Part shown: in pieces, positions 1-41,122 of the stretch | How positions within the stretch are numbered: the first letter of the stretch is position 1 | Layout: every line of letters starts with the position of its first letter | Source: an uncultured Bacilli bacterium | Lineage (GTDB): Bacteria; Bacillota_I; Bacilli_A; RF39; UBA660 | Direction of reading: 5' to 3' | Assembly: GCA_944372025.1 (NCBI GenBank) | Contig: CALVYE010000002.1 | Span: forward strand, 1 to 41,122 | Length of the DNA stretch: 41,122 bases | Notes under the pieces: generated by a model | What the model was told of the DNA's origin: nothing | What the model saw: only the letters and a program-made list of their open reading frames with translations | Databases searched by the model: none | Made by a program: the position numbers and the translations under genes

Positions 1-37
1 CTTCTATCCATTGTTTTTGATTTTCTTTTGTATTCAT
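1..37 (-). CDS. 5' end of an unidentified CDS running off the left edge (MNTKENQKQWIE...)
   Basis: ATG at 37-35 (complement), preceded by AAGAGG with a 6-nt spacer. The frame stays open to the window edge. Confidence 0.3.
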   Translation of the reverse strand, partial: MNTKENQKQWIE

Positions 38-120
38 ATAAAACCTCTTTCTTGATCAAAGAAATAAGTTTTATCATTTAGTACTTTTCTTTTATTTAAA
101 AATATAGTAATATATTAACC

Positions 121-185
121 AAGCACATGATTTTAGTTTATTTCTTTGGTCAGTTATATATACTAACATATCATGTGCTTTTTTT
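121..185 (+). other. 11-bp perfect inverted repeat (AAGCACATGAT / ATCATGTGCTT) with a 38-nt loop, followed by a T-run. Function unknown.
   Basis: Arms at 121-131 and 170-180, read directly, with T-run from 181. Lies in the divergent intergenic region upstream of the NifU-like gene. Confidence 0.3.
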
Positions 186-252
186 GTAGTTATTTTTTAT
201 TCATTTCTAGACTTTGCCTTGCCAATTTGGTACAATAATAATGGTGATAAAA

Positions 253-477
253 ATGAATGCAGAAAATAAAATAAAAGAAATTATAGAAAAAATTAAACCA
301 ATTTTACAAAATGATGGTGGAGATATAGAATTTGTAAAATATGAAGATAACATAGTGTATGTAAGTATTTCAGGGGTATGTATGCATTGTCATTTATTAG
401 ATTATACACTTGAAGGAGTTCAAGCTGCAATAATGGAAGAAGTACCTGAAGTTAAAAAAGTTGAACTAAGTATATAA
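253..477 (+). CDS. NifU/Nfu C-terminal-domain Fe-S scaffold-like protein (YutI-like)
   Basis: Roughly 75-aa protein with DGGDIEFV and a GVCMHC CxxC motif, typical of the Nfu/NifU C-domain. GGTGA RBS precedes the ATG at 253. The track ORF starts earlier, at 214. Confidence 0.75.
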   Translation: MNAENKIKEIIEKIKPILQNDGGDIEFVKYEDNIVYVSISGVCMHCHLLDYTLEGVQAAIMEEVPEVKKVELSI

Positions 478-480
478 ATG

Positions 481-516
481 AGATGATATTAAATAATTTA
501 ATATCATCTTTTTATT
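481..516. terminator. Bidirectional rho-independent terminator between convergent genes
   Basis: Perfect 13-bp stem AGATGATATTAAA / TTTAATATCATCT with loop TAAT, then TTTTT. Confidence 0.7.
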
Positions 517-1430
517 AGCCACTCTATTTCGGGAATATTATAATTTAATTTTAAAAAACTATAAATATCTATTAAAAACTCCTCATATTCTTCTTGTTTC
601 TCAATTATACTAACAATTTCTTCTTCAGAAGCAGTGCCTTCAAGTATTTCATCATACTTATCAAAAAAATATGTAGGATATAAAAGTCTTGCAAAAAACA
701 TTCTAGCACCAAATAAGGATAAAGGAGTACTATAAAAATATTTGTGTATTTCCTCCCATATATCTACTCTATTATAGAAAAATTTAAATTTTATATATTC
801 AGCAATATCCCTTATTTTATAATCTATTACAAAGTATAAAGGATTTAATAAATCAAAAATAGTTGTATTGTTACTGACTCTTCTATGACATATGACTAAT
901 TTATCCAAAGAACTAGGTTTAGTTTCAAGTGTGGTATTTTTAGCATATGAAATGGCATTTTCTGCAAGTCCTATATAGTAAGCAAAGCATTCTACAACTA
1001 CAGGATAATTTATTCCAAATTGGCTAATTTGATATTCTAAATAATCATTTTTTCTTTCCCATAAAAGTGTCCAATTAGATTTATTTAAAGTAGAATCAAT
1101 TTTTATAACAGGTGTATTGTTTGCTAAATAACTTAAATCATTAATATTAATAAGAGTATTTTCTTTTATAAAAGTTTTAAGAAGTACATAATTTATTCCA
1201 TTATGTTGAATTAAAATATCATTATTTTTGTTTAAAATTATTTGATGTACAGGAAAATTTCTAAGAAGAAGTTCTCTGTTTATTTCAAAAATTTCTTTTA
1301 ATTCATTGTCAGTACATATTATAGGATGCATATAATATTTAAAGTTATCAATTTTAAAAAAATAAATATCATCTTTTTGATGGATATCTACAGGATCTAA
1401 ATTGTAATAATATTTAAGTACGTTTTTCAT
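504..1430 (-). CDS. CotS/YutH-family spore-coat protein (kinase-like fold)
   Basis: About 308 aa, resembling CotS/YutH-type coat proteins. Neighbours YutI-like and YutD-like genes, as in Bacillus. GAGGTGG RBS precedes the ATG at 1430; the track start at 1439 is a GTG. Confidence 0.45.
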   Translation of the reverse strand: MKNVLKYYYNLDPVDIHQKDDIYFFKIDNFKYYMHPIICTDNELKEIFEINRELLLRNFPVHQIILNKNNDILIQHNGINYVLLKTFIKENTLININDLSYLANNTPVIKIDSTLNKSNWTLLWERKNDYLEYQISQFGINYPVVVECFAYYIGLAENAISYAKNTTLETKPSSLDKLVICHRRVSNNTTIFDLLNPLYFVIDYKIRDIAEYIKFKFFYNRVDIWEEIHKYFYSTPLSLFGARMFFARLLYPTYFFDKYDEILEGTASEEEIVSIIEKQEEYEEFLIDIYSFLKLNYNIPEIEWLIKR

Positions 1431-1476
1431 AGTATCCACCTCTAATTAAATTTATGAAAAGAGCCTTTTTTTATTA

Positions 1477-1506
1477 CAAAAAAAAGTTGACTAAATTTAG
1501 TCAACT
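1477..1506 (-). terminator. Rho-independent terminator
   Basis: Palindrome AGTTGACTAAATTTAGTCAACT at 1485-1506, followed on the minus strand by a T-run. Overlaps the stop codon of the 1497-2732 gene. Confidence 0.6.
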
Positions 1507-2732
1507 GGAGATATAGTTTCAAATGTTTGTTGAAACATAGAAATCTTTTTATTAAATTCTAATATTCTTCTATTTAGGTCGGCTTCTTTTTCAGATAGTT
1601 CTCTATCTTTTTTCTTTAATTCAAGCTCTTTATCTTTAGTTGTTTGAAGAATGTATTTTTGTCTATTTTCTTTATTGATAATTTCTTTTTCAATTTTTGA
1701 TAGAACTCTTTCTCTAGCTTCAAGTTCTCTATTCTTATTGTTTAATTCTTTTTCATATTCAGCAAGCTCACTAACTTTTCTCATAAATTCCAAACCTATA
1801 GTTTGTATTATATTCTCTTTGTTTTCTTCTTTTTTAGGTTCTTCAATATTTTGATAATATGAAGCTTTATTTAAAATTGAATCAACATTTGGTTGTTCTT
1901 TTGGTTGAACAGGTTCAGGATCTATTTCATACGATTTAAAATTATCTTTAGAATCATCAACTTCTGGAGCTTCAAATTTTGGAATTTCTGGAAGTTCAAC
2001 ATCTTCATCTAGCTCTTCTTTTTTAGGTTCAGTTTTTGGAACTTCAAAAGTTGGTGTAGGAACTACAGTAACTTTTGGAGTTTCTACTTCAGCACTTCTA
2101 TCTATAGATGGTTCAGGTGTACGTTCAACTTTTGGAGCTTCTGTTTGTGGTAAAGGAGAAACTTTAACTTCTGGTTCTACTTTTGGCGTAACTGGTTCAG
2201 GTGCAACAGGAGTTTGTACTTGAGGTTGTTGTGTTTCTACTTCAGGCATAACTACAGGTTCTTCAATTGTATTTACTGTTCTTCCTGTATTTTGTGGTTC
2301 TTCATCTACCACATTATTTAAATAATTATTACTTATACCTGTTTTATAATTAGGACCAATTTTAGCAGCTTTTGTTTCAGATAATTTAACAGAAATAGGC
2401 TCATTCATTTTTCTTTTTATACTAGCAGCAGAAATAAGTTTAATATCCCCATTTGCAATATAATTAGATTTTTCTTTTGCAGTATCTTTCATTACATCTT
2501 TAATCTTAGTCCATTCTGCTGCATCACTAATTGATTCAAAGGTATAAAATCCATCTTGTTCAATGACTCTAGATGCATATATTTTTACTAAGCCTTGTGC
2601 ATCTTCTTCATTAAATGTATATATAGCATATTTATTACCTGTCTCTTTTATCTCAAAAATACTGATGACATTAGCATCTATTTCTTTTGCTTCTTCGGTA
2701 ATTATTTTTATAGTCATATTTTCGTTATTCAT
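1497..2732 (-). CDS. Hypothetical protein: DUF1292-like N-domain, Pro/Glu/Val/Lys-rich linker, C-terminal coiled coil
   Basis: AGGTGA RBS precedes the ATG at 2732 (MNNENMTIKII...). The N-terminus resembles the DUF1292/UPF0473 pattern. The middle is low complexity (PEVETQQPQVQTPVAPEPVTPKVEPEVKV...). The C-terminus is rich in charged heptads. Confidence 0.35.
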   Translation of the reverse strand: MNNENMTIKIITEEAKEIDANVISIFEIKETGNKYAIYTFNEEDAQGLVKIYASRVIEQDGFYTFESISDAAEWTKIKDVMKDTAKEKSNYIANGDIKLISAASIKRKMNEPISVKLSETKAAKIGPNYKTGISNNYLNNVVDEEPQNTGRTVNTIEEPVVMPEVETQQPQVQTPVAPEPVTPKVEPEVKVSPLPQTEAPKVERTPEPSIDRSAEVETPKVTVVPTPTFEVPKTEPKKEELDEDVELPEIPKFEAPEVDDSKDNFKSYEIDPEPVQPKEQPNVDSILNKASYYQNIEEPKKEENKENIIQTIGLEFMRKVSELAEYEKELNNKNRELEARERVLSKIEKEIINKENRQKYILQTTKDKELELKKKDRELSEKEADLNRRILEFNKKISMFQQTFETISPVD

Positions 2733-2850
2733 AATAATATCACCTATACCCTTTTTATTATTCAAACTCATTTTATCACATAAATTCAATAATTCCAATA
2801 CAAATTTAAAAAAAATATCAAAATTCGATATTTTTTTAGTGATTTAGTTC

Positions 2851-3123
2851 CTATTTGTGCTGTTTAAGTACAAAATATTTGCATCCATATGCACAGTAAT
2901 TGTCAATATAATCTTTTAAATTGTCTATATTGTTTACAGATTTTACTTTTTTATTACTTTTATCGTAAAATCCCTTTAATCTTAACTTTGAATATGCAAT
3001 ATCACCTACTATATAATCATAATCATAGAAATAATCTGTAAATAATTTTTCAAATTCTTCTTTATCAAAACAATTTTTTTCATCTTCTATTATTTCAAAT
3101 TTATGTTCATTAACTTCTATCAT
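2851..3123 (-). CDS. yutD: YutD-like protein (DUF1027)
   Basis: 90 aa with the DYDYIVGD and GFYD pattern typical of YutD. Its start overlaps the upstream stop by 4 nt (ATGA). Confidence 0.55.
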   Translation of the reverse strand: MIEVNEHKFEIIEDEKNCFDKEEFEKLFTDYFYDYDYIVGDIAYSKLRLKGFYDKSNKKVKSVNNIDNLKDYIDNYCAYGCKYFVLKQHK

Positions 3124-4838
3124 TTTCTATACTCCTTTTTATAAGTTTCTATTTGAGATCTATATTTATCTAAACTACTTGTAGCATTCCATGTCATATA
3201 TCCACCATTTAACCCATTATCGAAAAGCGCTCTTATTTGCTCATCCACTTGGGAAGCTCCATATACAAATCCTCCAGATTGTTTATAATTTGGTACATCA
3301 TATGTTTGAACCCAGGTACGTGCAATTGCAGGAGTTGGGATTTCTGTTTGCCTTAAGGCTGCGTAATTACTTGCCCAATAATTTAATATATCATAAGGTT
3401 TAGTCCAAACGGGTTCTTTAAAACCATATTCATACTTACTAAAATGGTCAGGATATGGCATTGCGCTTATTACATCAACTACATTAGAAATAGCAGCCCA
3501 ATATTGTCCGTATGCTGTTACATATTTATGAGCAGATTCTCCAAAGACATCGGCTGAAACATAGACATTAAGCTTGTGTAATTCATCACAAGCATACATT
3601 AGAAATCTTTGTATTGCTTGAGCTTTTTCTTCTCCGTAATCATTTCTAAAGTCCATTAACCCTTGTTTTTCATATTCTAAGACTCTATCTGGAAATCTTA
3701 CATAGTCAAATTGAATTTCGTTAAATCCCATTTTAGTTACTGCATCTTTGGCAAGTTCTACATTAAATGTCCAAACATCTCTTTTAAAAGGGCTTGGCCA
3801 ATATGTATTGGAATGCAAGAAAGGTCCGCCTGTTCTTGTATCCATTATAGCATTTTCAGGATGATCTGTAGCATAAAATTTATCTTTAAAGACTGTAATT
3901 CTTCCTATTACATAAAAACCTGCATCTTTCAATTTTTTTATTGCTACTTTATATTCTTCTTCTGTGTTAGCAGCTTTAGCAAAATTAGTAGGAGAATACT
4001 CTTTCATAACATCAGAATCATAAGCAGGTGCTTCATTATCTTTAATATCTACTACAAAAGAATTAATATTAGTTTCTTTGGCAAACTCTATATATTCATC
4101 TACTCTACTTATTACATCTTTCCCACCATTTAAATATAATGCATATACAACATCAGGCATTTTATTATCTTCAAATTTAGGTTTCTCTACAGGATAATAG
4201 TCCAAATTACCTGCATTACCTGCTCCTAAAGTATCTCCCCTTGTTGCATGTAAATCATGATATTTTTCTTTTTCATAAAAAGCATTTGCACTATCTTGAT
4301 CAAAGACCATATATTTTCCATATACATATCCTACAATATCCCCATACTTAACTTGATAAAGATTTACTTTACCATTTATTAATTTATCATAACCTAAAAC
4401 TTTTAATTCTTCGCCTTTTTTAGCAAGTCCTATTATTTTTTTACCATCTTTACCCTGAAGTATCGATGCAGGAGTTCTTACAAAAATACTTTCTTCAGTG
4501 GCTAATTTTTTATTGCTGTCTGTTAGATTATCTTTTAAAACTAAGTATTCTTTATCTTCATATTCGATTTTTTCATATATTTTTCCGTCTTTATCTTTTA
4601 TTTCTTTACTATCTTTAATTTTTACTTTTTCACCACGATTTACACTCTTTATATTTTTAAAATTTTCATCATATAAATTTACTGTTGTAATGTTAGATTT
4701 TAAATAATATTCTTTTTCGGTTTTTACCATACCCTTTTTATTCATTACAAAATAAATTAAAAAGCTAATACCTAAAACTATTAGAATAGTCAAAATTATA
4801 TTTGCTACTTTATAATTTTTTTTATTTGTATTAGCCAT
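3120..4838 (-). CDS. Membrane-anchored putative glycoside hydrolase (DUF4015/GHL-type TIM barrel) with SH3-like N-terminal repeats
   Basis: N-terminal TM helix. The FNEIQFDYVRFP motif is characteristic of the DUF4015 putative glycosyl hydrolase family. AAGGTGA RBS present. Confidence 0.5.
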   Translation of the reverse strand: MANTNKKNYKVANIILTILIVLGISFLIYFVMNKKGMVKTEKEYYLKSNITTVNLYDENFKNIKSVNRGEKVKIKDSKEIKDKDGKIYEKIEYEDKEYLVLKDNLTDSNKKLATEESIFVRTPASILQGKDGKKIIGLAKKGEELKVLGYDKLINGKVNLYQVKYGDIVGYVYGKYMVFDQDSANAFYEKEKYHDLHATRGDTLGAGNAGNLDYYPVEKPKFEDNKMPDVVYALYLNGGKDVISRVDEYIEFAKETNINSFVVDIKDNEAPAYDSDVMKEYSPTNFAKAANTEEEYKVAIKKLKDAGFYVIGRITVFKDKFYATDHPENAIMDTRTGGPFLHSNTYWPSPFKRDVWTFNVELAKDAVTKMGFNEIQFDYVRFPDRVLEYEKQGLMDFRNDYGEEKAQAIQRFLMYACDELHKLNVYVSADVFGESAHKYVTAYGQYWAAISNVVDVISAMPYPDHFSKYEYGFKEPVWTKPYDILNYWASNYAALRQTEIPTPAIARTWVQTYDVPNYKQSGGFVYGASQVDEQIRALFDNGLNGGYMTWNATSSLDKYRSQIETYKKEYRK

Positions 4839-4887
4839 AATTTCACCTTATTTCTATAATATATCTAGCCTCATTATAACAATATTA

Positions 4888-5688
4888 TTAGTTGATTGCA
4901 ATACTAAAAGGGTCCGACTCCTTATTTATACCATTAGAAAAATATGTAGGTACTTTACCTTCTATAATCTTTATTGCAACAGGAATATCAGTACTTATTT
5001 TTACTACTTTAGATGTAAAAGGCAGTGCTACTTGTTCACTTACTTCTGCTCTTATTGAAAGTTCTATAATTGCGTTATTTATTCCATAGTCTTTGACATT
5101 TGTTTTAACGGAACATTCTACAGAATCTACAAGATTTAATTTAACAGGAATTTTAGGACCTAAATTAGATAAAAAAGTATTTTTAGTTATTAGTCCCAGT
5201 GGCATCTCATAAATTATACCTTGTTTTAATTTCTTATTATCATAATTTATAGTAACTCCTTCAGGTAGTTCAATCATATCTATTTTACCCTCTTGTAACC
5301 ATTTTAAATTAAGTTGAATGGTATTTGTGATTGAATTTAGAGTCTTGTTTACTATGTAAGGATTAAAATCGATAGATTCTATTTCTCCAGATTCATTTTT
5401 GTTTGTAACGATTAATTCATCTAATTCTATTTCATTTGCAATCTGTTTAGATACTGCTCGATTTATAATTATAGTTGCAAGTTTCTTGGTTTCTAATTCT
5501 GCATGTTCTAGAAGTATTGGAGTAGCTTTTTTACTAAAAATACTTATTAAAATATATGTAAGTACTACTACAAAACTTAGTATTATCAAAAATTTATTTA
5601 ATATTAATCTAGTTTTAGATTTTTCTTCTTTTTTTCTATTGTATTTTCTCCTCTTTTTTAATTTAATTCTTTTTGTCAATTTAATCAC
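4888..5688 (-). CDS. yunB: Sporulation protein YunB
   Basis: About 260 aa with a basic N-terminus, one TM helix and a YunB-like body. Bacillus-like yut/yun context. The start is ambiguous: GTG at 5688, or TTG at 5679 after AGGTGA. Confidence 0.55.
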   Translation of the reverse strand: MIKLTKRIKLKKRRKYNRKKEEKSKTRLILNKFLIILSFVVVLTYILISIFSKKATPILLEHAELETKKLATIIINRAVSKQIANEIELDELIVTNKNESGEIESIDFNPYIVNKTLNSITNTIQLNLKWLQEGKIDMIELPEGVTINYDNKKLKQGIIYEMPLGLITKNTFLSNLGPKIPVKLNLVDSVECSVKTNVKDYGINNAIIELSIRAEVSEQVALPFTSKVVKISTDIPVAIKIIEGKVPTYFSNGINKESDPFSIAIN

Positions 5689-5703
5689 CTATTAAATTGT
5701 ATG

Positions 5704-5731
5704 AAAAAACCTTAGAAAAAACTAAGGTTTT
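5704..5731 (-). terminator. Rho-independent terminator after the coupling-protein gene (left edge of the T4SS/Tad block)
   Basis: Stem AAACCTTAG / CTAAGGTTT (5707-5715 / 5722-5730) with a 6-nt loop and a T-run on the minus strand. Confidence 0.65.
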
Positions 5732-5733
5732 GT

Positions 5734-7854
5734 TTAATCATCTGAAAAGAAATCATCGAAGAATTGATCATCACTAACTTCATCATTAGGTCTATCTTGA
5801 ATACTTTGATGTACTACAGGCTTTTTAACTATGTTATCTGATATAACAGGTTTTTTGTCAATTTCAGGTTTTGATATGACTTCATTAGAAGTTTCTTTAA
5901 CTTCTTCTTTTGGTTGTACTTTAGGAGTACTTTCTTTCTGCTTTTTAGCTATTTCTTCTTTTTCTTTAGCTTCTTCAGCTTCCAATTCAGCTATTTTAGC
6001 ATCTATCTTTTTAACTAATTCATCAACATCAAAATCATCATCTTTATTGTCAGGTGTTGGAAGTCCAAATGGATTGAATGGCATAGGTGGAACATCAGGC
6101 CTTTTAGTATTAGATGAAGGTTCATCTAATATGCTAAAAAGATTATTTTTCTTTTTTTCTTTAACAAATTCTTTTATATCAAATACATTTAACGTTTTCT
6201 TTTGTCTTGTTGGAAATACAGCTTTTTCAAAAGCTTGATTTCCCCAATTCATTTTATAATCTGGAGTAAATTTTGTTTTAAATGGGAATTTTCTTAATCT
6301 AAGAACAATTATTTCAAATTGTTTCATTCTTTGCAAATCACTTACCGTAACAAGTGGGGTTGAAGCTGTTTTATCTTTATCTTTAGATTTTACTTCCCCA
6401 CAAAGTTTACTAATTTCTTCAAGAGCTTGTAATTCTGTACTTATTAGATAAATTATATTACCACAGTTACCTTTTAGGGTTTCTGCGTTTTCTTTTCCAT
6501 AAACTTGGGTTAATTGTGCAAAGTTTTGAATAATAAAATTAAATCTTATCAATCTTGAACGTGCGGCAGTAATCATTGTTGTTACATCTTTTAAAGGTGG
6601 CATGTTAGCAAACTCATCTAGAATAAAGTTCGTTCTAACAGGAAGTTTACCACCATTTTCTTGAGCAACATCAATAAGTGTTTCATATACTTGTTTTAAG
6701 AATATTGTCGCAAGTGAATGATATGTCTTCTTTTCATCTTGAATTACTAAGAAAACTGCAGTTTTTTGTTTACCAATGTCTTGCATATCAAAATCACTAT
6801 AAGAAAGCATTTCAGATAAATTTTCTTTGGAAGAGAATAATTTTATTTTTTGTCTAAATACTGAAAGAATACTTCCTTTAGTGTCTGATGGAGCATTGAT
6901 TGTACTAGATGCATTTACATATGCAGGTTTAGAATGATCTTTCATATTAAAATATTCTTTTATATATGTTGAACCTGCAAACTTTTCTTCTCCATCGGTA
7001 CTCATTAAGTTAATACTATTAATATTTATTTTGCTTTCATCAGTATCTTCAAATAACCCTAAAGATAATCCTGTAAAGTAGTCTGCAGAAGTTTTTTCCC
7101 AAAATGGATCATTACTTTGACTTTTTTCATCATAAAGAATATTTATAGCTAAGTCATCTAAAAGTTCGGTTGCTTTATCTGAATTTCCCATTTTATATAA
7201 TTTATATGGTAATTGGAAAGGGTTCCAAGCATTACCTCTTTGAGGATCACGTAAATTAATTACGATAATATTATATCCTTTACTTTTTAATAAGTTAGCA
7301 GTTTTTTCATATATTTCACCTTTTGGATCGGTAAGAATCATTGATTCACCTTTTTTAGCTAAAGTTTGAACAAGTGGAAAAACAATGGTTTGAGTTTTAC
7401 CAGATCCTGTTGAACCTATAATAAGACTGTGATATTCACTGTCATCAACCCAAATTGTTTTGCCATCATTTATAAGTCCTATACCTGCATATTGACTTGT
7501 AGGTGCGGTAGGATTTACAGGTTTTAGTTCACTTTTTATTTCACTTTCTTTTGCCCATCTAGAATATCCACTTTCTTTTTTATTTGTAGAAAATCCTACT
7601 CCTTTTTCCATACTGAAAAATCTTGATTGTACACTTGCAATACCAAATAATACAAATAGAATAAAAAATACAATTGTAGGTTTTAAATAGTCAGGATTTA
7701 TGAATGCTTCAATTGGATTAAGTCCATATAGTCTTCCTTCTCTTGATAGAGTTGTAATATTTAAAACTCCTATTGCAACTAAATATAAAATTAAAACTAA
7801 ATATAGACAAAAGATTATCCAATCTTTTTTATCAGCAGTAAATTTTAATTTCAT
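5734..7854 (-). CDS. Type IV coupling protein (VirD4/TraG family)
   Basis: Two N-terminal TM helices, Walker A GSTGSGKTQ, and TDPKGE and NAWNPF-type motifs typical of VirD4/TraG. Long charged C-terminal tail ending DDQFFDDFFSDD. GGAGGTG RBS precedes the ATG at 7854. Confidence 0.8.
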   Translation of the reverse strand: MKLKFTADKKDWIIFCLYLVLILYLVAIGVLNITTLSREGRLYGLNPIEAFINPDYLKPTIVFFILFVLFGIASVQSRFFSMEKGVGFSTNKKESGYSRWAKESEIKSELKPVNPTAPTSQYAGIGLINDGKTIWVDDSEYHSLIIGSTGSGKTQTIVFPLVQTLAKKGESMILTDPKGEIYEKTANLLKSKGYNIIVINLRDPQRGNAWNPFQLPYKLYKMGNSDKATELLDDLAINILYDEKSQSNDPFWEKTSADYFTGLSLGLFEDTDESKININSINLMSTDGEEKFAGSTYIKEYFNMKDHSKPAYVNASSTINAPSDTKGSILSVFRQKIKLFSSKENLSEMLSYSDFDMQDIGKQKTAVFLVIQDEKKTYHSLATIFLKQVYETLIDVAQENGGKLPVRTNFILDEFANMPPLKDVTTMITAARSRLIRFNFIIQNFAQLTQVYGKENAETLKGNCGNIIYLISTELQALEEISKLCGEVKSKDKDKTASTPLVTVSDLQRMKQFEIIVLRLRKFPFKTKFTPDYKMNWGNQAFEKAVFPTRQKKTLNVFDIKEFVKEKKKNNLFSILDEPSSNTKRPDVPPMPFNPFGLPTPDNKDDDFDVDELVKKIDAKIAELEAEEAKEKEEIAKKQKESTPKVQPKEEVKETSNEVISKPEIDKKPVISDNIVKKPVVHQSIQDRPNDEVSDDQFFDDFFSDD

Positions 7855-8016
7855 AATTAAAACACCTCCAAAGTTTAACGGCAAATATATTATATCATTT
7901 TAAAGTCAATAAATAAAGAAGTTTATTTTATTATATTCATTATTATAATATTAAATTTACTCAATAAAATAAAAAATTACAAAATTCAACTTGTAATCTT
8001 TCATAAATAATAAGTA

Positions 8017-8760
8017 TTATAATTTACTCGCACTTTTATTTTTAAAATATAAATATAGTGCAGCTCCTCCAATTATAACAATAAATATTCCAGCTACAAA
8101 AATTATAGTGAGGTAATTATTGTTTTGTTTTTCTTCTTCACTAACATAATTTTCATCTTTAGCTAAAATCATTTCTATTTTCTTATTGCCAGCATCTTCA
8201 GCTTCAACATTCCAAATATATTTTTCATCTTCTACTTTATCAGCATTATGACTAACTACTTTGTATGAAGATGTTAGCGTAATTTTTATGTTTTCTAGCA
8301 TTTTTCTAGCATTAAAACAATTACTTGCATCTTTTGCATATATTTGTATTGTTTCTTTACCATTTCCAAAACTAAAATTCTTAAAACATGATCTTACTGC
8401 ATTTGATTCATTATAATCATCTAATGCAAAAGTATAATTATATTTAATTCCTAAAGACTCATTATTACTTATAAGTTCTTGATTATAGTATTCTACACCA
8501 TCCATTTTAATAGGTTCATAAGGATTTCCTCCTCTTTGATAAAAGGAACCTGTTGGCCAATTAACATTTTCCATAACACTAGATCTATATGTTATATCAG
8601 TATGAGGAAAAATAATATCATCCCATTTACTGCTGTCATTTTCAGTAAATTCCACTGTTTCTTCTACACCATTTTCAGTAATATTGACATTATAGTTTGC
8701 TGTACATCCAACAAGAAATATCGAAAGTATTAAACAATAAATTAATTTAGTTTTTTTCAT
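8017..8760 (-). CDS. Lipoprotein with an additional C-terminal TM anchor, T4SS-associated, function unknown
   Basis: Signal peptide with lipobox LVGC, and a hydrophobic helix near the C-terminus (IIFVAGIFIVIIGGAALYLYF). Shares 1 nt with the upstream gene. Confidence 0.5.
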   Translation of the reverse strand: MKKTKLIYCLILSIFLVGCTANYNVNITENGVEETVEFTENDSSKWDDIIFPHTDITYRSSVMENVNWPTGSFYQRGGNPYEPIKMDGVEYYNQELISNNESLGIKYNYTFALDDYNESNAVRSCFKNFSFGNGKETIQIYAKDASNCFNARKMLENIKITLTSSYKVVSHNADKVEDEKYIWNVEAEDAGNKKIEMILAKDENYVSEEEKQNNNYLTIIFVAGIFIVIIGGAALYLYFKNKSASKL

Positions 8761-10682
8761 TATTGACTACCTCCGTTTTTAGGTTCTCTTAAATAAATGA
8801 AACATCTAAACCCACTATATCTACTCGTAGTAATATTGCTTTGATAATTAAAACATCCTGTACCGTTTCCTTCACAATTTTGCATACGTGCTGTGGTATT
8901 TCCACTTACTATACTTCTAGCACTTCTTCCATATAATCCAAAGCCTATTCCAGCTTCGCTTATATCAAACGTTCCATCTGCGTTTACTTTTTCTACAAAT
9001 GCTACATGTCCGTATGGTGCATATGACCAAGAAATTAATGAACCAGCTTTTGGAACAGTACCCGTATTAAATTTTTGAGCATCAGCACTATCACAGAATT
9101 CTCCTCCATTTGGACTCACAGTCCATGTTTCAGTACTGTTAATTGAAGCTAAAAACTCTGCTGCACGTCCTGTAGCATACCATGCACATTCACCTTCATA
9201 TCCAGCAGCAAATCCAGCATTTTGGCTACTATAATAAAATTGATTGGTTCTATTTGGTCTTGTAGTTCTTGATTCGATTGGTGTATCATCACCACCAAAG
9301 CTAAAATTGTATTCTGAATATTCATCTTGTATTTCATAAATGGTTTTTATAATACTTTCAGCTTTTTTTACTAAGGCTTCTCCTTCTAAATCATTACCAT
9401 ACGAATCCTTAAAAGCATCTCTATATGCATTATAAATATAACCGTTTTTATATTTATCAACTTGACTTCTTTCTTCTTCAGTGGGTTCCTTATACGACCA
9501 AAAATCATTTGATATTGTAGATACAGGTGCAGATCCAAGAGTAGTTGGGAGAGAATCTGGTAATACTGCCCCCGCTTCTATTCCTGTTTGTGTTAGACCG
9601 TTTTCTCCAAAATAGTCTCTACTAACATATACATCTATTTTAAGAGGATTATTGGTTTCCATACATGCACCACAAGAATCTATTACCATTGCTTGATATG
9701 ATTCACCATTGATATTAAGAGGAATTACATCTCCGTATTGATAATAAGTAATCCCTTCCATTGAATCCCAATTATATCCTTCCCCTAAAAGATATGTAGT
9801 AGGAGCTGCAACAGCTAAATATTCCATTCCAGTATCAGGGTCTTTATACATCCACCACCCTTTTTCATTGAGTCTAAATCTTTCAGATTTATTCCCATAT
9901 GGGCTCATTCCATCCCATCCTACTTTACCATCTATAAAATTTGTAAGTCTTATTTCACCAGTTGCGCTACTGCTTGTTCCCGTATTGCTTGCTTTTTCAG
10001 CATCTAATTGTTCTTTGCTAGCATAAGTTCCAAAACGTAAATATGCTAAATAATTTGCATTTGATGGAGTTACATTTCCTAAAGGTAATGAGTCCACAGT
10101 TGTATTTATTAAATTTGCGGCTGCATTTAAAAGTGCAAATGGGGGGTTTGCTATTGTTTCATAAACTGATGGATCCGCATTAGAAGGAAGTGAAAAAACT
10201 TTATTTACTTGATGTTCTACAAGCTTTCTCATATCACCTATCATATTACCATATGGAATTGACATTACATCGGCTCTTGCTTCATCAAAATTTTCATAAT
10301 CTTCTCCTAAATCTTGTTCAGCAGGATTTTCACCAATATATAACTGTTTAGTCATTAAGGTAGACATTATGAGAGCGCCATTTATCGTAACTCCTCTATC
10401 TCTATAATATTTTGTTTTATTTTGAAAAGTTCTAACGAAAGCTTCTTCATCATCAGACCATCCTTCACCTTTTAAAAAGTGATCAAGTTTATTAAAAAAG
10501 TCAGCAGTGCCAGTTTGAATTGATTCAACAGCAGAGTTTATTGGCTCTATTATACCCGCTATTGCTATTACAGGTAGAAGCATCATAATTATTGACATAA
10601 GTAAAGCTGCGCCTAATCCAATAATTAAAATTTTTCTACCTGTTTTTGATTTTAAAGCAGTGCCTATCAATTTTAAATGCAT
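8760..10682 (-). CDS. Membrane-anchored cell-wall hydrolase with a C-terminal CHAP domain (VirB1 functional analogue of the CwlT/TcpG/PrgK class)
   Basis: N-terminal TM helix. CHAP-type Cys and His motifs (GECAWYATGRA ... GHVAFVEKV). The central segment GDVIPLNINGESYQAMVIDSCGAC resembles a 3D/RlpA-like barrel, with low confidence. Confidence 0.7.
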   Translation of the reverse strand: MHLKLIGTALKSKTGRKILIIGLGAALLMSIIMMLLPVIAIAGIIEPINSAVESIQTGTADFFNKLDHFLKGEGWSDDEEAFVRTFQNKTKYYRDRGVTINGALIMSTLMTKQLYIGENPAEQDLGEDYENFDEARADVMSIPYGNMIGDMRKLVEHQVNKVFSLPSNADPSVYETIANPPFALLNAAANLINTTVDSLPLGNVTPSNANYLAYLRFGTYASKEQLDAEKASNTGTSSSATGEIRLTNFIDGKVGWDGMSPYGNKSERFRLNEKGWWMYKDPDTGMEYLAVAAPTTYLLGEGYNWDSMEGITYYQYGDVIPLNINGESYQAMVIDSCGACMETNNPLKIDVYVSRDYFGENGLTQTGIEAGAVLPDSLPTTLGSAPVSTISNDFWSYKEPTEEERSQVDKYKNGYIYNAYRDAFKDSYGNDLEGEALVKKAESIIKTIYEIQDEYSEYNFSFGGDDTPIESRTTRPNRTNQFYYSSQNAGFAAGYEGECAWYATGRAAEFLASINSTETWTVSPNGGEFCDSADAQKFNTGTVPKAGSLISWSYAPYGHVAFVEKVNADGTFDISEAGIGFGLYGRSARSIVSGNTTARMQNCEGNGTGCFNYQSNITTSRYSGFRCFIYLREPKNGGSQ

Positions 10683-10709
10683 TTTTGATCACCCTCTTAC
10701 ATCAGGCTT

Positions 10710-12494
10710 TTACAATCCTCCACGTTCACCAAATGATTCTAGTTCTTGTGGTGTGACTACTATATTAATTCTCATACGTCTACTACCACATATAAATAAG
10801 GCTTCCCCTTGGTTATATCTTTTAATACTATCTTTTTCATTATCATTTAAATCTATTAATTTAGCTAAGTCATCAACTGCTTGTTTTCTAAGTCCCATTA
10901 CTAGATAATAAGATGCATTATCAAAGATTGCTTTACCTTGAGTTATTACAGCAGGATCAGAGAAGTCAGTTGGTTGTTGTGTACTTATTATTGTTCCTGA
11001 ATTATACTTTCTAGCACGTCTTTGAACCTGTGCTAGGAAGTCCGCACCTAAAGTATTATTTCCAGCAAGTAAAATATGTGCTTCATCTACATAGAATGCT
11101 GTATTTTTACTTTTATCAAGACATAGTCCCCAAGCATATTTTAAAACGTTAAAGAACAATGCGTTTTTAATATTTGCATCAGCATTCATTAGTTCTTTTA
11201 TATTAAATACTATAAATTCACTATGAAGAGTTATAGTTGTATGTCCGTCGAAATAGTATTTTAATTCGTTAGTTAATGGTCTAATCTTAATTTCTAGTTT
11301 TTCCATTATTTCTCTTTCATGAGTTCTTTCTTGCATTGCAAGTAATCTACCTGTTATTGTTGCATACACATCTCTAAAAGTTGGAAAATCTTCGCTTCTA
11401 AATCTTGCAAAGTCTGTATTGAAATCAATTCCAAATCTTCTATATGTGTCTTGAACAACTTCAGAGAATAGATTTAATACATCTTCTGTAATATCAGGTG
11501 AATAATATTTCATGAAAGCTTTAATATTTTGTAGTGCATTTGTAAGTACTGTATATCCTAGGCCTTGTCCACTTTCATCATCAGCATCTAGAATAATTTC
11601 TAGTGGATTTATCATACCATATTCTCCACCTTTACCAAGGTCAATGAAATCACCATCATAAAGTTTGGTCATATCTTCAAGTTCACCTTCAGGATCGATA
11701 GCGACAATTTGGTGAGAATTTCTTATATGGCTTCTTAGTAACACTTTAGCAGCAGTTGATTTACCACTACCAGAAGTACCAAGGATAATCATATTAGCAT
11801 TATTTCTATTGTGCTCTTTTTTAATTTGATATAAAAATTGGTTAAATAGGATAACTCCACCAGAGAAATCTATACCAAGAAGTGTAGATAAACCAGGATC
11901 TTTAACACTATCAAATATAAATGGATACATAGCTGACATAGTTGCAGAAGGCATAGGTGTACCTATTCTTTCTTCAATATCTTGTTTTGGGAAAATAGGT
12001 ATTATTGATTTTAAAACTTTTTCTTGTTCAAAGTTTAAAATTACCGCACTCATTTCCATTGATTCAATGAAATTTTTAACTTGAACTTTCTTTTGTTCAA
12101 GACCTTCTTTAGAATCTGCCGTAAGCATTAAATGCATTTGAAAATCGAAGATTTTTGCTTGAGAAGCTGCTAGGTTTTGAATAAAGTATTCTAAAGATTC
12201 ATAGTCTTGTCTAATCCTTTCTTGGATTGTAATATCTTTTTCATTAGAATATCTATTCTTTAAATCTGCAATTTCTTTATTAAGCATTTTTCTTAATATA
12301 TCAAAAGCAATAGGAATATGTTTGATAACTACTTTTATACCAGACATATTAGTCAAATCAGAAAGATAACCAGGACTTATATATTTTGGATAAGAAATTA
12401 TGGTCATTATAGTGGCATATTTACCACTTATTACGAAATCACCAGGATTAAATTGAAGACCTTTAGGTGCTAATTGGGCTTTTAAACGCATCAT
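10710..12494 (-). CDS. VirB4-family conjugation ATPase, C-terminal approximately 3/4 (ATPase body)
   Basis: Walker A GTSGSGKST and Walker B-like AFYVDEAH. The N-terminal GKYATIMTIISYPKYISPGYLSDL segment is typical of Gram-positive VirB4 (TrsE/Orf16/PrgJ class). The start overlaps the upstream stop (ATGA). Confidence 0.8.
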   Translation of the reverse strand: MMRLKAQLAPKGLQFNPGDFVISGKYATIMTIISYPKYISPGYLSDLTNMSGIKVVIKHIPIAFDILRKMLNKEIADLKNRYSNEKDITIQERIRQDYESLEYFIQNLAASQAKIFDFQMHLMLTADSKEGLEQKKVQVKNFIESMEMSAVILNFEQEKVLKSIIPIFPKQDIEERIGTPMPSATMSAMYPFIFDSVKDPGLSTLLGIDFSGGVILFNQFLYQIKKEHNRNNANMIILGTSGSGKSTAAKVLLRSHIRNSHQIVAIDPEGELEDMTKLYDGDFIDLGKGGEYGMINPLEIILDADDESGQGLGYTVLTNALQNIKAFMKYYSPDITEDVLNLFSEVVQDTYRRFGIDFNTDFARFRSEDFPTFRDVYATITGRLLAMQERTHEREIMEKLEIKIRPLTNELKYYFDGHTTITLHSEFIVFNIKELMNADANIKNALFFNVLKYAWGLCLDKSKNTAFYVDEAHILLAGNNTLGADFLAQVQRRARKYNSGTIISTQQPTDFSDPAVITQGKAIFDNASYYLVMGLRKQAVDDLAKLIDLNDNEKDSIKRYNQGEALFICGSRRMRINIVVTPQELESFGERGGL

Positions 12495-13177
12495 GATGGC
12501 AACACCGTATTAAATGTAGTACTTCTTCCATTATTTAGGAAGTTATCAAGTAATACTCTTAAGTCTTCATTTGTGGTTTGCATAGCAACTAATCCTGTAC
12601 CCGTAAATCCGCTTATTAAATCCCTTAATTTCTTTTGCATTACATCATCCTTCTTTTCTTGGAACAATAAATAATACTCAGTATCAACTACATCATTATC
12701 AATGAACAGTTGGGCTTTATCCAAATCTTCAGTTATTAGCTTTCTAATTTTTGGATTTGGAGTATTATTATAAAGTAATTGTAATTGTGAAATATAAAGT
12801 GTTATATCTACAGGTCTATCTGCCACTATAATCCAAAATTCATAATCTATTGTGTTATATAAATTTCTTAGAGAAATTAAAATATTAGCTTGTGATTCTG
12901 GATCAAGTATAAAGATATTTCTAGGAGTAATTTTAACACCTGTAACTTTCCATTTATTTTCCAAAATTATTGTTCCATTTTGTATATTTTCTACAGTTAT
13001 CCAATTTTCTGCATACTTTCTTGCTTGTTCATCTGTCTTACTAACAGGTTTTGGTGTTGGTCTTGGTGTTGAAGCTTGATTTGTTCTTGGCGCACCACTT
13101 TGTGATTGTGGCGCATTGTTATTTTGCGGTTGAGTAACAGTTGTCCTTGGTTGTTGATTATTGGTTATAATAGCCAT
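12491..13177 (-). CDS. VirB4 N-terminal module encoded as a separate ORF, with a Q/P/N-rich disordered leader
   Basis: WITVENIQNGTIILENKWKVTGVKITPRNIFILDPESQANILISLRNLY... matches the pattern at the N-terminus of full-length Gram-positive VirB4 proteins. AAGGAGGTG RBS present. 228 + 594 aa gives 822 aa, about the full-length VirB4 size. Confidence 0.55.
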   Translation of the reverse strand: MAIITNNQQPRTTVTQPQNNNAPQSQSGAPRTNQASTPRPTPKPVSKTDEQARKYAENWITVENIQNGTIILENKWKVTGVKITPRNIFILDPESQANILISLRNLYNTIDYEFWIIVADRPVDITLYISQLQLLYNNTPNPKIRKLITEDLDKAQLFIDNDVVDTEYYLLFQEKKDDVMQKKLRDLISGFTGTGLVAMQTTNEDLRVLLDNFLNNGRSTTFNTVLPS

Positions 13178-13210
13178 AATCTAAACACCTCCTTATTATT
13201 CTTTATATAT

Positions 13211-13528
13211 TTATTTAAAATCGTCATCATCATATATACACCAGCCTCGCCATATATATATTCTGCGTTGTGTAAAAAATCTAAATATATTCATAATTAC
13301 CACTAATACATTGTGATAATTAGGTACTGGCATAACTAAGAATGCACATATTCCTGCAGGTAATAAAGTAATTATTACTTGCCACAATTCTTTTGTTAAT
13401 CCTAACATAATTAGTACTAAGGTAACTCCTATACCTGATGCTAAAATACCTAAATCTATAGGTCTAAATAATCCTAAGATTAACTTGCTTTTTTTAGAAT
13501 TAGCAGGTATTAAATATGATTCATCCAT
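13211..13528 (-). CDS. PrgI-family / VirB3-like small membrane protein
   Basis: 105 aa with two TM helices. Begins YLIPANSKKSKLILGLFRPIDLGIL, as PrgI/Orf17-type proteins do. Positioned immediately upstream of VirB4. Confidence 0.5.
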   Translation of the reverse strand: MDESYLIPANSKKSKLILGLFRPIDLGILASGIGVTLVLIMLGLTKELWQVIITLLPAGICAFLVMPVPNYHNVLVVIMNIFRFFTQRRIYIWRGWCIYDDDDFK

Positions 13529-13545
13529 TTATATCACCCTTTTTC

Positions 13546-15525
13546 TTATTTTTTACCACTATTCATTAACTTTTCTTCATGTTCAACAACTTTATTAGCA
13601 ACAGATTGTGCATATTTATCAATTTCTAATCTTTCGGCTGCTGTAGTAGGTCTTATAGCATCACCAGCATCATCATATATATTTTGATAGAAGTTTCTTA
13701 CAATGCCATCGGCACCTGTTACATTGTTTTGATAATCACCACTGTATGTTTCTGGATCTATTCCCGCAGATTTACAATATGATTCGTATGCACCTTTATT
13801 TTTAAAGTTACCATCAGAATTAACTTGTAACTCTGTTCCATTTGTAAGACCTCTATTAACACGATCTTTTATAATATCCATAGCATTTTGCATATTTTGA
13901 ACTTTATATCCCGCATTTATTGCATTAACTTTAGCAGCTTTTAAACCAGGCGTTTTTTCTCTTTCTGGAGTTGCATATGCTAATTGTCTTGTTAAACTGT
14001 CTTGCCCTGCAGCTATCATTCCACCAAATCCAGCATCTCTACCTTTTAATGTTTGCGAAACTAAATTTCTACCCAATACTGATCTGTTATATACACCTTT
14101 ATCATTATAATTTTTCTTTTGTAATCTAGCTAAAGATTCAGCAGCTGTTGCTTTTCCACGGATTTTTGTGTTATTCCAAGAATTTTTCAAATTTTCTCGG
14201 ATTGCTTTACCTTTTTCACCCTTGCCGCCTTTAACCAGTCCTTTAACTGTTCCTGCAGCAACACCTCCTAAAAGACCAGCACCAGCACCAACTGCTCCTG
14301 CAGCAGCACCTCCTAAAAGACCAACACCGGCACCAACAGGTCCTGCTTTTGAAAGCTTATTTCTAAAGCTAAGACCATAATCACTTGATCCATCGCCTTT
14401 AATACCAAACATATCTTTAATTAGATCTGGTGCTTGTTTAGCAAACATTAATAACCCCAGAATTACTGCAGCTTTAGCAAATAAAGCTGTAGCAAAATCA
14501 ACAGATTCATTAACTTCACTTAAATTGTTTATTAATGAAGGTACTAAACGTATAATATATATAATAAAATATATTATTGCCAAGCGAATAAATATATCAG
14601 CATATGCCATTAATGAAGATTTTGCCCATTTATAAAATGGTCCATCTTTTTTACCATCAATATAACTTACAATTGGAATGGGTGCAATAATTTGATAAAA
14701 AGAAAGTTTAGCTACTCTAAGTCCAATATCCAAACAATATACAGCGAATATAAATGCCGCAAAACCTCCTGCTATTGTCGAGATTAAAAATGTATAGTCG
14801 ATACAAAATTCGTCTTTTCCTGTATCACTGCTCTCATATACATTTGTTATTACCGGAAACATTGTAGACACCCCTGTATTTGTATCTACGGCACCACTGT
14901 CTGATATTCTATAAAGCTCAAGTAACGCAGATAGGCTATCATTACATGCATCTTTTGCGTCAGCGTTCAAAATTGTGCTTGGATCTAAATCTTCTATATT
15001 CATAATATTCTGATCAGGATTTTCCATAGCATTAGCATTTATCGAAACAAAACTAGAAAATATTTGATTTGATATATTCTGTCCATCGTCTATATCTTCT
15101 GAGCTATTATCGTTGTAATTATCATTACCAATTATAACTTTTCCAATAACATTTTCAGATAAAACAATTTCCTGTAATTGATAAGCTCTGTTAAATATTT
15201 CGGGTATAATAATAATTAGTGCCAACATTACAAAAATTCTTGTAGCAATTTTTCCAACACTTTTTTCCCCTTTAGATCCATCACTAGGACTTACCATCAT
15301 ATTTATAAGTACAAAAACAACTTTAAATAATGCATAGACACCTATTAAAACATAAAGTCTCTCAAATAATTCAACATAGAAAGGATCTTCAGAAGAAAAG
15401 AGTCTAATTTGTGAGATAGCATTGAATAAATTATAAAAAATTCTGACACATGTATATACTACCAAATCCAAAAGCATGAAGAGTAATCTAAAAAGTGTCA
15501 TAAATAATCTTTCATACCATGCCAT
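13546..15525 (-). CDS. Polytopic VirB6/TrbL-like T4SS channel protein with a Gly/Ala-rich segment and a soluble C-terminal domain
   Basis: At least six hydrophobic helices. Contains the segment GPVGAGVGLLGGAAAGAVGAGAGLLGGVAAG and a hydrophilic tail of about 190 aa. Sits between the VirB2-like and VirB3/VirB4-like genes. Confidence 0.55.
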   Translation of the reverse strand: MAWYERLFMTLFRLLFMLLDLVVYTCVRIFYNLFNAISQIRLFSSEDPFYVELFERLYVLIGVYALFKVVFVLINMMVSPSDGSKGEKSVGKIATRIFVMLALIIIIPEIFNRAYQLQEIVLSENVIGKVIIGNDNYNDNSSEDIDDGQNISNQIFSSFVSINANAMENPDQNIMNIEDLDPSTILNADAKDACNDSLSALLELYRISDSGAVDTNTGVSTMFPVITNVYESSDTGKDEFCIDYTFLISTIAGGFAAFIFAVYCLDIGLRVAKLSFYQIIAPIPIVSYIDGKKDGPFYKWAKSSLMAYADIFIRLAIIYFIIYIIRLVPSLINNLSEVNESVDFATALFAKAAVILGLLMFAKQAPDLIKDMFGIKGDGSSDYGLSFRNKLSKAGPVGAGVGLLGGAAAGAVGAGAGLLGGVAAGTVKGLVKGGKGEKGKAIRENLKNSWNNTKIRGKATAAESLARLQKKNYNDKGVYNRSVLGRNLVSQTLKGRDAGFGGMIAAGQDSLTRQLAYATPEREKTPGLKAAKVNAINAGYKVQNMQNAMDIIKDRVNRGLTNGTELQVNSDGNFKNKGAYESYCKSAGIDPETYSGDYQNNVTGADGIVRNFYQNIYDDAGDAIRPTTAAERLEIDKYAQSVANKVVEHEEKLMNSGKK

Positions 15526-15542
15526 ACCAATTTACTCCTTTC

Positions 15543-15938
15543 TCAGAATCTAATTAATGCGTCTAAACACGTATTTCCAAAACCAGCAACATTTAAAATA
15601 AAACTTAATATCATAGGTACAAAAAATATTGTTATCCCTATTATCAATCTTTTTACAAAATCACTCTGAGCTTGTTTTATTTTTTCATCATTTTGTGCCA
15701 CTATAGCTTTAACAAAATCTATAGTACCAAGCAAAATCAGAAGTATTGGAATAAATATTTTAACCATGCCCAATATATCTTGAATATATCCTGCTGTACA
15801 AGGATAATCAGGACACGCAGAAACTTCTTCGACAGGGCAATCCAAAGTATCTGCATAACCTAATTTATATCCAACAAAAAACATAAAAAAGGTTAATACA
15901 ATTAATAATTTATAACTTTTGTATCTATTTTTGGACAT
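15543..15938 (-). CDS. VirB2/TrbC-like small membrane protein, paralogue 2 (signal peptide, two TM helices)
   Basis: Signal peptide, then a Cys-containing N-terminal stretch, then two helices split by the loop QNDEKIKQAQSDFVKR. Clearly paralogous to the 16042-16404 product. Confidence 0.4.
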   Translation of the reverse strand: MSKNRYKSYKLLIVLTFFMFFVGYKLGYADTLDCPVEEVSACPDYPCTAGYIQDILGMVKIFIPILLILLGTIDFVKAIVAQNDEKIKQAQSDFVKRLIIGITIFFVPMILSFILNVAGFGNTCLDALIRF

Positions 15939-15992
15939 GCTAAAACCTCCATACAGTATAAGATATATACATTATATCATAAAATAAATCAA

Positions 15993-16022
15993 AAAAACAG
16001 AAAAAATTAATTTTCTGTTTTT
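15993..16022 (-). terminator. Hairpin terminator or attenuator between the two VirB2-like genes
   Basis: CAGAAAA / TTTTCTG stem extended by A/T runs on both sides. Confidence 0.45.
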
Positions 16023-16041
16023 GGTATTTTTATCCTGTTTT

Positions 16042-16404
16042 TTAAACGTCTACTTTACATTCAGCATTGTTAGGACTAGTAATACATTTTAAACATTGTG
16101 TATCTGTACTTTGATTTAACATACTCATTAATAAAGTAACAATACTAGGTATAAAGAATATAATTACCCCAACAATTGCTCTTTTCAAAAGTGTTGATTG
16201 AGCTTTTTTAATTTCATCATCTTTAGAAGCCATAACAGCTTTTGTTAAATCGATACTTCCCATTAAAATAAGTATAATTGGAACAGCAATTTTAATTATT
16301 GTTATAATATTCCCAATAAATCCAAATATAGATAATAAACCTGTATCTGGATCACATATACCAGTACCATCAGCTGCACTTGCCATAATATTAATTAAAT
16401 CCAT
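16042..16404 (-). CDS. VirB2/TrbC-like small membrane protein, paralogue 1
   Basis: 120 aa with the same two-helix core (PIILILMGSIDLTKAVMASKDDEIKKAQSTLLKRAIVGVIIFFIPSI) and a Cys-containing tail. GAGGAGG RBS present. Confidence 0.4.
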   Translation of the reverse strand: MDLINIMASAADGTGICDPDTGLLSIFGFIGNIITIIKIAVPIILILMGSIDLTKAVMASKDDEIKKAQSTLLKRAIVGVIIFFIPSIVTLLMSMLNQSTDTQCLKCITSPNNAECKVDV

Positions 16405-16486
16405 ATATTTTCCTCCTCAAAAGTTATCAATAATTTAATTACAAAACAATTATATCAATATATATTTATTTTGTAAATAAAAAATC

Positions 16487-16909
16487 TTATTTTTGAACAT
16501 TATTTACATCATCTGTGCTATTATTTTCTTCAACTTTAGCTTTTATTACATCTATATAGTAATATTTGGGTGTTGTAGATGTATCTTGTACTTCTATGAC
16601 AATTTGATTATAGCCTTCTTTAAATTTTTCGTTACCTTTAACTGATACACTTGCACCTTTTTCATAAGGTACTATTGTTATATCTAAATAATCAACATCA
16701 TTGTTTACTTCTACTAAATATGCATATCTTTCAGGATTAAAATCAATTTCATAGTTTTCTATTAGCATATCTTGTATTCCAGGATTTTGAACTTCTTTTT
16801 TTACACCTTTTGTAAAATATAAAATGGTCATTACTATTAGAAGAACTGCTAAAGTAATATTTACAATAAATGATACTTTAAATCCTTTTTCCATATCTAT
16901 AGTAAACAT
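16487..16909 (-). CDS. Membrane-anchored protein with a cadherin-like beta-sandwich domain
   Basis: N-terminal TM helix. FNPERYAYLVEV...YLDITIVPYEKGASVSVKGNEKFKEGYNQIVIEVQD...YYYIDV fits the bacterial cadherin-like beta-sandwich pattern. Confidence 0.45.
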   Translation of the reverse strand: MFTIDMEKGFKVSFIVNITLAVLLIVMTILYFTKGVKKEVQNPGIQDMLIENYEIDFNPERYAYLVEVNNDVDYLDITIVPYEKGASVSVKGNEKFKEGYNQIVIEVQDTSTTPKYYYIDVIKAKVEENNSTDDVNNVQK

Positions 16910-16966
16910 AGTATCAACTCCTATTATGTCTATATTATAACAAAATAATGATTTATTAACAATAAT

Positions 16967-16993
16967 AAAAAAGCAAATGTTATTTGCTTTTTA
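16967..16993 (-). terminator. Rho-independent terminator after the Tad-module genes
   Basis: AGCAAAT / ATTTGCT stem with a 3-nt loop, flanked by A and T runs. Confidence 0.55.
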
Positions 16994-17007
16994 CACATTA
17001 CAATACT

Positions 17008-17448
17008 TTAATATAAATCCCAATCAGTATCATCTGCAGGTTTTGTTATGACCTTGGTTTCTCCTTTAACAGGAAAAGTAAATAAATTACCTACTATAGG
17101 TAAATTGAAACTAATATATGTTGTAACTTGATAATATATATCTTCATCATTAGTACCTGTTCTTAATCCCTTTATACATACACCTTTAGTATTTTCAGGA
17201 GAAACCCCTCCTTCTTCTCTACTTGAACAGTCTACATTTCTATAATATCCATTGTTAGTTATTACTTGACTTATTTCGACTTCAGAATTTTCATTATATC
17301 CTTCAAGCTGTTCTAATTTATTTATTACTGAATTTTTAATTCTAAATGCTTGTGAATAATTTATCGCAATTGCAAGAAAAGACGCAAAAAAGAAGATGAA
17401 AATAATCATCAGCTTAAATAAAAACGTACTTCCAACTGCTTCTCTCAT
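17008..17448 (-). CDS. TadE-like pseudopilin candidate
   Basis: MREAVG leader followed by a long hydrophobic helix, then a domain of about 100 aa. Lies next to the pilin and TadC-like genes. Confidence 0.4.
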   Translation of the reverse strand: MREAVGSTFLFKLMIIFIFFFASFLAIAINYSQAFRIKNSVINKLEQLEGYNENSEVEISQVITNNGYYRNVDCSSREEGGVSPENTKGVCIKGLRTGTNDEDIYYQVTTYISFNLPIVGNLFTFPVKGETKVITKPADDTDWDLY

Positions 17449-17498
17449 TTTACATCATCTTCCTTTTAAAAAATATAGGTTTTTATAAACATTTTAAA

Positions 17499-17756
17499 TT
17501 AAGCATCTGTACCTGTGATATTACCATCTGCATCTACATTGATTATTGTACCATCTCCACATGTACACTGACCACCGCCGCCCTCTGTTTTAACATAACT
17601 TGTGGCTTCGCCTTCTGGGCATATATTTTTACAGGTATTTAAATTTAAACTCCCTTGAATAGCAGGCCAAACAAATGCATAAAACAATGCCACTATTGCT
17701 GCTATTGCAACTATTGTTACAACTGTCATATTTAATTCTCCAGTTGCCTCTTTCAT
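17499..17756 (-). CDS. Small pilin candidate (Flp-like size, class III-type leader MKEATG)
   Basis: 85 aa with a short charged leader ending in Gly, a 25-aa hydrophobic helix, and a short Cys/Gly-rich head (CKNIC...GGGGQCTCG). Confidence 0.45.
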   Translation of the reverse strand: MKEATGELNMTVVTIVAIAAIVALFYAFVWPAIQGSLNLNTCKNICPEGEATSYVKTEGGGGQCTCGDGTIINVDADGNITGTDA

Positions 17757-17849
17757 TAACCATCAATCCTTTCACTCTTATTATTAACAATTATATTGTA
17801 TAATATTTATTTAAATTATTCAACATTTTGTTTAATTATTTACATTATT

Positions 17850-18644
17850 TTACATACCAGTATTTTGTAACATCATTAACATTGATACCATAAGTAATAC
17901 TACTACTCCTCCACCTGTTACTCCAAGCATTACCATAGTTTTACTTTGCATTTTTTCTAGACGTTCCTTATATTTTTGCTCACGCGCTTTATTTTGCAAT
18001 GATGAAACAGTTTTTGAAAGTAACAATAATTGTTCTTGTTTATTTTCTTGGATACCAAGCCCAAGTCTATATAAAAGTCTCATCATACGCATTGAATCTC
18101 TTACGGGATAAGTTTTTGCGAATTCCATATATGGATCTATTGAAGAATCTCCAGCTTCAATTTTAGCAATTAAGGTTCTAAGTCCTTGTTTAAATATGTC
18201 TGGAGCATCATCAACAGACTTAGCAAGCGCAACAGGTACGGTATAATGTTGAACTAGTACTTCTATAGTTTTTAAATAGTATGGTAATAATAAATCAATA
18301 TCATGTAAATGTTTTTTGTAATATGATTTTAAATTAAAATATTGTGATTTAAAAATATATCCTGCAATTAATCCGCATATTAATATATTTAAAAAACTAA
18401 TATTAGTAATAAATAGTATAAACATTATTCCAAAGATTAATACTGCATTTTTAATTCTTTTGTTGAATAAAACATCTGGATTTACATTTTCACCGTATTT
18501 AGCCATAACTAGAAAGTCATAGTCATTTTCTTTTAATAGTTTTACATACACACTATTATCTTTAAAAAATTGATTGGTATTTACTGAACCATTAACGAAT
18601 AATATTATAAATATTATTGCGGCTACCACTAATATTTCCCACAT
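17850..18644 (-). CDS. TadC-like (T2SSF/GspF-fold) pilus platform protein
   Basis: N-terminal TM helix, a TM pair, a cytoplasmic helical domain and a C-terminal TM helix. Its start shares 1 nt with the TadB-like stop. Confidence 0.55.
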   Translation of the reverse strand: MWEILVVAAIIFIILFVNGSVNTNQFFKDNSVYVKLLKENDYDFLVMAKYGENVNPDVLFNKRIKNAVLIFGIMFILFITNISFLNILICGLIAGYIFKSQYFNLKSYYKKHLHDIDLLLPYYLKTIEVLVQHYTVPVALAKSVDDAPDIFKQGLRTLIAKIEAGDSSIDPYMEFAKTYPVRDSMRMMRLLYRLGLGIQENKQEQLLLLSKTVSSLQNKAREQKYKERLEKMQSKTMVMLGVTGGGVVVLLMVSMLMMLQNTGM

Positions 18645-19546
18645 TATTCAGCACCTACATTCTCATTATAATATTTTTCACCATTAAGTAAAAATCCACT
18701 ATTGAATAATAATATCGCATGAAGTGTCAACTGAACATACCATAAATCTAACATTTTTACATATGAATCTACACCTAATAATAATTGTATAACTGCTACA
18801 AGCAAGTATAACATTATTCCATACATTAAAAATCTTTTATGGAAGTCTTGTCTATCCATTCTATCTCTATAAACACCTTCTACAAGAGTATCTATGTCGA
18901 GTGACATATTATCTAGAGAATCTGTAATATCATGTGCACCTTCTTTGGTAACTTGTAAAAATAATTGATGCATGTTTTTAACTATGTAGTATGGATATTT
19001 AATATTCATATATTCTATTGAATCATCTATTTGTCCGTTTTCATATGCCATTTCTACCATTTTTTTAACATCACTTAATACAGGATCTTCTAAAACTCCT
19101 GATGCAGCAACTCCTTCAATGGCTTTTACGAAAGATTTTGTTGTTTGATACTCCATTATTGTATTAGTGGCATATACTTGAATTTGTTCAAAGATAAATT
19201 CACTATATACTCTTTTATATCTTAAATATGCAAGATATGGTATTACAGCTACTGCTATTAGAGCATAGATTATAGACCATATTATACTATAGAAATATAA
19301 ATATGAAATACCACCAGCTACACCAGCAAATATTACTACTTGAGTTATATATTGTCTAGGTGTATAGTCAGCTTTTAGATCTCTGACTTTCTTTCTCATT
19401 TCTTTATATGAATATGGTGCTATCTTTTCATATACTACTTCTAATTTTGCATTGACATATTTATAAAGGCTATCTCCTTTTTTAGAACGGTATGTTATTA
19501 TGAATAATGCAATAAATGCAATTATAACAAATATAAGAAAATCCAT
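18644..19546 (-). CDS. TadB-like (T2SSF/GspF-fold) pilus platform protein
   Basis: Same topology class as the TadC-like gene. Immediately downstream of the CpaF-like ATPase. Confidence 0.55.
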   Translation of the reverse strand: MDFLIFVIIAFIALFIITYRSKKGDSLYKYVNAKLEVVYEKIAPYSYKEMRKKVRDLKADYTPRQYITQVVIFAGVAGGISYLYFYSIIWSIIYALIAVAVIPYLAYLRYKRVYSEFIFEQIQVYATNTIMEYQTTKSFVKAIEGVAASGVLEDPVLSDVKKMVEMAYENGQIDDSIEYMNIKYPYYIVKNMHQLFLQVTKEGAHDITDSLDNMSLDIDTLVEGVYRDRMDRQDFHKRFLMYGIMLYLLVAVIQLLLGVDSYVKMLDLWYVQLTLHAILLFNSGFLLNGEKYYNENVGAE

Positions 19547-19559
19547 AATATCACCTACT

Positions 19560-20642
19560 TTACATTATTATTTCTTCTTCTTGAACTTCTGGAGCCATAA
19601 CAGATTTTGGTAAAGTTATTCCCTGTGCATCTAAATATCCAATTAAATATTTGGTTGGATTACTTCTAAAAATTCTTCCATCAGAAGTTTTTTTGTAAAT
19701 TGCATGATGTCCAGGTTTATTATCTTCGGTAACAAAGAACTCTGTAACTTCAACAATTTCTCTTTGAAATCTATTATATTCTTTTGAGAAGTAACCTCTA
19801 ATATGAACACCTAATTGTACATATCTATGAATTGAGTTTAAGAATTGTTCAATATCTTGATTTGATTCAAGCAAACTATACATACGACTAGGTATAGATT
19901 CGGCTTTATCAGAGTGAATTGTAGACAATATGTTATGTCCTGATGAAATAGAGTTTCTTACTGCCATAACTGCTTCTGCACTTCTGACTTCGGATAATAA
20001 TATCCATTTAGGGTTTTGTCTCATACATGTTACTAATACATCTGAATATGAAGCAATGTTATTTGTTTTCATCGCAACTATATCTCTATGTGGAAAGATT
20101 CTGTCTAAGTGTAATTCTAAGGTGTCTTCTATAGTAATTAGTTTTTCATTTTCATAAGTATGAGAAGCTAAATACTTAACAAACTCTGTTTTACCAGATC
20201 CAGTTTCCCCACTTACAATAATATTACAGTGTCCATGAACGCATTCTATTAGAAAATCATGTACATCCATCGTTACATAATTTTCATTTAATAGTTTATC
20301 TTTATTAAGTCTTATTTTAGCAGGGGTTTTTCTTAATACTGCAGCAATTCCATTTCTTGCGATTGAGTCATGAACAAAGTTAAGACGAAGTTCTGAACCT
20401 TCGGCATCAAGAAAAGGTTCTGCCATATTAAAAGTCTTACCCATTGCGTTAGAACATTGGAATGCAAGTTTTTCCATTAAAGCATTGTTAACTTCAGGAT
20501 TTTCAATTCGATAAACTCCCTTTGTTAAAGATTTTAACCACAGATTTCCACCATTACTATATGATATATCAGTTATATCATCGTTATCTAAGTATTGTTG
20601 TAGAGGTCCAAAATCTATATGTTCAAATACATTATCATTCAT
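19560..20642 (-). CDS. CpaF/TadA-type secretion ATPase (T2SSE/VirB11 superfamily)
   Basis: Walker A SGETGSGKTE, Asp-box ITIEDTLEL, Walker B ILLSEVRSAEA, His-box STIHS. Confidence 0.8.
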   Translation of the reverse strand: MNDNVFEHIDFGPLQQYLDNDDITDISYSNGGNLWLKSLTKGVYRIENPEVNNALMEKLAFQCSNAMGKTFNMAEPFLDAEGSELRLNFVHDSIARNGIAAVLRKTPAKIRLNKDKLLNENYVTMDVHDFLIECVHGHCNIIVSGETGSGKTEFVKYLASHTYENEKLITIEDTLELHLDRIFPHRDIVAMKTNNIASYSDVLVTCMRQNPKWILLSEVRSAEAVMAVRNSISSGHNILSTIHSDKAESIPSRMYSLLESNQDIEQFLNSIHRYVQLGVHIRGYFSKEYNRFQREIVEVTEFFVTEDNKPGHHAIYKKTSDGRIFRSNPTKYLIGYLDAQGITLPKSVMAPEVQEEEIIM

Positions 20643-20644
20643 TA

Positions 20645-21517
20645 TTATTCTTCCTCAGTATTATTTTGAATTTCGTCAGTAGAATCATCTGTTAATTGAT
20701 CTTCTGGAACATTAACTGTTCTATCTTCAATATATTGCCTTAAATATGAGCTTGTTACTTCTACTGCTCCCTCATATTCATCATCACTAATAGATTCTAC
20801 AACAGGTACTGGTATTAACTCTACATTTAAGTAATTTGCTTTTCTAAGAAGTAAGTGTAAATCTTCACTAACACCAAAAATTAGTGTAGATGGTGTCCTA
20901 TTTTCTTCAGTATTTTCAAATACATCTCTACCACTTGAATCTAAAACCGCTAAGACTTTTACATCTTTAAGTAACATTCCAATCATTGGCTTACCAGTAT
21001 CATCTTCTGCTTTCATATAAATATTTACATATGTATCATCCATTATAGCATTACCATATGTGTCAGCAAAGTTAATAGAAAATGCATATGGTATTTGTCC
21101 CTCATCAATTTTTAGTAAAACTGAAGATGGTATTTTTGAACGGTCTACAACGTTAACATTTCTTATTAGAACTGAACCTTGTGGTATTAATGAATTTATA
21201 TTCGCATATGCCCCATTTTCAAAAGCACTATTAAGTTCAGCAGCACTTCTTATTACTGACGCTCCAGCTGTATTAGAGCCCATCATTTTATCATACATTA
21301 CTTTTGCAATTTGTATTGTTTCAACCATATCTGTTGTTATCCTAGTTCTAGGTTGAATGTTTTGTTTAGCAACAACAACTGATATTTGTTCAACTTGTTG
21401 ATTTATTCTCCAATTATATCCAAAGTAAAGTATAGCTATACCAACCAAAGTCCCTAATATTGTTACTGTGTTTTTATTAGTAATAAATTTTTTTAATGAA
21501 GCAACAAAATTGTTCAT
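20645..21517 (-). CDS. CpaB/RcpC-like Flp pilus assembly protein (SAF domain)
   Basis: N-terminal TM helix followed by the SAF-like VVVAKQNIQPRTRITTDMV. AGGAGG RBS precedes the ATG at 21517; the track start is a GTG two codons upstream. Confidence 0.55.
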   Translation of the reverse strand: MNNFVASLKKFITNKNTVTILGTLVGIAILYFGYNWRINQQVEQISVVVAKQNIQPRTRITTDMVETIQIAKVMYDKMMGSNTAGASVIRSAAELNSAFENGAYANINSLIPQGSVLIRNVNVVDRSKIPSSVLLKIDEGQIPYAFSINFADTYGNAIMDDTYVNIYMKAEDDTGKPMIGMLLKDVKVLAVLDSSGRDVFENTEENRTPSTLIFGVSEDLHLLLRKANYLNVELIPVPVVESISDDEYEGAVEVTSSYLRQYIEDRTVNVPEDQLTDDSTDEIQNNTEEE

Positions 21518-21600
21518 AAACACTTCCTCCTATCATAATATAATAATTATAACATAATTATTTTTTTTAAGCGATATATTTTTTTGATTTTTATTATAAA

Positions 21601-21631
21601 AATAGAACAATACACAAAATATTGTTCTATT
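21601..21631 (-). terminator. Hairpin overlapping the stop of the 134-aa gene
   Basis: TAGAACAAT / ATTGTTCTA stem with a 9-nt loop and a T-rich tail on the minus strand. Confidence 0.4.
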
Positions 21632-22031
21632 CTATATTAGTAGTTTCTAAAATTGCATCTATTCTGTTAACTATATCAAATTGATCTCCTGTAAAGCTAA
21701 ACACATTACTTTTTGCTCCCACACTTAAACTAACTTTCGGAGGCATTTCTACTATATCGAAAAAATTAATATCATATGTTTTCGTAAATCCAGCACTTTC
21801 AGCATATCTTCTAATAAAGTTTTCTACAAATTTTTCTTTATCTATTGCTAATTTATCATATTTTCTATAATAGGCAATATCTACAGAATCTATCATTGCT
21901 GCTTCTGTAATTTCTTTTACTAGATAATAATTTTGATCATTTGTACTTGTTATGTCTTGAAATAGAAATACTATTGCTATACCTAAAATTCCTATTACAA
22001 TTATAAAATATCCCCAAAATGACTCTTTCAT
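21627..22031 (-). CDS. Prepilin-like or bitopic small protein (MKESFWG leader plus hydrophobic helix)
   Basis: 134 aa. The leader resembles those of the 85-aa and 146-aa proteins. The gene abuts the stop of the 934-aa gene. Confidence 0.35.
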   Translation of the reverse strand: MKESFWGYFIIVIGILGIAIVFLFQDITSTNDQNYYLVKEITEAAMIDSVDIAYYRKYDKLAIDKEKFVENFIRRYAESAGFTKTYDINFFDIVEMPPKVSLSVGAKSNVFSFTGDQFDIVNRIDAILETTNIE

Positions 22032-24836
22032 TTAATCACCATCTTCTGAAAAATCTCCAATTTTTTTTCTTCTCTCATTATTGCTTGGCAGTTTAATATT
22101 ATCTATTTTCCCTAAATTAGCACTATCAGCGTTTGAATTGCAATTTGTTCCATTCAAGAGACATGTTAAAAAATTACTTGTTCTTTCAACACTGTTATAT
22201 TCTGTAGATAAAGTATCCCAATCAAGATACCCTTTATTACTATCTTGCAAATCATTATATTTTTGAATTCTAGATATAAGATCAGGAGTTAATTTAATTG
22301 AATATATTGGATCACTATAAACTGTATCTCCTTTTATATTTGTACTTGTTCCTGTAATGTATTCTTCAACTTTTGTATTACGAGAATTCAATGCTTGTCC
22401 AAACCAATTTGGTCCAATATCTCTATTATTTGGGAATGGGTTAGTAAGAGATATAGGTCTAAAATAATATGGAGTATTATTAACCTTTATAGGCGGAGTT
22501 TCATCATCAGGAGGGTCAGGATCGTCATCATCAATACAAGTGCCATCTTTAATACAATTTGCAACTAAATATGAACAAGTATATGGTTTATTTCCAGAAT
22601 TTATTTCTCCTAATAACCCACCATTGTTGATACTTATTTCGAAATCATAATATCCTGATTCATCATTTACACTTGTATATATTTTATTTCCTCCATCTAA
22701 ATAATTTGATGTAATTATTGGTTTTTTACCTGTATAATTATTATAACTGTCATCTCCTCCTACTTGATTTATATAATATTTAGGCAACATCATATTATAT
22801 GATACATCAAAACTAATTGATTGAATTACATTGTAAGAATTATAATTGTAAACTGGATAAGATCGATATCTTCCATAACGATCATAATAGGATTCATAAT
22901 GATCAATGCATCGATAACTACGTCTTCTTGTGCTTATTTCAGGAATTTGAGATTTAAGATCAGTAAGTATGACAGTAGTTTCATCTCCATTACTATTATT
23001 ATCATTGTTGTCATTTGCAAACATATATATATATTCTTTTGTATTTCCTACACCTGGCAATATTTGCTTAAAAGTTATTGTTTGATTTTTAAGGTTATTA
23101 ATATCAATACGATTATATGCTGTTTCCATTGCCTCATTGTAATCATCAATATCATCCTCTAAGTTATCACACCACTTGTACCCTCCTCCTGAATATGTAT
23201 TTGAAGGTTCATTACCAGTAATTGAAACAGTATCCACTATTTTTAGATTATATTCAAAACCTCGACCAGCATCTATCATTGGATAAGCTTTATTTTTATT
23301 TGGATAATTTGTAGAAGTAATCTCAAATGTTTCTGTAACTTGTATTTCTGAATTACTCTCTGTGTATTCTCTTTCCCATGGTTGATTTTTGCAAGTTCGA
23401 TTTCTCCCATCATCATCATATTTTTTTATTTCATCATCTGAAGAATCACATACTTTGTTCCAATTTGAATTTATTTGTTGTGTTGTTATAGGGCAACAAA
23501 TTAAAGCGTTTTTTTCAAAAGTTTCCTCGTCTGCACTTTCACAACATTCTTCTCTGTGAGAAGAAAAATAATCGGCATTATTACATTTATTTTTTTCAAC
23601 TATAATATTTTTGCATCTAGATGTGTTTTTATATTGATTTGTTTTACAACAATGATTCGAATCATTTATATTAACATTCCAACTACAACTTTTTTTACAT
23701 CTAGAATCATTTTGGTATTCTGGATAATTACAACAATGTGATTGATCAGATCTATCAACGTTCCATTTGCATGAAAATTCATATCCTGAACATTTTTGGT
23801 TGTATTGTTCTTTTATAAAAGGATTATTAAGATATGATGCAAATGTTTTTAATGTTGGAAGTTTTTCTCCATTAACGTATATATTATAATCAATTTCAGG
23901 ATTTGGATTACAACATAATTCTTGCATATTCCAAACAGTAGAATTCCATACATTTGGATCATTTATTGTTGCTGCACCATTTGAACCATCACTTCCACAA
24001 CATGTTTCAGGATATTCATAGCAACATTCATTTTCGTGTTTATATGCATAGCTTTGATCCTTACATTGATTGTAATTTGGATCATCATATTCAAATACAG
24101 CTACAAAAGGTACCCAATAATGATATACTCTAGATACATCTTCTCCTCCCCCACTTATTCCATTCCATCCTAATCCAGCCCAAGCCGCATTATCTCCCAT
24201 TGCTGTTAATCTTCCTACATATACATTGTATGAAAATTCATTATTAGCTTTATCCAGTCCAATTTTTGATACTGTATAGTTTTCAACCTTCCAAGTATTC
24301 CAAAAGTCAAATGTACTTTGATTTAAAGGATCAGGTTTACTATTATTAAAATTTAATGCTTCTATACTTATAAGTTCTACATTATTTTTATCTTGTAATT
24401 GAGTAGGTAATGGGTCACTTACATTGTATGATAAATCCATTAGTGGACACACTTGAATTCCAAGTCCTCCAGCTACTTCCCAGTAACCATCTCTTCCTAC
24501 CCAAGCATCGATTCTTCCTGAATCATAAAAATACATTCTTATTCTTTTACCATTATCTATTGATTCTGTTTTATATTTAGCTCCATCTACTCCCATTCGT
24601 CTTAATTCTTCTATGGCACATTTATTCATACCAGTATCTGATGAACCAGCATTTGTATCATTCTTACAAAATGATTGTGCACCAGAATAATGTGATCCAT
24701 CAAATCTTCCAAAAGTAGGCAATTCACTACTTGGACATGTACTTCCCCAAGCATCATAACTTCTAGCATATATTTTAAATGGAAACATTAGCAAAATAAA
24801 TAAACCTAAAAAAACTATATTTATTTTATTTTTCAT
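22032..24836 (-). CDS. Large secreted cysteine-rich protein (candidate adhesin or tip protein), function unknown
   Basis: Type I signal peptide. The Cys-rich core holds seven CC dipeptides and a tandem repeat of about 29 aa. Has an acidic/Pro linker DDDDPDPPDDETPP. No LPXTG motif and no C-terminal TM helix. Confidence 0.6.
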   Translation of the reverse strand: MKNKINIVFLGLFILLMFPFKIYARSYDAWGSTCPSSELPTFGRFDGSHYSGAQSFCKNDTNAGSSDTGMNKCAIEELRRMGVDGAKYKTESIDNGKRIRMYFYDSGRIDAWVGRDGYWEVAGGLGIQVCPLMDLSYNVSDPLPTQLQDKNNVELISIEALNFNNSKPDPLNQSTFDFWNTWKVENYTVSKIGLDKANNEFSYNVYVGRLTAMGDNAAWAGLGWNGISGGGEDVSRVYHYWVPFVAVFEYDDPNYNQCKDQSYAYKHENECCYEYPETCCGSDGSNGAATINDPNVWNSTVWNMQELCCNPNPEIDYNIYVNGEKLPTLKTFASYLNNPFIKEQYNQKCSGYEFSCKWNVDRSDQSHCCNYPEYQNDSRCKKSCSWNVNINDSNHCCKTNQYKNTSRCKNIIVEKNKCNNADYFSSHREECCESADEETFEKNALICCPITTQQINSNWNKVCDSSDDEIKKYDDDGRNRTCKNQPWEREYTESNSEIQVTETFEITSTNYPNKNKAYPMIDAGRGFEYNLKIVDTVSITGNEPSNTYSGGGYKWCDNLEDDIDDYNEAMETAYNRIDINNLKNQTITFKQILPGVGNTKEYIYMFANDNNDNNSNGDETTVILTDLKSQIPEISTRRRSYRCIDHYESYYDRYGRYRSYPVYNYNSYNVIQSISFDVSYNMMLPKYYINQVGGDDSYNNYTGKKPIITSNYLDGGNKIYTSVNDESGYYDFEISINNGGLLGEINSGNKPYTCSYLVANCIKDGTCIDDDDPDPPDDETPPIKVNNTPYYFRPISLTNPFPNNRDIGPNWFGQALNSRNTKVEEYITGTSTNIKGDTVYSDPIYSIKLTPDLISRIQKYNDLQDSNKGYLDWDTLSTEYNSVERTSNFLTCLLNGTNCNSNADSANLGKIDNIKLPSNNERRKKIGDFSEDGD

Positions 24837-25489
24837 AGTATCCTCCTTTTTCTTTTAATAGTTCTAAAAATTATAATTAATATTATTATAAAGATAATTA
24901 CTACGATTGAAATTATTAAAATCATATTTATATTTAAGGGATTATTTGTTTCATCTATATTATTTTCTACAATAGTTTGTTCTTCTTTTATTAAACTTTT
25001 TTTATATTCTGATAGTTCTTTTTGAAATGTGTCTTCATTTATTATTCCTTGATAGTCTGGATTACAAAGTTGAAACTCGTTATAGTCTATATTTTCGCAT
25101 TCTTCTCTATCAGCAAATAAATTATATTTTTTTATATAAATATTTTGATCGGTAGATATATCTAAATCACAGTTTATTTCATTACTAAAAAGAAAACTAA
25201 ATTTGTATGATCTTCCTCCTTGATAATTTCCACCTGTTACAGTATTATTATTACTAATATACTCTGTACCTCCTGTATCATAAATTATTATATCGTTAGG
25301 TACATTATAAAATGTTATAGAAAAATTATTATTTCCGAGATGATTAAATTTATATTTTATACTTTTAATTTTATTATATATTTCATTTGTTACTTCTTTT
25401 GAACACGTTTGTGCAAAAGTATTTACTGGTATTAAAAATAACATTAATAAAATCAAAAAATTAAATATTCTTTTTTTTAAATAATTCAT
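24833..25489 (-). CDS. Secreted protein with a C-terminal TM anchor, function unknown (first gene of the block)
   Basis: Signal peptide (…VNTFAQ), a C-terminal hydrophobic helix and a basic tail RTIKRKRRIL. ATGA overlap with the next gene. Confidence 0.5.
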   Translation of the reverse strand: MNYLKKRIFNFLILLMLFLIPVNTFAQTCSKEVTNEIYNKIKSIKYKFNHLGNNNFSITFYNVPNDIIIYDTGGTEYISNNNTVTGGNYQGGRSYKFSFLFSNEINCDLDISTDQNIYIKKYNLFADREECENIDYNEFQLCNPDYQGIINEDTFQKELSEYKKSLIKEEQTIVENNIDETNNPLNINMILIISIVVIIFIIILIIIFRTIKRKRRIL

Positions 25490-25517
25490 ACTACCCTCCT
25501 ATGATATATTCATATTA

Positions 25518-25526
25518 ATTATAACA
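25518..25526 (-). promoter_or_regulatory. Extended -10 element (TGTTATAAT) upstream of the first gene of the T4SS/Tad block
   Basis: The minus-strand sequence ...ATGTGTTATAATT... lies between the upstream terminator and the AGGAGGG RBS of the 218-aa gene. I saw no good -35 element. Confidence 0.35.
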
Positions 25527-25540
25527 CATAAAATATAATA

Positions 25541-25567
25541 AAAAACAGCTATTTGGCTGTTTTTTAT
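25541..25567 (-). terminator. Rho-independent terminator (right edge of the T4SS/Tad block)
   Basis: AAAAACAGC / GCTGTTTTT stem with a 6-nt loop and T-runs. Confidence 0.65.
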
Positions 25568-25574
25568 TATATTT

Positions 25575-27083
25575 TTATTTATTTAATGTTTTCTTTAAAA
25601 CTTTTTCAGTAGATTCTTTCTCAATTGAATAACCATTTTCGTATACAGTAGGATTTAAATACTTTGCATAGTATTCTTCTAAACATAAATTTTCTTCAAC
25701 CATTTTTGTAGCAACATCAATTCCTACATATCTATATACCCAAGGTTGATATTCTCTACGAGTGATAAATTTTTTATCTTCAGGGAATCGTTCTACAAAG
25801 CCATATTTATATGCATTATTTTTCAACCAGTTATACATTTCATTATATCTTTGTTGATAAATTAGGTTGCTATTATAATTTTCTTGTTCCTGTTCTGTTA
25901 AAGCCCTATAATTGTTCACTATATATTCATACATAATATTTTCGCTATACATCAAAGATATTGTTAATCCCGTTCTAAATTCTGAACAATTTGGATTAAT
26001 ACTGTAGTCAAATGCATATTTTTCAAGAGTCCCCTGAGGTATTCTAGTCATTCCTTCAAATCTATATGAATATAATTCGGATGACGCTTGATTATAGTTT
26101 AAATAATTTTCATATGCTCTCAAATTGTTAGGATGTTCACCAGTTTCAAGATTATAAGCATTAGACATATTAGTATATTGCTCTTCGGCTTCTTTTCTTA
26201 AAAACGCCGATGTAGGTGAAATTCCGCCAGTAGGTGCATATTTGTGTTCGACAAGATCCTTTGGTTCATAATCTTTTGGTATAGAATTATATCCATTTAC
26301 TAATACTGTCATACTGTCCAAATTAGTAGCTGGTTCTACATCCTTAGGATCTGCTTCATAATGAGATAGTCCATTATAAGTGATATCTCCTTCTTTATTA
26401 TTTACTGTAACTAAAATGTATTCTCTATCCAAATCCATATTAACATCCATAATAACTTGTTCAATAGATAATTCTGGATGTTGTTTTCTGTATTCTACAT
26501 ATCTTTTTGTATCTTTTGGATTATAGTTTACATCTAATACATGACTTATTACTTCTTTTTCAATTTCATCTAAGGTGCTTTCTTCTTTTTCTATTGTTAC
26601 TGTTTGTTCTTTATCATTCCATTCTACTTCTGCACTTAACGTCTCTGCTACTGCTCTTAAGGGTATCAATGTTCTATCATTTAATATTGTTGATGCACTA
26701 TCAAATGTTTTTGTTTCACCATTTAAATCAAAAGTGTTTGTTCCTATTGTATGGGTTAATACATCTCCTTCTTTTGTTAGTGCCATTACTTTATTTTCAC
26801 TATTATTATAATATATTATACATCCCATGCTTTCAAATACTTTTCTAAATGGTACTAGCGTTCTATCATTTACTAAGATTGGCTTTTGGTCAAATTCTAT
26901 TTTCTCTCCATTATAATATACTTCTATTTCTTCTTGTGTATTTGTTTTATTTTGTCTTATATTATTTGCGCTTACATAATTGTTTTCTTTTGCTAATACT
27001 ATGCTGTTACTCCCTAGCAGGATTGTTCCTGCTACTACTATACTTCCTATTTTTTTCATTATTTCTTTTTTTTCTTTCTTCAT
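25575..27083 (-). CDS. Secreted protein with a copper-amine-oxidase-N-like (stalk) domain and a degenerate VanY/M15B D-Ala-D-Ala carboxypeptidase-like domain
   Basis: Signal peptide. LVNDRTLVPFRKVFE and LNDRTLIPLRAVAE repeats. The C-terminal half aligns with the 29951-31105 VanY-like protein, but with SEH changed to SEF, D to S, and WH to WV. AGGGGAG RBS precedes the ATG at 27083. Confidence 0.6.
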   Translation of the reverse strand: MKKEKKEIMKKIGSIVVAGTILLGSNSIVLAKENNYVSANNIRQNKTNTQEEIEVYYNGEKIEFDQKPILVNDRTLVPFRKVFESMGCIIYYNNSENKVMALTKEGDVLTHTIGTNTFDLNGETKTFDSASTILNDRTLIPLRAVAETLSAEVEWNDKEQTVTIEKEESTLDEIEKEVISHVLDVNYNPKDTKRYVEYRKQHPELSIEQVIMDVNMDLDREYILVTVNNKEGDITYNGLSHYEADPKDVEPATNLDSMTVLVNGYNSIPKDYEPKDLVEHKYAPTGGISPTSAFLRKEAEEQYTNMSNAYNLETGEHPNNLRAYENYLNYNQASSELYSYRFEGMTRIPQGTLEKYAFDYSINPNCSEFRTGLTISLMYSENIMYEYIVNNYRALTEQEQENYNSNLIYQQRYNEMYNWLKNNAYKYGFVERFPEDKKFITRREYQPWVYRYVGIDVATKMVEENLCLEEYYAKYLNPTVYENGYSIEKESTEKVLKKTLNK

Positions 27084-27160
27084 TTTTTCTCCCCTATCTT
27101 TTTTCAAAGGATAGTTTTATCATTAGAAGAATACTGCTGTTATCTAGTAGGTTTTTTTAC

Positions 27161-28219
27161 CTAACTATCGCTTTGTCTACTTATTATAGTTATTTTTTCT
27201 GTTTTGTCAAATTTTGGTTTTTGGTGTTTAGCAAGTTCTTTAATGCTTTCAACTGATAATCCTGTTATGTTAGAAATTAAATTAATATCTAAATTATTAG
27301 AAATCATATTTTTGGCGATTTCTCCTTTTTCTTGATTTATTCCTTGATTTATTCCTTTTATCATTCCCTGTTCTATTCCTTGTTTTATACCCTGCTTTAT
27401 TCCCTGTTTTATACCTTCATCAATACCTTGTTCTAAGCCTTCTTCTATTCCTTTTTTAATACCTTCATTAAACCCTTCTTCTTTTGCTTTTTGTCTTTCG
27501 AAACTTAAAATACTTGCTCTTACTTTTCTCTCATGAAGTTCTCCATCATATAGTCCTATAATATGTTCATCATTACTTAGTCTCTCGACTTCATTTACTA
27601 AGCTTTTACCTATTTCTCCCATATAATAACTCCTTTTTTCTATCTCTTCTAAATTTGTAGCTTTCAAAATTTTTACCCATATATTTAACTTTTCTTTTAT
27701 AGTTTCATTGTAGCACATTTTATTTATATAATCTATATCTATGTGATGGATTTCTAAGTTTTCTGTAAGTAAATTTTTACCTTTGGAATCATATAATTTA
27801 TATATTACTTTTTTTCTTTTATTTTTTGTAACACTAAAGTTATTGAAATTAATTTGTATACACTTTTTTGTTTTGTTATATTCATCATCGGTAATAAATT
27901 GCTCTGAAAAAATTTTACAAATATACGCAGTATTTCTTTCGATTAATCCAGGATAATTTCTATTAGCGTTCATTTCTAAATTTATTATTTCTTTCTCATT
28001 TAATTCTATAATTACATCTACACTTTTCTTTTTATCTTTTTTATTATTTTTAATTAACTCACTATTTAATATTTTTATTTTACCTTCTAAGTACTCGTAA
28101 TCCATATTAAAATAATCACTCAAAAATTGAGTTAAAATTTTTATATTTTTTTCGTTTCCGAAAAGTGCTTTAAACATAAAATCATATGTTAAAGGTATTA
28201 TTTGTTTTTCTTTTATCAT
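27161..28219 (-). CDS. Rpn-family recombination-promoting nuclease / putative transposase (PD-(D/E)XK, YhgA-like)
   Basis: N-terminal PLTYDFMFKALFG and VDVIIEL...INLEMN core motifs typical of the family. C-terminal tetrapeptide-repeat region. AGGAGG RBS present. Confidence 0.65.
   Translation of the reverse strand: MIKEKQIIPLTYDFMFKALFGNEKNIKILTQFLSDYFNMDYEYLEGKIKILNSELIKNNKKDKKKSVDVIIELNEKEIINLEMNANRNYPGLIERNTAYICKIFSEQFITDDEYNKTKKCIQINFNNFSVTKNKRKKVIYKLYDSKGKNLLTENLEIHHIDIDYINKMCYNETIKEKLNIWVKILKATNLEEIEKRSYYMGEIGKSLVNEVERLSNDEHIIGLYDGELHERKVRASILSFERQKAKEEGFNEGIKKGIEEGLEQGIDEGIKQGIKQGIKQGIEQGMIKGINQGINQEKGEIAKNMISNNLDINLISNITGLSVESIKELAKHQKPKFDKTEKITIISRQSDS
27332..27481 (-). repeat. Coding 12-nt periodic repeat (about 12 copies of x-G-I/L-x: GIKKGIEEGLEQGIDEGIKQGIKQGIKQGIEQGMIKGINQGINQ)
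   Basis: Read from the translation, approximately aa 247-296 of the Rpn-like protein. Confidence 0.7.
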
Positions 28220-28415
28220 GATAATCCTCCTATAAGAAAGGTTATCATGTTATAATTTATTAGTAAAATTTTACTTTTTAAATATTTAATGAATTTCTGA
28301 TTTAAATGCTAAAATTCATCAAAGTAAATTTATAATATTTAATATGTATTTTATAACAATTTATAAATTTTACATATTTTTAACTAAATGTTATAATTAT
28401 TTTGGAGGTTAAAAG

Positions 28416-28832
28416 ATGAAAAAAGCAATATTGAGTTTATGTGTATTAGTTGTAGGAATACTTTTTATAACAGGATGTTCAAAAAATGGTTTAGTAGAAA
28501 TTGACTATAAAGAATTTAAAAATTTAATAGATAACAAAGAAAGTTTTATTCTGTATGTTGGAAGTACTGATTGCCATAACTGTTCTGAATTTACTCCTAA
28601 ATTTGAAGAAGTTTTAAATGAGTATAATATTGATAAAGCTAAAATAATAGAAATAGATAAACTTAGTGATGATGATAGAAATGAATTTAATAAAATAATA
28701 AATGTATCGGGAACACCTACTGTAGTTTTTATTGAAGATGGACAAGAAAAATCTATGACTAATAGAATAAATGGTAATGTAGATAAAGAAAAAATAATAT
28801 CTAGGTTTAAATCAAATGAATATATAAAATAA
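28416..28832 (+). CDS. Thioredoxin-fold lipoprotein (CxxC = CHNC)
   Basis: Lipobox ITGC. YVGSTDCHNCSEF and a later GTPT motif are typical of the thioredoxin fold. GGAGG RBS present. Confidence 0.6.
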   Translation: MKKAILSLCVLVVGILFITGCSKNGLVEIDYKEFKNLIDNKESFILYVGSTDCHNCSEFTPKFEEVLNEYNIDKAKIIEIDKLSDDDRNEFNKIINVSGTPTVVFIEDGQEKSMTNRINGNVDKEKIISRFKSNEYIK

Positions 28833-28860
28833 GAAAGTTCTAAGTTAAATGAACTTTCTT
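28831..28860. terminator. Bidirectional hairpin between convergent genes
   Basis: AAGAAAGTTC / GAACTTTCTT 10-bp stem with a 10-nt loop. Overlaps both stop codons. Confidence 0.55.
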
Positions 28861-29365
28861 ATTTTGTTATATAATCTTTTCCTTTAAAGGTATCATATAA
28901 AAGTAAATCATTAAAGTTTTGTTGTCTTAAGGCTTCATATATCATTATTGCTACTGTATTAGATAAATTTAAAGCACGTATTTTATCATTAGTCGGAATT
29001 CTAAGACACTGTTCAAAATTTTCTTTTAATATTTCTTTTGGAATTCCTGTGCTTTCTTTTCCAAATACAAAGTATATATTTTCGTTAGGGTTAGAATAAT
29101 CAAAGTCAGTGTGTTTTTTATTTCCGTAACGACTTAGAAAATAAAATGTCCCTTTGTTTGATTTTAAAAATTCTTCATAATTTTTATATACAGTATAATC
29201 ACAATTTTCTATATAGTTAGCTCCACTACGTTTTACACTTTTCTCATCTAAAGAAAAGCCAAGTGGTTCTATTAAATGTAATTTAACATCTGTCCCTGCA
29301 CATGTTCTCATAATATTACCAGTATTCATTGGTATTTCAGGTTCATATAATACAATGTTTATCAT
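28859..29365 (-). CDS. trmL: tRNA (cytidine/uridine-34 2'-O)-methyltransferase TrmL (SpoU/TrmH class)
   Basis: 168 aa. IVLYEPEIPMNTGNIMRTCAG...LHLIEPLGF is diagnostic of TrmL/YibK/CspR. Confidence 0.8.
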   Translation of the reverse strand: MINIVLYEPEIPMNTGNIMRTCAGTDVKLHLIEPLGFSLDEKSVKRSGANYIENCDYTVYKNYEEFLKSNKGTFYFLSRYGNKKHTDFDYSNPNENIYFVFGKESTGIPKEILKENFEQCLRIPTNDKIRALNLSNTVAIMIYEALRQQNFNDLLLYDTFKGKDYITK

Positions 29366-29862
29366 TTTAAATATTCATACTCCTCTAGTAGTTGAATTAT
29401 TAAATCATTATTAATGTTATTTTGATCATCACTATTTAATATATCAGTAAATTTAGAGTTTTTTAATATGGCAATACTAGGTACGTTATCATTTAGTTTT
29501 ATTCCACTTTCATTGAAATCTTTTTCTATACTTGAAAGATTTGATAAATCGGTAACATTTAAAAATACGGTTTCATCTTTAAGTTCATTATCATCTATAA
29601 TTTTATATAATTCTTTTTCTAATTTTATACAATTTTTACAATTAGTTTTACCTATGTATACAATAAGATTTGGATTTTCTATACTAAAATTTTTAAATTC
29701 TTCATAGTTAAGCTCATTTATATATTTAGAAATATATGAATTATCTAGTTCATTTTGTTTATAAGCTTTATACCATGAATTCAAATATAAAACTACTAGT
29801 ATAGTCGCTATAACAATAACTGCATAAATTATATAATTTTTCTTAGGTATTTTTCTATCCAT
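29362..29862 (-). CDS. Membrane-anchored thioredoxin-fold protein (CxxC = CKNC)
   Basis: N-terminal TM helix. YIGKTNCKNCIKLE is paralogous in architecture to the 28416-28832 product. ATGA overlap with trmL. Confidence 0.5.
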   Translation of the reverse strand: MDRKIPKKNYIIYAVIVIATILVVLYLNSWYKAYKQNELDNSYISKYINELNYEEFKNFSIENPNLIVYIGKTNCKNCIKLEKELYKIIDDNELKDETVFLNVTDLSNLSSIEKDFNESGIKLNDNVPSIAILKNSKFTDILNSDDQNNINNDLIIQLLEEYEYLK

Positions 29863-29950
29863 AAGTACCACCATCCTATTATTATTTTAACATATCAATT
29901 AATCATTGTAAATTATTATATTTTAATTTATAATTAATTTGGTGAAATAT

Positions 29951-31105
29951 ATGAATAAGAAAAAAGTCATAATTATTATAATAGTTATATCATTTATTAT
30001 ACTCAGTATAAGTGGTATTCTATTATTTGATTATATAAATAATAAAGAAGATACAAATAAGTCAAATACAAATATTTCTAATGTTGAAAGTCTTCAAAAA
30101 CTAGGTTATTCTAAAGAGTCGATTGAACAACTGGAAAAATTGGATATACTTGACAAAGTTTTAAAAAATGAATATTCAAAAACATTAGATGTTGCATTAA
30201 GTTCTAATAAATTTAAAAGTGAATACTTAGATTTATATTTGAATGTTGAATATTTAGATAAAGAAGACTTTATAGATAAAATTAATGCTTTAAATGACAA
30301 AGGATATACAATTGAGGAAATTAATTTTATATTATCAAAAATTAATTATGAAGATATTACATATATTTTAGAATCAAACTATATAGAAAATATTAAGGAT
30401 TATTTAAACATTGAAAACATGGATATTCAAAAATTAAGAAGATATATTGATTACTACAATAATAATTCAAGCAAAGATTTAAGATCAGTAATAAATTATG
30501 TAAATATGGATATGGACAAAACTCCTTATGTAGATTATAAGACTGTGGAAGATCCCAATAATATATTGGTATTAGTAAATAAATATAATAAACTTGCTGA
30601 TGATTATAAACCTGATGATTTAGAGAGAATTAATACTAATTATTCAGTACGAAACTTATATTTAAGGAAAGAAGCAAAGGAAGCATTTGAAGCTTTATGT
30701 AGAGATGCAAGTTCTTTAGGATTAAGTATACGTGCGATTTCAAGCTATCGTACTTTTGATTATCAAAAAGGTTTATATGATAATTATGTTAGTGTAAATG
30801 GTGTAGAAGAAGCTGATACATATTCAGCACGACCTGGATTTTCAGAACATGAAACAGGACTTGCAACCGACGTTATGGGAAGCAATGGTAATTATACAAG
30901 ATTTGCTGAAACTAATGAATATACTTGGGTTGTAAATAATGCACATAACTATGGTTTTATAATTAGATATCCAAAAGATAAAGAAAATATTACGAAGTAT
31001 ATGTTTGAATCTTGGCATTTAAGATATGTAGGGAAAGATGCAGCAACATATATGTATGAAAACAATTTATGTTTAGAAGAATATTTAGCATCTAAATTAA
31101 AATAA
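29951..31105 (+). CDS. Membrane-anchored D-alanyl-D-alanine carboxypeptidase (VanY / peptidase M15B), catalytic motifs intact
   Basis: SYRTFDYQ, GFSEHETGLATD and ESWHLRYVG motifs. N-terminal TM helix. ATG at 29951 after GGTGA. Confidence 0.75.
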   Translation: MNKKKVIIIIIVISFIILSISGILLFDYINNKEDTNKSNTNISNVESLQKLGYSKESIEQLEKLDILDKVLKNEYSKTLDVALSSNKFKSEYLDLYLNVEYLDKEDFIDKINALNDKGYTIEEINFILSKINYEDITYILESNYIENIKDYLNIENMDIQKLRRYIDYYNNNSSKDLRSVINYVNMDMDKTPYVDYKTVEDPNNILVLVNKYNKLADDYKPDDLERINTNYSVRNLYLRKEAKEAFEALCRDASSLGLSIRAISSYRTFDYQKGLYDNYVSVNGVEEADTYSARPGFSEHETGLATDVMGSNGNYTRFAETNEYTWVVNNAHNYGFIIRYPKDKENITKYMFESWHLRYVGKDAATYMYENNLCLEEYLASKLK

Positions 31106-31106
31106 A

Positions 31107-31150
31107 AAAAAGTCACTGGTTTTTTAAAACCCAATGACTTTTTTATTTTT
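31107..31150 (+). terminator. Rho-independent terminator
   Basis: AAGTCACTGG / CCAATGACTT stem with one mismatch, followed by a T-run. Confidence 0.55.
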
Positions 31151-31180
31151 TTGACCTTTTTTACCATGTATAGTATTTTT

Positions 31181-31534
31181 TTAAATCCATCTCGCACTTT
31201 CTACTTCTGAACCGTCAAACTTTGATGATAATTCGATTAATTTCATCGTAACTTTATATGTATAATATTTTGTATTTTTATCTATTTCATGTAGTTTAGG
31301 TTTTAAAAATTGTCTAAATCTATAATCATCTACATACTTTGATAAAGCATTATCTAATTCTCCTAAAAATTCAATTTCTTCTTTGCTTTCCATATCAATA
31401 TTATCTATAAGTTTTATATAGAAATTTATCATTGTTTCTGAGAAAGTATCTCCTTCAAAAAATTCATATGAATTAATTTTTTCATAGTTAGGACATATTT
31501 CTAATAATCTATTTAATCTAGTTTTAGTATCCAT
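31181..31534 (-). CDS. Hypothetical cytoplasmic protein
   Basis: Open frame with an AAGGAGAG RBS. The second ATG, at 31534, is better spaced from it. I recognised no family. Confidence 0.4.
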   Translation of the reverse strand: MDTKTRLNRLLEICPNYEKINSYEFFEGDTFSETMINFYIKLIDNIDMESKEEIEFLGELDNALSKYVDDYRFRQFLKPKLHEIDKNTKYYTYKVTMKLIELSSKFDGSEVESARWI

Positions 31535-31555
31535 TATCATCTCTCCTTTTATATA

Positions 31556-32596
31556 CTACTGAAATATTCTTAAGATATCATTAAAGGTTACCAGAATCAT
31601 TAATCCTATCAGTAAGAAAAATCCTATTGAATGAATTACATTTTCTAGTTTTGCATCTATTGGTCCACCTTTAATTTTTTCTATTATTAAGAATAATATT
31701 CTTCCACCATCAAAAGCGGGAAAAGGAATAAGATTTATAAATCCAACGTTAATACTTAAAAATGCAATTAAATATAAAATACTACTAAATCCTGCTTTCG
31801 CACTATCACCAATTATAGAATATATACCTACAGGTCCAGATATATTACCTAATGAAACTTTCCCTGTAAATAATCCTCCAATTACTGTAATCATCGATTC
31901 TGTTAAAGATACTAGTTTTGACGATGCATATTTAATAGATGAAAAAAATCCATACTGTTTTGTAGGATCCATCCCTACTCCAAAGTAATATGTTGTTTGG
32001 CCATCTACTTCTTTCTTATCAGGTTTAATATTTATATTTTCAGTTTTCCCATTTGCTTTTTCAACTTCAAATTTTACCACTTTATTTGAGTCAACTAATT
32101 GTAATTTCATAATTAATTCATCCCAATTGCTAACTCTTTTACCATCGATACTTAGGATTCTATCTCCTACTTCTAATCCTGAATCATATGCAGCAGATTC
32201 TTTATCTATTTGACCTACTAAAGTTGAAGTTGATGGTGCTCCATAACATAAAGCTATTAAAAACAATAATACAAATGCTAAAATAAAATTGAATAATGGT
32301 CCTGCAAAAATAGTAAGAAATCTTTGTAACCATGTTTTACTTTGCATTCTTTTTTCTTTAGGTATTTTTTTGTCGACCTCTACTTCTTCGCCAGCCATTG
32401 AAACAAATCCCCCAAGTGGTATTAAACGAAGACAGTACTCAGTTTCACTTTTAAATTTTTTACCAAAAATTTTAGGACCCATACCAATAGAAAACTCATA
32501 ACAATATATACCTGCTTTTTTAGCAAATATAAAATGTCCTAGTTCATGTATAAAAACTATTACTCCTAAAATTATAACAAAATATAATAATGTCAT
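31556..32596 (-). CDS. rseP: RIP site-2 metalloprotease RseP/RasP
   Basis: HELGHF zinc motif, a PDZ segment, and NLIPFPAFDGGRI (the NxxPxxxLDG motif). Confidence 0.85.
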   Translation of the reverse strand: MTLLYFVIILGVIVFIHELGHFIFAKKAGIYCYEFSIGMGPKIFGKKFKSETEYCLRLIPLGGFVSMAGEEVEVDKKIPKEKRMQSKTWLQRFLTIFAGPLFNFILAFVLLFLIALCYGAPSTSTLVGQIDKESAAYDSGLEVGDRILSIDGKRVSNWDELIMKLQLVDSNKVVKFEVEKANGKTENINIKPDKKEVDGQTTYYFGVGMDPTKQYGFFSSIKYASSKLVSLTESMITVIGGLFTGKVSLGNISGPVGIYSIIGDSAKAGFSSILYLIAFLSINVGFINLIPFPAFDGGRILFLIIEKIKGGPIDAKLENVIHSIGFFLLIGLMILVTFNDILRIFQ

Positions 32597-32611
32597 ATAT
32601 GTTTTTTCCTC

Positions 32612-33412
32612 CTATAATAATGTAAACACTAATACAAAACCTAATAAAACAAAGATTAAACTATCAAATCTATCAAGAATTCCCCCATGACCAGGTATTA
32701 TATTAGAAAAATCTTTTTTATTATAATATCTTTTTATACTGCTAAATACTAAGTCTCCAACTTGACCAAGTAGTGATAATCCTGTAACAATAACTGCAAG
32801 ATAAAATGCTCCTATATTAGTACCAATTACTTGATAATAAAACATACTACTTATCAAAACTCCAAAGAATGTTCCACCAAGTAATCCTTCCCATGTTTTT
32901 TTGGGAGAAATTTTTTCGGCAAGTTTAGTTTTGCCAATATAATATCCTGTTATATATGCAAAGGTATCAGTTAACGTTGTTATAAGAACTAAGAATAATA
33001 AATATAACAAATCATAATTTCTAACTAAAATTACAAGATTAAATGCTGTTCCTAAGAAAGCAATAGTACCAATTAAGTACATAGCATCATTAATATTATA
33101 TTTTTTATTATCATTTATAATTACTATTGGTATTAACATTGAAAATAATAATAATGCAATAATTTTATAATCTAGTAGATATTCAAATATCATAGAACCA
33201 TTATTATTTAAAATTAAGGCAGTTATTAAAATATATGCTAAAAATTTTATAATAAATGGAAATTCTTTTTTCGTTTGCCTTATATCAATCATTTCTTTTA
33301 ATGCAAGTAGACCTAAAATTAAAGCTGTTATTTTAAATATTGTACCACCAATAATACTTACTGGAATAACAATTAAAAGCATTACTATCGCACTTATAAC
33401 TCGTTTTTTCAT
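32612..33412 (-). CDS. cdsA: Phosphatidate cytidylyltransferase CdsA
   Basis: Polytopic protein with the signature SSIKRYYNKKDFSNIIPGHGGILDRFDS. AGGAGA RBS precedes the ATG at 33412. Confidence 0.85.
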   Translation of the reverse strand: MKKRVISAIVMLLIVIPVSIIGGTIFKITALILGLLALKEMIDIRQTKKEFPFIIKFLAYILITALILNNNGSMIFEYLLDYKIIALLLFSMLIPIVIINDNKKYNINDAMYLIGTIAFLGTAFNLVILVRNYDLLYLLFLVLITTLTDTFAYITGYYIGKTKLAEKISPKKTWEGLLGGTFFGVLISSMFYYQVIGTNIGAFYLAVIVTGLSLLGQVGDLVFSSIKRYYNKKDFSNIIPGHGGILDRFDSLIFVLLGFVLVFTLL

Positions 33413-33494
33413 CTTATCTCTCCTAACTATCATTAATCTAATTATAGTATAAAAATCGTAAAAAGAAAATAAAAACCTTCAAAGTTTTGGAAAT

Positions 33495-33523
33495 AATTAA
33501 AAAATCTAGATAAACTAGATTTT
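33495..33523 (-). terminator. Hairpin terminator after the pilin genes
   Basis: AAAATCTAG / CTAGATTTT stem with a 5-nt loop and a T-rich tail on the minus strand. Confidence 0.5.
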
Positions 33524-34685
33524 ATTGTTTTGTAATTCTTGCATATCCATTTCCAGAATGACCTGTTTCATTTTCACCATCTGGTGATGCAAATGTGGTG
33601 TTTCCTGCATATGTTGAGGCACTAGTAAGATAGTAAGAACTATTTAATAAACATCCACTTGGACAGTTGCTTGCGGTTGAAGAAGTGTAGATATATCCAG
33701 ATCCTCCTCCCCCACCAGCACCATTTGTTCTACCAGCGGCTCCGCCGTACCAGCCACCGCCGCCTCCTCCACCAGAAGAAGAGCTTGCTGATCCTCCAGT
33801 TCCAAAACTACCATTTAGAGTTGATGATGCAGAATTAGTTCCAGCACTATTAATAGTTCCACCAGAACCATTTTTTTGAGACGATCCTTTATAAGTTGTT
33901 GCTGAAGTACCAGAGGTACCTCCTCCTACGCCTCCAATTGAAGAGTATGATGATTCTCTGCTCCATGCACAAGCACCACCACCACCACCTCCAACTAAAA
34001 CTCTAGAATATAAAGAGTCTTGGGCAATACGTATGTCAGATGCACCACCACCACCACCACATAATACATTGCTTTGAGCTCCTGTGTAAGATTTGCCACC
34101 GCCTCCAAAAGCATTTGAAGAGTATGTTTGTTCATCGCTTACACTTTGACCTTGACCGCCAACATAAATATATAAAATAGTTCCAGCATTTAATTCTATT
34201 TCTCCTTTAGAATATCCACCATTTCCACCGTGGGCATTATCGGAATGATCTCCACCTTGAGCTCCCCATACTTCTAATTTATATGTACCTGTTTCTGGTA
34301 TTGTAAATTTTTGTACAGAGCCTGTATAAGCAAAATTAAAAATATAGTTACCATTAGAATCTGGAGCTGATACAATATAATTATTATTATTCTTAATTAT
34401 ATGAATAAGTGCAGTTCTGTTTTCTATTCCTTCTTTATCATCTATGTATCCGTCATTAATCAAGTCTTGAATAGAAACAGAACATCCGTTTTTACAAGTT
34501 GAAAGATTATCTGCTGCATAGGCTCTTGCAGCATCATTTATTAATTCTTCTTGAATTTCAGTTGCTTTATTTTTTGAATTGTTTAAAGTTCTTTCAACTG
34601 CAACTACCGAGATGGTTGCTAAAATGCCCAAGATTGCAATAACAGCTAAAAGTTCTACTAATGTGAATCCTTTTTTATTCTTCAT
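33522..34685 (-). CDS. Type IV prepilin-like protein fused to a glycine-rich (Gly_rich / ALK-LTK GRD-like) domain
   Basis: MKNKKG|FTLVELLAVIAILGILA class III signal with Glu at +5. The C-terminal FAYTGSVQKFTIPETGTYKLEVWGAQGG...GGGGGASDIR...VGGGGGGA...GGGGGGGWYGG matches the glycine-rich protein family pattern. Confidence 0.7.
   Translation of the reverse strand: MKNKKGFTLVELLAVIAILGILATISVVAVERTLNNSKNKATEIQEELINDAARAYAADNLSTCKNGCSVSIQDLINDGYIDDKEGIENRTALIHIIKNNNNYIVSAPDSNGNYIFNFAYTGSVQKFTIPETGTYKLEVWGAQGGDHSDNAHGGNGGYSKGEIELNAGTILYIYVGGQGQSVSDEQTYSSNAFGGGGKSYTGAQSNVLCGGGGGASDIRIAQDSLYSRVLVGGGGGGACAWSRESSYSSIGGVGGGTSGTSATTYKGSSQKNGSGGTINSAGTNSASSTLNGSFGTGGSASSSSGGGGGGGWYGGAAGRTNGAGGGGGSGYIYTSSTASNCPSGCLLNSSYYLTSASTYAGNTTFASPDGENETGHSGNGYARITKQ
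34633..34679. repeat. 47-nt perfect direct repeat, copy 1 (5' end of the pilin gene; partner at 35002-35048)
   Basis: ATTGCAATAACAGCTAAAAGTTCTACTAATGTGAATCCTTTTTTATT is identical at both sites. Confidence 0.85.
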
Positions 34686-34700
34686 AATGACAACCTCCGA

Positions 34701-35054
34701 TTAATAAGTCTTTGTAAGCCTATCGCCATCGTATGTTGAAGCGACTGTATATTTATAATTACCATTGGAATCTGTACTTATTGTTATAGTAGCACTAATA
34801 TTTTCATCGACATTTTGCAAATACCCATTGTTTACTAAACTATTTAAGGATTTGCAAATTGAAAAATCTTCTATATTTTCAACAACACATCTTTTTGCAG
34901 CTTCATATATTTCGCTATTTAAAGTCTCATGAGCTCTTTCACTAGATCTATCTATTGTTCCTGTAACAGCAATAACAGATATTGTCATTATAATACCTAA
35001 AATTGCAATAACAGCTAAAAGTTCTACTAATGTGAATCCTTTTTTATTTTCCAT
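34701..35054 (-). CDS. Type IV prepilin-like protein (small, 117 aa)
   Basis: MENKKG|FTLVELLAVIAILGII class III signal, followed by a short alpha/beta head with two Cys. Confidence 0.7.
   Translation of the reverse strand: MENKKGFTLVELLAVIAILGIIMTISVIAVTGTIDRSSERAHETLNSEIYEAAKRCVVENIEDFSICKSLNSLVNNGYLQNVDENISATITISTDSNGNYKYTVASTYDGDRLTKTY
35002..35048. repeat. 47-nt perfect direct repeat, copy 2
   Basis: Identical to 34633-34679. Confidence 0.85.
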
Positions 35055-35113
35055 GCTATCACCTACTATATAAATTATAATAGATAATTTTAAAAATTAC
35101 TAGACTTAACCAA

Positions 35114-35151
35114 AGAAAAAAGATTAAAATGAATCAATATCAATTTTAATC
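35114..35151 (-). terminator. Rho-independent terminator overlapping the 3' end of the KH-domain gene
   Basis: GATTAAAAT / ATTTTAATC stem with a 12-nt loop, then TTTTTTC on the minus strand. Confidence 0.5.
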
Positions 35152-35372
35152 TTTTCATTACCATTAATATAACCACTAGCTTGAACTATAGTTCTTAATG
35201 CTTTTGCAGTCTTTCCAGCTTTTCCAATTAGAACTCCCATATCATCATTATCAACTAATACTTGAATGTGATGAAATTTTTCTTCATCAGTTGGGAACTC
35301 TTTAACTGTAACCATATCAGAGTTTTTTACTAATGCTTTAACTAACTCTTCTGTTAATTTAACATAGTCCAT
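35124..35372 (-). CDS. khpA: KH-domain RNA-binding protein (YlqC/KhpA-like)
   Basis: 82 aa with the VLIGKAGKTAKALRTIV GxxG KH motif. Immediately downstream of rpsP, as in most Bacillota. Confidence 0.75.
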   Translation of the reverse strand: MDYVKLTEELVKALVKNSDMVTVKEFPTDEEKFHHIQVLVDNDDMGVLIGKAGKTAKALRTIVQASGYINGNEKIKIDIDSF

Positions 35373-35374
35373 TA

Positions 35375-35647
35375 TTATTTACCTCTTTTTTCATCGTGGA
35401 ATTTTTTCATTATTCCAGTTTTACTAAATAAATTTCTAACTGTATCTGTAGGTGTTGCACCATCTTTTAACCATTTTAGAGCTTTTTCTTCATCTATTTT
35501 GATTTCTGCAGGTTCAATAATTGGATTATAAGTACCAACAGTTTCTATAAATCTTCCGTCTCTAGGGCTTCTTGAATCTGAAGCAACGATTCTATAAAAT
35601 GGTCTTTTTTTCGCACCCATTCTTTTTAATCTTAATTTTACAGCCAT
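35375..35647 (-). CDS. rpsP: 30S ribosomal protein S16
   Basis: [42 protein letters not shown] is canonical S16. Confidence 0.95.
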
Positions 35648-35679
35648 TTATATTTCCTCCTTTTTTCTATGAGTATTAT

Positions 35680-35725
35680 AACAAAACAAAATTAAAGTGT
35701 CAACATATTTTGGTTGACACTTTAA
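35680..35725 (-). terminator. Rho-independent terminator after cotE
   Basis: 13-bp stem TTAAAGTGTCAAC / GTTGACACTTTAA with an 8-nt loop and a T-rich tail on the minus strand. Confidence 0.65.
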
Positions 35726-36256
35726 TTATATGAATTTTTCCTCTACATTATCATCAATTTCTTTTTCAACTTTTTCATCCATTTCGTCTTCAATTATATC
35801 CCATGGTTCTTCATCATCTTCTATAGATATTTTCATTTTTGTTTCTCCAATTATTTCTATACCTAATTCTTTTTCGATTGTATATTCGATATTACCATCT
35901 ACTATATTTACATTAGTACATGTAGGTTGTTTTAAACTTCTAACAATAATACTGTTATCACTAGAAAGATTTGCATTCTCTTTTTTTCTTACACTGACTA
36001 CTTCACTATAATCTTGTCTTTTAGTAACTACAGAAGTTTTACTATTATTATCATATGAATACCAAATGTTTACATCGTAACTACCTTCAATAGTTATCTT
36101 TCCATTTGATTCATATCCTTTAAATTGATGATTAATTACCCAACATCCTAAAACTGTTGAAGGTTCTACTTCTGTAGTTAAAACATAGTCATTTTTGAAA
36201 AATTTCTTGCCTTTACCTAATATAGCTTTAGTAACAATTTCTTTAAATGCTGACAC
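35726..36256 (-). CDS. cotE: Outer spore coat morphogenetic protein CotE
   Basis: Collinear with B. subtilis CotE as I recall it (EIVTKAILGKGKKF..., GCWVINHQF, IEGSYDVNIWYSYDNNSKT, acidic C-terminal tail). GTG start after GAGGGGGG. Adjacent to miaB, as in Bacillus. Confidence 0.8.
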   Translation of the reverse strand: MSAFKEIVTKAILGKGKKFFKNDYVLTTEVEPSTVLGCWVINHQFKGYESNGKITIEGSYDVNIWYSYDNNSKTSVVTKRQDYSEVVSVRKKENANLSSDNSIIVRSLKQPTCTNVNIVDGNIEYTIEKELGIEIIGETKMKISIEDDEEPWDIIEDEMDEKVEKEIDDNVEEKFI

Positions 36257-36292
36257 TGGTAATCCCCCCTCACTTTAATCTATGCTTAAGCA

Positions 36293-36323
36293 CTAAAAAA
36301 GTGTCTTAAAAATTAGACACTTT
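36293..36323 (-). terminator. Rho-independent terminator after miaB
   Basis: AAAGTGTCT / AGACACTTT stem with a T-run on the minus strand. Confidence 0.6.
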
Positions 36324-36339
36324 AAATATTTATTTTTAT

Positions 36340-37758
36340 TTAATCTATGATTTCTCCATTTAGACTCCAAGTTTTAGCATCTGTAACTTTTACATTTACA
36401 ATTTTACCAATGTTCTTTTTATCTCCTTTAACATTAATAAGTTTATTAGTATCTGTATATCCCATAAGCATATCGTTACCTTTTTCACTGTATCCTTCAA
36501 TTAATACACTTACTTTCTTATTAAGAAGTTTTTTATTGCTTTCTAAGGCATATTTACTTACAAGCTTGTTTAATCTTTCTAACCTTTCTTTTTTCTCATC
36601 TTCGGTTATATTGTCTTTCATTTTAGCTGCAGGAGTTCCAACTCTTGGAGAATATATGAAAGTGTATGCTAAATCAAATTTACATTTATTATATAGATCT
36701 AGAGTTTCTTCAAAATCTTCATCTGTTTCATTTGGAAATCCTACGATAATATCTGTTGTTATACTTATATTTTTAATTCCTTCTCTCATTTTATTAAATA
36801 GAGTTAGATAACTTTCTTTTGTATATCTTCTACCCATTAATTTTAAAATATTATTGCTTCCAGATTGAACAGGTAGATGTATAAAAGGTAAGATATTATC
36901 ATATTTATTTATTATTTCAATCATATTGTCTGTAAAATCCCATGGATGTGAGGTAACAAATTTGATTCTTTTTATTCCTGTTTTAGCAACATCTTCTAAT
37001 AAATTTTCCATTCTATAGTCATCATATAAGTCTTTACCATAAGCGTTTACATTTTGACCTAGTAGTGTTACTTCTAAAACACCATCTTTAATTAGATTAT
37101 TGACTTCTAAAATTATATCTTCATGTTTTCTACTTCTTTGTTTTCCCCTTGTATAAGGAACTATACAATAAGTACAGAATTTATCACACCCATACATAAT
37201 ATTTATCCAAGATTTATATTTATTATCTCTTATATATGGAAGATTTTCTATAATGTCTCCTTCCTTACTATATACTTCGATTTCTTGTTCTTTATTTTTA
37301 GCAACTTCATTTAGTAGTATCGGAAATCTATGAATATTATGAGTTCCAAAAACTAAATCTACCCACTTCATTTTAGTTTTAATTTCATTTACAACAATTT
37401 CTTCTTGTGCCATACATCCACATAAACAAGTAATAATATTAGGTCTTTCTTCTCTTAAATGTTTAATTCTTCCTAACATTCCAAATACTTTGTTGTGAGC
37501 ATTTTCTCTAATCGCACATGTATTTAATATTATTACATCTGCTTTTTCCATTGTGTCATTATTTGTATATCCCATATCTTCCAACATTGCTCTTATAACT
37601 TCAGAATCATGTTCATTCATTTGACATCCATATGTTTTAATATGATAAGTTTTATTAGTACCGATTTTCATATCATCAGTTATATTGTATTCATTATATA
37701 ATATGTTAACTTTATTTTTAGTTCGTTTTTTTGCTTCTATCATACTAGGTGTTTTCAT
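36340..37758 (-). CDS. miaB: tRNA-2-methylthio-N6-dimethylallyladenosine synthase MiaB (radical SAM methylthiotransferase)
   Basis: YHIKTYGCQMNEHDSE N-terminal cluster, radical SAM motif GCDKFCTYCIVP, and a TRAM C-terminus. AGAGGGAG RBS precedes the ATG at 37758. Confidence 0.9.
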   Translation of the reverse strand: MKTPSMIEAKKRTKNKVNILYNEYNITDDMKIGTNKTYHIKTYGCQMNEHDSEVIRAMLEDMGYTNNDTMEKADVIILNTCAIRENAHNKVFGMLGRIKHLREERPNIITCLCGCMAQEEIVVNEIKTKMKWVDLVFGTHNIHRFPILLNEVAKNKEQEIEVYSKEGDIIENLPYIRDNKYKSWINIMYGCDKFCTYCIVPYTRGKQRSRKHEDIILEVNNLIKDGVLEVTLLGQNVNAYGKDLYDDYRMENLLEDVAKTGIKRIKFVTSHPWDFTDNMIEIINKYDNILPFIHLPVQSGSNNILKLMGRRYTKESYLTLFNKMREGIKNISITTDIIVGFPNETDEDFEETLDLYNKCKFDLAYTFIYSPRVGTPAAKMKDNITEDEKKERLERLNKLVSKYALESNKKLLNKKVSVLIEGYSEKGNDMLMGYTDTNKLINVKGDKKNIGKIVNVKVTDAKTWSLNGEIID

Positions 37759-37827
37759 GTTACTCCCTCTTTTCACTTTGTAATTATATCAAATTTATAA
37801 GGAAAAAGAAATTGATAAACCAATTTC

Positions 37828-38364
37828 TTAATAAGTTTCTACAATTAATTTAGAACTAAAACTTTTATTTTGCGCTTCATTATTCACATTATAATCTAAC
37901 CAGATTAGATATTCAAAATCTATAGTTTTATTTTTATTTATAGTTCCTTCTTTTAAAATTAAATCAATATAATCTTCACTGTTTTTAGGTCCCAAATTAC
38001 CTAAATTACTAATATATTCTTTATCATCCATTTTTAAGTAATAATTAAACCATTCTGGTTTAACTGTAGAATTATACATTCTATAGATTAATCTATAATT
38101 CATTTTTGAATTATTAGGATTATATATTTGATAATGGCTTTTATTATATTCTTTTAAGGCTATATCATTTGTTACTGGTACAATATTTGTTAATTCTAAG
38201 GGTGTTACTTCTTTTAATTCTAAAGCATTAATTTTATTACTATAGGCAAAAACTTGACTAGGTGTATCCCCTTTATAAAATACAATAAAATTAAAGACTA
38301 TTATTAAGATTGCAAATACTATTTCAAAAGACAAATACATAATTTTTTTATTTATATTATCCAT
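37828..38364 (-). CDS. Divergent TasA/camelysin-like paralogue (possible accessory or anchor subunit)
   Basis: N-terminal anchor ending ...QVFAYS. The C-terminus FEYLIWLDYNVNNEAQNKSFSSKLIVE is homologous to the Y-x-LYVYI...EQ/QN..LQ ends of the four upstream paralogues. Confidence 0.4.
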   Translation of the reverse strand: MDNINKKIMYLSFEIVFAILIIVFNFIVFYKGDTPSQVFAYSNKINALELKEVTPLELTNIVPVTNDIALKEYNKSHYQIYNPNNSKMNYRLIYRMYNSTVKPEWFNYYLKMDDKEYISNLGNLGPKNSEDYIDLILKEGTINKNKTIDFEYLIWLDYNVNNEAQNKSFSSKLIVETY

Positions 38365-38412
38365 ATTATCCCCCTCTTTTGACTGTATATTATAGCATAA
38401 AGAGAAAAATAA

Positions 38413-38443
38413 TACAAATAAAAAGAACTCATATGAGTTCTTT
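38413..38443 (-). terminator. Rho-independent terminator
   Basis: AAAGAACTC ATAT GAGTTCTTT hairpin with a T-rich tail on the minus strand. Confidence 0.6.
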
Positions 38444-38449
38444 GATCAA

Positions 38450-39040
38450 CTATGGTGCAGGTGTTTGTGCTAAAGCATTCATAGTTGCACTAATTGTTAC
38501 AGCTTGTAAATTATCTTGGTTTTGATTTGTTTCTTTAATATATACATATAATGTATAAGTATCATCAGTAGAAGCTGTTAAAGCTTTAGCTGTACCATTA
38601 ATTGTTGTTGAAGAAGATATTGTACTAAAACTACCAGTTTTTACTAAAGTACCAGTTTCAGCAGTTCCTTCATATAAAGCATATTCAATATCAGCTATTG
38701 TTCCTTGATTAGGAAGTTCTTTAATTCCAGAAGCAGCTCCTAATAATTGAATATTATATGTACCACCAGTAACAGTTGTACCAGCACCTTTTACATTAAA
38801 TGTAAATTTTGCGATATCAGCATTAGTATCAGCAGTATCAGTTGCAAATGTTGTTGGGTTAATGTTTGATTGTGCAGTTTCTGATAAAGTTGATTGAACT
38901 TCTAACTTACCAGTTTGAACGTTTTGGTTTGTTGTTGTTGCAGTAGCAGTGAAGTATGCAAATGATGCTCCAACTAAAGCTACTAAAAGAGTACAAACAC
39001 CAAGAACTGTTAATAATACACTATTTTTATTATTTTCCAT
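38450..39040 (-). CDS. TasA/camelysin-like (Peptidase_M73-like) secreted protein with a SipW-type signal peptide, type B copy 2
   Basis: LVGASFAYFTATATTT signal end. GKLEVQ, NINPTTF and YTLYVYIKETNQNQDNLQAVTISATMNALAQ parallel camelysin/TasA landmarks. GAGGAGGG RBS precedes the ATG at 39040. Confidence 0.55.
   Translation of the reverse strand: MENNKNSVLLTVLGVCTLLVALVGASFAYFTATATTTNQNVQTGKLEVQSTLSETAQSNINPTTFATDTADTNADIAKFTFNVKGAGTTVTGGTYNIQLLGAASGIKELPNQGTIADIEYALYEGTAETGTLVKTGSFSTISSSTTINGTAKALTASTDDTYTLYVYIKETNQNQDNLQAVTISATMNALAQTPAP
38934..38971. repeat. 38-nt segment identical to 40275-40312 (signal-peptide region of the two type B paralogues)
   Basis: GTTGTTGCAGTAGCAGTGAAGTATGCAAATGATGCTCC occurs at both sites. 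Confidence 0.8.
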
Positions 39041-39058
39041 GTTTTCCCTCCTCACTTA

Positions 39059-39637
39059 TTATAGACTTGTTGTTGCATCAGCAGTAAATGTTAAATCAAA
39101 ACTTATATCTTGTAACTTGTCTTGTGCTTCATTTTTGTTTTCGATCCATACATATACATCGTATGTACCACTTAAAGTACCAGAACTATAAGCAATATCA
39201 GATAAAATTGGTGTACTAGTTGCTGTTCCTGTAAATGATGTTGCTGCAACTACTTCATCTTCGCCATTATAAACGGCATATTTTATATCAGAAACATTAC
39301 CACCAGTTTTATCATCTTGTAAAGTAATTGTTGGTTCATTCATCGCAATATCATATGTACCTGATGTAGTTGTACTTCCTGAAACACTTAAAGTAATTTT
39401 AACTATATCAGTATTAGAACCATCATCAGCAGCTTCTTTTGAGAACGTTGTTGGTTTAATATTTTCAACACTATTATCAGAAGCTGTTAAAGTAATACTT
39501 GATGAACCAGTTGTTACTGTCTTTGTAGTAGTTGTACTTTGTGCACTAAAGTATGCAAAAGTAGCACCTACTAAAGCAACTAATAATGTTGCTGCACCAA
39601 TTACTGTCAATAAAACCTTATTACTTTTATTTTCCAT
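39059..39637 (-). CDS. TasA/camelysin-like secreted protein, type A copy 2
   Basis: LVGATFAYFSAQSTTT, NIKPTTF, GGNVSDIKY, YDVYVWIENKNEAQDKLQDISF. Closest to the 40408-40989 product. Confidence 0.55.
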   Translation of the reverse strand: MENKSNKVLLTVIGAATLLVALVGATFAYFSAQSTTTTKTVTTGSSSITLTASDNSVENIKPTTFSKEAADDGSNTDIVKITLSVSGSTTTSGTYDIAMNEPTITLQDDKTGGNVSDIKYAVYNGEDEVVAATSFTGTATSTPILSDIAYSSGTLSGTYDVYVWIENKNEAQDKLQDISFDLTFTADATTSL

Positions 39638-39658
39638 TTTCCTCTCTTACCTCCTACT

Positions 39659-39686
39659 ATTATAGAATAGCATATTTTATTTTCAA
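39659..39686 (-). promoter_or_regulatory. Sigma-A-type promoter TTGAAA-16 nt-TATAAT for the second TasA-like gene pair
   Basis: Read on the minus strand: TTGAAA at 39686-39681 and TATAAT at 39664-39659. The AGGAGG RBS lies downstream. Confidence 0.5.
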
Positions 39687-39743
39687 AGACAATATCTTTT
39701 TTCAAAAAAATTTATCAAAGTTTGTAGATAAAAAATTTATATG

Positions 39744-39775
39744 TAAAAAAAAGATACATAAATTAATATGTATCT
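39744..39775 (-). terminator. Rho-independent terminator after the first TasA-like gene pair
   Basis: AGATACATA / TATGTATCT stem with a 6-nt loop, then T8 on the minus strand. Confidence 0.65.
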
Positions 39776-39793
39776 CTTATTTTTCTTATTTTA

Positions 39794-40384
39794 TTAAGCT
39801 TGTTTAGCATCTACTCTAACAGTAGCACTAAGTGTTAACCCTTGTAAATCATCTTGAACAGCTTCAGTATCCAAGATATATACTAATAGAGTGTAATCAT
39901 ATGTTGTAGTACCAGAAGTTATACTAACTGGAGCAGTATTTAATTTTAAATCAGTTGTACTACCACCAAAAGTACCACTTCCTAAAGTAGAATCATCAGA
40001 ACCAATTAATTCCCATTTAATATCTTCTGGAACACCTTCAGTATATGATCCACTATCTGCTAAACCAGTAGCAGTCATATACATATCAAATGTTGCATCG
40101 ATAGTTGTATCTGTTGTATTAACAGCTATAGGAATTTTAACTACATCTGGATTACTCTTTTTTTCTTCTATATTTTCTATATCAGTAGCTTTAACAGGTT
40201 TAATATTTGCACCTTGAACTGCACCAGCAGTAGCACTTACTTTTAAAACACCTGTAGAAACAGCTTGATCAGTAGTTGTTGCAGTAGCAGTGAAGTATGC
40301 AAATGATGCTCCTGCTATTGCAACTAATAATGTTGCTACGCCTAATACTGTTAGTACTATATTACCATTTTTATTATTTTCCAT
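39794..40384 (-). CDS. TasA/camelysin-like secreted protein, type B copy 1
   Basis: IAGASFAYFTATATTT, NIKPV, YTLLVYILDTEAVQDDLQGLTLSATV. AGGAGG RBS present. Confidence 0.55.
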   Translation of the reverse strand: MENNKNGNIVLTVLGVATLLVAIAGASFAYFTATATTTDQAVSTGVLKVSATAGAVQGANIKPVKATDIENIEEKKSNPDVVKIPIAVNTTDTTIDATFDMYMTATGLADSGSYTEGVPEDIKWELIGSDDSTLGSGTFGGSTTDLKLNTAPVSITSGTTTYDYTLLVYILDTEAVQDDLQGLTLSATVRVDAKQA

Positions 40385-40407
40385 TTAAATTTCCTCCTAT
40401 TATTTTA

Positions 40408-40989
40408 TTATAATTGTTGTGCTGAACCACCTAATGAAATAGTGAAATCAATATCTTGTAATTTGTTTTGTTCAGCAGAATTATCACTAATGTATACATA
40501 TAAAACATATTCATCTAGAATTGCTCCACTACCGTCTATTGTAATGTCTTCTAGAATGTTAACATCAGTACTAGCTGCAAATGAACCTTCTGTACCAATT
40601 TCTTCACCTTCGCTATCAAATAGTCTATATTTGATATCAGAAACGTCACCACCAGTTAAACTGTCATTAAGTGCAATACTAGTTTTTAAGTTTACAGTGT
40701 AAGTACCTTGTACTGATGAAGTACCAGTAACTTTGAATGGGATTTTTGCAATATCAACATTATCATCATTGTTTGCTAAAGTGGCACCATCCCATGTAGT
40801 TGGTTTAATATTTGTAACATGTGTTGCAGCTCCATCTGCTTCTACGTTTAAGTTAAGATTAGAAGTAGTAACATCTACAGAATTAGTTGTAGATGTTGCA
40901 GAGAAATACGCAAAAGTAGTTCCCACTAAAACAGCAACAAATGTTAATGCACCTATTACAGTTAACAAGATTTTATTTCTATTTTCCAT
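40408..40989 (-). CDS. TasA/camelysin-like secreted protein, type A copy 1
   Basis: LVGTTFAYFSATSTTN, NIKPTTW, GGDVSDIKY, YVLYVYISDNSAEQNKLQDIDF. Confidence 0.55.
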   Translation of the reverse strand: MENRNKILLTVIGALTFVAVLVGTTFAYFSATSTTNSVDVTTSNLNLNVEADGAATHVTNIKPTTWDGATLANNDDNVDIAKIPFKVTGTSSVQGTYTVNLKTSIALNDSLTGGDVSDIKYRLFDSEGEEIGTEGSFAASTDVNILEDITIDGSGAILDEYVLYVYISDNSAEQNKLQDIDFTISLGGSAQQL

Positions 40990-41010
40990 TCTCTTACCTC
41001 CTATGTTTAA

Positions 41011-41039
41011 ATATTATCATATTTATTATTTACATACAA
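41011..41039 (-). promoter_or_regulatory. Sigma-A-type promoter TTGTAT-17 nt-TAATAT for the first TasA-like gene pair
   Basis: Read on the minus strand: TTGTAT at 41039-41034 and TAATAT at 41016-41011. Followed by an AGGAGG RBS and the ATG at 40989. Confidence 0.4.
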
Positions 41040-41122
41040 GTTATTTATGGCAATCGCTTAAAAAAATTAAAGGTTAACTGATACTTGGAATAACTTCAAA
41101 TATCAGTTTTTCTATATTATTA

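Follow-up and report, generated by a model that had tools for sequence, protein, structure and literature searches.

Gene content of the locus

We analyzed a 41 122-nt stretch of DNA from an uncultured Bacilli bacterium, in the following called the window. According to its ORF list it contains a block of 19 consecutive co-oriented ORFs on the minus strand (5734–25489). The original prediction had counted twenty genes between two hairpin terminators; the orientation and both terminators were found again by reading the sequence, with 19 as the gene count. In the direction of transcription the intergenic gaps are -4, 0, 103, 2, 13, -1, 93, 50, 98, 82, 103, 17, 17, 33, -4, 27, -1 and 132 nt, and at many junctions the stop codon overlaps or directly adjoins the next start, as had been described. 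The features are, from the 5' end of the block:

~25539..25566, minus strand: terminator, hairpin and T-run (AAAAAACAGC-CAAATA-GCTGTTTTTT, read from the sequence), upstream border of the block
24833..25489, minus: p218, secreted protein with C-terminal membrane anchor (translation; RBS AGGAGG upstream)
22032..24836, minus: p934, secreted protein of 934 aa with 34 Cys (translation; position)
21627..22031, minus: DUF5411 protein, N-terminus MKESFWG followed by a hydrophobic helix (PF17424, 175 bits)
20645..21523, minus: CpaB/RcpC-like (SAF-type) protein (PF16976, 22.7 bits; TIGR03177, 28 bits; both below cutoff)
19560..20642, minus: secretion ATPase of the CpaF/TadA-VirB11 superfamily (PF00437, T2SSE, 93.5 bits)
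18644..19546, minus: TadB-like platform membrane protein, divergent GspF/T2SSF-type (profile–profile comparison)
17850..18644, minus: TadC-like second platform membrane protein (profile–profile comparison)
17499..17756, minus: candidate major pilin of 85 aa, MKEATG/ELNMTVVTIV..., with a small Cys-containing C-terminal part (position and N-terminal motif)
17008..17448, minus: p146, candidate minor pilin, leader MREAVG (position and N-terminal motif)
16487..16909, minus: p140, membrane-anchored cadherin-like beta-sandwich protein (PF12733, 29 bits)
16042..16404, minus: VirB2-like T4SS pilin paralogue (PF18895, 20.6 bits, below curated cutoff)
15543..15938, minus: VirB2-like T4SS pilin paralogue (same family as 16042..16404)
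13546..15525, minus: VirB6-like polytopic membrane protein with a long C-terminal extension (NF045889, Mbov_0396, 31 bits, below the cutoff of 70)
13211..13528, minus: VirB3/PrgI-like small membrane protein (position only)
12491..13177, minus: VirB4 N-terminal domain as a gene of its own (NF045975 model positions 98–279)
10710..12494, minus: VirB4 ATPase domain, C-terminal part (NF045975, 349 bits; NF045971, 171 bits; PF19044)
8760..10682, minus: cell-wall hydrolase with C-terminal CHAP domain, VirB1 role (PF05257, 55.6 bits)
8017..8760, minus: lipoprotein with lipobox LVGC and C-terminal membrane anchor (translation)
5734..7884, minus: VirD4 type IV coupling protein (PF02534, 193 bits; PF10412, 87 bits; NF045973)
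~5704..5730, minus: terminator, hairpin and T-run (AAACCTTAG-TTTTTT-CTAAGGTTTTTTT, read from the sequence), downstream of VirD4

The terminator at the upstream border belongs to the preceding VanY-like gene. Elsewhere in the window, separate from the block, we noted classical type IV pilin (ComG-like) genes, and a PDDEXK_2 transposase-like gene lies near the block (27161–28219).

For comparison we scanned the contigs of one genome per species and found 459 stretches encoding a relative of the window's VirB4, of which the best 80 (VirB4 74–94% identical) were analyzed. The T4SS calls for VirD4, the split VirB4, the CHAP hydrolase and the VirB2-like proteins were upheld by HMM searches and, for the last, by family matches, as 56 of the 122 members of the VirB2-like family match PF18895 (T4SS_pilin, best E 3.6e-8). 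VirD4, which ends in an acidic, low-complexity C-terminal tail, reaches 304 bits against NF045973 (conju_CD1115, cutoff 250). The stop codon of the VirB4 N-terminal gene overlaps the next start (ATGA), its orthologues match PF26593 (TraC-like), and the two-gene split is kept in all of the best 80 loci. The VirB3-like protein gave no family match in HMM searches; its gene lies immediately 5' of VirB4 in 79 of the 80 loci. Orthologues of the VirB6-like protein carry PF19597 (TrbL_4), and the gene is present in 75 of 80 loci. The lipoprotein family was found in 50 loci, and a search for a VirB8-like or PDB relationship detected none. The CHAP hydrolase is swapped for other hydrolases in relatives, and Peptidase_M23 plus lysozyme take its place in other species.

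In the upstream half of the block, the protein previously called prepilin-like is a DUF5411 protein by HMM, and DUF5411 has been tied to CpaF/PilC operons (PMC9523054). DUF5411-like genes also precede the ATPase in Priestia and in pLS20-type plasmids, and the CpaB-like protein matches the SAF/RcpC gene region of Priestia by tblastn (E 9e-18). The ATPase is 74–91% identical in more than 120 protein clusters. For the TadB-like protein no Pfam or PDB sequence match was obtained; hhalign related it to the 'T2SS F family protein' of Priestia (98.3%), to its Exiguobacterium counterpart (98.0%), to the equivalent of pLS20-type gene 38 (97.7%) and to pZB18 (90.6%). Both the Priestia and the Exiguobacterium counterparts match T2SSF below threshold (Priestia: 24.2 bits versus a gathering score of 25.2). 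The AF2 model (pLDDT 72) had as its only specific Foldseek match the cytoplasmic domain of EpsF (prob 0.82, E = 2). The TadC-like protein, without an HMM family match, aligns with the gene that comes next after the T2SSF-like one in the modules of Priestia and Exiguobacterium (hhalign 97.0% and 94.5%). Similarity to the TadB-like protein or pLS20-type gene 39 could not be detected. The T2SSF link of the predicted platform proteins is a transitive one, via plasmid proteins, and Pfam T2SSF fails on them directly. Taken together, profile comparison and synteny speak for DUF5411, a CpaB-like protein and a divergent TadB/TadC-like platform in the block, next to an ATPase assigned by HMM.

The remaining Tad labels did not hold: the 85-aa protein as Flp-type pilin and p146 as TadE-like protein were not supported by HMM, profile and fold tests. 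The 85-aa protein matches neither Flp_Fap nor any other family by HMM, and its N-terminus MKEA[AT]GE[AL]N[ML]TV with the following hydrophobic helix is kept across 37 relatives. In the p146 family the N-termini read M[RK]E..G. The AF2 model of p146 (pLDDT 84) has helices at 3–47 and 53–66 and a three-stranded sheet, with no Foldseek, TadE or DUF4320 support. The Flp G/XXXXEY motif is missing from both candidates, and neither matches a known pilin by family or by fold. The surface proteins are more variable. p140 is specific to the clade of the window (2 of 80 relatives), most others carrying fam9 at this position. p934 is hypervariable, had no family match by HMM and is a candidate surface adhesin; relatives and plasmid modules likewise have a large surface protein at its position. 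p218, likewise hypervariable between species, had no curated family match by HMM, gave weak matches in L005 and L093, and was not found by tblastn in the 80 VirB4-centred loci, the majority of which end short of its upstream position.

Conservation and chromosomal setting

The block was found again in 80 or more species-level MAGs that belong to an uncultured Mycoplasmatota/Bacilli lineage of the gut, usually with the same housekeeping neighbours. The lineage is low in GC and is filed by NCBI as Mycoplasmatota or 'Bacilli bacterium'. VirB3 and both VirB4 genes were found in 79–80 of the best 80 loci, VirD4 in 58 of the 59 loci with at least 7.5 kb of downstream sequence, and the Tad motor genes, co-oriented and upstream, in 44 of the 56 loci whose upstream sequence extends to 9 kb or more. 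The PedC-like, TrmL and thioredoxin neighbours recur in contigs of up to 238 kb, and 3' of VirD4 we observed genes for Rhodanese, RmuC, DUF2238, VTT, RNase R and UvrD, or YunB and DUF4015. The proteins of the locus diverge at rates similar to those of the flanking rpsP, KH-domain, cdsA and rseP genes. Pairwise identities of VirB4 correlate with those of RmuC (r = 0.79) and TadB (r = 0.89), values that none of 999 permutations reached, and the mean identity of VirB4 (82.8%) is higher than that of RmuC (75.3%).

HMMs for relaxase, integrase, recombinase, replication, partition and A24 peptidase functions matched none of the locus proteins or scanned flank ORFs, in line with the earlier statement that the block lacks a relaxase, an integrase and a prepilin peptidase. 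The window yielded neither tRNA genes nor Rfam matches, and the block is not bracketed by direct repeats. The original prediction had also considered a relaxase and an integrase just outside the window; both flanks consist of housekeeping genes, and no relaxase was found within 10 kb of VirB4 in the best 80 of the 459 stretches. In one relative (L008) a serine recombinase lies ~7 kb upstream of the locus. The block is no mobile island; it occupies a conserved chromosomal site and is probably inherited vertically. As this site is shared by many species and the locus co-diverges with housekeeping genes, the 'domesticated machine' fits best among the options listed originally.

Relationship to pLS20-type plasmids

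HMM, profile and synteny data confirm that the locus joins a VirB4/VirD4 T4SS to a Tad-like module with CpaF-family ATPase and platform. This architecture had been called unusual, but it is not unique: the same composite precedes the VirD4/VirB6/VirB4 genes on conjugative plasmids of the pLS20 family from Bacillus, Enterococcus and Paraclostridium. In pBatNRS213, pZB18 and a Paraclostridium plasmid the shared order is adhesin, DUF5411-like protein, CpaF/VirB11 ATPase, TadB-like protein, membrane protein, small membrane proteins, VirD4 (CD1115 family), VirB6-like protein, VirB3-like protein, a protein of ~195 aa and, lastly, VirB4. The pBatNRS213 operon extends further, into the relaxase gene. 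Plasmid records with a homologue of the window's ATPase number 650, and 364 of these are typed as conjugative. In the published descriptions we found, the Tad-like composite of the pLS20 family went unrecognised.

Proposed function and alternative explanations

Our findings suggest a conjugation apparatus that has been turned to the cell's own use. We consider it probable that the block descends from or is related to the pLS20-type apparatus of Gram-positive conjugation, has no relaxase, is fixed in the chromosome and passed on vertically, and was co-opted for a host function. In the genomes examined the machine comes with neither a relaxase nor an oriT-processing module, and it would therefore no longer serve the transfer of a mobile element. 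Two modules may cooperate. In the first, a Tad-like type-IV-filament module (DUF5411, CpaB-like protein, CpaF-family ATPase, two platform proteins and short-leader pilin-like proteins), which is preceded by hypervariable secreted proteins, ATPase and platform would build a filament or a wall-spanning pseudopilus by polymerising the short-leader pilins. Filament and variable surface proteins could then make or stabilise contact with another cell; the mating pilus proposed originally is a hypothesis for this module. In the second, a monoderm T4SS (VirB2-like, VirB6-like and VirB3-like proteins, two-gene VirB4, hydrolase, lipoprotein and VirD4), the hydrolase would open the cell wall, VirB4, VirB6, VirB3 and VirB2-like proteins would form the channel, and VirD4 would recruit a cytoplasmic substrate for export. 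For the host the machine might deliver proteins, or exchange DNA in a relaxase-independent or trans-acting way.

It is unlikely, in our view, that the modules are merely neighbours by descent, a Tad-like adhesion pilus for colonisation beside a separate chromosomal T4SS, with no cooperation between them. The Tad-like module does occur alone, on a Priestia plasmid (SAF/RcpC, ParA-like, CpaF and T2SSF-like genes with no adjacent T4SS genes) and in Clostridia (PMC9523054). Some related genomes have the modules unlinked: T4SS loci lack adjacent motor genes in L021, L075, L086 and L088 and in one shared type (L042/L047/L050/L053/L073/L079), and in L093 the Tad module is not followed by the T4SS. 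Genomes with separated modules are a minority among the relatives, and we regard physical coupling as the common ancestral arrangement, though not an obligate one. Promoter-like sites lie between the modules (16477–16449 and 16962–16934), and with one such site (11/12 matches) ahead of the first VirB2-like gene the T4SS could be a separate transcription unit; however, no terminator was found between the modules in the window sequence. Independence is further opposed by the correlated divergence of TadB-like protein and VirB4, by the pilin gene cluster, which stays with the T4SS in several genomes where the motor genes are not adjacent, and by the same juxtaposition in pLS20-type operons of three distant genera, where one would hardly expect unrelated genes to persist in operons this compact.

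Somewhat less probable is a true VirB11-type T4SS ATPase with T4SS-specific membrane partners and no Tad filament, which would energise the channel or extract VirB2-like or small pilins for a T4SS pilus. Among NCBIfam models VirB11 scores highest (113 bits; TadA-conjugal 97, TrbB 95), yet all three values are far below their cutoffs and close together, and the best solved structure is CpaF (67 bits; FlaI 57, VirB11 56), with longer coverage that includes the N-terminal domain. The missing direct T2SSF match, Flp motif and peptidase would fit such an ATPase, as would the presence of VirB2-like genes and the naming of the pLS20 homologue as VirB11 (PMC8557374). On the other hand, the module is gene-for-gene homologous to the stand-alone Priestia one. 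We know of no GspF-like partner in canonical VirB11 systems, which also speaks against this explanation.

We give little credence to a DNA-uptake (competence) or DNA-release machine in the manner of H. pylori ComB, archaeal Ced or the Neisseria GGI system, with a Tad-like pilus for DNA capture. In Micrococcus luteus Tad pili do mediate transformation (PMC4322843), weak matches to CedB and CedD models were obtained, and the machine is kept under strong constraint in a lineage (RF39) with a reportedly reduced genome (PMC11680825). However, VirD4, the receptor of export substrates, is nearly always retained, while the uptake systems ComB and Ced function without it (PMC12857230), and the ComG-like genes could serve competence. 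An integrative conjugative element or integrated plasmid with relaxase, integrase and att sites beyond the window, for which the conjugation families, the transposase-like gene and the serine recombinase in L008 might speak, is extremely improbable and largely refuted by the housekeeping flanks (upstream neighbours kept across species), the co-divergence with RmuC, the lack of a relaxase within 10 kb of VirB4 in the best 80 loci, the lack of a tRNA gene and bracketing repeats in the window, and a nearest plasmid VirB4 that is merely 28.5% identical.

In its domesticated, relaxase-less state the block resembles the co-opted chromosomal T4SS of Patescibacteria, which comes with VirB2-like pilin arrays (PMC12102498, PMC12857230).

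Layout of the block and its T4SS genes

The ORF listing of the window shows 19 successive ORFs, all of them on the minus strand, with gaps of -4 to 132 nt and five junctions that overlap or abut. The original prediction of a co-oriented gene block with overlapping or abutting codons, bounded by two hairpin terminators, was thereby confirmed. TGA closes 6 of the 42 window ORFs, which rules out genetic code 4; the standard bacterial code applies because TGA serves as a stop codon. Features of the block referred to below are the following:

5734-25489, minus strand: the block of 19 ORFs
~5730-5704: hairpin and T-run directly after VirD4 (sequence reading)
~25566-25539: hairpin and T-run directly before the first block gene, terminating the preceding VanY-like gene
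14245-14334: 45-nt tandem duplication (91% identical) within the VirB6-like gene, coding for a Gly/Ala-rich stretch of the C-terminal extension
15543-16404, minus strand: two small, putatively VirB2-like proteins
16487-16909, minus strand: p140, cadherin-like anchored protein (curated HMM)
17008-17448, minus strand: p146, pilin candidate

The VirD4 protein is matched by PF02534 with 193 bits and by the curated model NF045973 ('conju_CD1115') with 304 bits against a cutoff of 250. The ATPase part of VirB4 scores 349 bits with NF045975 ('Mbov_0397 family'), which is below the curated cutoff of 590, 171 bits with NF045971 and 85 bits with TIGR00929, and a separate ORF upstream of it matches the N-terminal part of the same model (positions 98-279). 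A polytopic VirB6-like protein matches Mbov_0396 weakly (31 bits, again below the curated cutoff, here 70) and has orthologues with TrbL_4; the VirB3-like protein was assigned from its conserved position only, and a hydrolase carries a CHAP domain (55.6 bits). HMMs thus recover the VirB4 ATPase and the VirD4-type coupling protein of a Gram-positive (MPF-FATA/pLS20-type) T4SS, and its VirB6-like, VirB3-like and VirB1-like (wall hydrolase) components are present as well. For the two small proteins at 15543-16404, the Pfam T4SS_pilin model matches 56 of the 122 members of their family (best E 3.6e-8); judging from these matches they are VirB2-like, and related loci encode between one and five such proteins. 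No VirB8-like (NTF2-fold) protein was recognised among the block proteins. We considered the lipoprotein for this role and rejected it, as its family profile shows similarity neither to the VirB8-like protein of pLS20-type operons nor to a PDB sequence.

A divergent Tad-like module

At the other side of the block lies an ATPase with a Pfam T2SSE match of 93.5 bits. Its NCBIfam scores for VirB11 (113 bits), TadA-conjugal (97 bits) and TrbB (95 bits) are similar and all far under the cutoffs, and its closest solved structure is CpaF (67 bits, residues 4-258), followed by FlaI (57 bits) and VirB11 (56 bits). The DUF5411 protein was identified with 175 bits. For the CpaB/RcpC-like protein we obtained two sub-threshold scores (22.7 and 28 bits) and a tblastn match to the SAF/RcpC gene region of Priestia. 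TadZ is absent from the window.

The TadB-like and TadC-like window proteins have no Pfam T2SSF match, nor have ten distant full-length TadB-like relatives from a library of 1.84 billion proteins. Neither family profile matches a PDB sequence, and a paralogy test by hhalign found no similarity between the two profiles. A tblastn search of plasmids gave a match to a Priestia koreensis plasmid gene annotated as 'type II secretion system F family protein', which is part of a module encoding an Ig-like surface protein, DUF5411, SAF/RcpC, ParA-like, CpaF/VirB11, T2SSF-like, a 279-aa membrane protein and DUF4320. In hhalign the TadB-like profile matched the T2SSF-like gene of Priestia with 98.3% probability (E 1e-14) and its Exiguobacterium counterpart with 98.0%, where T2SSF itself is sub-threshold (24.2 bits against a gathering score of 25.2 in Priestia, 20 bits in Exiguobacterium). 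The TadC-like profile matched the gene following the T2SSF-like one in both modules (97.0% and 94.5%, respectively), and only these syntenic counterparts were matched. In addition, the sole specific Foldseek match of the TadB-like AlphaFold model (pLDDT 72) is the cytoplasmic domain of EpsF/GspF (probability 0.82, TM 0.58 on the target, E only 2). The two membrane proteins are therefore likely a TadB/TadC-type platform, and from these sequence comparisons we conclude that the module is best described as a divergent member of the Firmicutes DUF5411-associated Tad-like system. For Clostridia, computational work has predicted such a combination of DUF5411 protein, CpaF ATPase and PilC/GspF-like protein (PMC9523054).

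Pilin-like proteins

The family of the 85-aa protein has a strikingly conserved N-terminus, MKEA[AT]GE[AL]N[ML]TV, followed by a hydrophobic helix. The p146 family starts with M[RK]E..G and the DUF5411 protein with MKESFWG, and there are therefore three families with a short leader ending in Gly, like that of type IV prepilins. The 85-aa family lacks the EY of the Flp processing motif (G/XXXXEY) and has no Flp_Fap match, and none of the three families matches Flp, TadE or DUF4320. In the p146 model (pLDDT 84), a helix of 45 residues and another helix are combined with a sheet of three strands. TadE, DUF4320 and a pilin fold were all rejected for this protein: hhalign gave 8% and 4%, Pfam nothing and Foldseek only noise despite the pLDDT of 84. 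As neither a family match nor a fold relative was found by HMM, profile or fold comparison, the labels Flp-type pilin and TadE of the original prediction are not supported. From leader and topology, the 85-aa and p146 proteins may be called pilin-like.

Elsewhere in the window, at 33522-35054 on the minus strand, a pair of classical type IV pilin-like genes (N_methyl motif, MKNKKGFTLVELL) lies between cdsA and the KH/rpsP genes. One of them encodes a 387-aa protein with an ALK/LTK glycine-rich domain (PF12810, 164 bits), and the arrangement of the pair by cdsA is kept in relatives (L010, a related contig). The presence of such genes implies a PilD/ComC-type peptidase elsewhere in the genome.

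Absence of mobility and processing genes

HMM scans of the locus proteins and the scanned flank ORFs gave no match to relaxase, integrase, replication, partition or A24 peptidase families, as had been anticipated for relaxase, integrase and prepilin peptidase. A relaxase with oriT-processing genes was not detected in the scanned window proteins. Representatives of the recurrent gene families of 80 related loci were scanned as well: they include no prepilin peptidase (TadV/CpaA, A24) and, within 10 kb of VirB4 in the 80 genomes, no relaxase. Scans of the whole window for Rfam families, tRNA genes and direct repeats on either side of the block found none. The integrase or recombinase, attachment repeats and variable insertion site of a conjugative element were not found; the chromosomal neighbours are conserved, and the locus diverges together with RmuC.

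Occurrence, conservation and inheritance

The window is a metagenome contig. Relatives of its ATPase (74-91% identity) occur in more than 120 protein clusters and on contigs of up to 375 kb, where the same block adjoins the same PedC-like, TrmL and thioredoxin genes, and the divergence of the locus proteins is about that of rpsP, the KH-domain gene, cdsA and rseP. Scanning genome contigs with one genome per species, we found VirB4 relatives encoded in 459 stretches; conservation counts use the best 80 of these 459 (74-94% identical). Nearly all of the 80 are uncultured gut MAGs, most of them labelled Bacilli, Tenericutes, Mollicutes or Bacillota bacterium, together with Ca. Fimihabitans, Ca. 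Pelethosoma and UBA660. Ca. Fimihabitans and Ca. Faecisoma presumably belong to the GTDB order RF39 or lie near it. In the NCBI taxonomy both are Mycoplasmatota incertae sedis. Eight contigs (L011, L028, L036, L043, L051, L060, L068 and L089) are labelled as Methanobacteriaceae, Muribaculaceae or Bacteroidaceae MAGs; they bear the same low-GC Bacilli-type locus with a VirB4 that is 74-94% identical and are therefore probably mis-binned.

The VirB3-like gene and both VirB4 genes are kept in 79-80 of the 80 loci. The split of VirB4, which is kept in 80/80 loci, is thus a real and conserved feature and not a sequencing error. The VirB6-like gene occurs in 75 of the 80 loci, VirD4 in 58 of the 59 with at least 7.5 kb downstream, and co-oriented Tad motor genes upstream in 44 of the 56 with at least 9 kb upstream. 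Measured against the window, the locus proteins show a median identity that falls along a gradient from cytoplasm to surface:

Median identity of locus proteins to the window (80 loci)
VirB4: 76%
ATPase: 75%
TadB-like: 63%
VirD4: 61%
TadC-like: 57%
VirB3-like: 48%
CpaB-like: 46%
VirB2-like: 37-43%
p146: 33%
VirB6-like: 31%
Lipoprotein: 25%

Other hydrolase types take the place of the hydrolase in relatives, and p218 and p934, the secreted proteins at the start of the block, are barely recognisable where sequence upstream of DUF5411 is visible. The cadherin-like p140 occurs in only 2 of the 80 loci. It stands in the place of fam9, a protein family that the window's clade lacks and that, in 51 of the 80 relatives, occupies the position between p146-like and VirB2-like genes. 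This conserved 332-aa cytoplasmic protein (L014:3725-4708, L017:3798-4799 and 49 other loci) carries a degenerate 'GIKNVT.QSGATT' motif, and by its position it is TadZ-like; no Pfam/HMM match was found, and no PDB match with the family profile.

The genes past VirD4 encode Rhodanese, RmuC, DUF2238, VTT, RNase R and UvrD, in the window's clade YunB and DUF4015, and no relaxase is among them in the related loci or the window. Across pairs of loci, the identity of VirB4 is correlated with that of RmuC (r = 0.79) and that of TadB (r = 0.89), values that none of 999 permutations reached, and mean identity is 82.8% for VirB4 compared to 75.3% for RmuC. Synteny and co-divergence, together with the missing tRNA gene, Rfam match and bracketing repeats, favour the vertical inheritance of a constrained chromosomal machine over an ICE. 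At the visible loci the apparatus is lineage-wide, chromosomal and relaxase-less and has arrays of VirB2-like genes, as in a domesticated T4SS. Rhodanese and RmuC (a DNA recombination protein) follow directly after VirD4, co-oriented, in 46-56 related loci (L015-L090), ~7.5-9 kb downstream of VirB4. Mere synteny is the probable explanation; a recombination gene is still a notable neighbour of a DNA-transfer-type machine.

The two modules can also be apart. In four loci the genes that directly precede those of the T4SS are housekeeping genes (NusA/IF2-like and Mur ligase-like, judged by N-terminal sequence without HMM). At about eight loci, six of them clear, YfhO or glycosyltransferase genes occupy the expected position of the motor genes, and p146-like genes, fam9 and VirB2-like arrays stay beside the T4SS, in four cases also with a pilin gene. 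On one Hadza contig, unrelated genes come after the complete Tad-like module with its pilin, p146-like gene and fam9. From these loci it follows that the modules are separable by rearrangement.

The same composite on pLS20-family plasmids

A tblastn search with the window ATPase picked up related genes in 650 plasmid records (364 typed as conjugative), mostly from Bacillus, Listeria and Enterococcus. The annotated conjugation operon of pBatNRS213 (OK210094.1, pLS20 family) comprises, in this order, the adhesin Tie, two small genes, a 'VirB11-like ATPase' and proteins of 267 and 245 aa; then a DUF4320 protein, several tiny membrane proteins, VirD4, an extended VirB6 and proteins of 103 and 192 aa; and then VirB4, VirB8, VirB1, auxiliary relaxosome proteins, relaxase and primase. 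The 267-aa protein matches the TadB-like profile of the window with 97.7% probability (hhalign, E 2e-12), as does its pZB18 counterpart with 90.6%, and the gene directly upstream of the plasmid ATPase gives sub-threshold DUF5411 matches (E 6e-5 and 6e-3). pZB18 (NC_016967.1) and a Paraclostridium plasmid (NZ_CP079739.1) show the same order with a CD1115-family VirD4. The plasmid Tad-like modules, with DUF5411-like, CpaF/VirB11 ATPase, TadB-like, second membrane protein, DUF4320-like and tiny membrane proteins, lie at 10402-14300 in the pBatNRS213 stretch (L095), 12284-16800 in that of pZB18 (L097) and 12401-17200 in a third pLS20-family stretch (L098).

Window and plasmids agree in the overall gene order, in which a large surface adhesin, a small DUF5411-like protein, the CpaF/VirB11-family ATPase, the TadB-like protein, one more membrane protein and several small ones precede VirB6-like, VirB3-like, a ~190-aa protein and VirB4, and their VirD4 proteins belong to the same NCBIfam family, CD1115. 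However, identity is low (ATPase 32%, VirD4 27%, VirB4 24%), and VirD4 closes the window block whereas it precedes VirB6 in the pLS20 family. The plasmids encode relaxase, auxiliary relaxosome proteins, primase and replication genes, all of which the chromosomal window locus lacks. Unlike the plasmids, the window has CpaB-like, 85-aa pilin and T4SS_pilin-type genes and no recognised VirB8-like protein. No similarity was found between the VirB4 N-terminal gene and the pLS20-type gene 51, or between the VirB2-like profile and the TrbC/VirB2 protein of pZB18.

A Tad-like module within a monoderm T4SS locus is therefore not unique to the window, and to call the architecture unusual was an overstatement, since pBatNRS213, pZB18 and the Paraclostridium plasmid share the layout. 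The first interpretation is partly supported: the coupling of T4SS and Tad, the absences and the 'domesticated machine' option hold; its claim of an unusual architecture goes too far, and its Flp/TadE labels are not supported. In the pLS20-family paper gene 37 is a 'putative VirB11' and genes 38-41 are of unknown function (PMC8557374), and the Tad-like module of these operons appears to be unrecognised in the literature searched. Literature searches for a connection of RF39-type lineages, or of pLS20, with a Tad module or with this T4SS returned nothing useful.

Comparison with other systems

The DUF5411-associated operons of Firmicutes (PMC9523054; Priestia koreensis plasmid NZ_CP061869.1) share with the window, in the same order, the large surface protein, DUF5411, SAF/CpaB-like protein, CpaF-like ATPase, T2SSF-like protein and second membrane protein, and homology was established for CpaB, ATPase, TadB and TadC. 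In contrast to the window, these modules stand alone, with no T4SS genes within the ~9 kb visible on each side, and have ParA/TadZ-like and DUF4320 genes, both of which the window lacks. The T4SS of Patescibacteria (PMC12102498; Southlakia epibionticum, PMC12857230) is likewise monoderm MPF-FATA-type, chromosomal, lineage-wide and relaxase-less with divergent VirB2-like arrays, and the genomes of Patescibacteria, like those of the window lineage, are said to be reduced. It belongs to another phylum, however, and its essentiality was shown in one Patescibacteria species; the paper (PMC12102498) mentions neither Tad nor T2SSE, and VirB11 only once, for a diderm-type locus.

The best-scoring NCBIfam models for the window VirB4 (349 bits) and VirB6-like protein (31 bits), Mbov_0397 and Mbov_0396, represent families of Mycoplasma ICE conjugation genes, and according to the NCBI taxonomy the host lineage is related to Mollicutes. 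These ICEs, which also mediate mycoplasma chromosomal transfer (MCT; PMC12857230), are mobile, whereas the window locus is fixed and its VirB4 is split in two genes, and their conjugation genes in the review list include no CpaF-type ATPase (PMC12857230). Finally, the IncI R64 thin pilus and the PAPI-1 island also encode a VirB4/T4CP system with a type-IV-filament machine, and here the type IV pilus promotes or is required for mating (PMC12857230). Unlike the window, they belong to diderm hosts, have type IVb pili and are mobile elements with relaxases.

Possible function and significance

The best reading of the block is a domesticated descendant of a pLS20-type apparatus. In such a machine the Tad-like module would build a filament or a wall-spanning pseudopilus, which could mediate contact together with the variable secreted proteins. 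Hydrolase, VirB6, VirB3, VirB4 and VirB2-like proteins would make the channel, to which VirD4 would recruit a cytoplasmic substrate; this could be a protein, or DNA moved without a dedicated relaxase. Export rather than uptake is favoured because VirD4 is retained, and a self-transmissible element is argued against as the substrate because no relaxase is found. The closest parallels are the Patescibacteria T4SS, mycoplasma chromosomal transfer, and R64 and PAPI-1.

A further idea is tentative and, in our view, rather improbable: for these uncultured, Mycoplasmatota-like gut bacteria, which are reported to have reduced genomes, the composite machine would be an organelle that defines the lineage, with a Tad-like filament and VirB2-like pilins connecting the cell to a partner and the VirD4-fed channel exchanging macromolecules relaxase-free. 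If true, the machine could correspond, on the Firmicutes side, to the essential T4SS of Patescibacteria, or it could be a chromosomal 'mating' system that is part of the cell, as mycoplasma chromosomal transfer is. The 'VirB11' region of pLS20-type plasmids would then encode a conjugative filament that has gone unrecognised in Gram-positives.

The locus and its plasmid relatives form a class of monoderm T4SS loci with a CpaF/VirB11-type ATPase, a probable GspF-like platform, pilin-like and VirB2-like genes. They contradict general statements that VirB11 homologues are missing from all Gram-positive T4SSs and that VirB2 pilins are missing from all but those of Patescibacteria (2025 review, PMC12857230), and that Gram-positive conjugative elements have no conjugative pili (2021, PMC8557374). 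The block can be seen as a variant of two known kinds of system, pLS20-type T4SS operons and co-opted chromosomal T4SSs. In many uncultured gut species the chromosomal form, which has no relaxase nearby, shows tighter conservation than a housekeeping gene beside it, which points to an important cell-cell or cell-environment function. Through its homology to pLS20, such a function could be tested in Bacillus subtilis. The machine, so far unexplained, is thus conserved in a large gut lineage that is uncultured and belongs to a little-understood part of the microbiome.

Other genes of the window and its relatives

A large serine recombinase (Resolvase/Recombinase/Zn_ribbon_recom) is encoded in two related contigs (L008:940-2583 and L009) directly upstream of, and overlapping, cotE beside rpsP, and in one relative it lies ~7 kb upstream of the locus. 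In kind it is closer to a sporulation-type (SpoIVCA-like) recombinase than to the integrase of an element. Further genes of the window are:

25575-27107: 510-aa VanY/Cu_amine_oxidN1 gene
27161-28219, minus strand: PD-(D/E)XK transposase-like gene (PDDEXK_2, 103 bits) with C-terminal GI(K/E)QGI repeats
37828-38364: 178-aa membrane protein that follows the four genes listed next
38450-40989, minus strand: four tandem paralogous secreted proteins of ~195 aa with camelysin/TasA-like N-termini and a weak Peptidase_M73 match

The first two lie between the 19-gene block and the TrmL cluster, and neither is present at the same site in three related contigs (L008-L010). The region 37828-40989 may, from its sequence features, be a TasA-like fibre locus.

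Follow-up and report, generated by a model that had tools for sequence, protein, structure and literature searches.

A short, conserved glycine-ended motif starts the small proteins of a proposed filament-type gene module in uncultured gut Bacilli

Three families of small membrane-anchored proteins, encoded in one gene module of uncultured gut Bacilli and Mycoplasmatota-like bacteria, begin with almost the same six or seven residues, M-[KR]-[ED]-x-x-(W)-G, and this resemblance is real and far beyond chance. Our preferred reading, which is tentative and somewhat short of probable, is that these proteins are pilin-like subunits carrying a new class-III-type leader, and that the leader is cut in trans by a peptidase also serving two FTLVE prepilins of the same contig.

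The small proteins and their common N-terminus

The genes lie on the minus strand of the window, by which we mean the whole stretch of 41,122 nt that was analysed. The open reading frames and N-termini of four small proteins proved to be as given in an earlier note on this DNA. The 85-aa protein (17499-17756; MKEATGELNMTVV...) is the candidate major subunit and starts with MKEATG|E..., after which come a hydrophobic helix and a variable, Cys-rich tail. The 146-aa protein (17008-17448; MREAVGSTFLF...) is a candidate minor subunit with the start MREAVG|S..., and the 134-aa protein (21627-22031; MKESFWGYFIIV...), which belongs to DUF5411 (Pfam PF17424, E 1e-51), has MKESFWG and then a hydrophobic helix. 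Longer leaders are impossible, since an in-frame TGA is located three codons upstream of the start codon in both the 85-aa and the 146-aa genes, and the start codon of the 134-aa gene immediately follows the end of the preceding gene. The fourth protein (140 aa, 16487-16909; MFTIDMEKGFKV...) is bitopic, begins with MFTIDMEKG|F... and contains a Cadherin-like beta-sandwich (Pfam Cadherin-like, 1.4e-6). It is lineage-specific, with homologues in three loci only, two of them from the window's own or near-identical contigs, and its gene stands in place of a second 146-aa paralogue and a cytoplasmic gene of about 330 aa found in most loci.

For comparison we used 84 related loci found in genomes of uncultured gut Bacilli and of Mycoplasmatota-like bacteria. 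The 85-aa family (57 sequences, 46-96 aa, thus Flp-like in length) starts with M-K-E-A-[T/A]-G-E; G6 is present in 56 of the 57 sequences, and K2, E3, G6 and E7 are each found in at least 98%. Its first 12 residues are 84% conserved as compared to about 55% for the remainder, the N-terminus being the most conserved part and the C-terminus variable. In the 146-aa family (105 unique homologues, as a rule two paralogues per locus) the start is M-[RK]-[ED]-x-x-G with G6 in 98/105, at a mean column identity of only 23%. DUF5411 proteins start with M-K-E-S-F-W-G; among 148 representatives, 127 have W6 and 119, or about 80%, have G7. The leader length is constant at 6 or 7 residues in all three families. 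When the gene sets of the related loci were scanned for ^M[KR][ED].{2,3}G with a hydrophobic stretch behind it, the motif was present in 163/246 members of the three families and in a single one of the 1455 other genes, which is itself a DUF5411 homologue. Thus the leader is indeed family-specific, as the earlier note had proposed, and near-invariant in the homologues from the 84 loci. MK or MKE starts are common in low-GC genomes and the window has about 28% GC, so that chance, combined with an AT-rich context of the start codon (ATG AAA GAA ...), was considered as the source of the likeness. This explanation has practically no probability left: it is refuted by the rarity of the motif in the other genes of the same loci and by the retention of G6, G7, W6 and E7 in families that are otherwise only 23-55% conserved.

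The leader is distinct from both the Flp motif G/xxxxEY and the type IV pilin motif G/FTLxE, again in line with the earlier proposal. Several of its features nevertheless argue for a pilin-type signal. The type IV prepilin leaders of the same contig, MKNKKG and MENKKG, have the same length, and the [KR]-D-E-x-G ending of real Flp leaders (Ralstonia and Burkholderia Flp) resembles it. Where the glycine is replaced, a small residue (A, S, N) mostly takes its place. In addition, the 85-aa and 146-aa families have a common N-terminal segment (hhalign P 4e-5), and 36 of the 57 sequences of the 85-aa family contain a Pro about 21-25 residues past the glycine. On the other side, the leader is net neutral and not basic, Glu/Asp at +5 and Tyr at +6 are absent from the aligned family N-termini, and the glycine is lost in one DUF5411 subclade (MKWSFAS...) and in 7/105 members of the 146-aa family; all this speaks against our reading. 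The AlphaFold2 model of DUF5411 (pLDDT 70) has a long N-terminal helix and a three-stranded sheet. It gave no significant pilin match, which we also count against this reading; its weak Foldseek matches (E 0.1-0.4) include NTF2-like folds. In favour of it we count that the usual setting of DUF5411 is a larger extracellular protein with Big_2 Ig-like or M15 peptidase domains, of which it forms the N-terminal module.

The module and the surrounding type IV secretion locus

The conserved first gene of the module encodes a 218-aa protein (24833..25489) with a signal peptide and a C-terminal membrane anchor; homologues occupy the same position in 72 of the 84 loci, and no family match above the cut-off was found in Pfam or NCBIfam. 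It is followed by a highly variable Cys-rich secreted protein of 934 aa (22032..24836), which has no Pfam match and takes the position of the surface adhesin of plasmid relatives. In most loci a large secreted protein (about 600-1460 aa) is encoded ahead of DUF5411.

The machine genes named in the earlier note were CpaB, CpaF, TadB and TadC, and they fared differently. The first is upheld by weak but consistent evidence: for the bitopic 292-aa protein (20645..21523), matches to TIGR03177 (1e-6) and Pfam RcpC (1e-4), both below cut-off, and an alignment to real CpaB (hhalign P 1.2e-4 over 163 columns) agree in pointing to a CpaB/RcpC-like protein, and this we count in favour of our reading. The second stands in part. 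The secretion ATPase (360 aa, 19560..20642) belongs to the T2SSE superfamily (Pfam T2SSE 1.4e-26, above cut-off), and its sequence places it in the CpaF/VirB11 family, between CpaF and VirB11 and equally close to both. Among PDB entries CpaF scores best (2e-17), followed by FlaI and then VirB11, while the best NCBIfam matches, all below cut-off, are VirB11 at the top, TadA-type and TrbB. Its nearest annotated relatives are found on Gram-positive conjugative plasmids (pLS20 gene 37 and neighbours, 27-35% identity). TadB and TadC could not be upheld, since no T2SSF is detectable. The 300-aa polytopic membrane protein (18644..19546; 81/84 loci, mean column identity 70%) and the 264-aa one (17850..18644; 78/84 loci) are candidates for TadB and TadC by their platform position only. 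Pfam and profile comparisons gave no T2SSF signal for the former, and a marginal one (E 0.058) in only 2/37 members of the family of the latter; the low-confidence AlphaFold2 model of the 300-aa protein had no Foldseek matches. A platform identity thus cannot be shown for the two proteins, and this counts against our reading. The gene order, however, with ATPase, membrane proteins, small subunit and larger subunits, counts for it.

The module is placed inside a relaxase-less type IV secretion locus, which was absent from the earlier note's account. It comprises tandem VirB2-like pilin paralogues of 120 and 131 aa (15543..16404, minus strand; Pfam T4SS_pilin 4.9e-4 for the 120-aa protein), present in one to five copies in 49 loci, and a core on the same strand (5734..15525) with a VirB6-like protein (659 aa, matching Mbov_0396), a 105-aa protein, a split VirB4 (228 + 594 aa), a CHAP hydrolase, a lipoprotein and VirD4. 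For VirB4 the matching family is Mbov_0397 (E 3e-104), with the 228-aa ORF covering the N-terminal part of the model, and for VirD4 it is CD1115, above the family cut-off (304 bits). The locus is chromosomal and conserved in at least 593 species-level genomes. Since some genomes carry the module without neighbouring type IV secretion genes, we consider it a unit of its own.

This setting raises the possibility that the ATPase plays the part of VirB11 in a Gram-positive type IV secretion system, and that the small proteins are bitopic channel or scaffold parts, e.g. VirB8-like (NTF2-like), with uncleaved signal anchors that place adhesin or wall-hydrolase domains at the machine. Apart from its location and its homology to pLS20 genes 36-40 of the plasmid's conjugation operon, the top rank of VirB11 in NCBIfam, the polytopic proteins without T2SSF signal, the NTF2-like Foldseek matches and the fusion of DUF5411 to M15 wall peptidases in some relatives would fit. 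We regard it as distinctly improbable, because a family of 46-96 aa is too short for a VirB8-like domain, a CpaB-like protein is a feature of Tad and not of type IV secretion, and CpaF gives the best score for the ATPase among solved structures. Moreover, the module also occurs without neighbouring type IV secretion genes, and the glycine-terminated motif common to the families would be left unexplained.

Peptidase and possible processing

As the earlier note had stated, the window contains neither an A24 prepilin peptidase nor a ParA-like TadZ: Pfam and NCBIfam had no match to either in the module, a six-frame search found no GxGD motif, and a TadV profile had zero matches. Nor does any of the 84 loci carry an A24 peptidase gene at a distance of up to 10 kb from the ATPase gene, which counts against our reading. 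Any processing must therefore occur in trans. Two canonical type IV prepilins (33522..35054, minus strand; MKNKKG|FTLVE and MENKKG|FTLVE, Pfam N_methyl 4e-9 and 3.5e-8) imply that an A24 peptidase is encoded elsewhere in the genome. It is not unusual for the peptidase gene to be separated from the genes of the pilus: in B. subtilis comC is remote from comG, and in Bifidobacterium breve tadV stands outside the tad locus.

The main rival to leader cleavage is that the N-terminus stays uncleaved and serves as a cytoplasmic tag or structural element that the ATPase and membrane proteins recognise, the acid at position 3 being comparable to Glu5 of type IV pilins; a prepilin peptidase would then be unneeded. 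Besides the lack of a peptidase gene in the 84 loci, the invariant length, a conservation of K2, E3 and A4 exceeding that usual for a disposable leader and the retention of K2 and E3 in the 146-aa variants without G6 support this. So do plasmid homologues (p36, p40 and p41 in pLS20, pXO2, pZB18 and a Paraclostridium plasmid), which have neither the M-K/R-E-x-x-G leader nor the glycine but keep the acid at position 3 (p40 MLDS/MQEQ/MIES, p41 MLDQNTDR), in p41 also at position 7 like MKEAxGE. However, the 85-aa family has no significant homology to p41 (hhalign P 0.043), and a retained tail does not explain the near-invariant glycine at the polar/hydrophobic boundary of three families. Its K2 and E3 (and E7) would probably be difficult to accommodate in the core of a filament, and no characterised type IV filament system is known to leave its subunits unprocessed. 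We thus consider an uncleaved tail unlikely.

According to the reading that we prefer, the CpaB-like protein, the CpaF/VirB11-clade ATPase, the two polytopic proteins and the subunits would form a self-contained filament-type module, part of a chromosomal pLS20-like (MPF-FATA) secretion locus. The 85-aa protein would be the Flp-sized major subunit, with the 146-aa, DUF5411 and 140-aa proteins as larger minor subunits. The motif M-[KR]-[ED]-x-x-(W)-G would act as a lineage-specific class-III-type leader on the cytoplasmic face, cut after the glycine by an A24 peptidase encoded elsewhere, for which the enzyme of the FTLVE prepilins is the simplest candidate. Cleavage would strip K2 and E3 and leave hydrophobic N-termini that a filament may accommodate in its interior. 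A short pilus or pseudopilus could then be built from the subunits, lifted out of the membrane by the ATPase and membrane proteins, and it may aid cell contact or wall passage for the secretion system.

Comparison with known systems

The gene order of the module is the same in the pLS20 family (genes 36-41, a putative VirB11 and its neighbours) and in pXO2/pAW63-type, Enterococcus pZB18-type and Paraclostridium plasmids. An adhesin comes first and then, past one or two small genes, a small protein with an N-terminal anchor, the ATPase and two polytopic proteins; these are followed by an N-anchored protein of 120 aa, by small hydrophobic proteins and finally by VirB2-like, VirD4, VirB6 and VirB4. 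In pLS20, pZB18 and the Paraclostridium plasmids a thioester or SpaA-type adhesin is encoded a few genes upstream of the ATPase, before the p36 homologue. Profile comparisons (hhalign) match DUF5411 to p36 (P 3.9e-7), the 264-aa protein to p39 (P 5.4e-5) and the 146-aa protein to p40 (P 5e-4), and a weak colinear match links the 300-aa protein to p38 (P 0.011). In contrast to these plasmids, the window's locus is chromosomal and relaxase-less and has a CpaB-like gene. In published work the plasmid genes 36 and 38-41 are given as unknown (PMC8557374).

With Tad/Flp systems (type IVc) the module has in common the CpaB-like protein, the CpaF-like ATPase and Flp-sized small subunits, and RDEQG/QDERG of real Flp resembles its leader end [KR]-[DE]-x-x-G. 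Its leader, however, has only six residues, its order is comG-like with the subunits after the ATPase, and T2SSF-type TadB/TadC, Flp with its G/xxxxEY motif, TadV and TadZ are undetectable; the designation as a Tad system is only partly right and is not retained. Type IVa pilins and Com pseudopilins (ComGC-GG; PilD/ComC substrates) likewise have a six-residue Gly-ended leader directly followed by a hydrophobic helix, and their order of ATPase, membrane protein, major and minor subunits with the peptidase elsewhere can be likened to that of the module. The module differs from them by the neutral leader without F/M at +1 and Glu at +5, by the lack of an N_methyl Pfam match, and by two membrane proteins of about 280 aa in place of the single PilC/ComGB.

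Miller et al. 2022 (PMC9523054) described a predicted 'secretion-related' operon of Roseburia, Ruminococcus and Eubacterium in which DUF5411 occurs together with CpaF and a PilC/GspF-like protein, with neither leader analysis nor linkage to type IV secretion reported; the PilC call rests on one weak result according to that paper's own table. As in the module, DUF5411 is located there beside a CpaF-type ATPase among otherwise unannotated genes.

Three small proteins with a common N-terminus

The 41-kb window is a complete metagenome scaffold with approximately 28% GC, in which nearly every gene lies on the minus strand. This also applies to the eight genes of the region 16487-22031, which encode a 134-aa protein of the Pfam family DUF5411 (PF17424; 22031-21627), a 292-aa CpaB-like protein (21523-20645), a 360-aa ATPase with a T2SSE domain (20642-19560), two polytopic proteins of 300 aa (19546-18644) and 264 aa (18644-17850), an 85-aa protein (17756-17499), a 146-aa protein (17448-17008) and a 140-aa Cadherin-like protein (16909-16487). 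Upstream of this module, genes for a 934-aa Cys-rich secreted protein and a 218-aa anchored protein are located.

Three of the small proteins start with a similar leader of the form M-[KR]-[ED]-x-x-(W)-G, namely MKEATG (85 aa), MREAVG (146 aa) and MKESFWG (134 aa); the N-termini quoted in the earlier note are exact. Since an in-frame TGA is present three codons upstream of the ATG in both the 85-aa and the 146-aa ORF, and since the start of the 134-aa gene directly abuts the stop of the preceding gene, these leaders cannot exceed six, six and seven residues, respectively.

The idea of a shared leader had been made dependent on its conservation in homologous loci, and there it is indeed conserved. 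The 85-aa family (57 unique sequences) has the consensus M-K-E-A-[T/A]-G-E, with G6 in 56 and E7 in all 57 sequences. For the 146-aa family (105 unique sequences) the consensus is M-[RK]-[EDQ]-[ASG]-hydrophobic-G; the mean column identity in this family is only 23%, and G6 (98/105) belongs to its ten best-conserved positions. The consensus of the DUF5411 family, based on 148 representatives from a library of 1.84 billion proteins, is M-K-E-S-F-W-G (K2 in 121, E3 in 107, W6 in 127 and G7 in 119 of them), and one subclade starting with MKWSFAS has lost both E3 and G7. Of the 246 members of the three families, 163 were matched by a regular expression for the motif and the following hydrophobic stretch, compared to a single gene among the 1455 others of these loci, and this one was a stray DUF5411 homologue. 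Chance is thus excluded as the source of the similarity between the leaders. The motif appears to be undescribed in the literature.

The module does not qualify as a Tad system

In the earlier note the gene set was described as a Tad-type module with CpaB, CpaF, TadB and TadC and without TadV and TadZ. The T2SSE domain of the ATPase scored above the Pfam cut-off, and in comparison to solved structures CpaF was the best match (2e-17), followed by FlaI and VirB11. Among the NCBIfam models, VirB11, the TadA-type family and TrbB were leading, all far below their cut-offs, and VirB11 and TrbB scored at least as high as the CpaF-type models. Thus, the ATPase is a member of the CpaF/VirB11 family which can be assigned to neither of the two. 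The 292-aa protein matched TIGR03177 (1e-6) and RcpC (1e-4), in both cases under the curated cut-offs, and aligned to real CpaB over 163 columns (hhalign P 1.2e-4). These three profile tests are weak but concordant and suggest that it is CpaB-like.

The 300-aa and 264-aa proteins are well conserved (mean column identity 70% and 63%, respectively) and are encoded where platform proteins belong. However, their proposed identity as TadB and TadC found no support. Pfam detected no T2SSF domain, the platform domain of TadB and TadC, in the two proteins of the window, and among 37 homologues of each it gave two marginal matches (E 0.058), both in the 264-aa family (2/37). Profile searches of PDB sequences with both families came back empty, and an hhalign comparison of the two families with each other was uninformative. 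When compared by hhalign to TadB and TadC from annotated tad loci of Ralstonia, Burkholderia and Rhizobium, all P values were above 0.1, and an AF2 model (pLDDT 64) had no Foldseek match in the PDB.

In line with the earlier description, the window contains neither TadZ (ParA/MinD-like) nor TadV, a prepilin peptidase of family A24; a Flp pilin with the G/xxxxEY motif was not detected either. With T2SSF, TadZ, TadV and such a Flp pilin all undetected, most defining Tad features are missing, and therefore the proposed classification as a Tad system is not warranted, although the module may nonetheless work like one.

The module in uncultured gut bacteria

Searches with the ATPase yielded more than 7500 matches, the best 120 of which were all at least 74% identical. 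A scan of one genome per species revealed at least 593 matching genomes, from which 80 loci were kept. Nearly all of them are labelled as uncultured Bacilli, "Tenericutes", Mollicutes, Clostridium sp. CAG:302 or CAG:914, or Candidatus Fimihabitans, names which in the NCBI taxonomy correspond to Mycoplasmatota incertae sedis. When a distant DUF5411 representative was used as a route to Clostridia-type loci, only further loci of the same kind were found.

ORF calling and clustering of the related loci revealed a canonical gene order. It often starts with an approximately 535-aa protein with six transmembrane segments, followed by the 218-aa protein, a large variable secreted protein, DUF5411 and the CpaB-like protein. 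Then come the ATPase, the 300-aa, 264-aa, 85-aa and 146-aa proteins and usually a second 146-aa paralogue, and at the end an approximately 330-aa cytoplasmic protein, VirB2-like pilins, VirB6, a 105-aa protein and VirB4. In several genomes the module was found without adjoining genes of a type IV secretion system (T4SS). In the window, the 140-aa Cadherin-like protein stands in place of the second 146-aa paralogue and the 330-aa protein. The latter is well conserved in most related loci (L007-L083; for example L019, 16641-17639), where its gene follows the second 146-aa paralogue, and it contains a degenerate P-loop-like stretch (KNVTKQSGATT). We considered it as a candidate TadZ, but Pfam, a PDB profile search and hhalign were all negative and gave no TadZ or ParA signal.

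Among the literature searched, DUF5411 is mentioned in a single paper. The 134-aa protein of the window matches the Pfam model with 174.9 bits (cut-off 30), and the family comprises 601 representative clusters. Most often DUF5411 forms the N-terminal part of a larger extracellular protein that also carries Ig-like (Big_2) or M15 wall-peptidase domains, which fixes an N-in, C-out topology and recalls modular pilins. For example, in the proteins P0244, P0253, P0275, P0271, P0320 and P0323 from other genomes it is fused to an M15/VanY D-Ala-D-Ala peptidase with SH3 or to Big_2/internalin-like Ig domains, and such fusion proteins reach 1664 aa. In the AF2 model of the window protein (pLDDT 70), a long N-terminal helix is followed by two short helices and a three-stranded sheet, a predicted topology compatible with that of pilins. 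A pilin fold was not recovered: Foldseek gave nothing significant in the PDB, and the sequence profile search of the PDB was empty. Searches of Pfam and the PDB with the 146-aa family found nothing beyond stray sub-threshold matches (DUF1512, DUF4320, and once the "Tad" family).

A T4SS locus related to conjugative plasmids of the pLS20 class

The module lies within a T4SS locus, which the earlier note did not mention. Directly downstream of it are two tandem, diverged VirB2-like T4SS_pilin paralogues of 120 and 131 aa (15543-16404), present in one to five copies in the related loci; Gram-positive T4SSs are usually said to be without VirB2 homologues (PMC12102498). They are followed by a VirB6-like protein with a weak match to the Mbov_0396 family of a mycoplasma ICE, a 105-aa protein and a split VirB4 (10710-13177), whose ORFs of 228 and 594 aa correspond to the N-terminal and C-terminal parts of the mycoplasma ICE model Mbov_0397 (E 3e-104). 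The same split is present in related loci. Further downstream, a CHAP wall hydrolase, a lipoprotein and a VirD4 scoring above the curated cut-off of the CD1115 family are encoded.

In a tblastn search against annotated plasmids, the nearest relatives of the ATPase were proteins annotated as "CpaF/VirB11 family" or "T2SS/T4P/T4SS family" ATPases of Gram-positive conjugative plasmids (the pLS20 family, the pXO2 type, the Enterococcus pZB18 type, and plasmids of Listeria and Paraclostridium), with 27-35% identity and E values of 1e-30 to 1e-43. For comparison, Ralstonia CpaF was approximately 29% identical (3e-17), and VirB11 proteins matched with 1e-13 to 1e-19. The plasmid neighbourhoods are syntenic with the window: an adhesin and one or two small genes are followed by an N-anchored protein of approximately 125 aa (gene 36 of pLS20), the ATPase (37), two polytopic proteins (38 and 39), a 120-aa N-anchored protein (40), hydrophobic proteins of 47-50 aa (41), and then a VirB2-like protein, VirD4, VirB6 and VirB4. 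By tblastn, DUF5411 had no match in plasmids. Profile comparisons by hhalign support homology of the module to the plasmid genes, pairing DUF5411 with gene 36 (P 3.9e-7), the 264-aa protein with gene 39 (P 5.4e-5), the 146-aa protein with gene 40 (P 5e-4) and, weakly, the 300-aa protein with gene 38 (P 0.011). In the description of the pLS20 family, gene 37 is a putative VirB11 and genes 36 and 38-41 are listed as unknown (PMC8557374). In a machine-learning survey, an operon of Roseburia, Ruminococcus and Eubacterium that encodes CpaF, DUF5411 and a protein weakly similar to PilC was flagged as an unknown secretion-related system (PMC9523054). Lactococcal conjugation systems were discarded as relatives, since according to the literature they have no homologous ATPase.

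Bacillus anthracis pXO1 (locus L095, 2974-8438) harbours a more orthodox Tad-like set: CpaB is annotated, the TadZ position is taken by an AAA ATPase, and there are a CpaF/VirB11 family ATPase approximately 30% identical to that of the window and a 310-aa membrane protein. It also encodes two proteins of 67-68 aa with a longer, Gly-terminated leader (NEDSQLSSENG|MLIAL).

Thus, VirB4, VirD4 of the CD1115 family, a VirB6-like protein and a wall hydrolase are united in one locus, and the ATPase is flanked by homologues of the products of pLS20 genes 36, 38, 39 and 40 in the same order, as in pLS20-like (MPF-FATA) systems. A conjugative element would in addition have a relaxase and an oriT; among the window proteins scanned there was no match to a relaxase or integrase, roughly ten further flanking ORFs being judged from sequence only. 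The remaining genes in the flanks are housekeeping-like by sequence (yunB-like, rseP-like, cdsA-like, rpsP, miaB-like). The T4SS together with the module (5734-25489) is a chromosomal locus with housekeeping flanks, conserved in at least 593 species-level genomes with at least 73% ATPase identity. In being relaxase-less it resembles T4SSs reported in Patescibacteria (PMC12102498). Its occurrence in so many uncultured gut genomes with no relaxase nearby hints at a core function beyond plasmid transfer.

Are the leaders cleaved?

In class III signals, a short polar segment ends in Gly (or Ala) and runs directly into approximately 20 hydrophobic residues; the leaders likewise end in Gly and are followed by a hydrophobic stretch. 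They differ from such signals in two respects. First, class III leaders are net basic, while here one K/R and one E/D result in a net neutral leader. Second, Glu or Asp is expected at +5 (in Flp pilins with Tyr at +6), while in the 85-aa family Glu occupies +1 and +5 is a Thr, and in the 146-aa and DUF5411 families acidic residues are missing beyond the Gly.

Several observations nevertheless speak for cleavage. The Gly is fixed exactly at the boundary between the polar and the hydrophobic part in three different families, and residues replacing it are mostly small. The 85-aa and 146-aa families have a common N-terminal segment (hhalign P 4e-5), as pilins do. Moreover, the 85-aa family is Flp-sized; its N-terminus is conserved, its tail varies and is often rich in Cys, and a Pro follows approximately 21-25 residues past the Gly. 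Real Flp leaders end with RDEQG or QDERG. The modular architecture of DUF5411 proteins and the topology predicted by the AF2 model also speak for cleavage. Without the charged residues, which cleavage after the Gly would take off, the new N-termini could be packed inside a filament. If a filament machine is assumed, removal of the charged tail is the expected step. We tentatively prefer the reading that the small proteins are pilin-like and carry a new class-III-type leader which is cut in trans, but rate its chances as somewhat below even.

Cleavage in trans would rely on a peptidase encoded elsewhere. All ORFs of 84 related loci and the six frames of the window were searched by a screen of transmembrane counts, the GxGD motif and a TadV HMM. 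No A24-like protein was detected by any of them, neither in the window nor within 10 kb of the ATPase gene in the 84 loci, which bears out the earlier observation that the locus has no such peptidase. On the other hand, the contig encodes two prepilins of the canonical type (MKNKKG|FTLVE and MENKKG|FTLVE), both of which match Pfam N_methyl, and we infer from this that a PilD/ComC-type enzyme must exist in the organism. The leaders of these two prepilins have the same length as MKEATG and MREAVG. The C-terminal part of the 387-aa prepilin with the leader MKNKKG (33522-34685) matches the ALK/LTK glycine-rich domain (PF12810, E 8e-48), which is odd in a bacterial pilin.

Against cleavage, besides the neutral leader and the missing acid at +5, speaks that the plasmid homologues are entirely without the Gly. 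They keep an acid at position 3, the products of gene 40 starting with MLDS, MQEQ or MIES and those of gene 41 with MLDQNTDR, where acids at positions 3 and 7 are reminiscent of MKEAxGE. Conservation of the acid without the Gly suggests that the tail still has a function once the protein is complete. In addition, K2, E3 and A4 are conserved beyond what is usual for disposable leader residues. Further points against cleavage are that the DUF5411 model had no pilin match in Foldseek and that the two polytopic proteins cannot be identified as platform proteins. Thus, the tails could also be functional without being cleaved, still on pilin-like proteins, a possibility we regard as rather unlikely.

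Alternatively, the small proteins could be ordinary bitopic components of a T4SS with a VirB11-type ATPase. In favour of this, the weak Foldseek matches of the DUF5411 model include NTF2-like folds, as they are known from channel proteins of the VirB8 type. However, a filament-type machine is favoured over parts of a channel because the module also occurs without adjoining T4SS genes, because a CpaB-like gene is foreign to T4SSs, and because a subunit of 46-96 aa is too small for a channel scaffold. We therefore consider ordinary channel components unlikely, and only a small remainder falls to some other explanation.

Implications of the locus

According to reviews, neither a pilus nor a VirB11 ATPase occurs in conjugation systems of Gram-positive bacteria (PMC12857230; PMC11730352). 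The locus described here has a module centred on an ATPase, with small proteins that are pilin-like, and the same holds for its relatives on plasmids of Bacillus, Enterococcus, Listeria and Paraclostridium. If these are processed and polymerised, Gram-positive T4SSs would own a pilus-like device, and the rules for prepilin recognition (PilFind, FlaFind, TXSScan) would need a new signal class. If the tails are uncleaved, the leader would be a well-conserved but ordinary membrane-anchor motif. It is tempting to speculate that T4SSs of the pLS20 class hold an unrecognised type-IV-filament-like machine composed of the ATPase, the CpaB-like protein, highly diverged platform proteins, and Flp-sized and modular subunits. 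In gut Mycoplasmatota-like Bacilli it would be chromosomal, relaxase-less and near-universal. Its prepilin signal would be new (M-K/R-E-x-x-G, the Glu being at +1 rather than +5), or its subunits would even need no prepilin peptidase; in this full extent the proposal is unlikely. The wider context may be of greater interest than the leader itself, namely a highly conserved, chromosomal and relaxase-less locus in uncultured gut bacteria which combines a T4SS with a putative filament machine.

Further genes in the neighbourhood

A separate VanY-domain protein is encoded just upstream of the module (25575-27107). Between the module and genes for thioredoxin and SpoU, there is a gene for a PD-(D/E)XK "transposase"/Rpn-type nuclease (27161-28219) whose C-terminal part contains a row of GI[KE]QG-like repeats, and a 332-aa variant is found at the same place in the related locus L002. 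A YunB-like gene (Pfam Spore_YunB) adjoins the locus in two different arrangements: it is located just after virD4 in the window (4888-5688), while in the loci L091 (5793-6539) and L092 (384-1130) it directly precedes the module, whose first gene there encodes 234 aa. It may be part of the system rather than of sporulation. Finally, the region 38450-40989 encodes four tandem paralogues of approximately 195 aa with the N-terminus M-E-N-x-(x)-N/K, a hydrophobic stretch and then F-A-Y-F-[ST]-A. One of them matches the SipW-dependent signal peptide model TIGR04088, and all four look like secreted proteins of the TasA/camelysin type.
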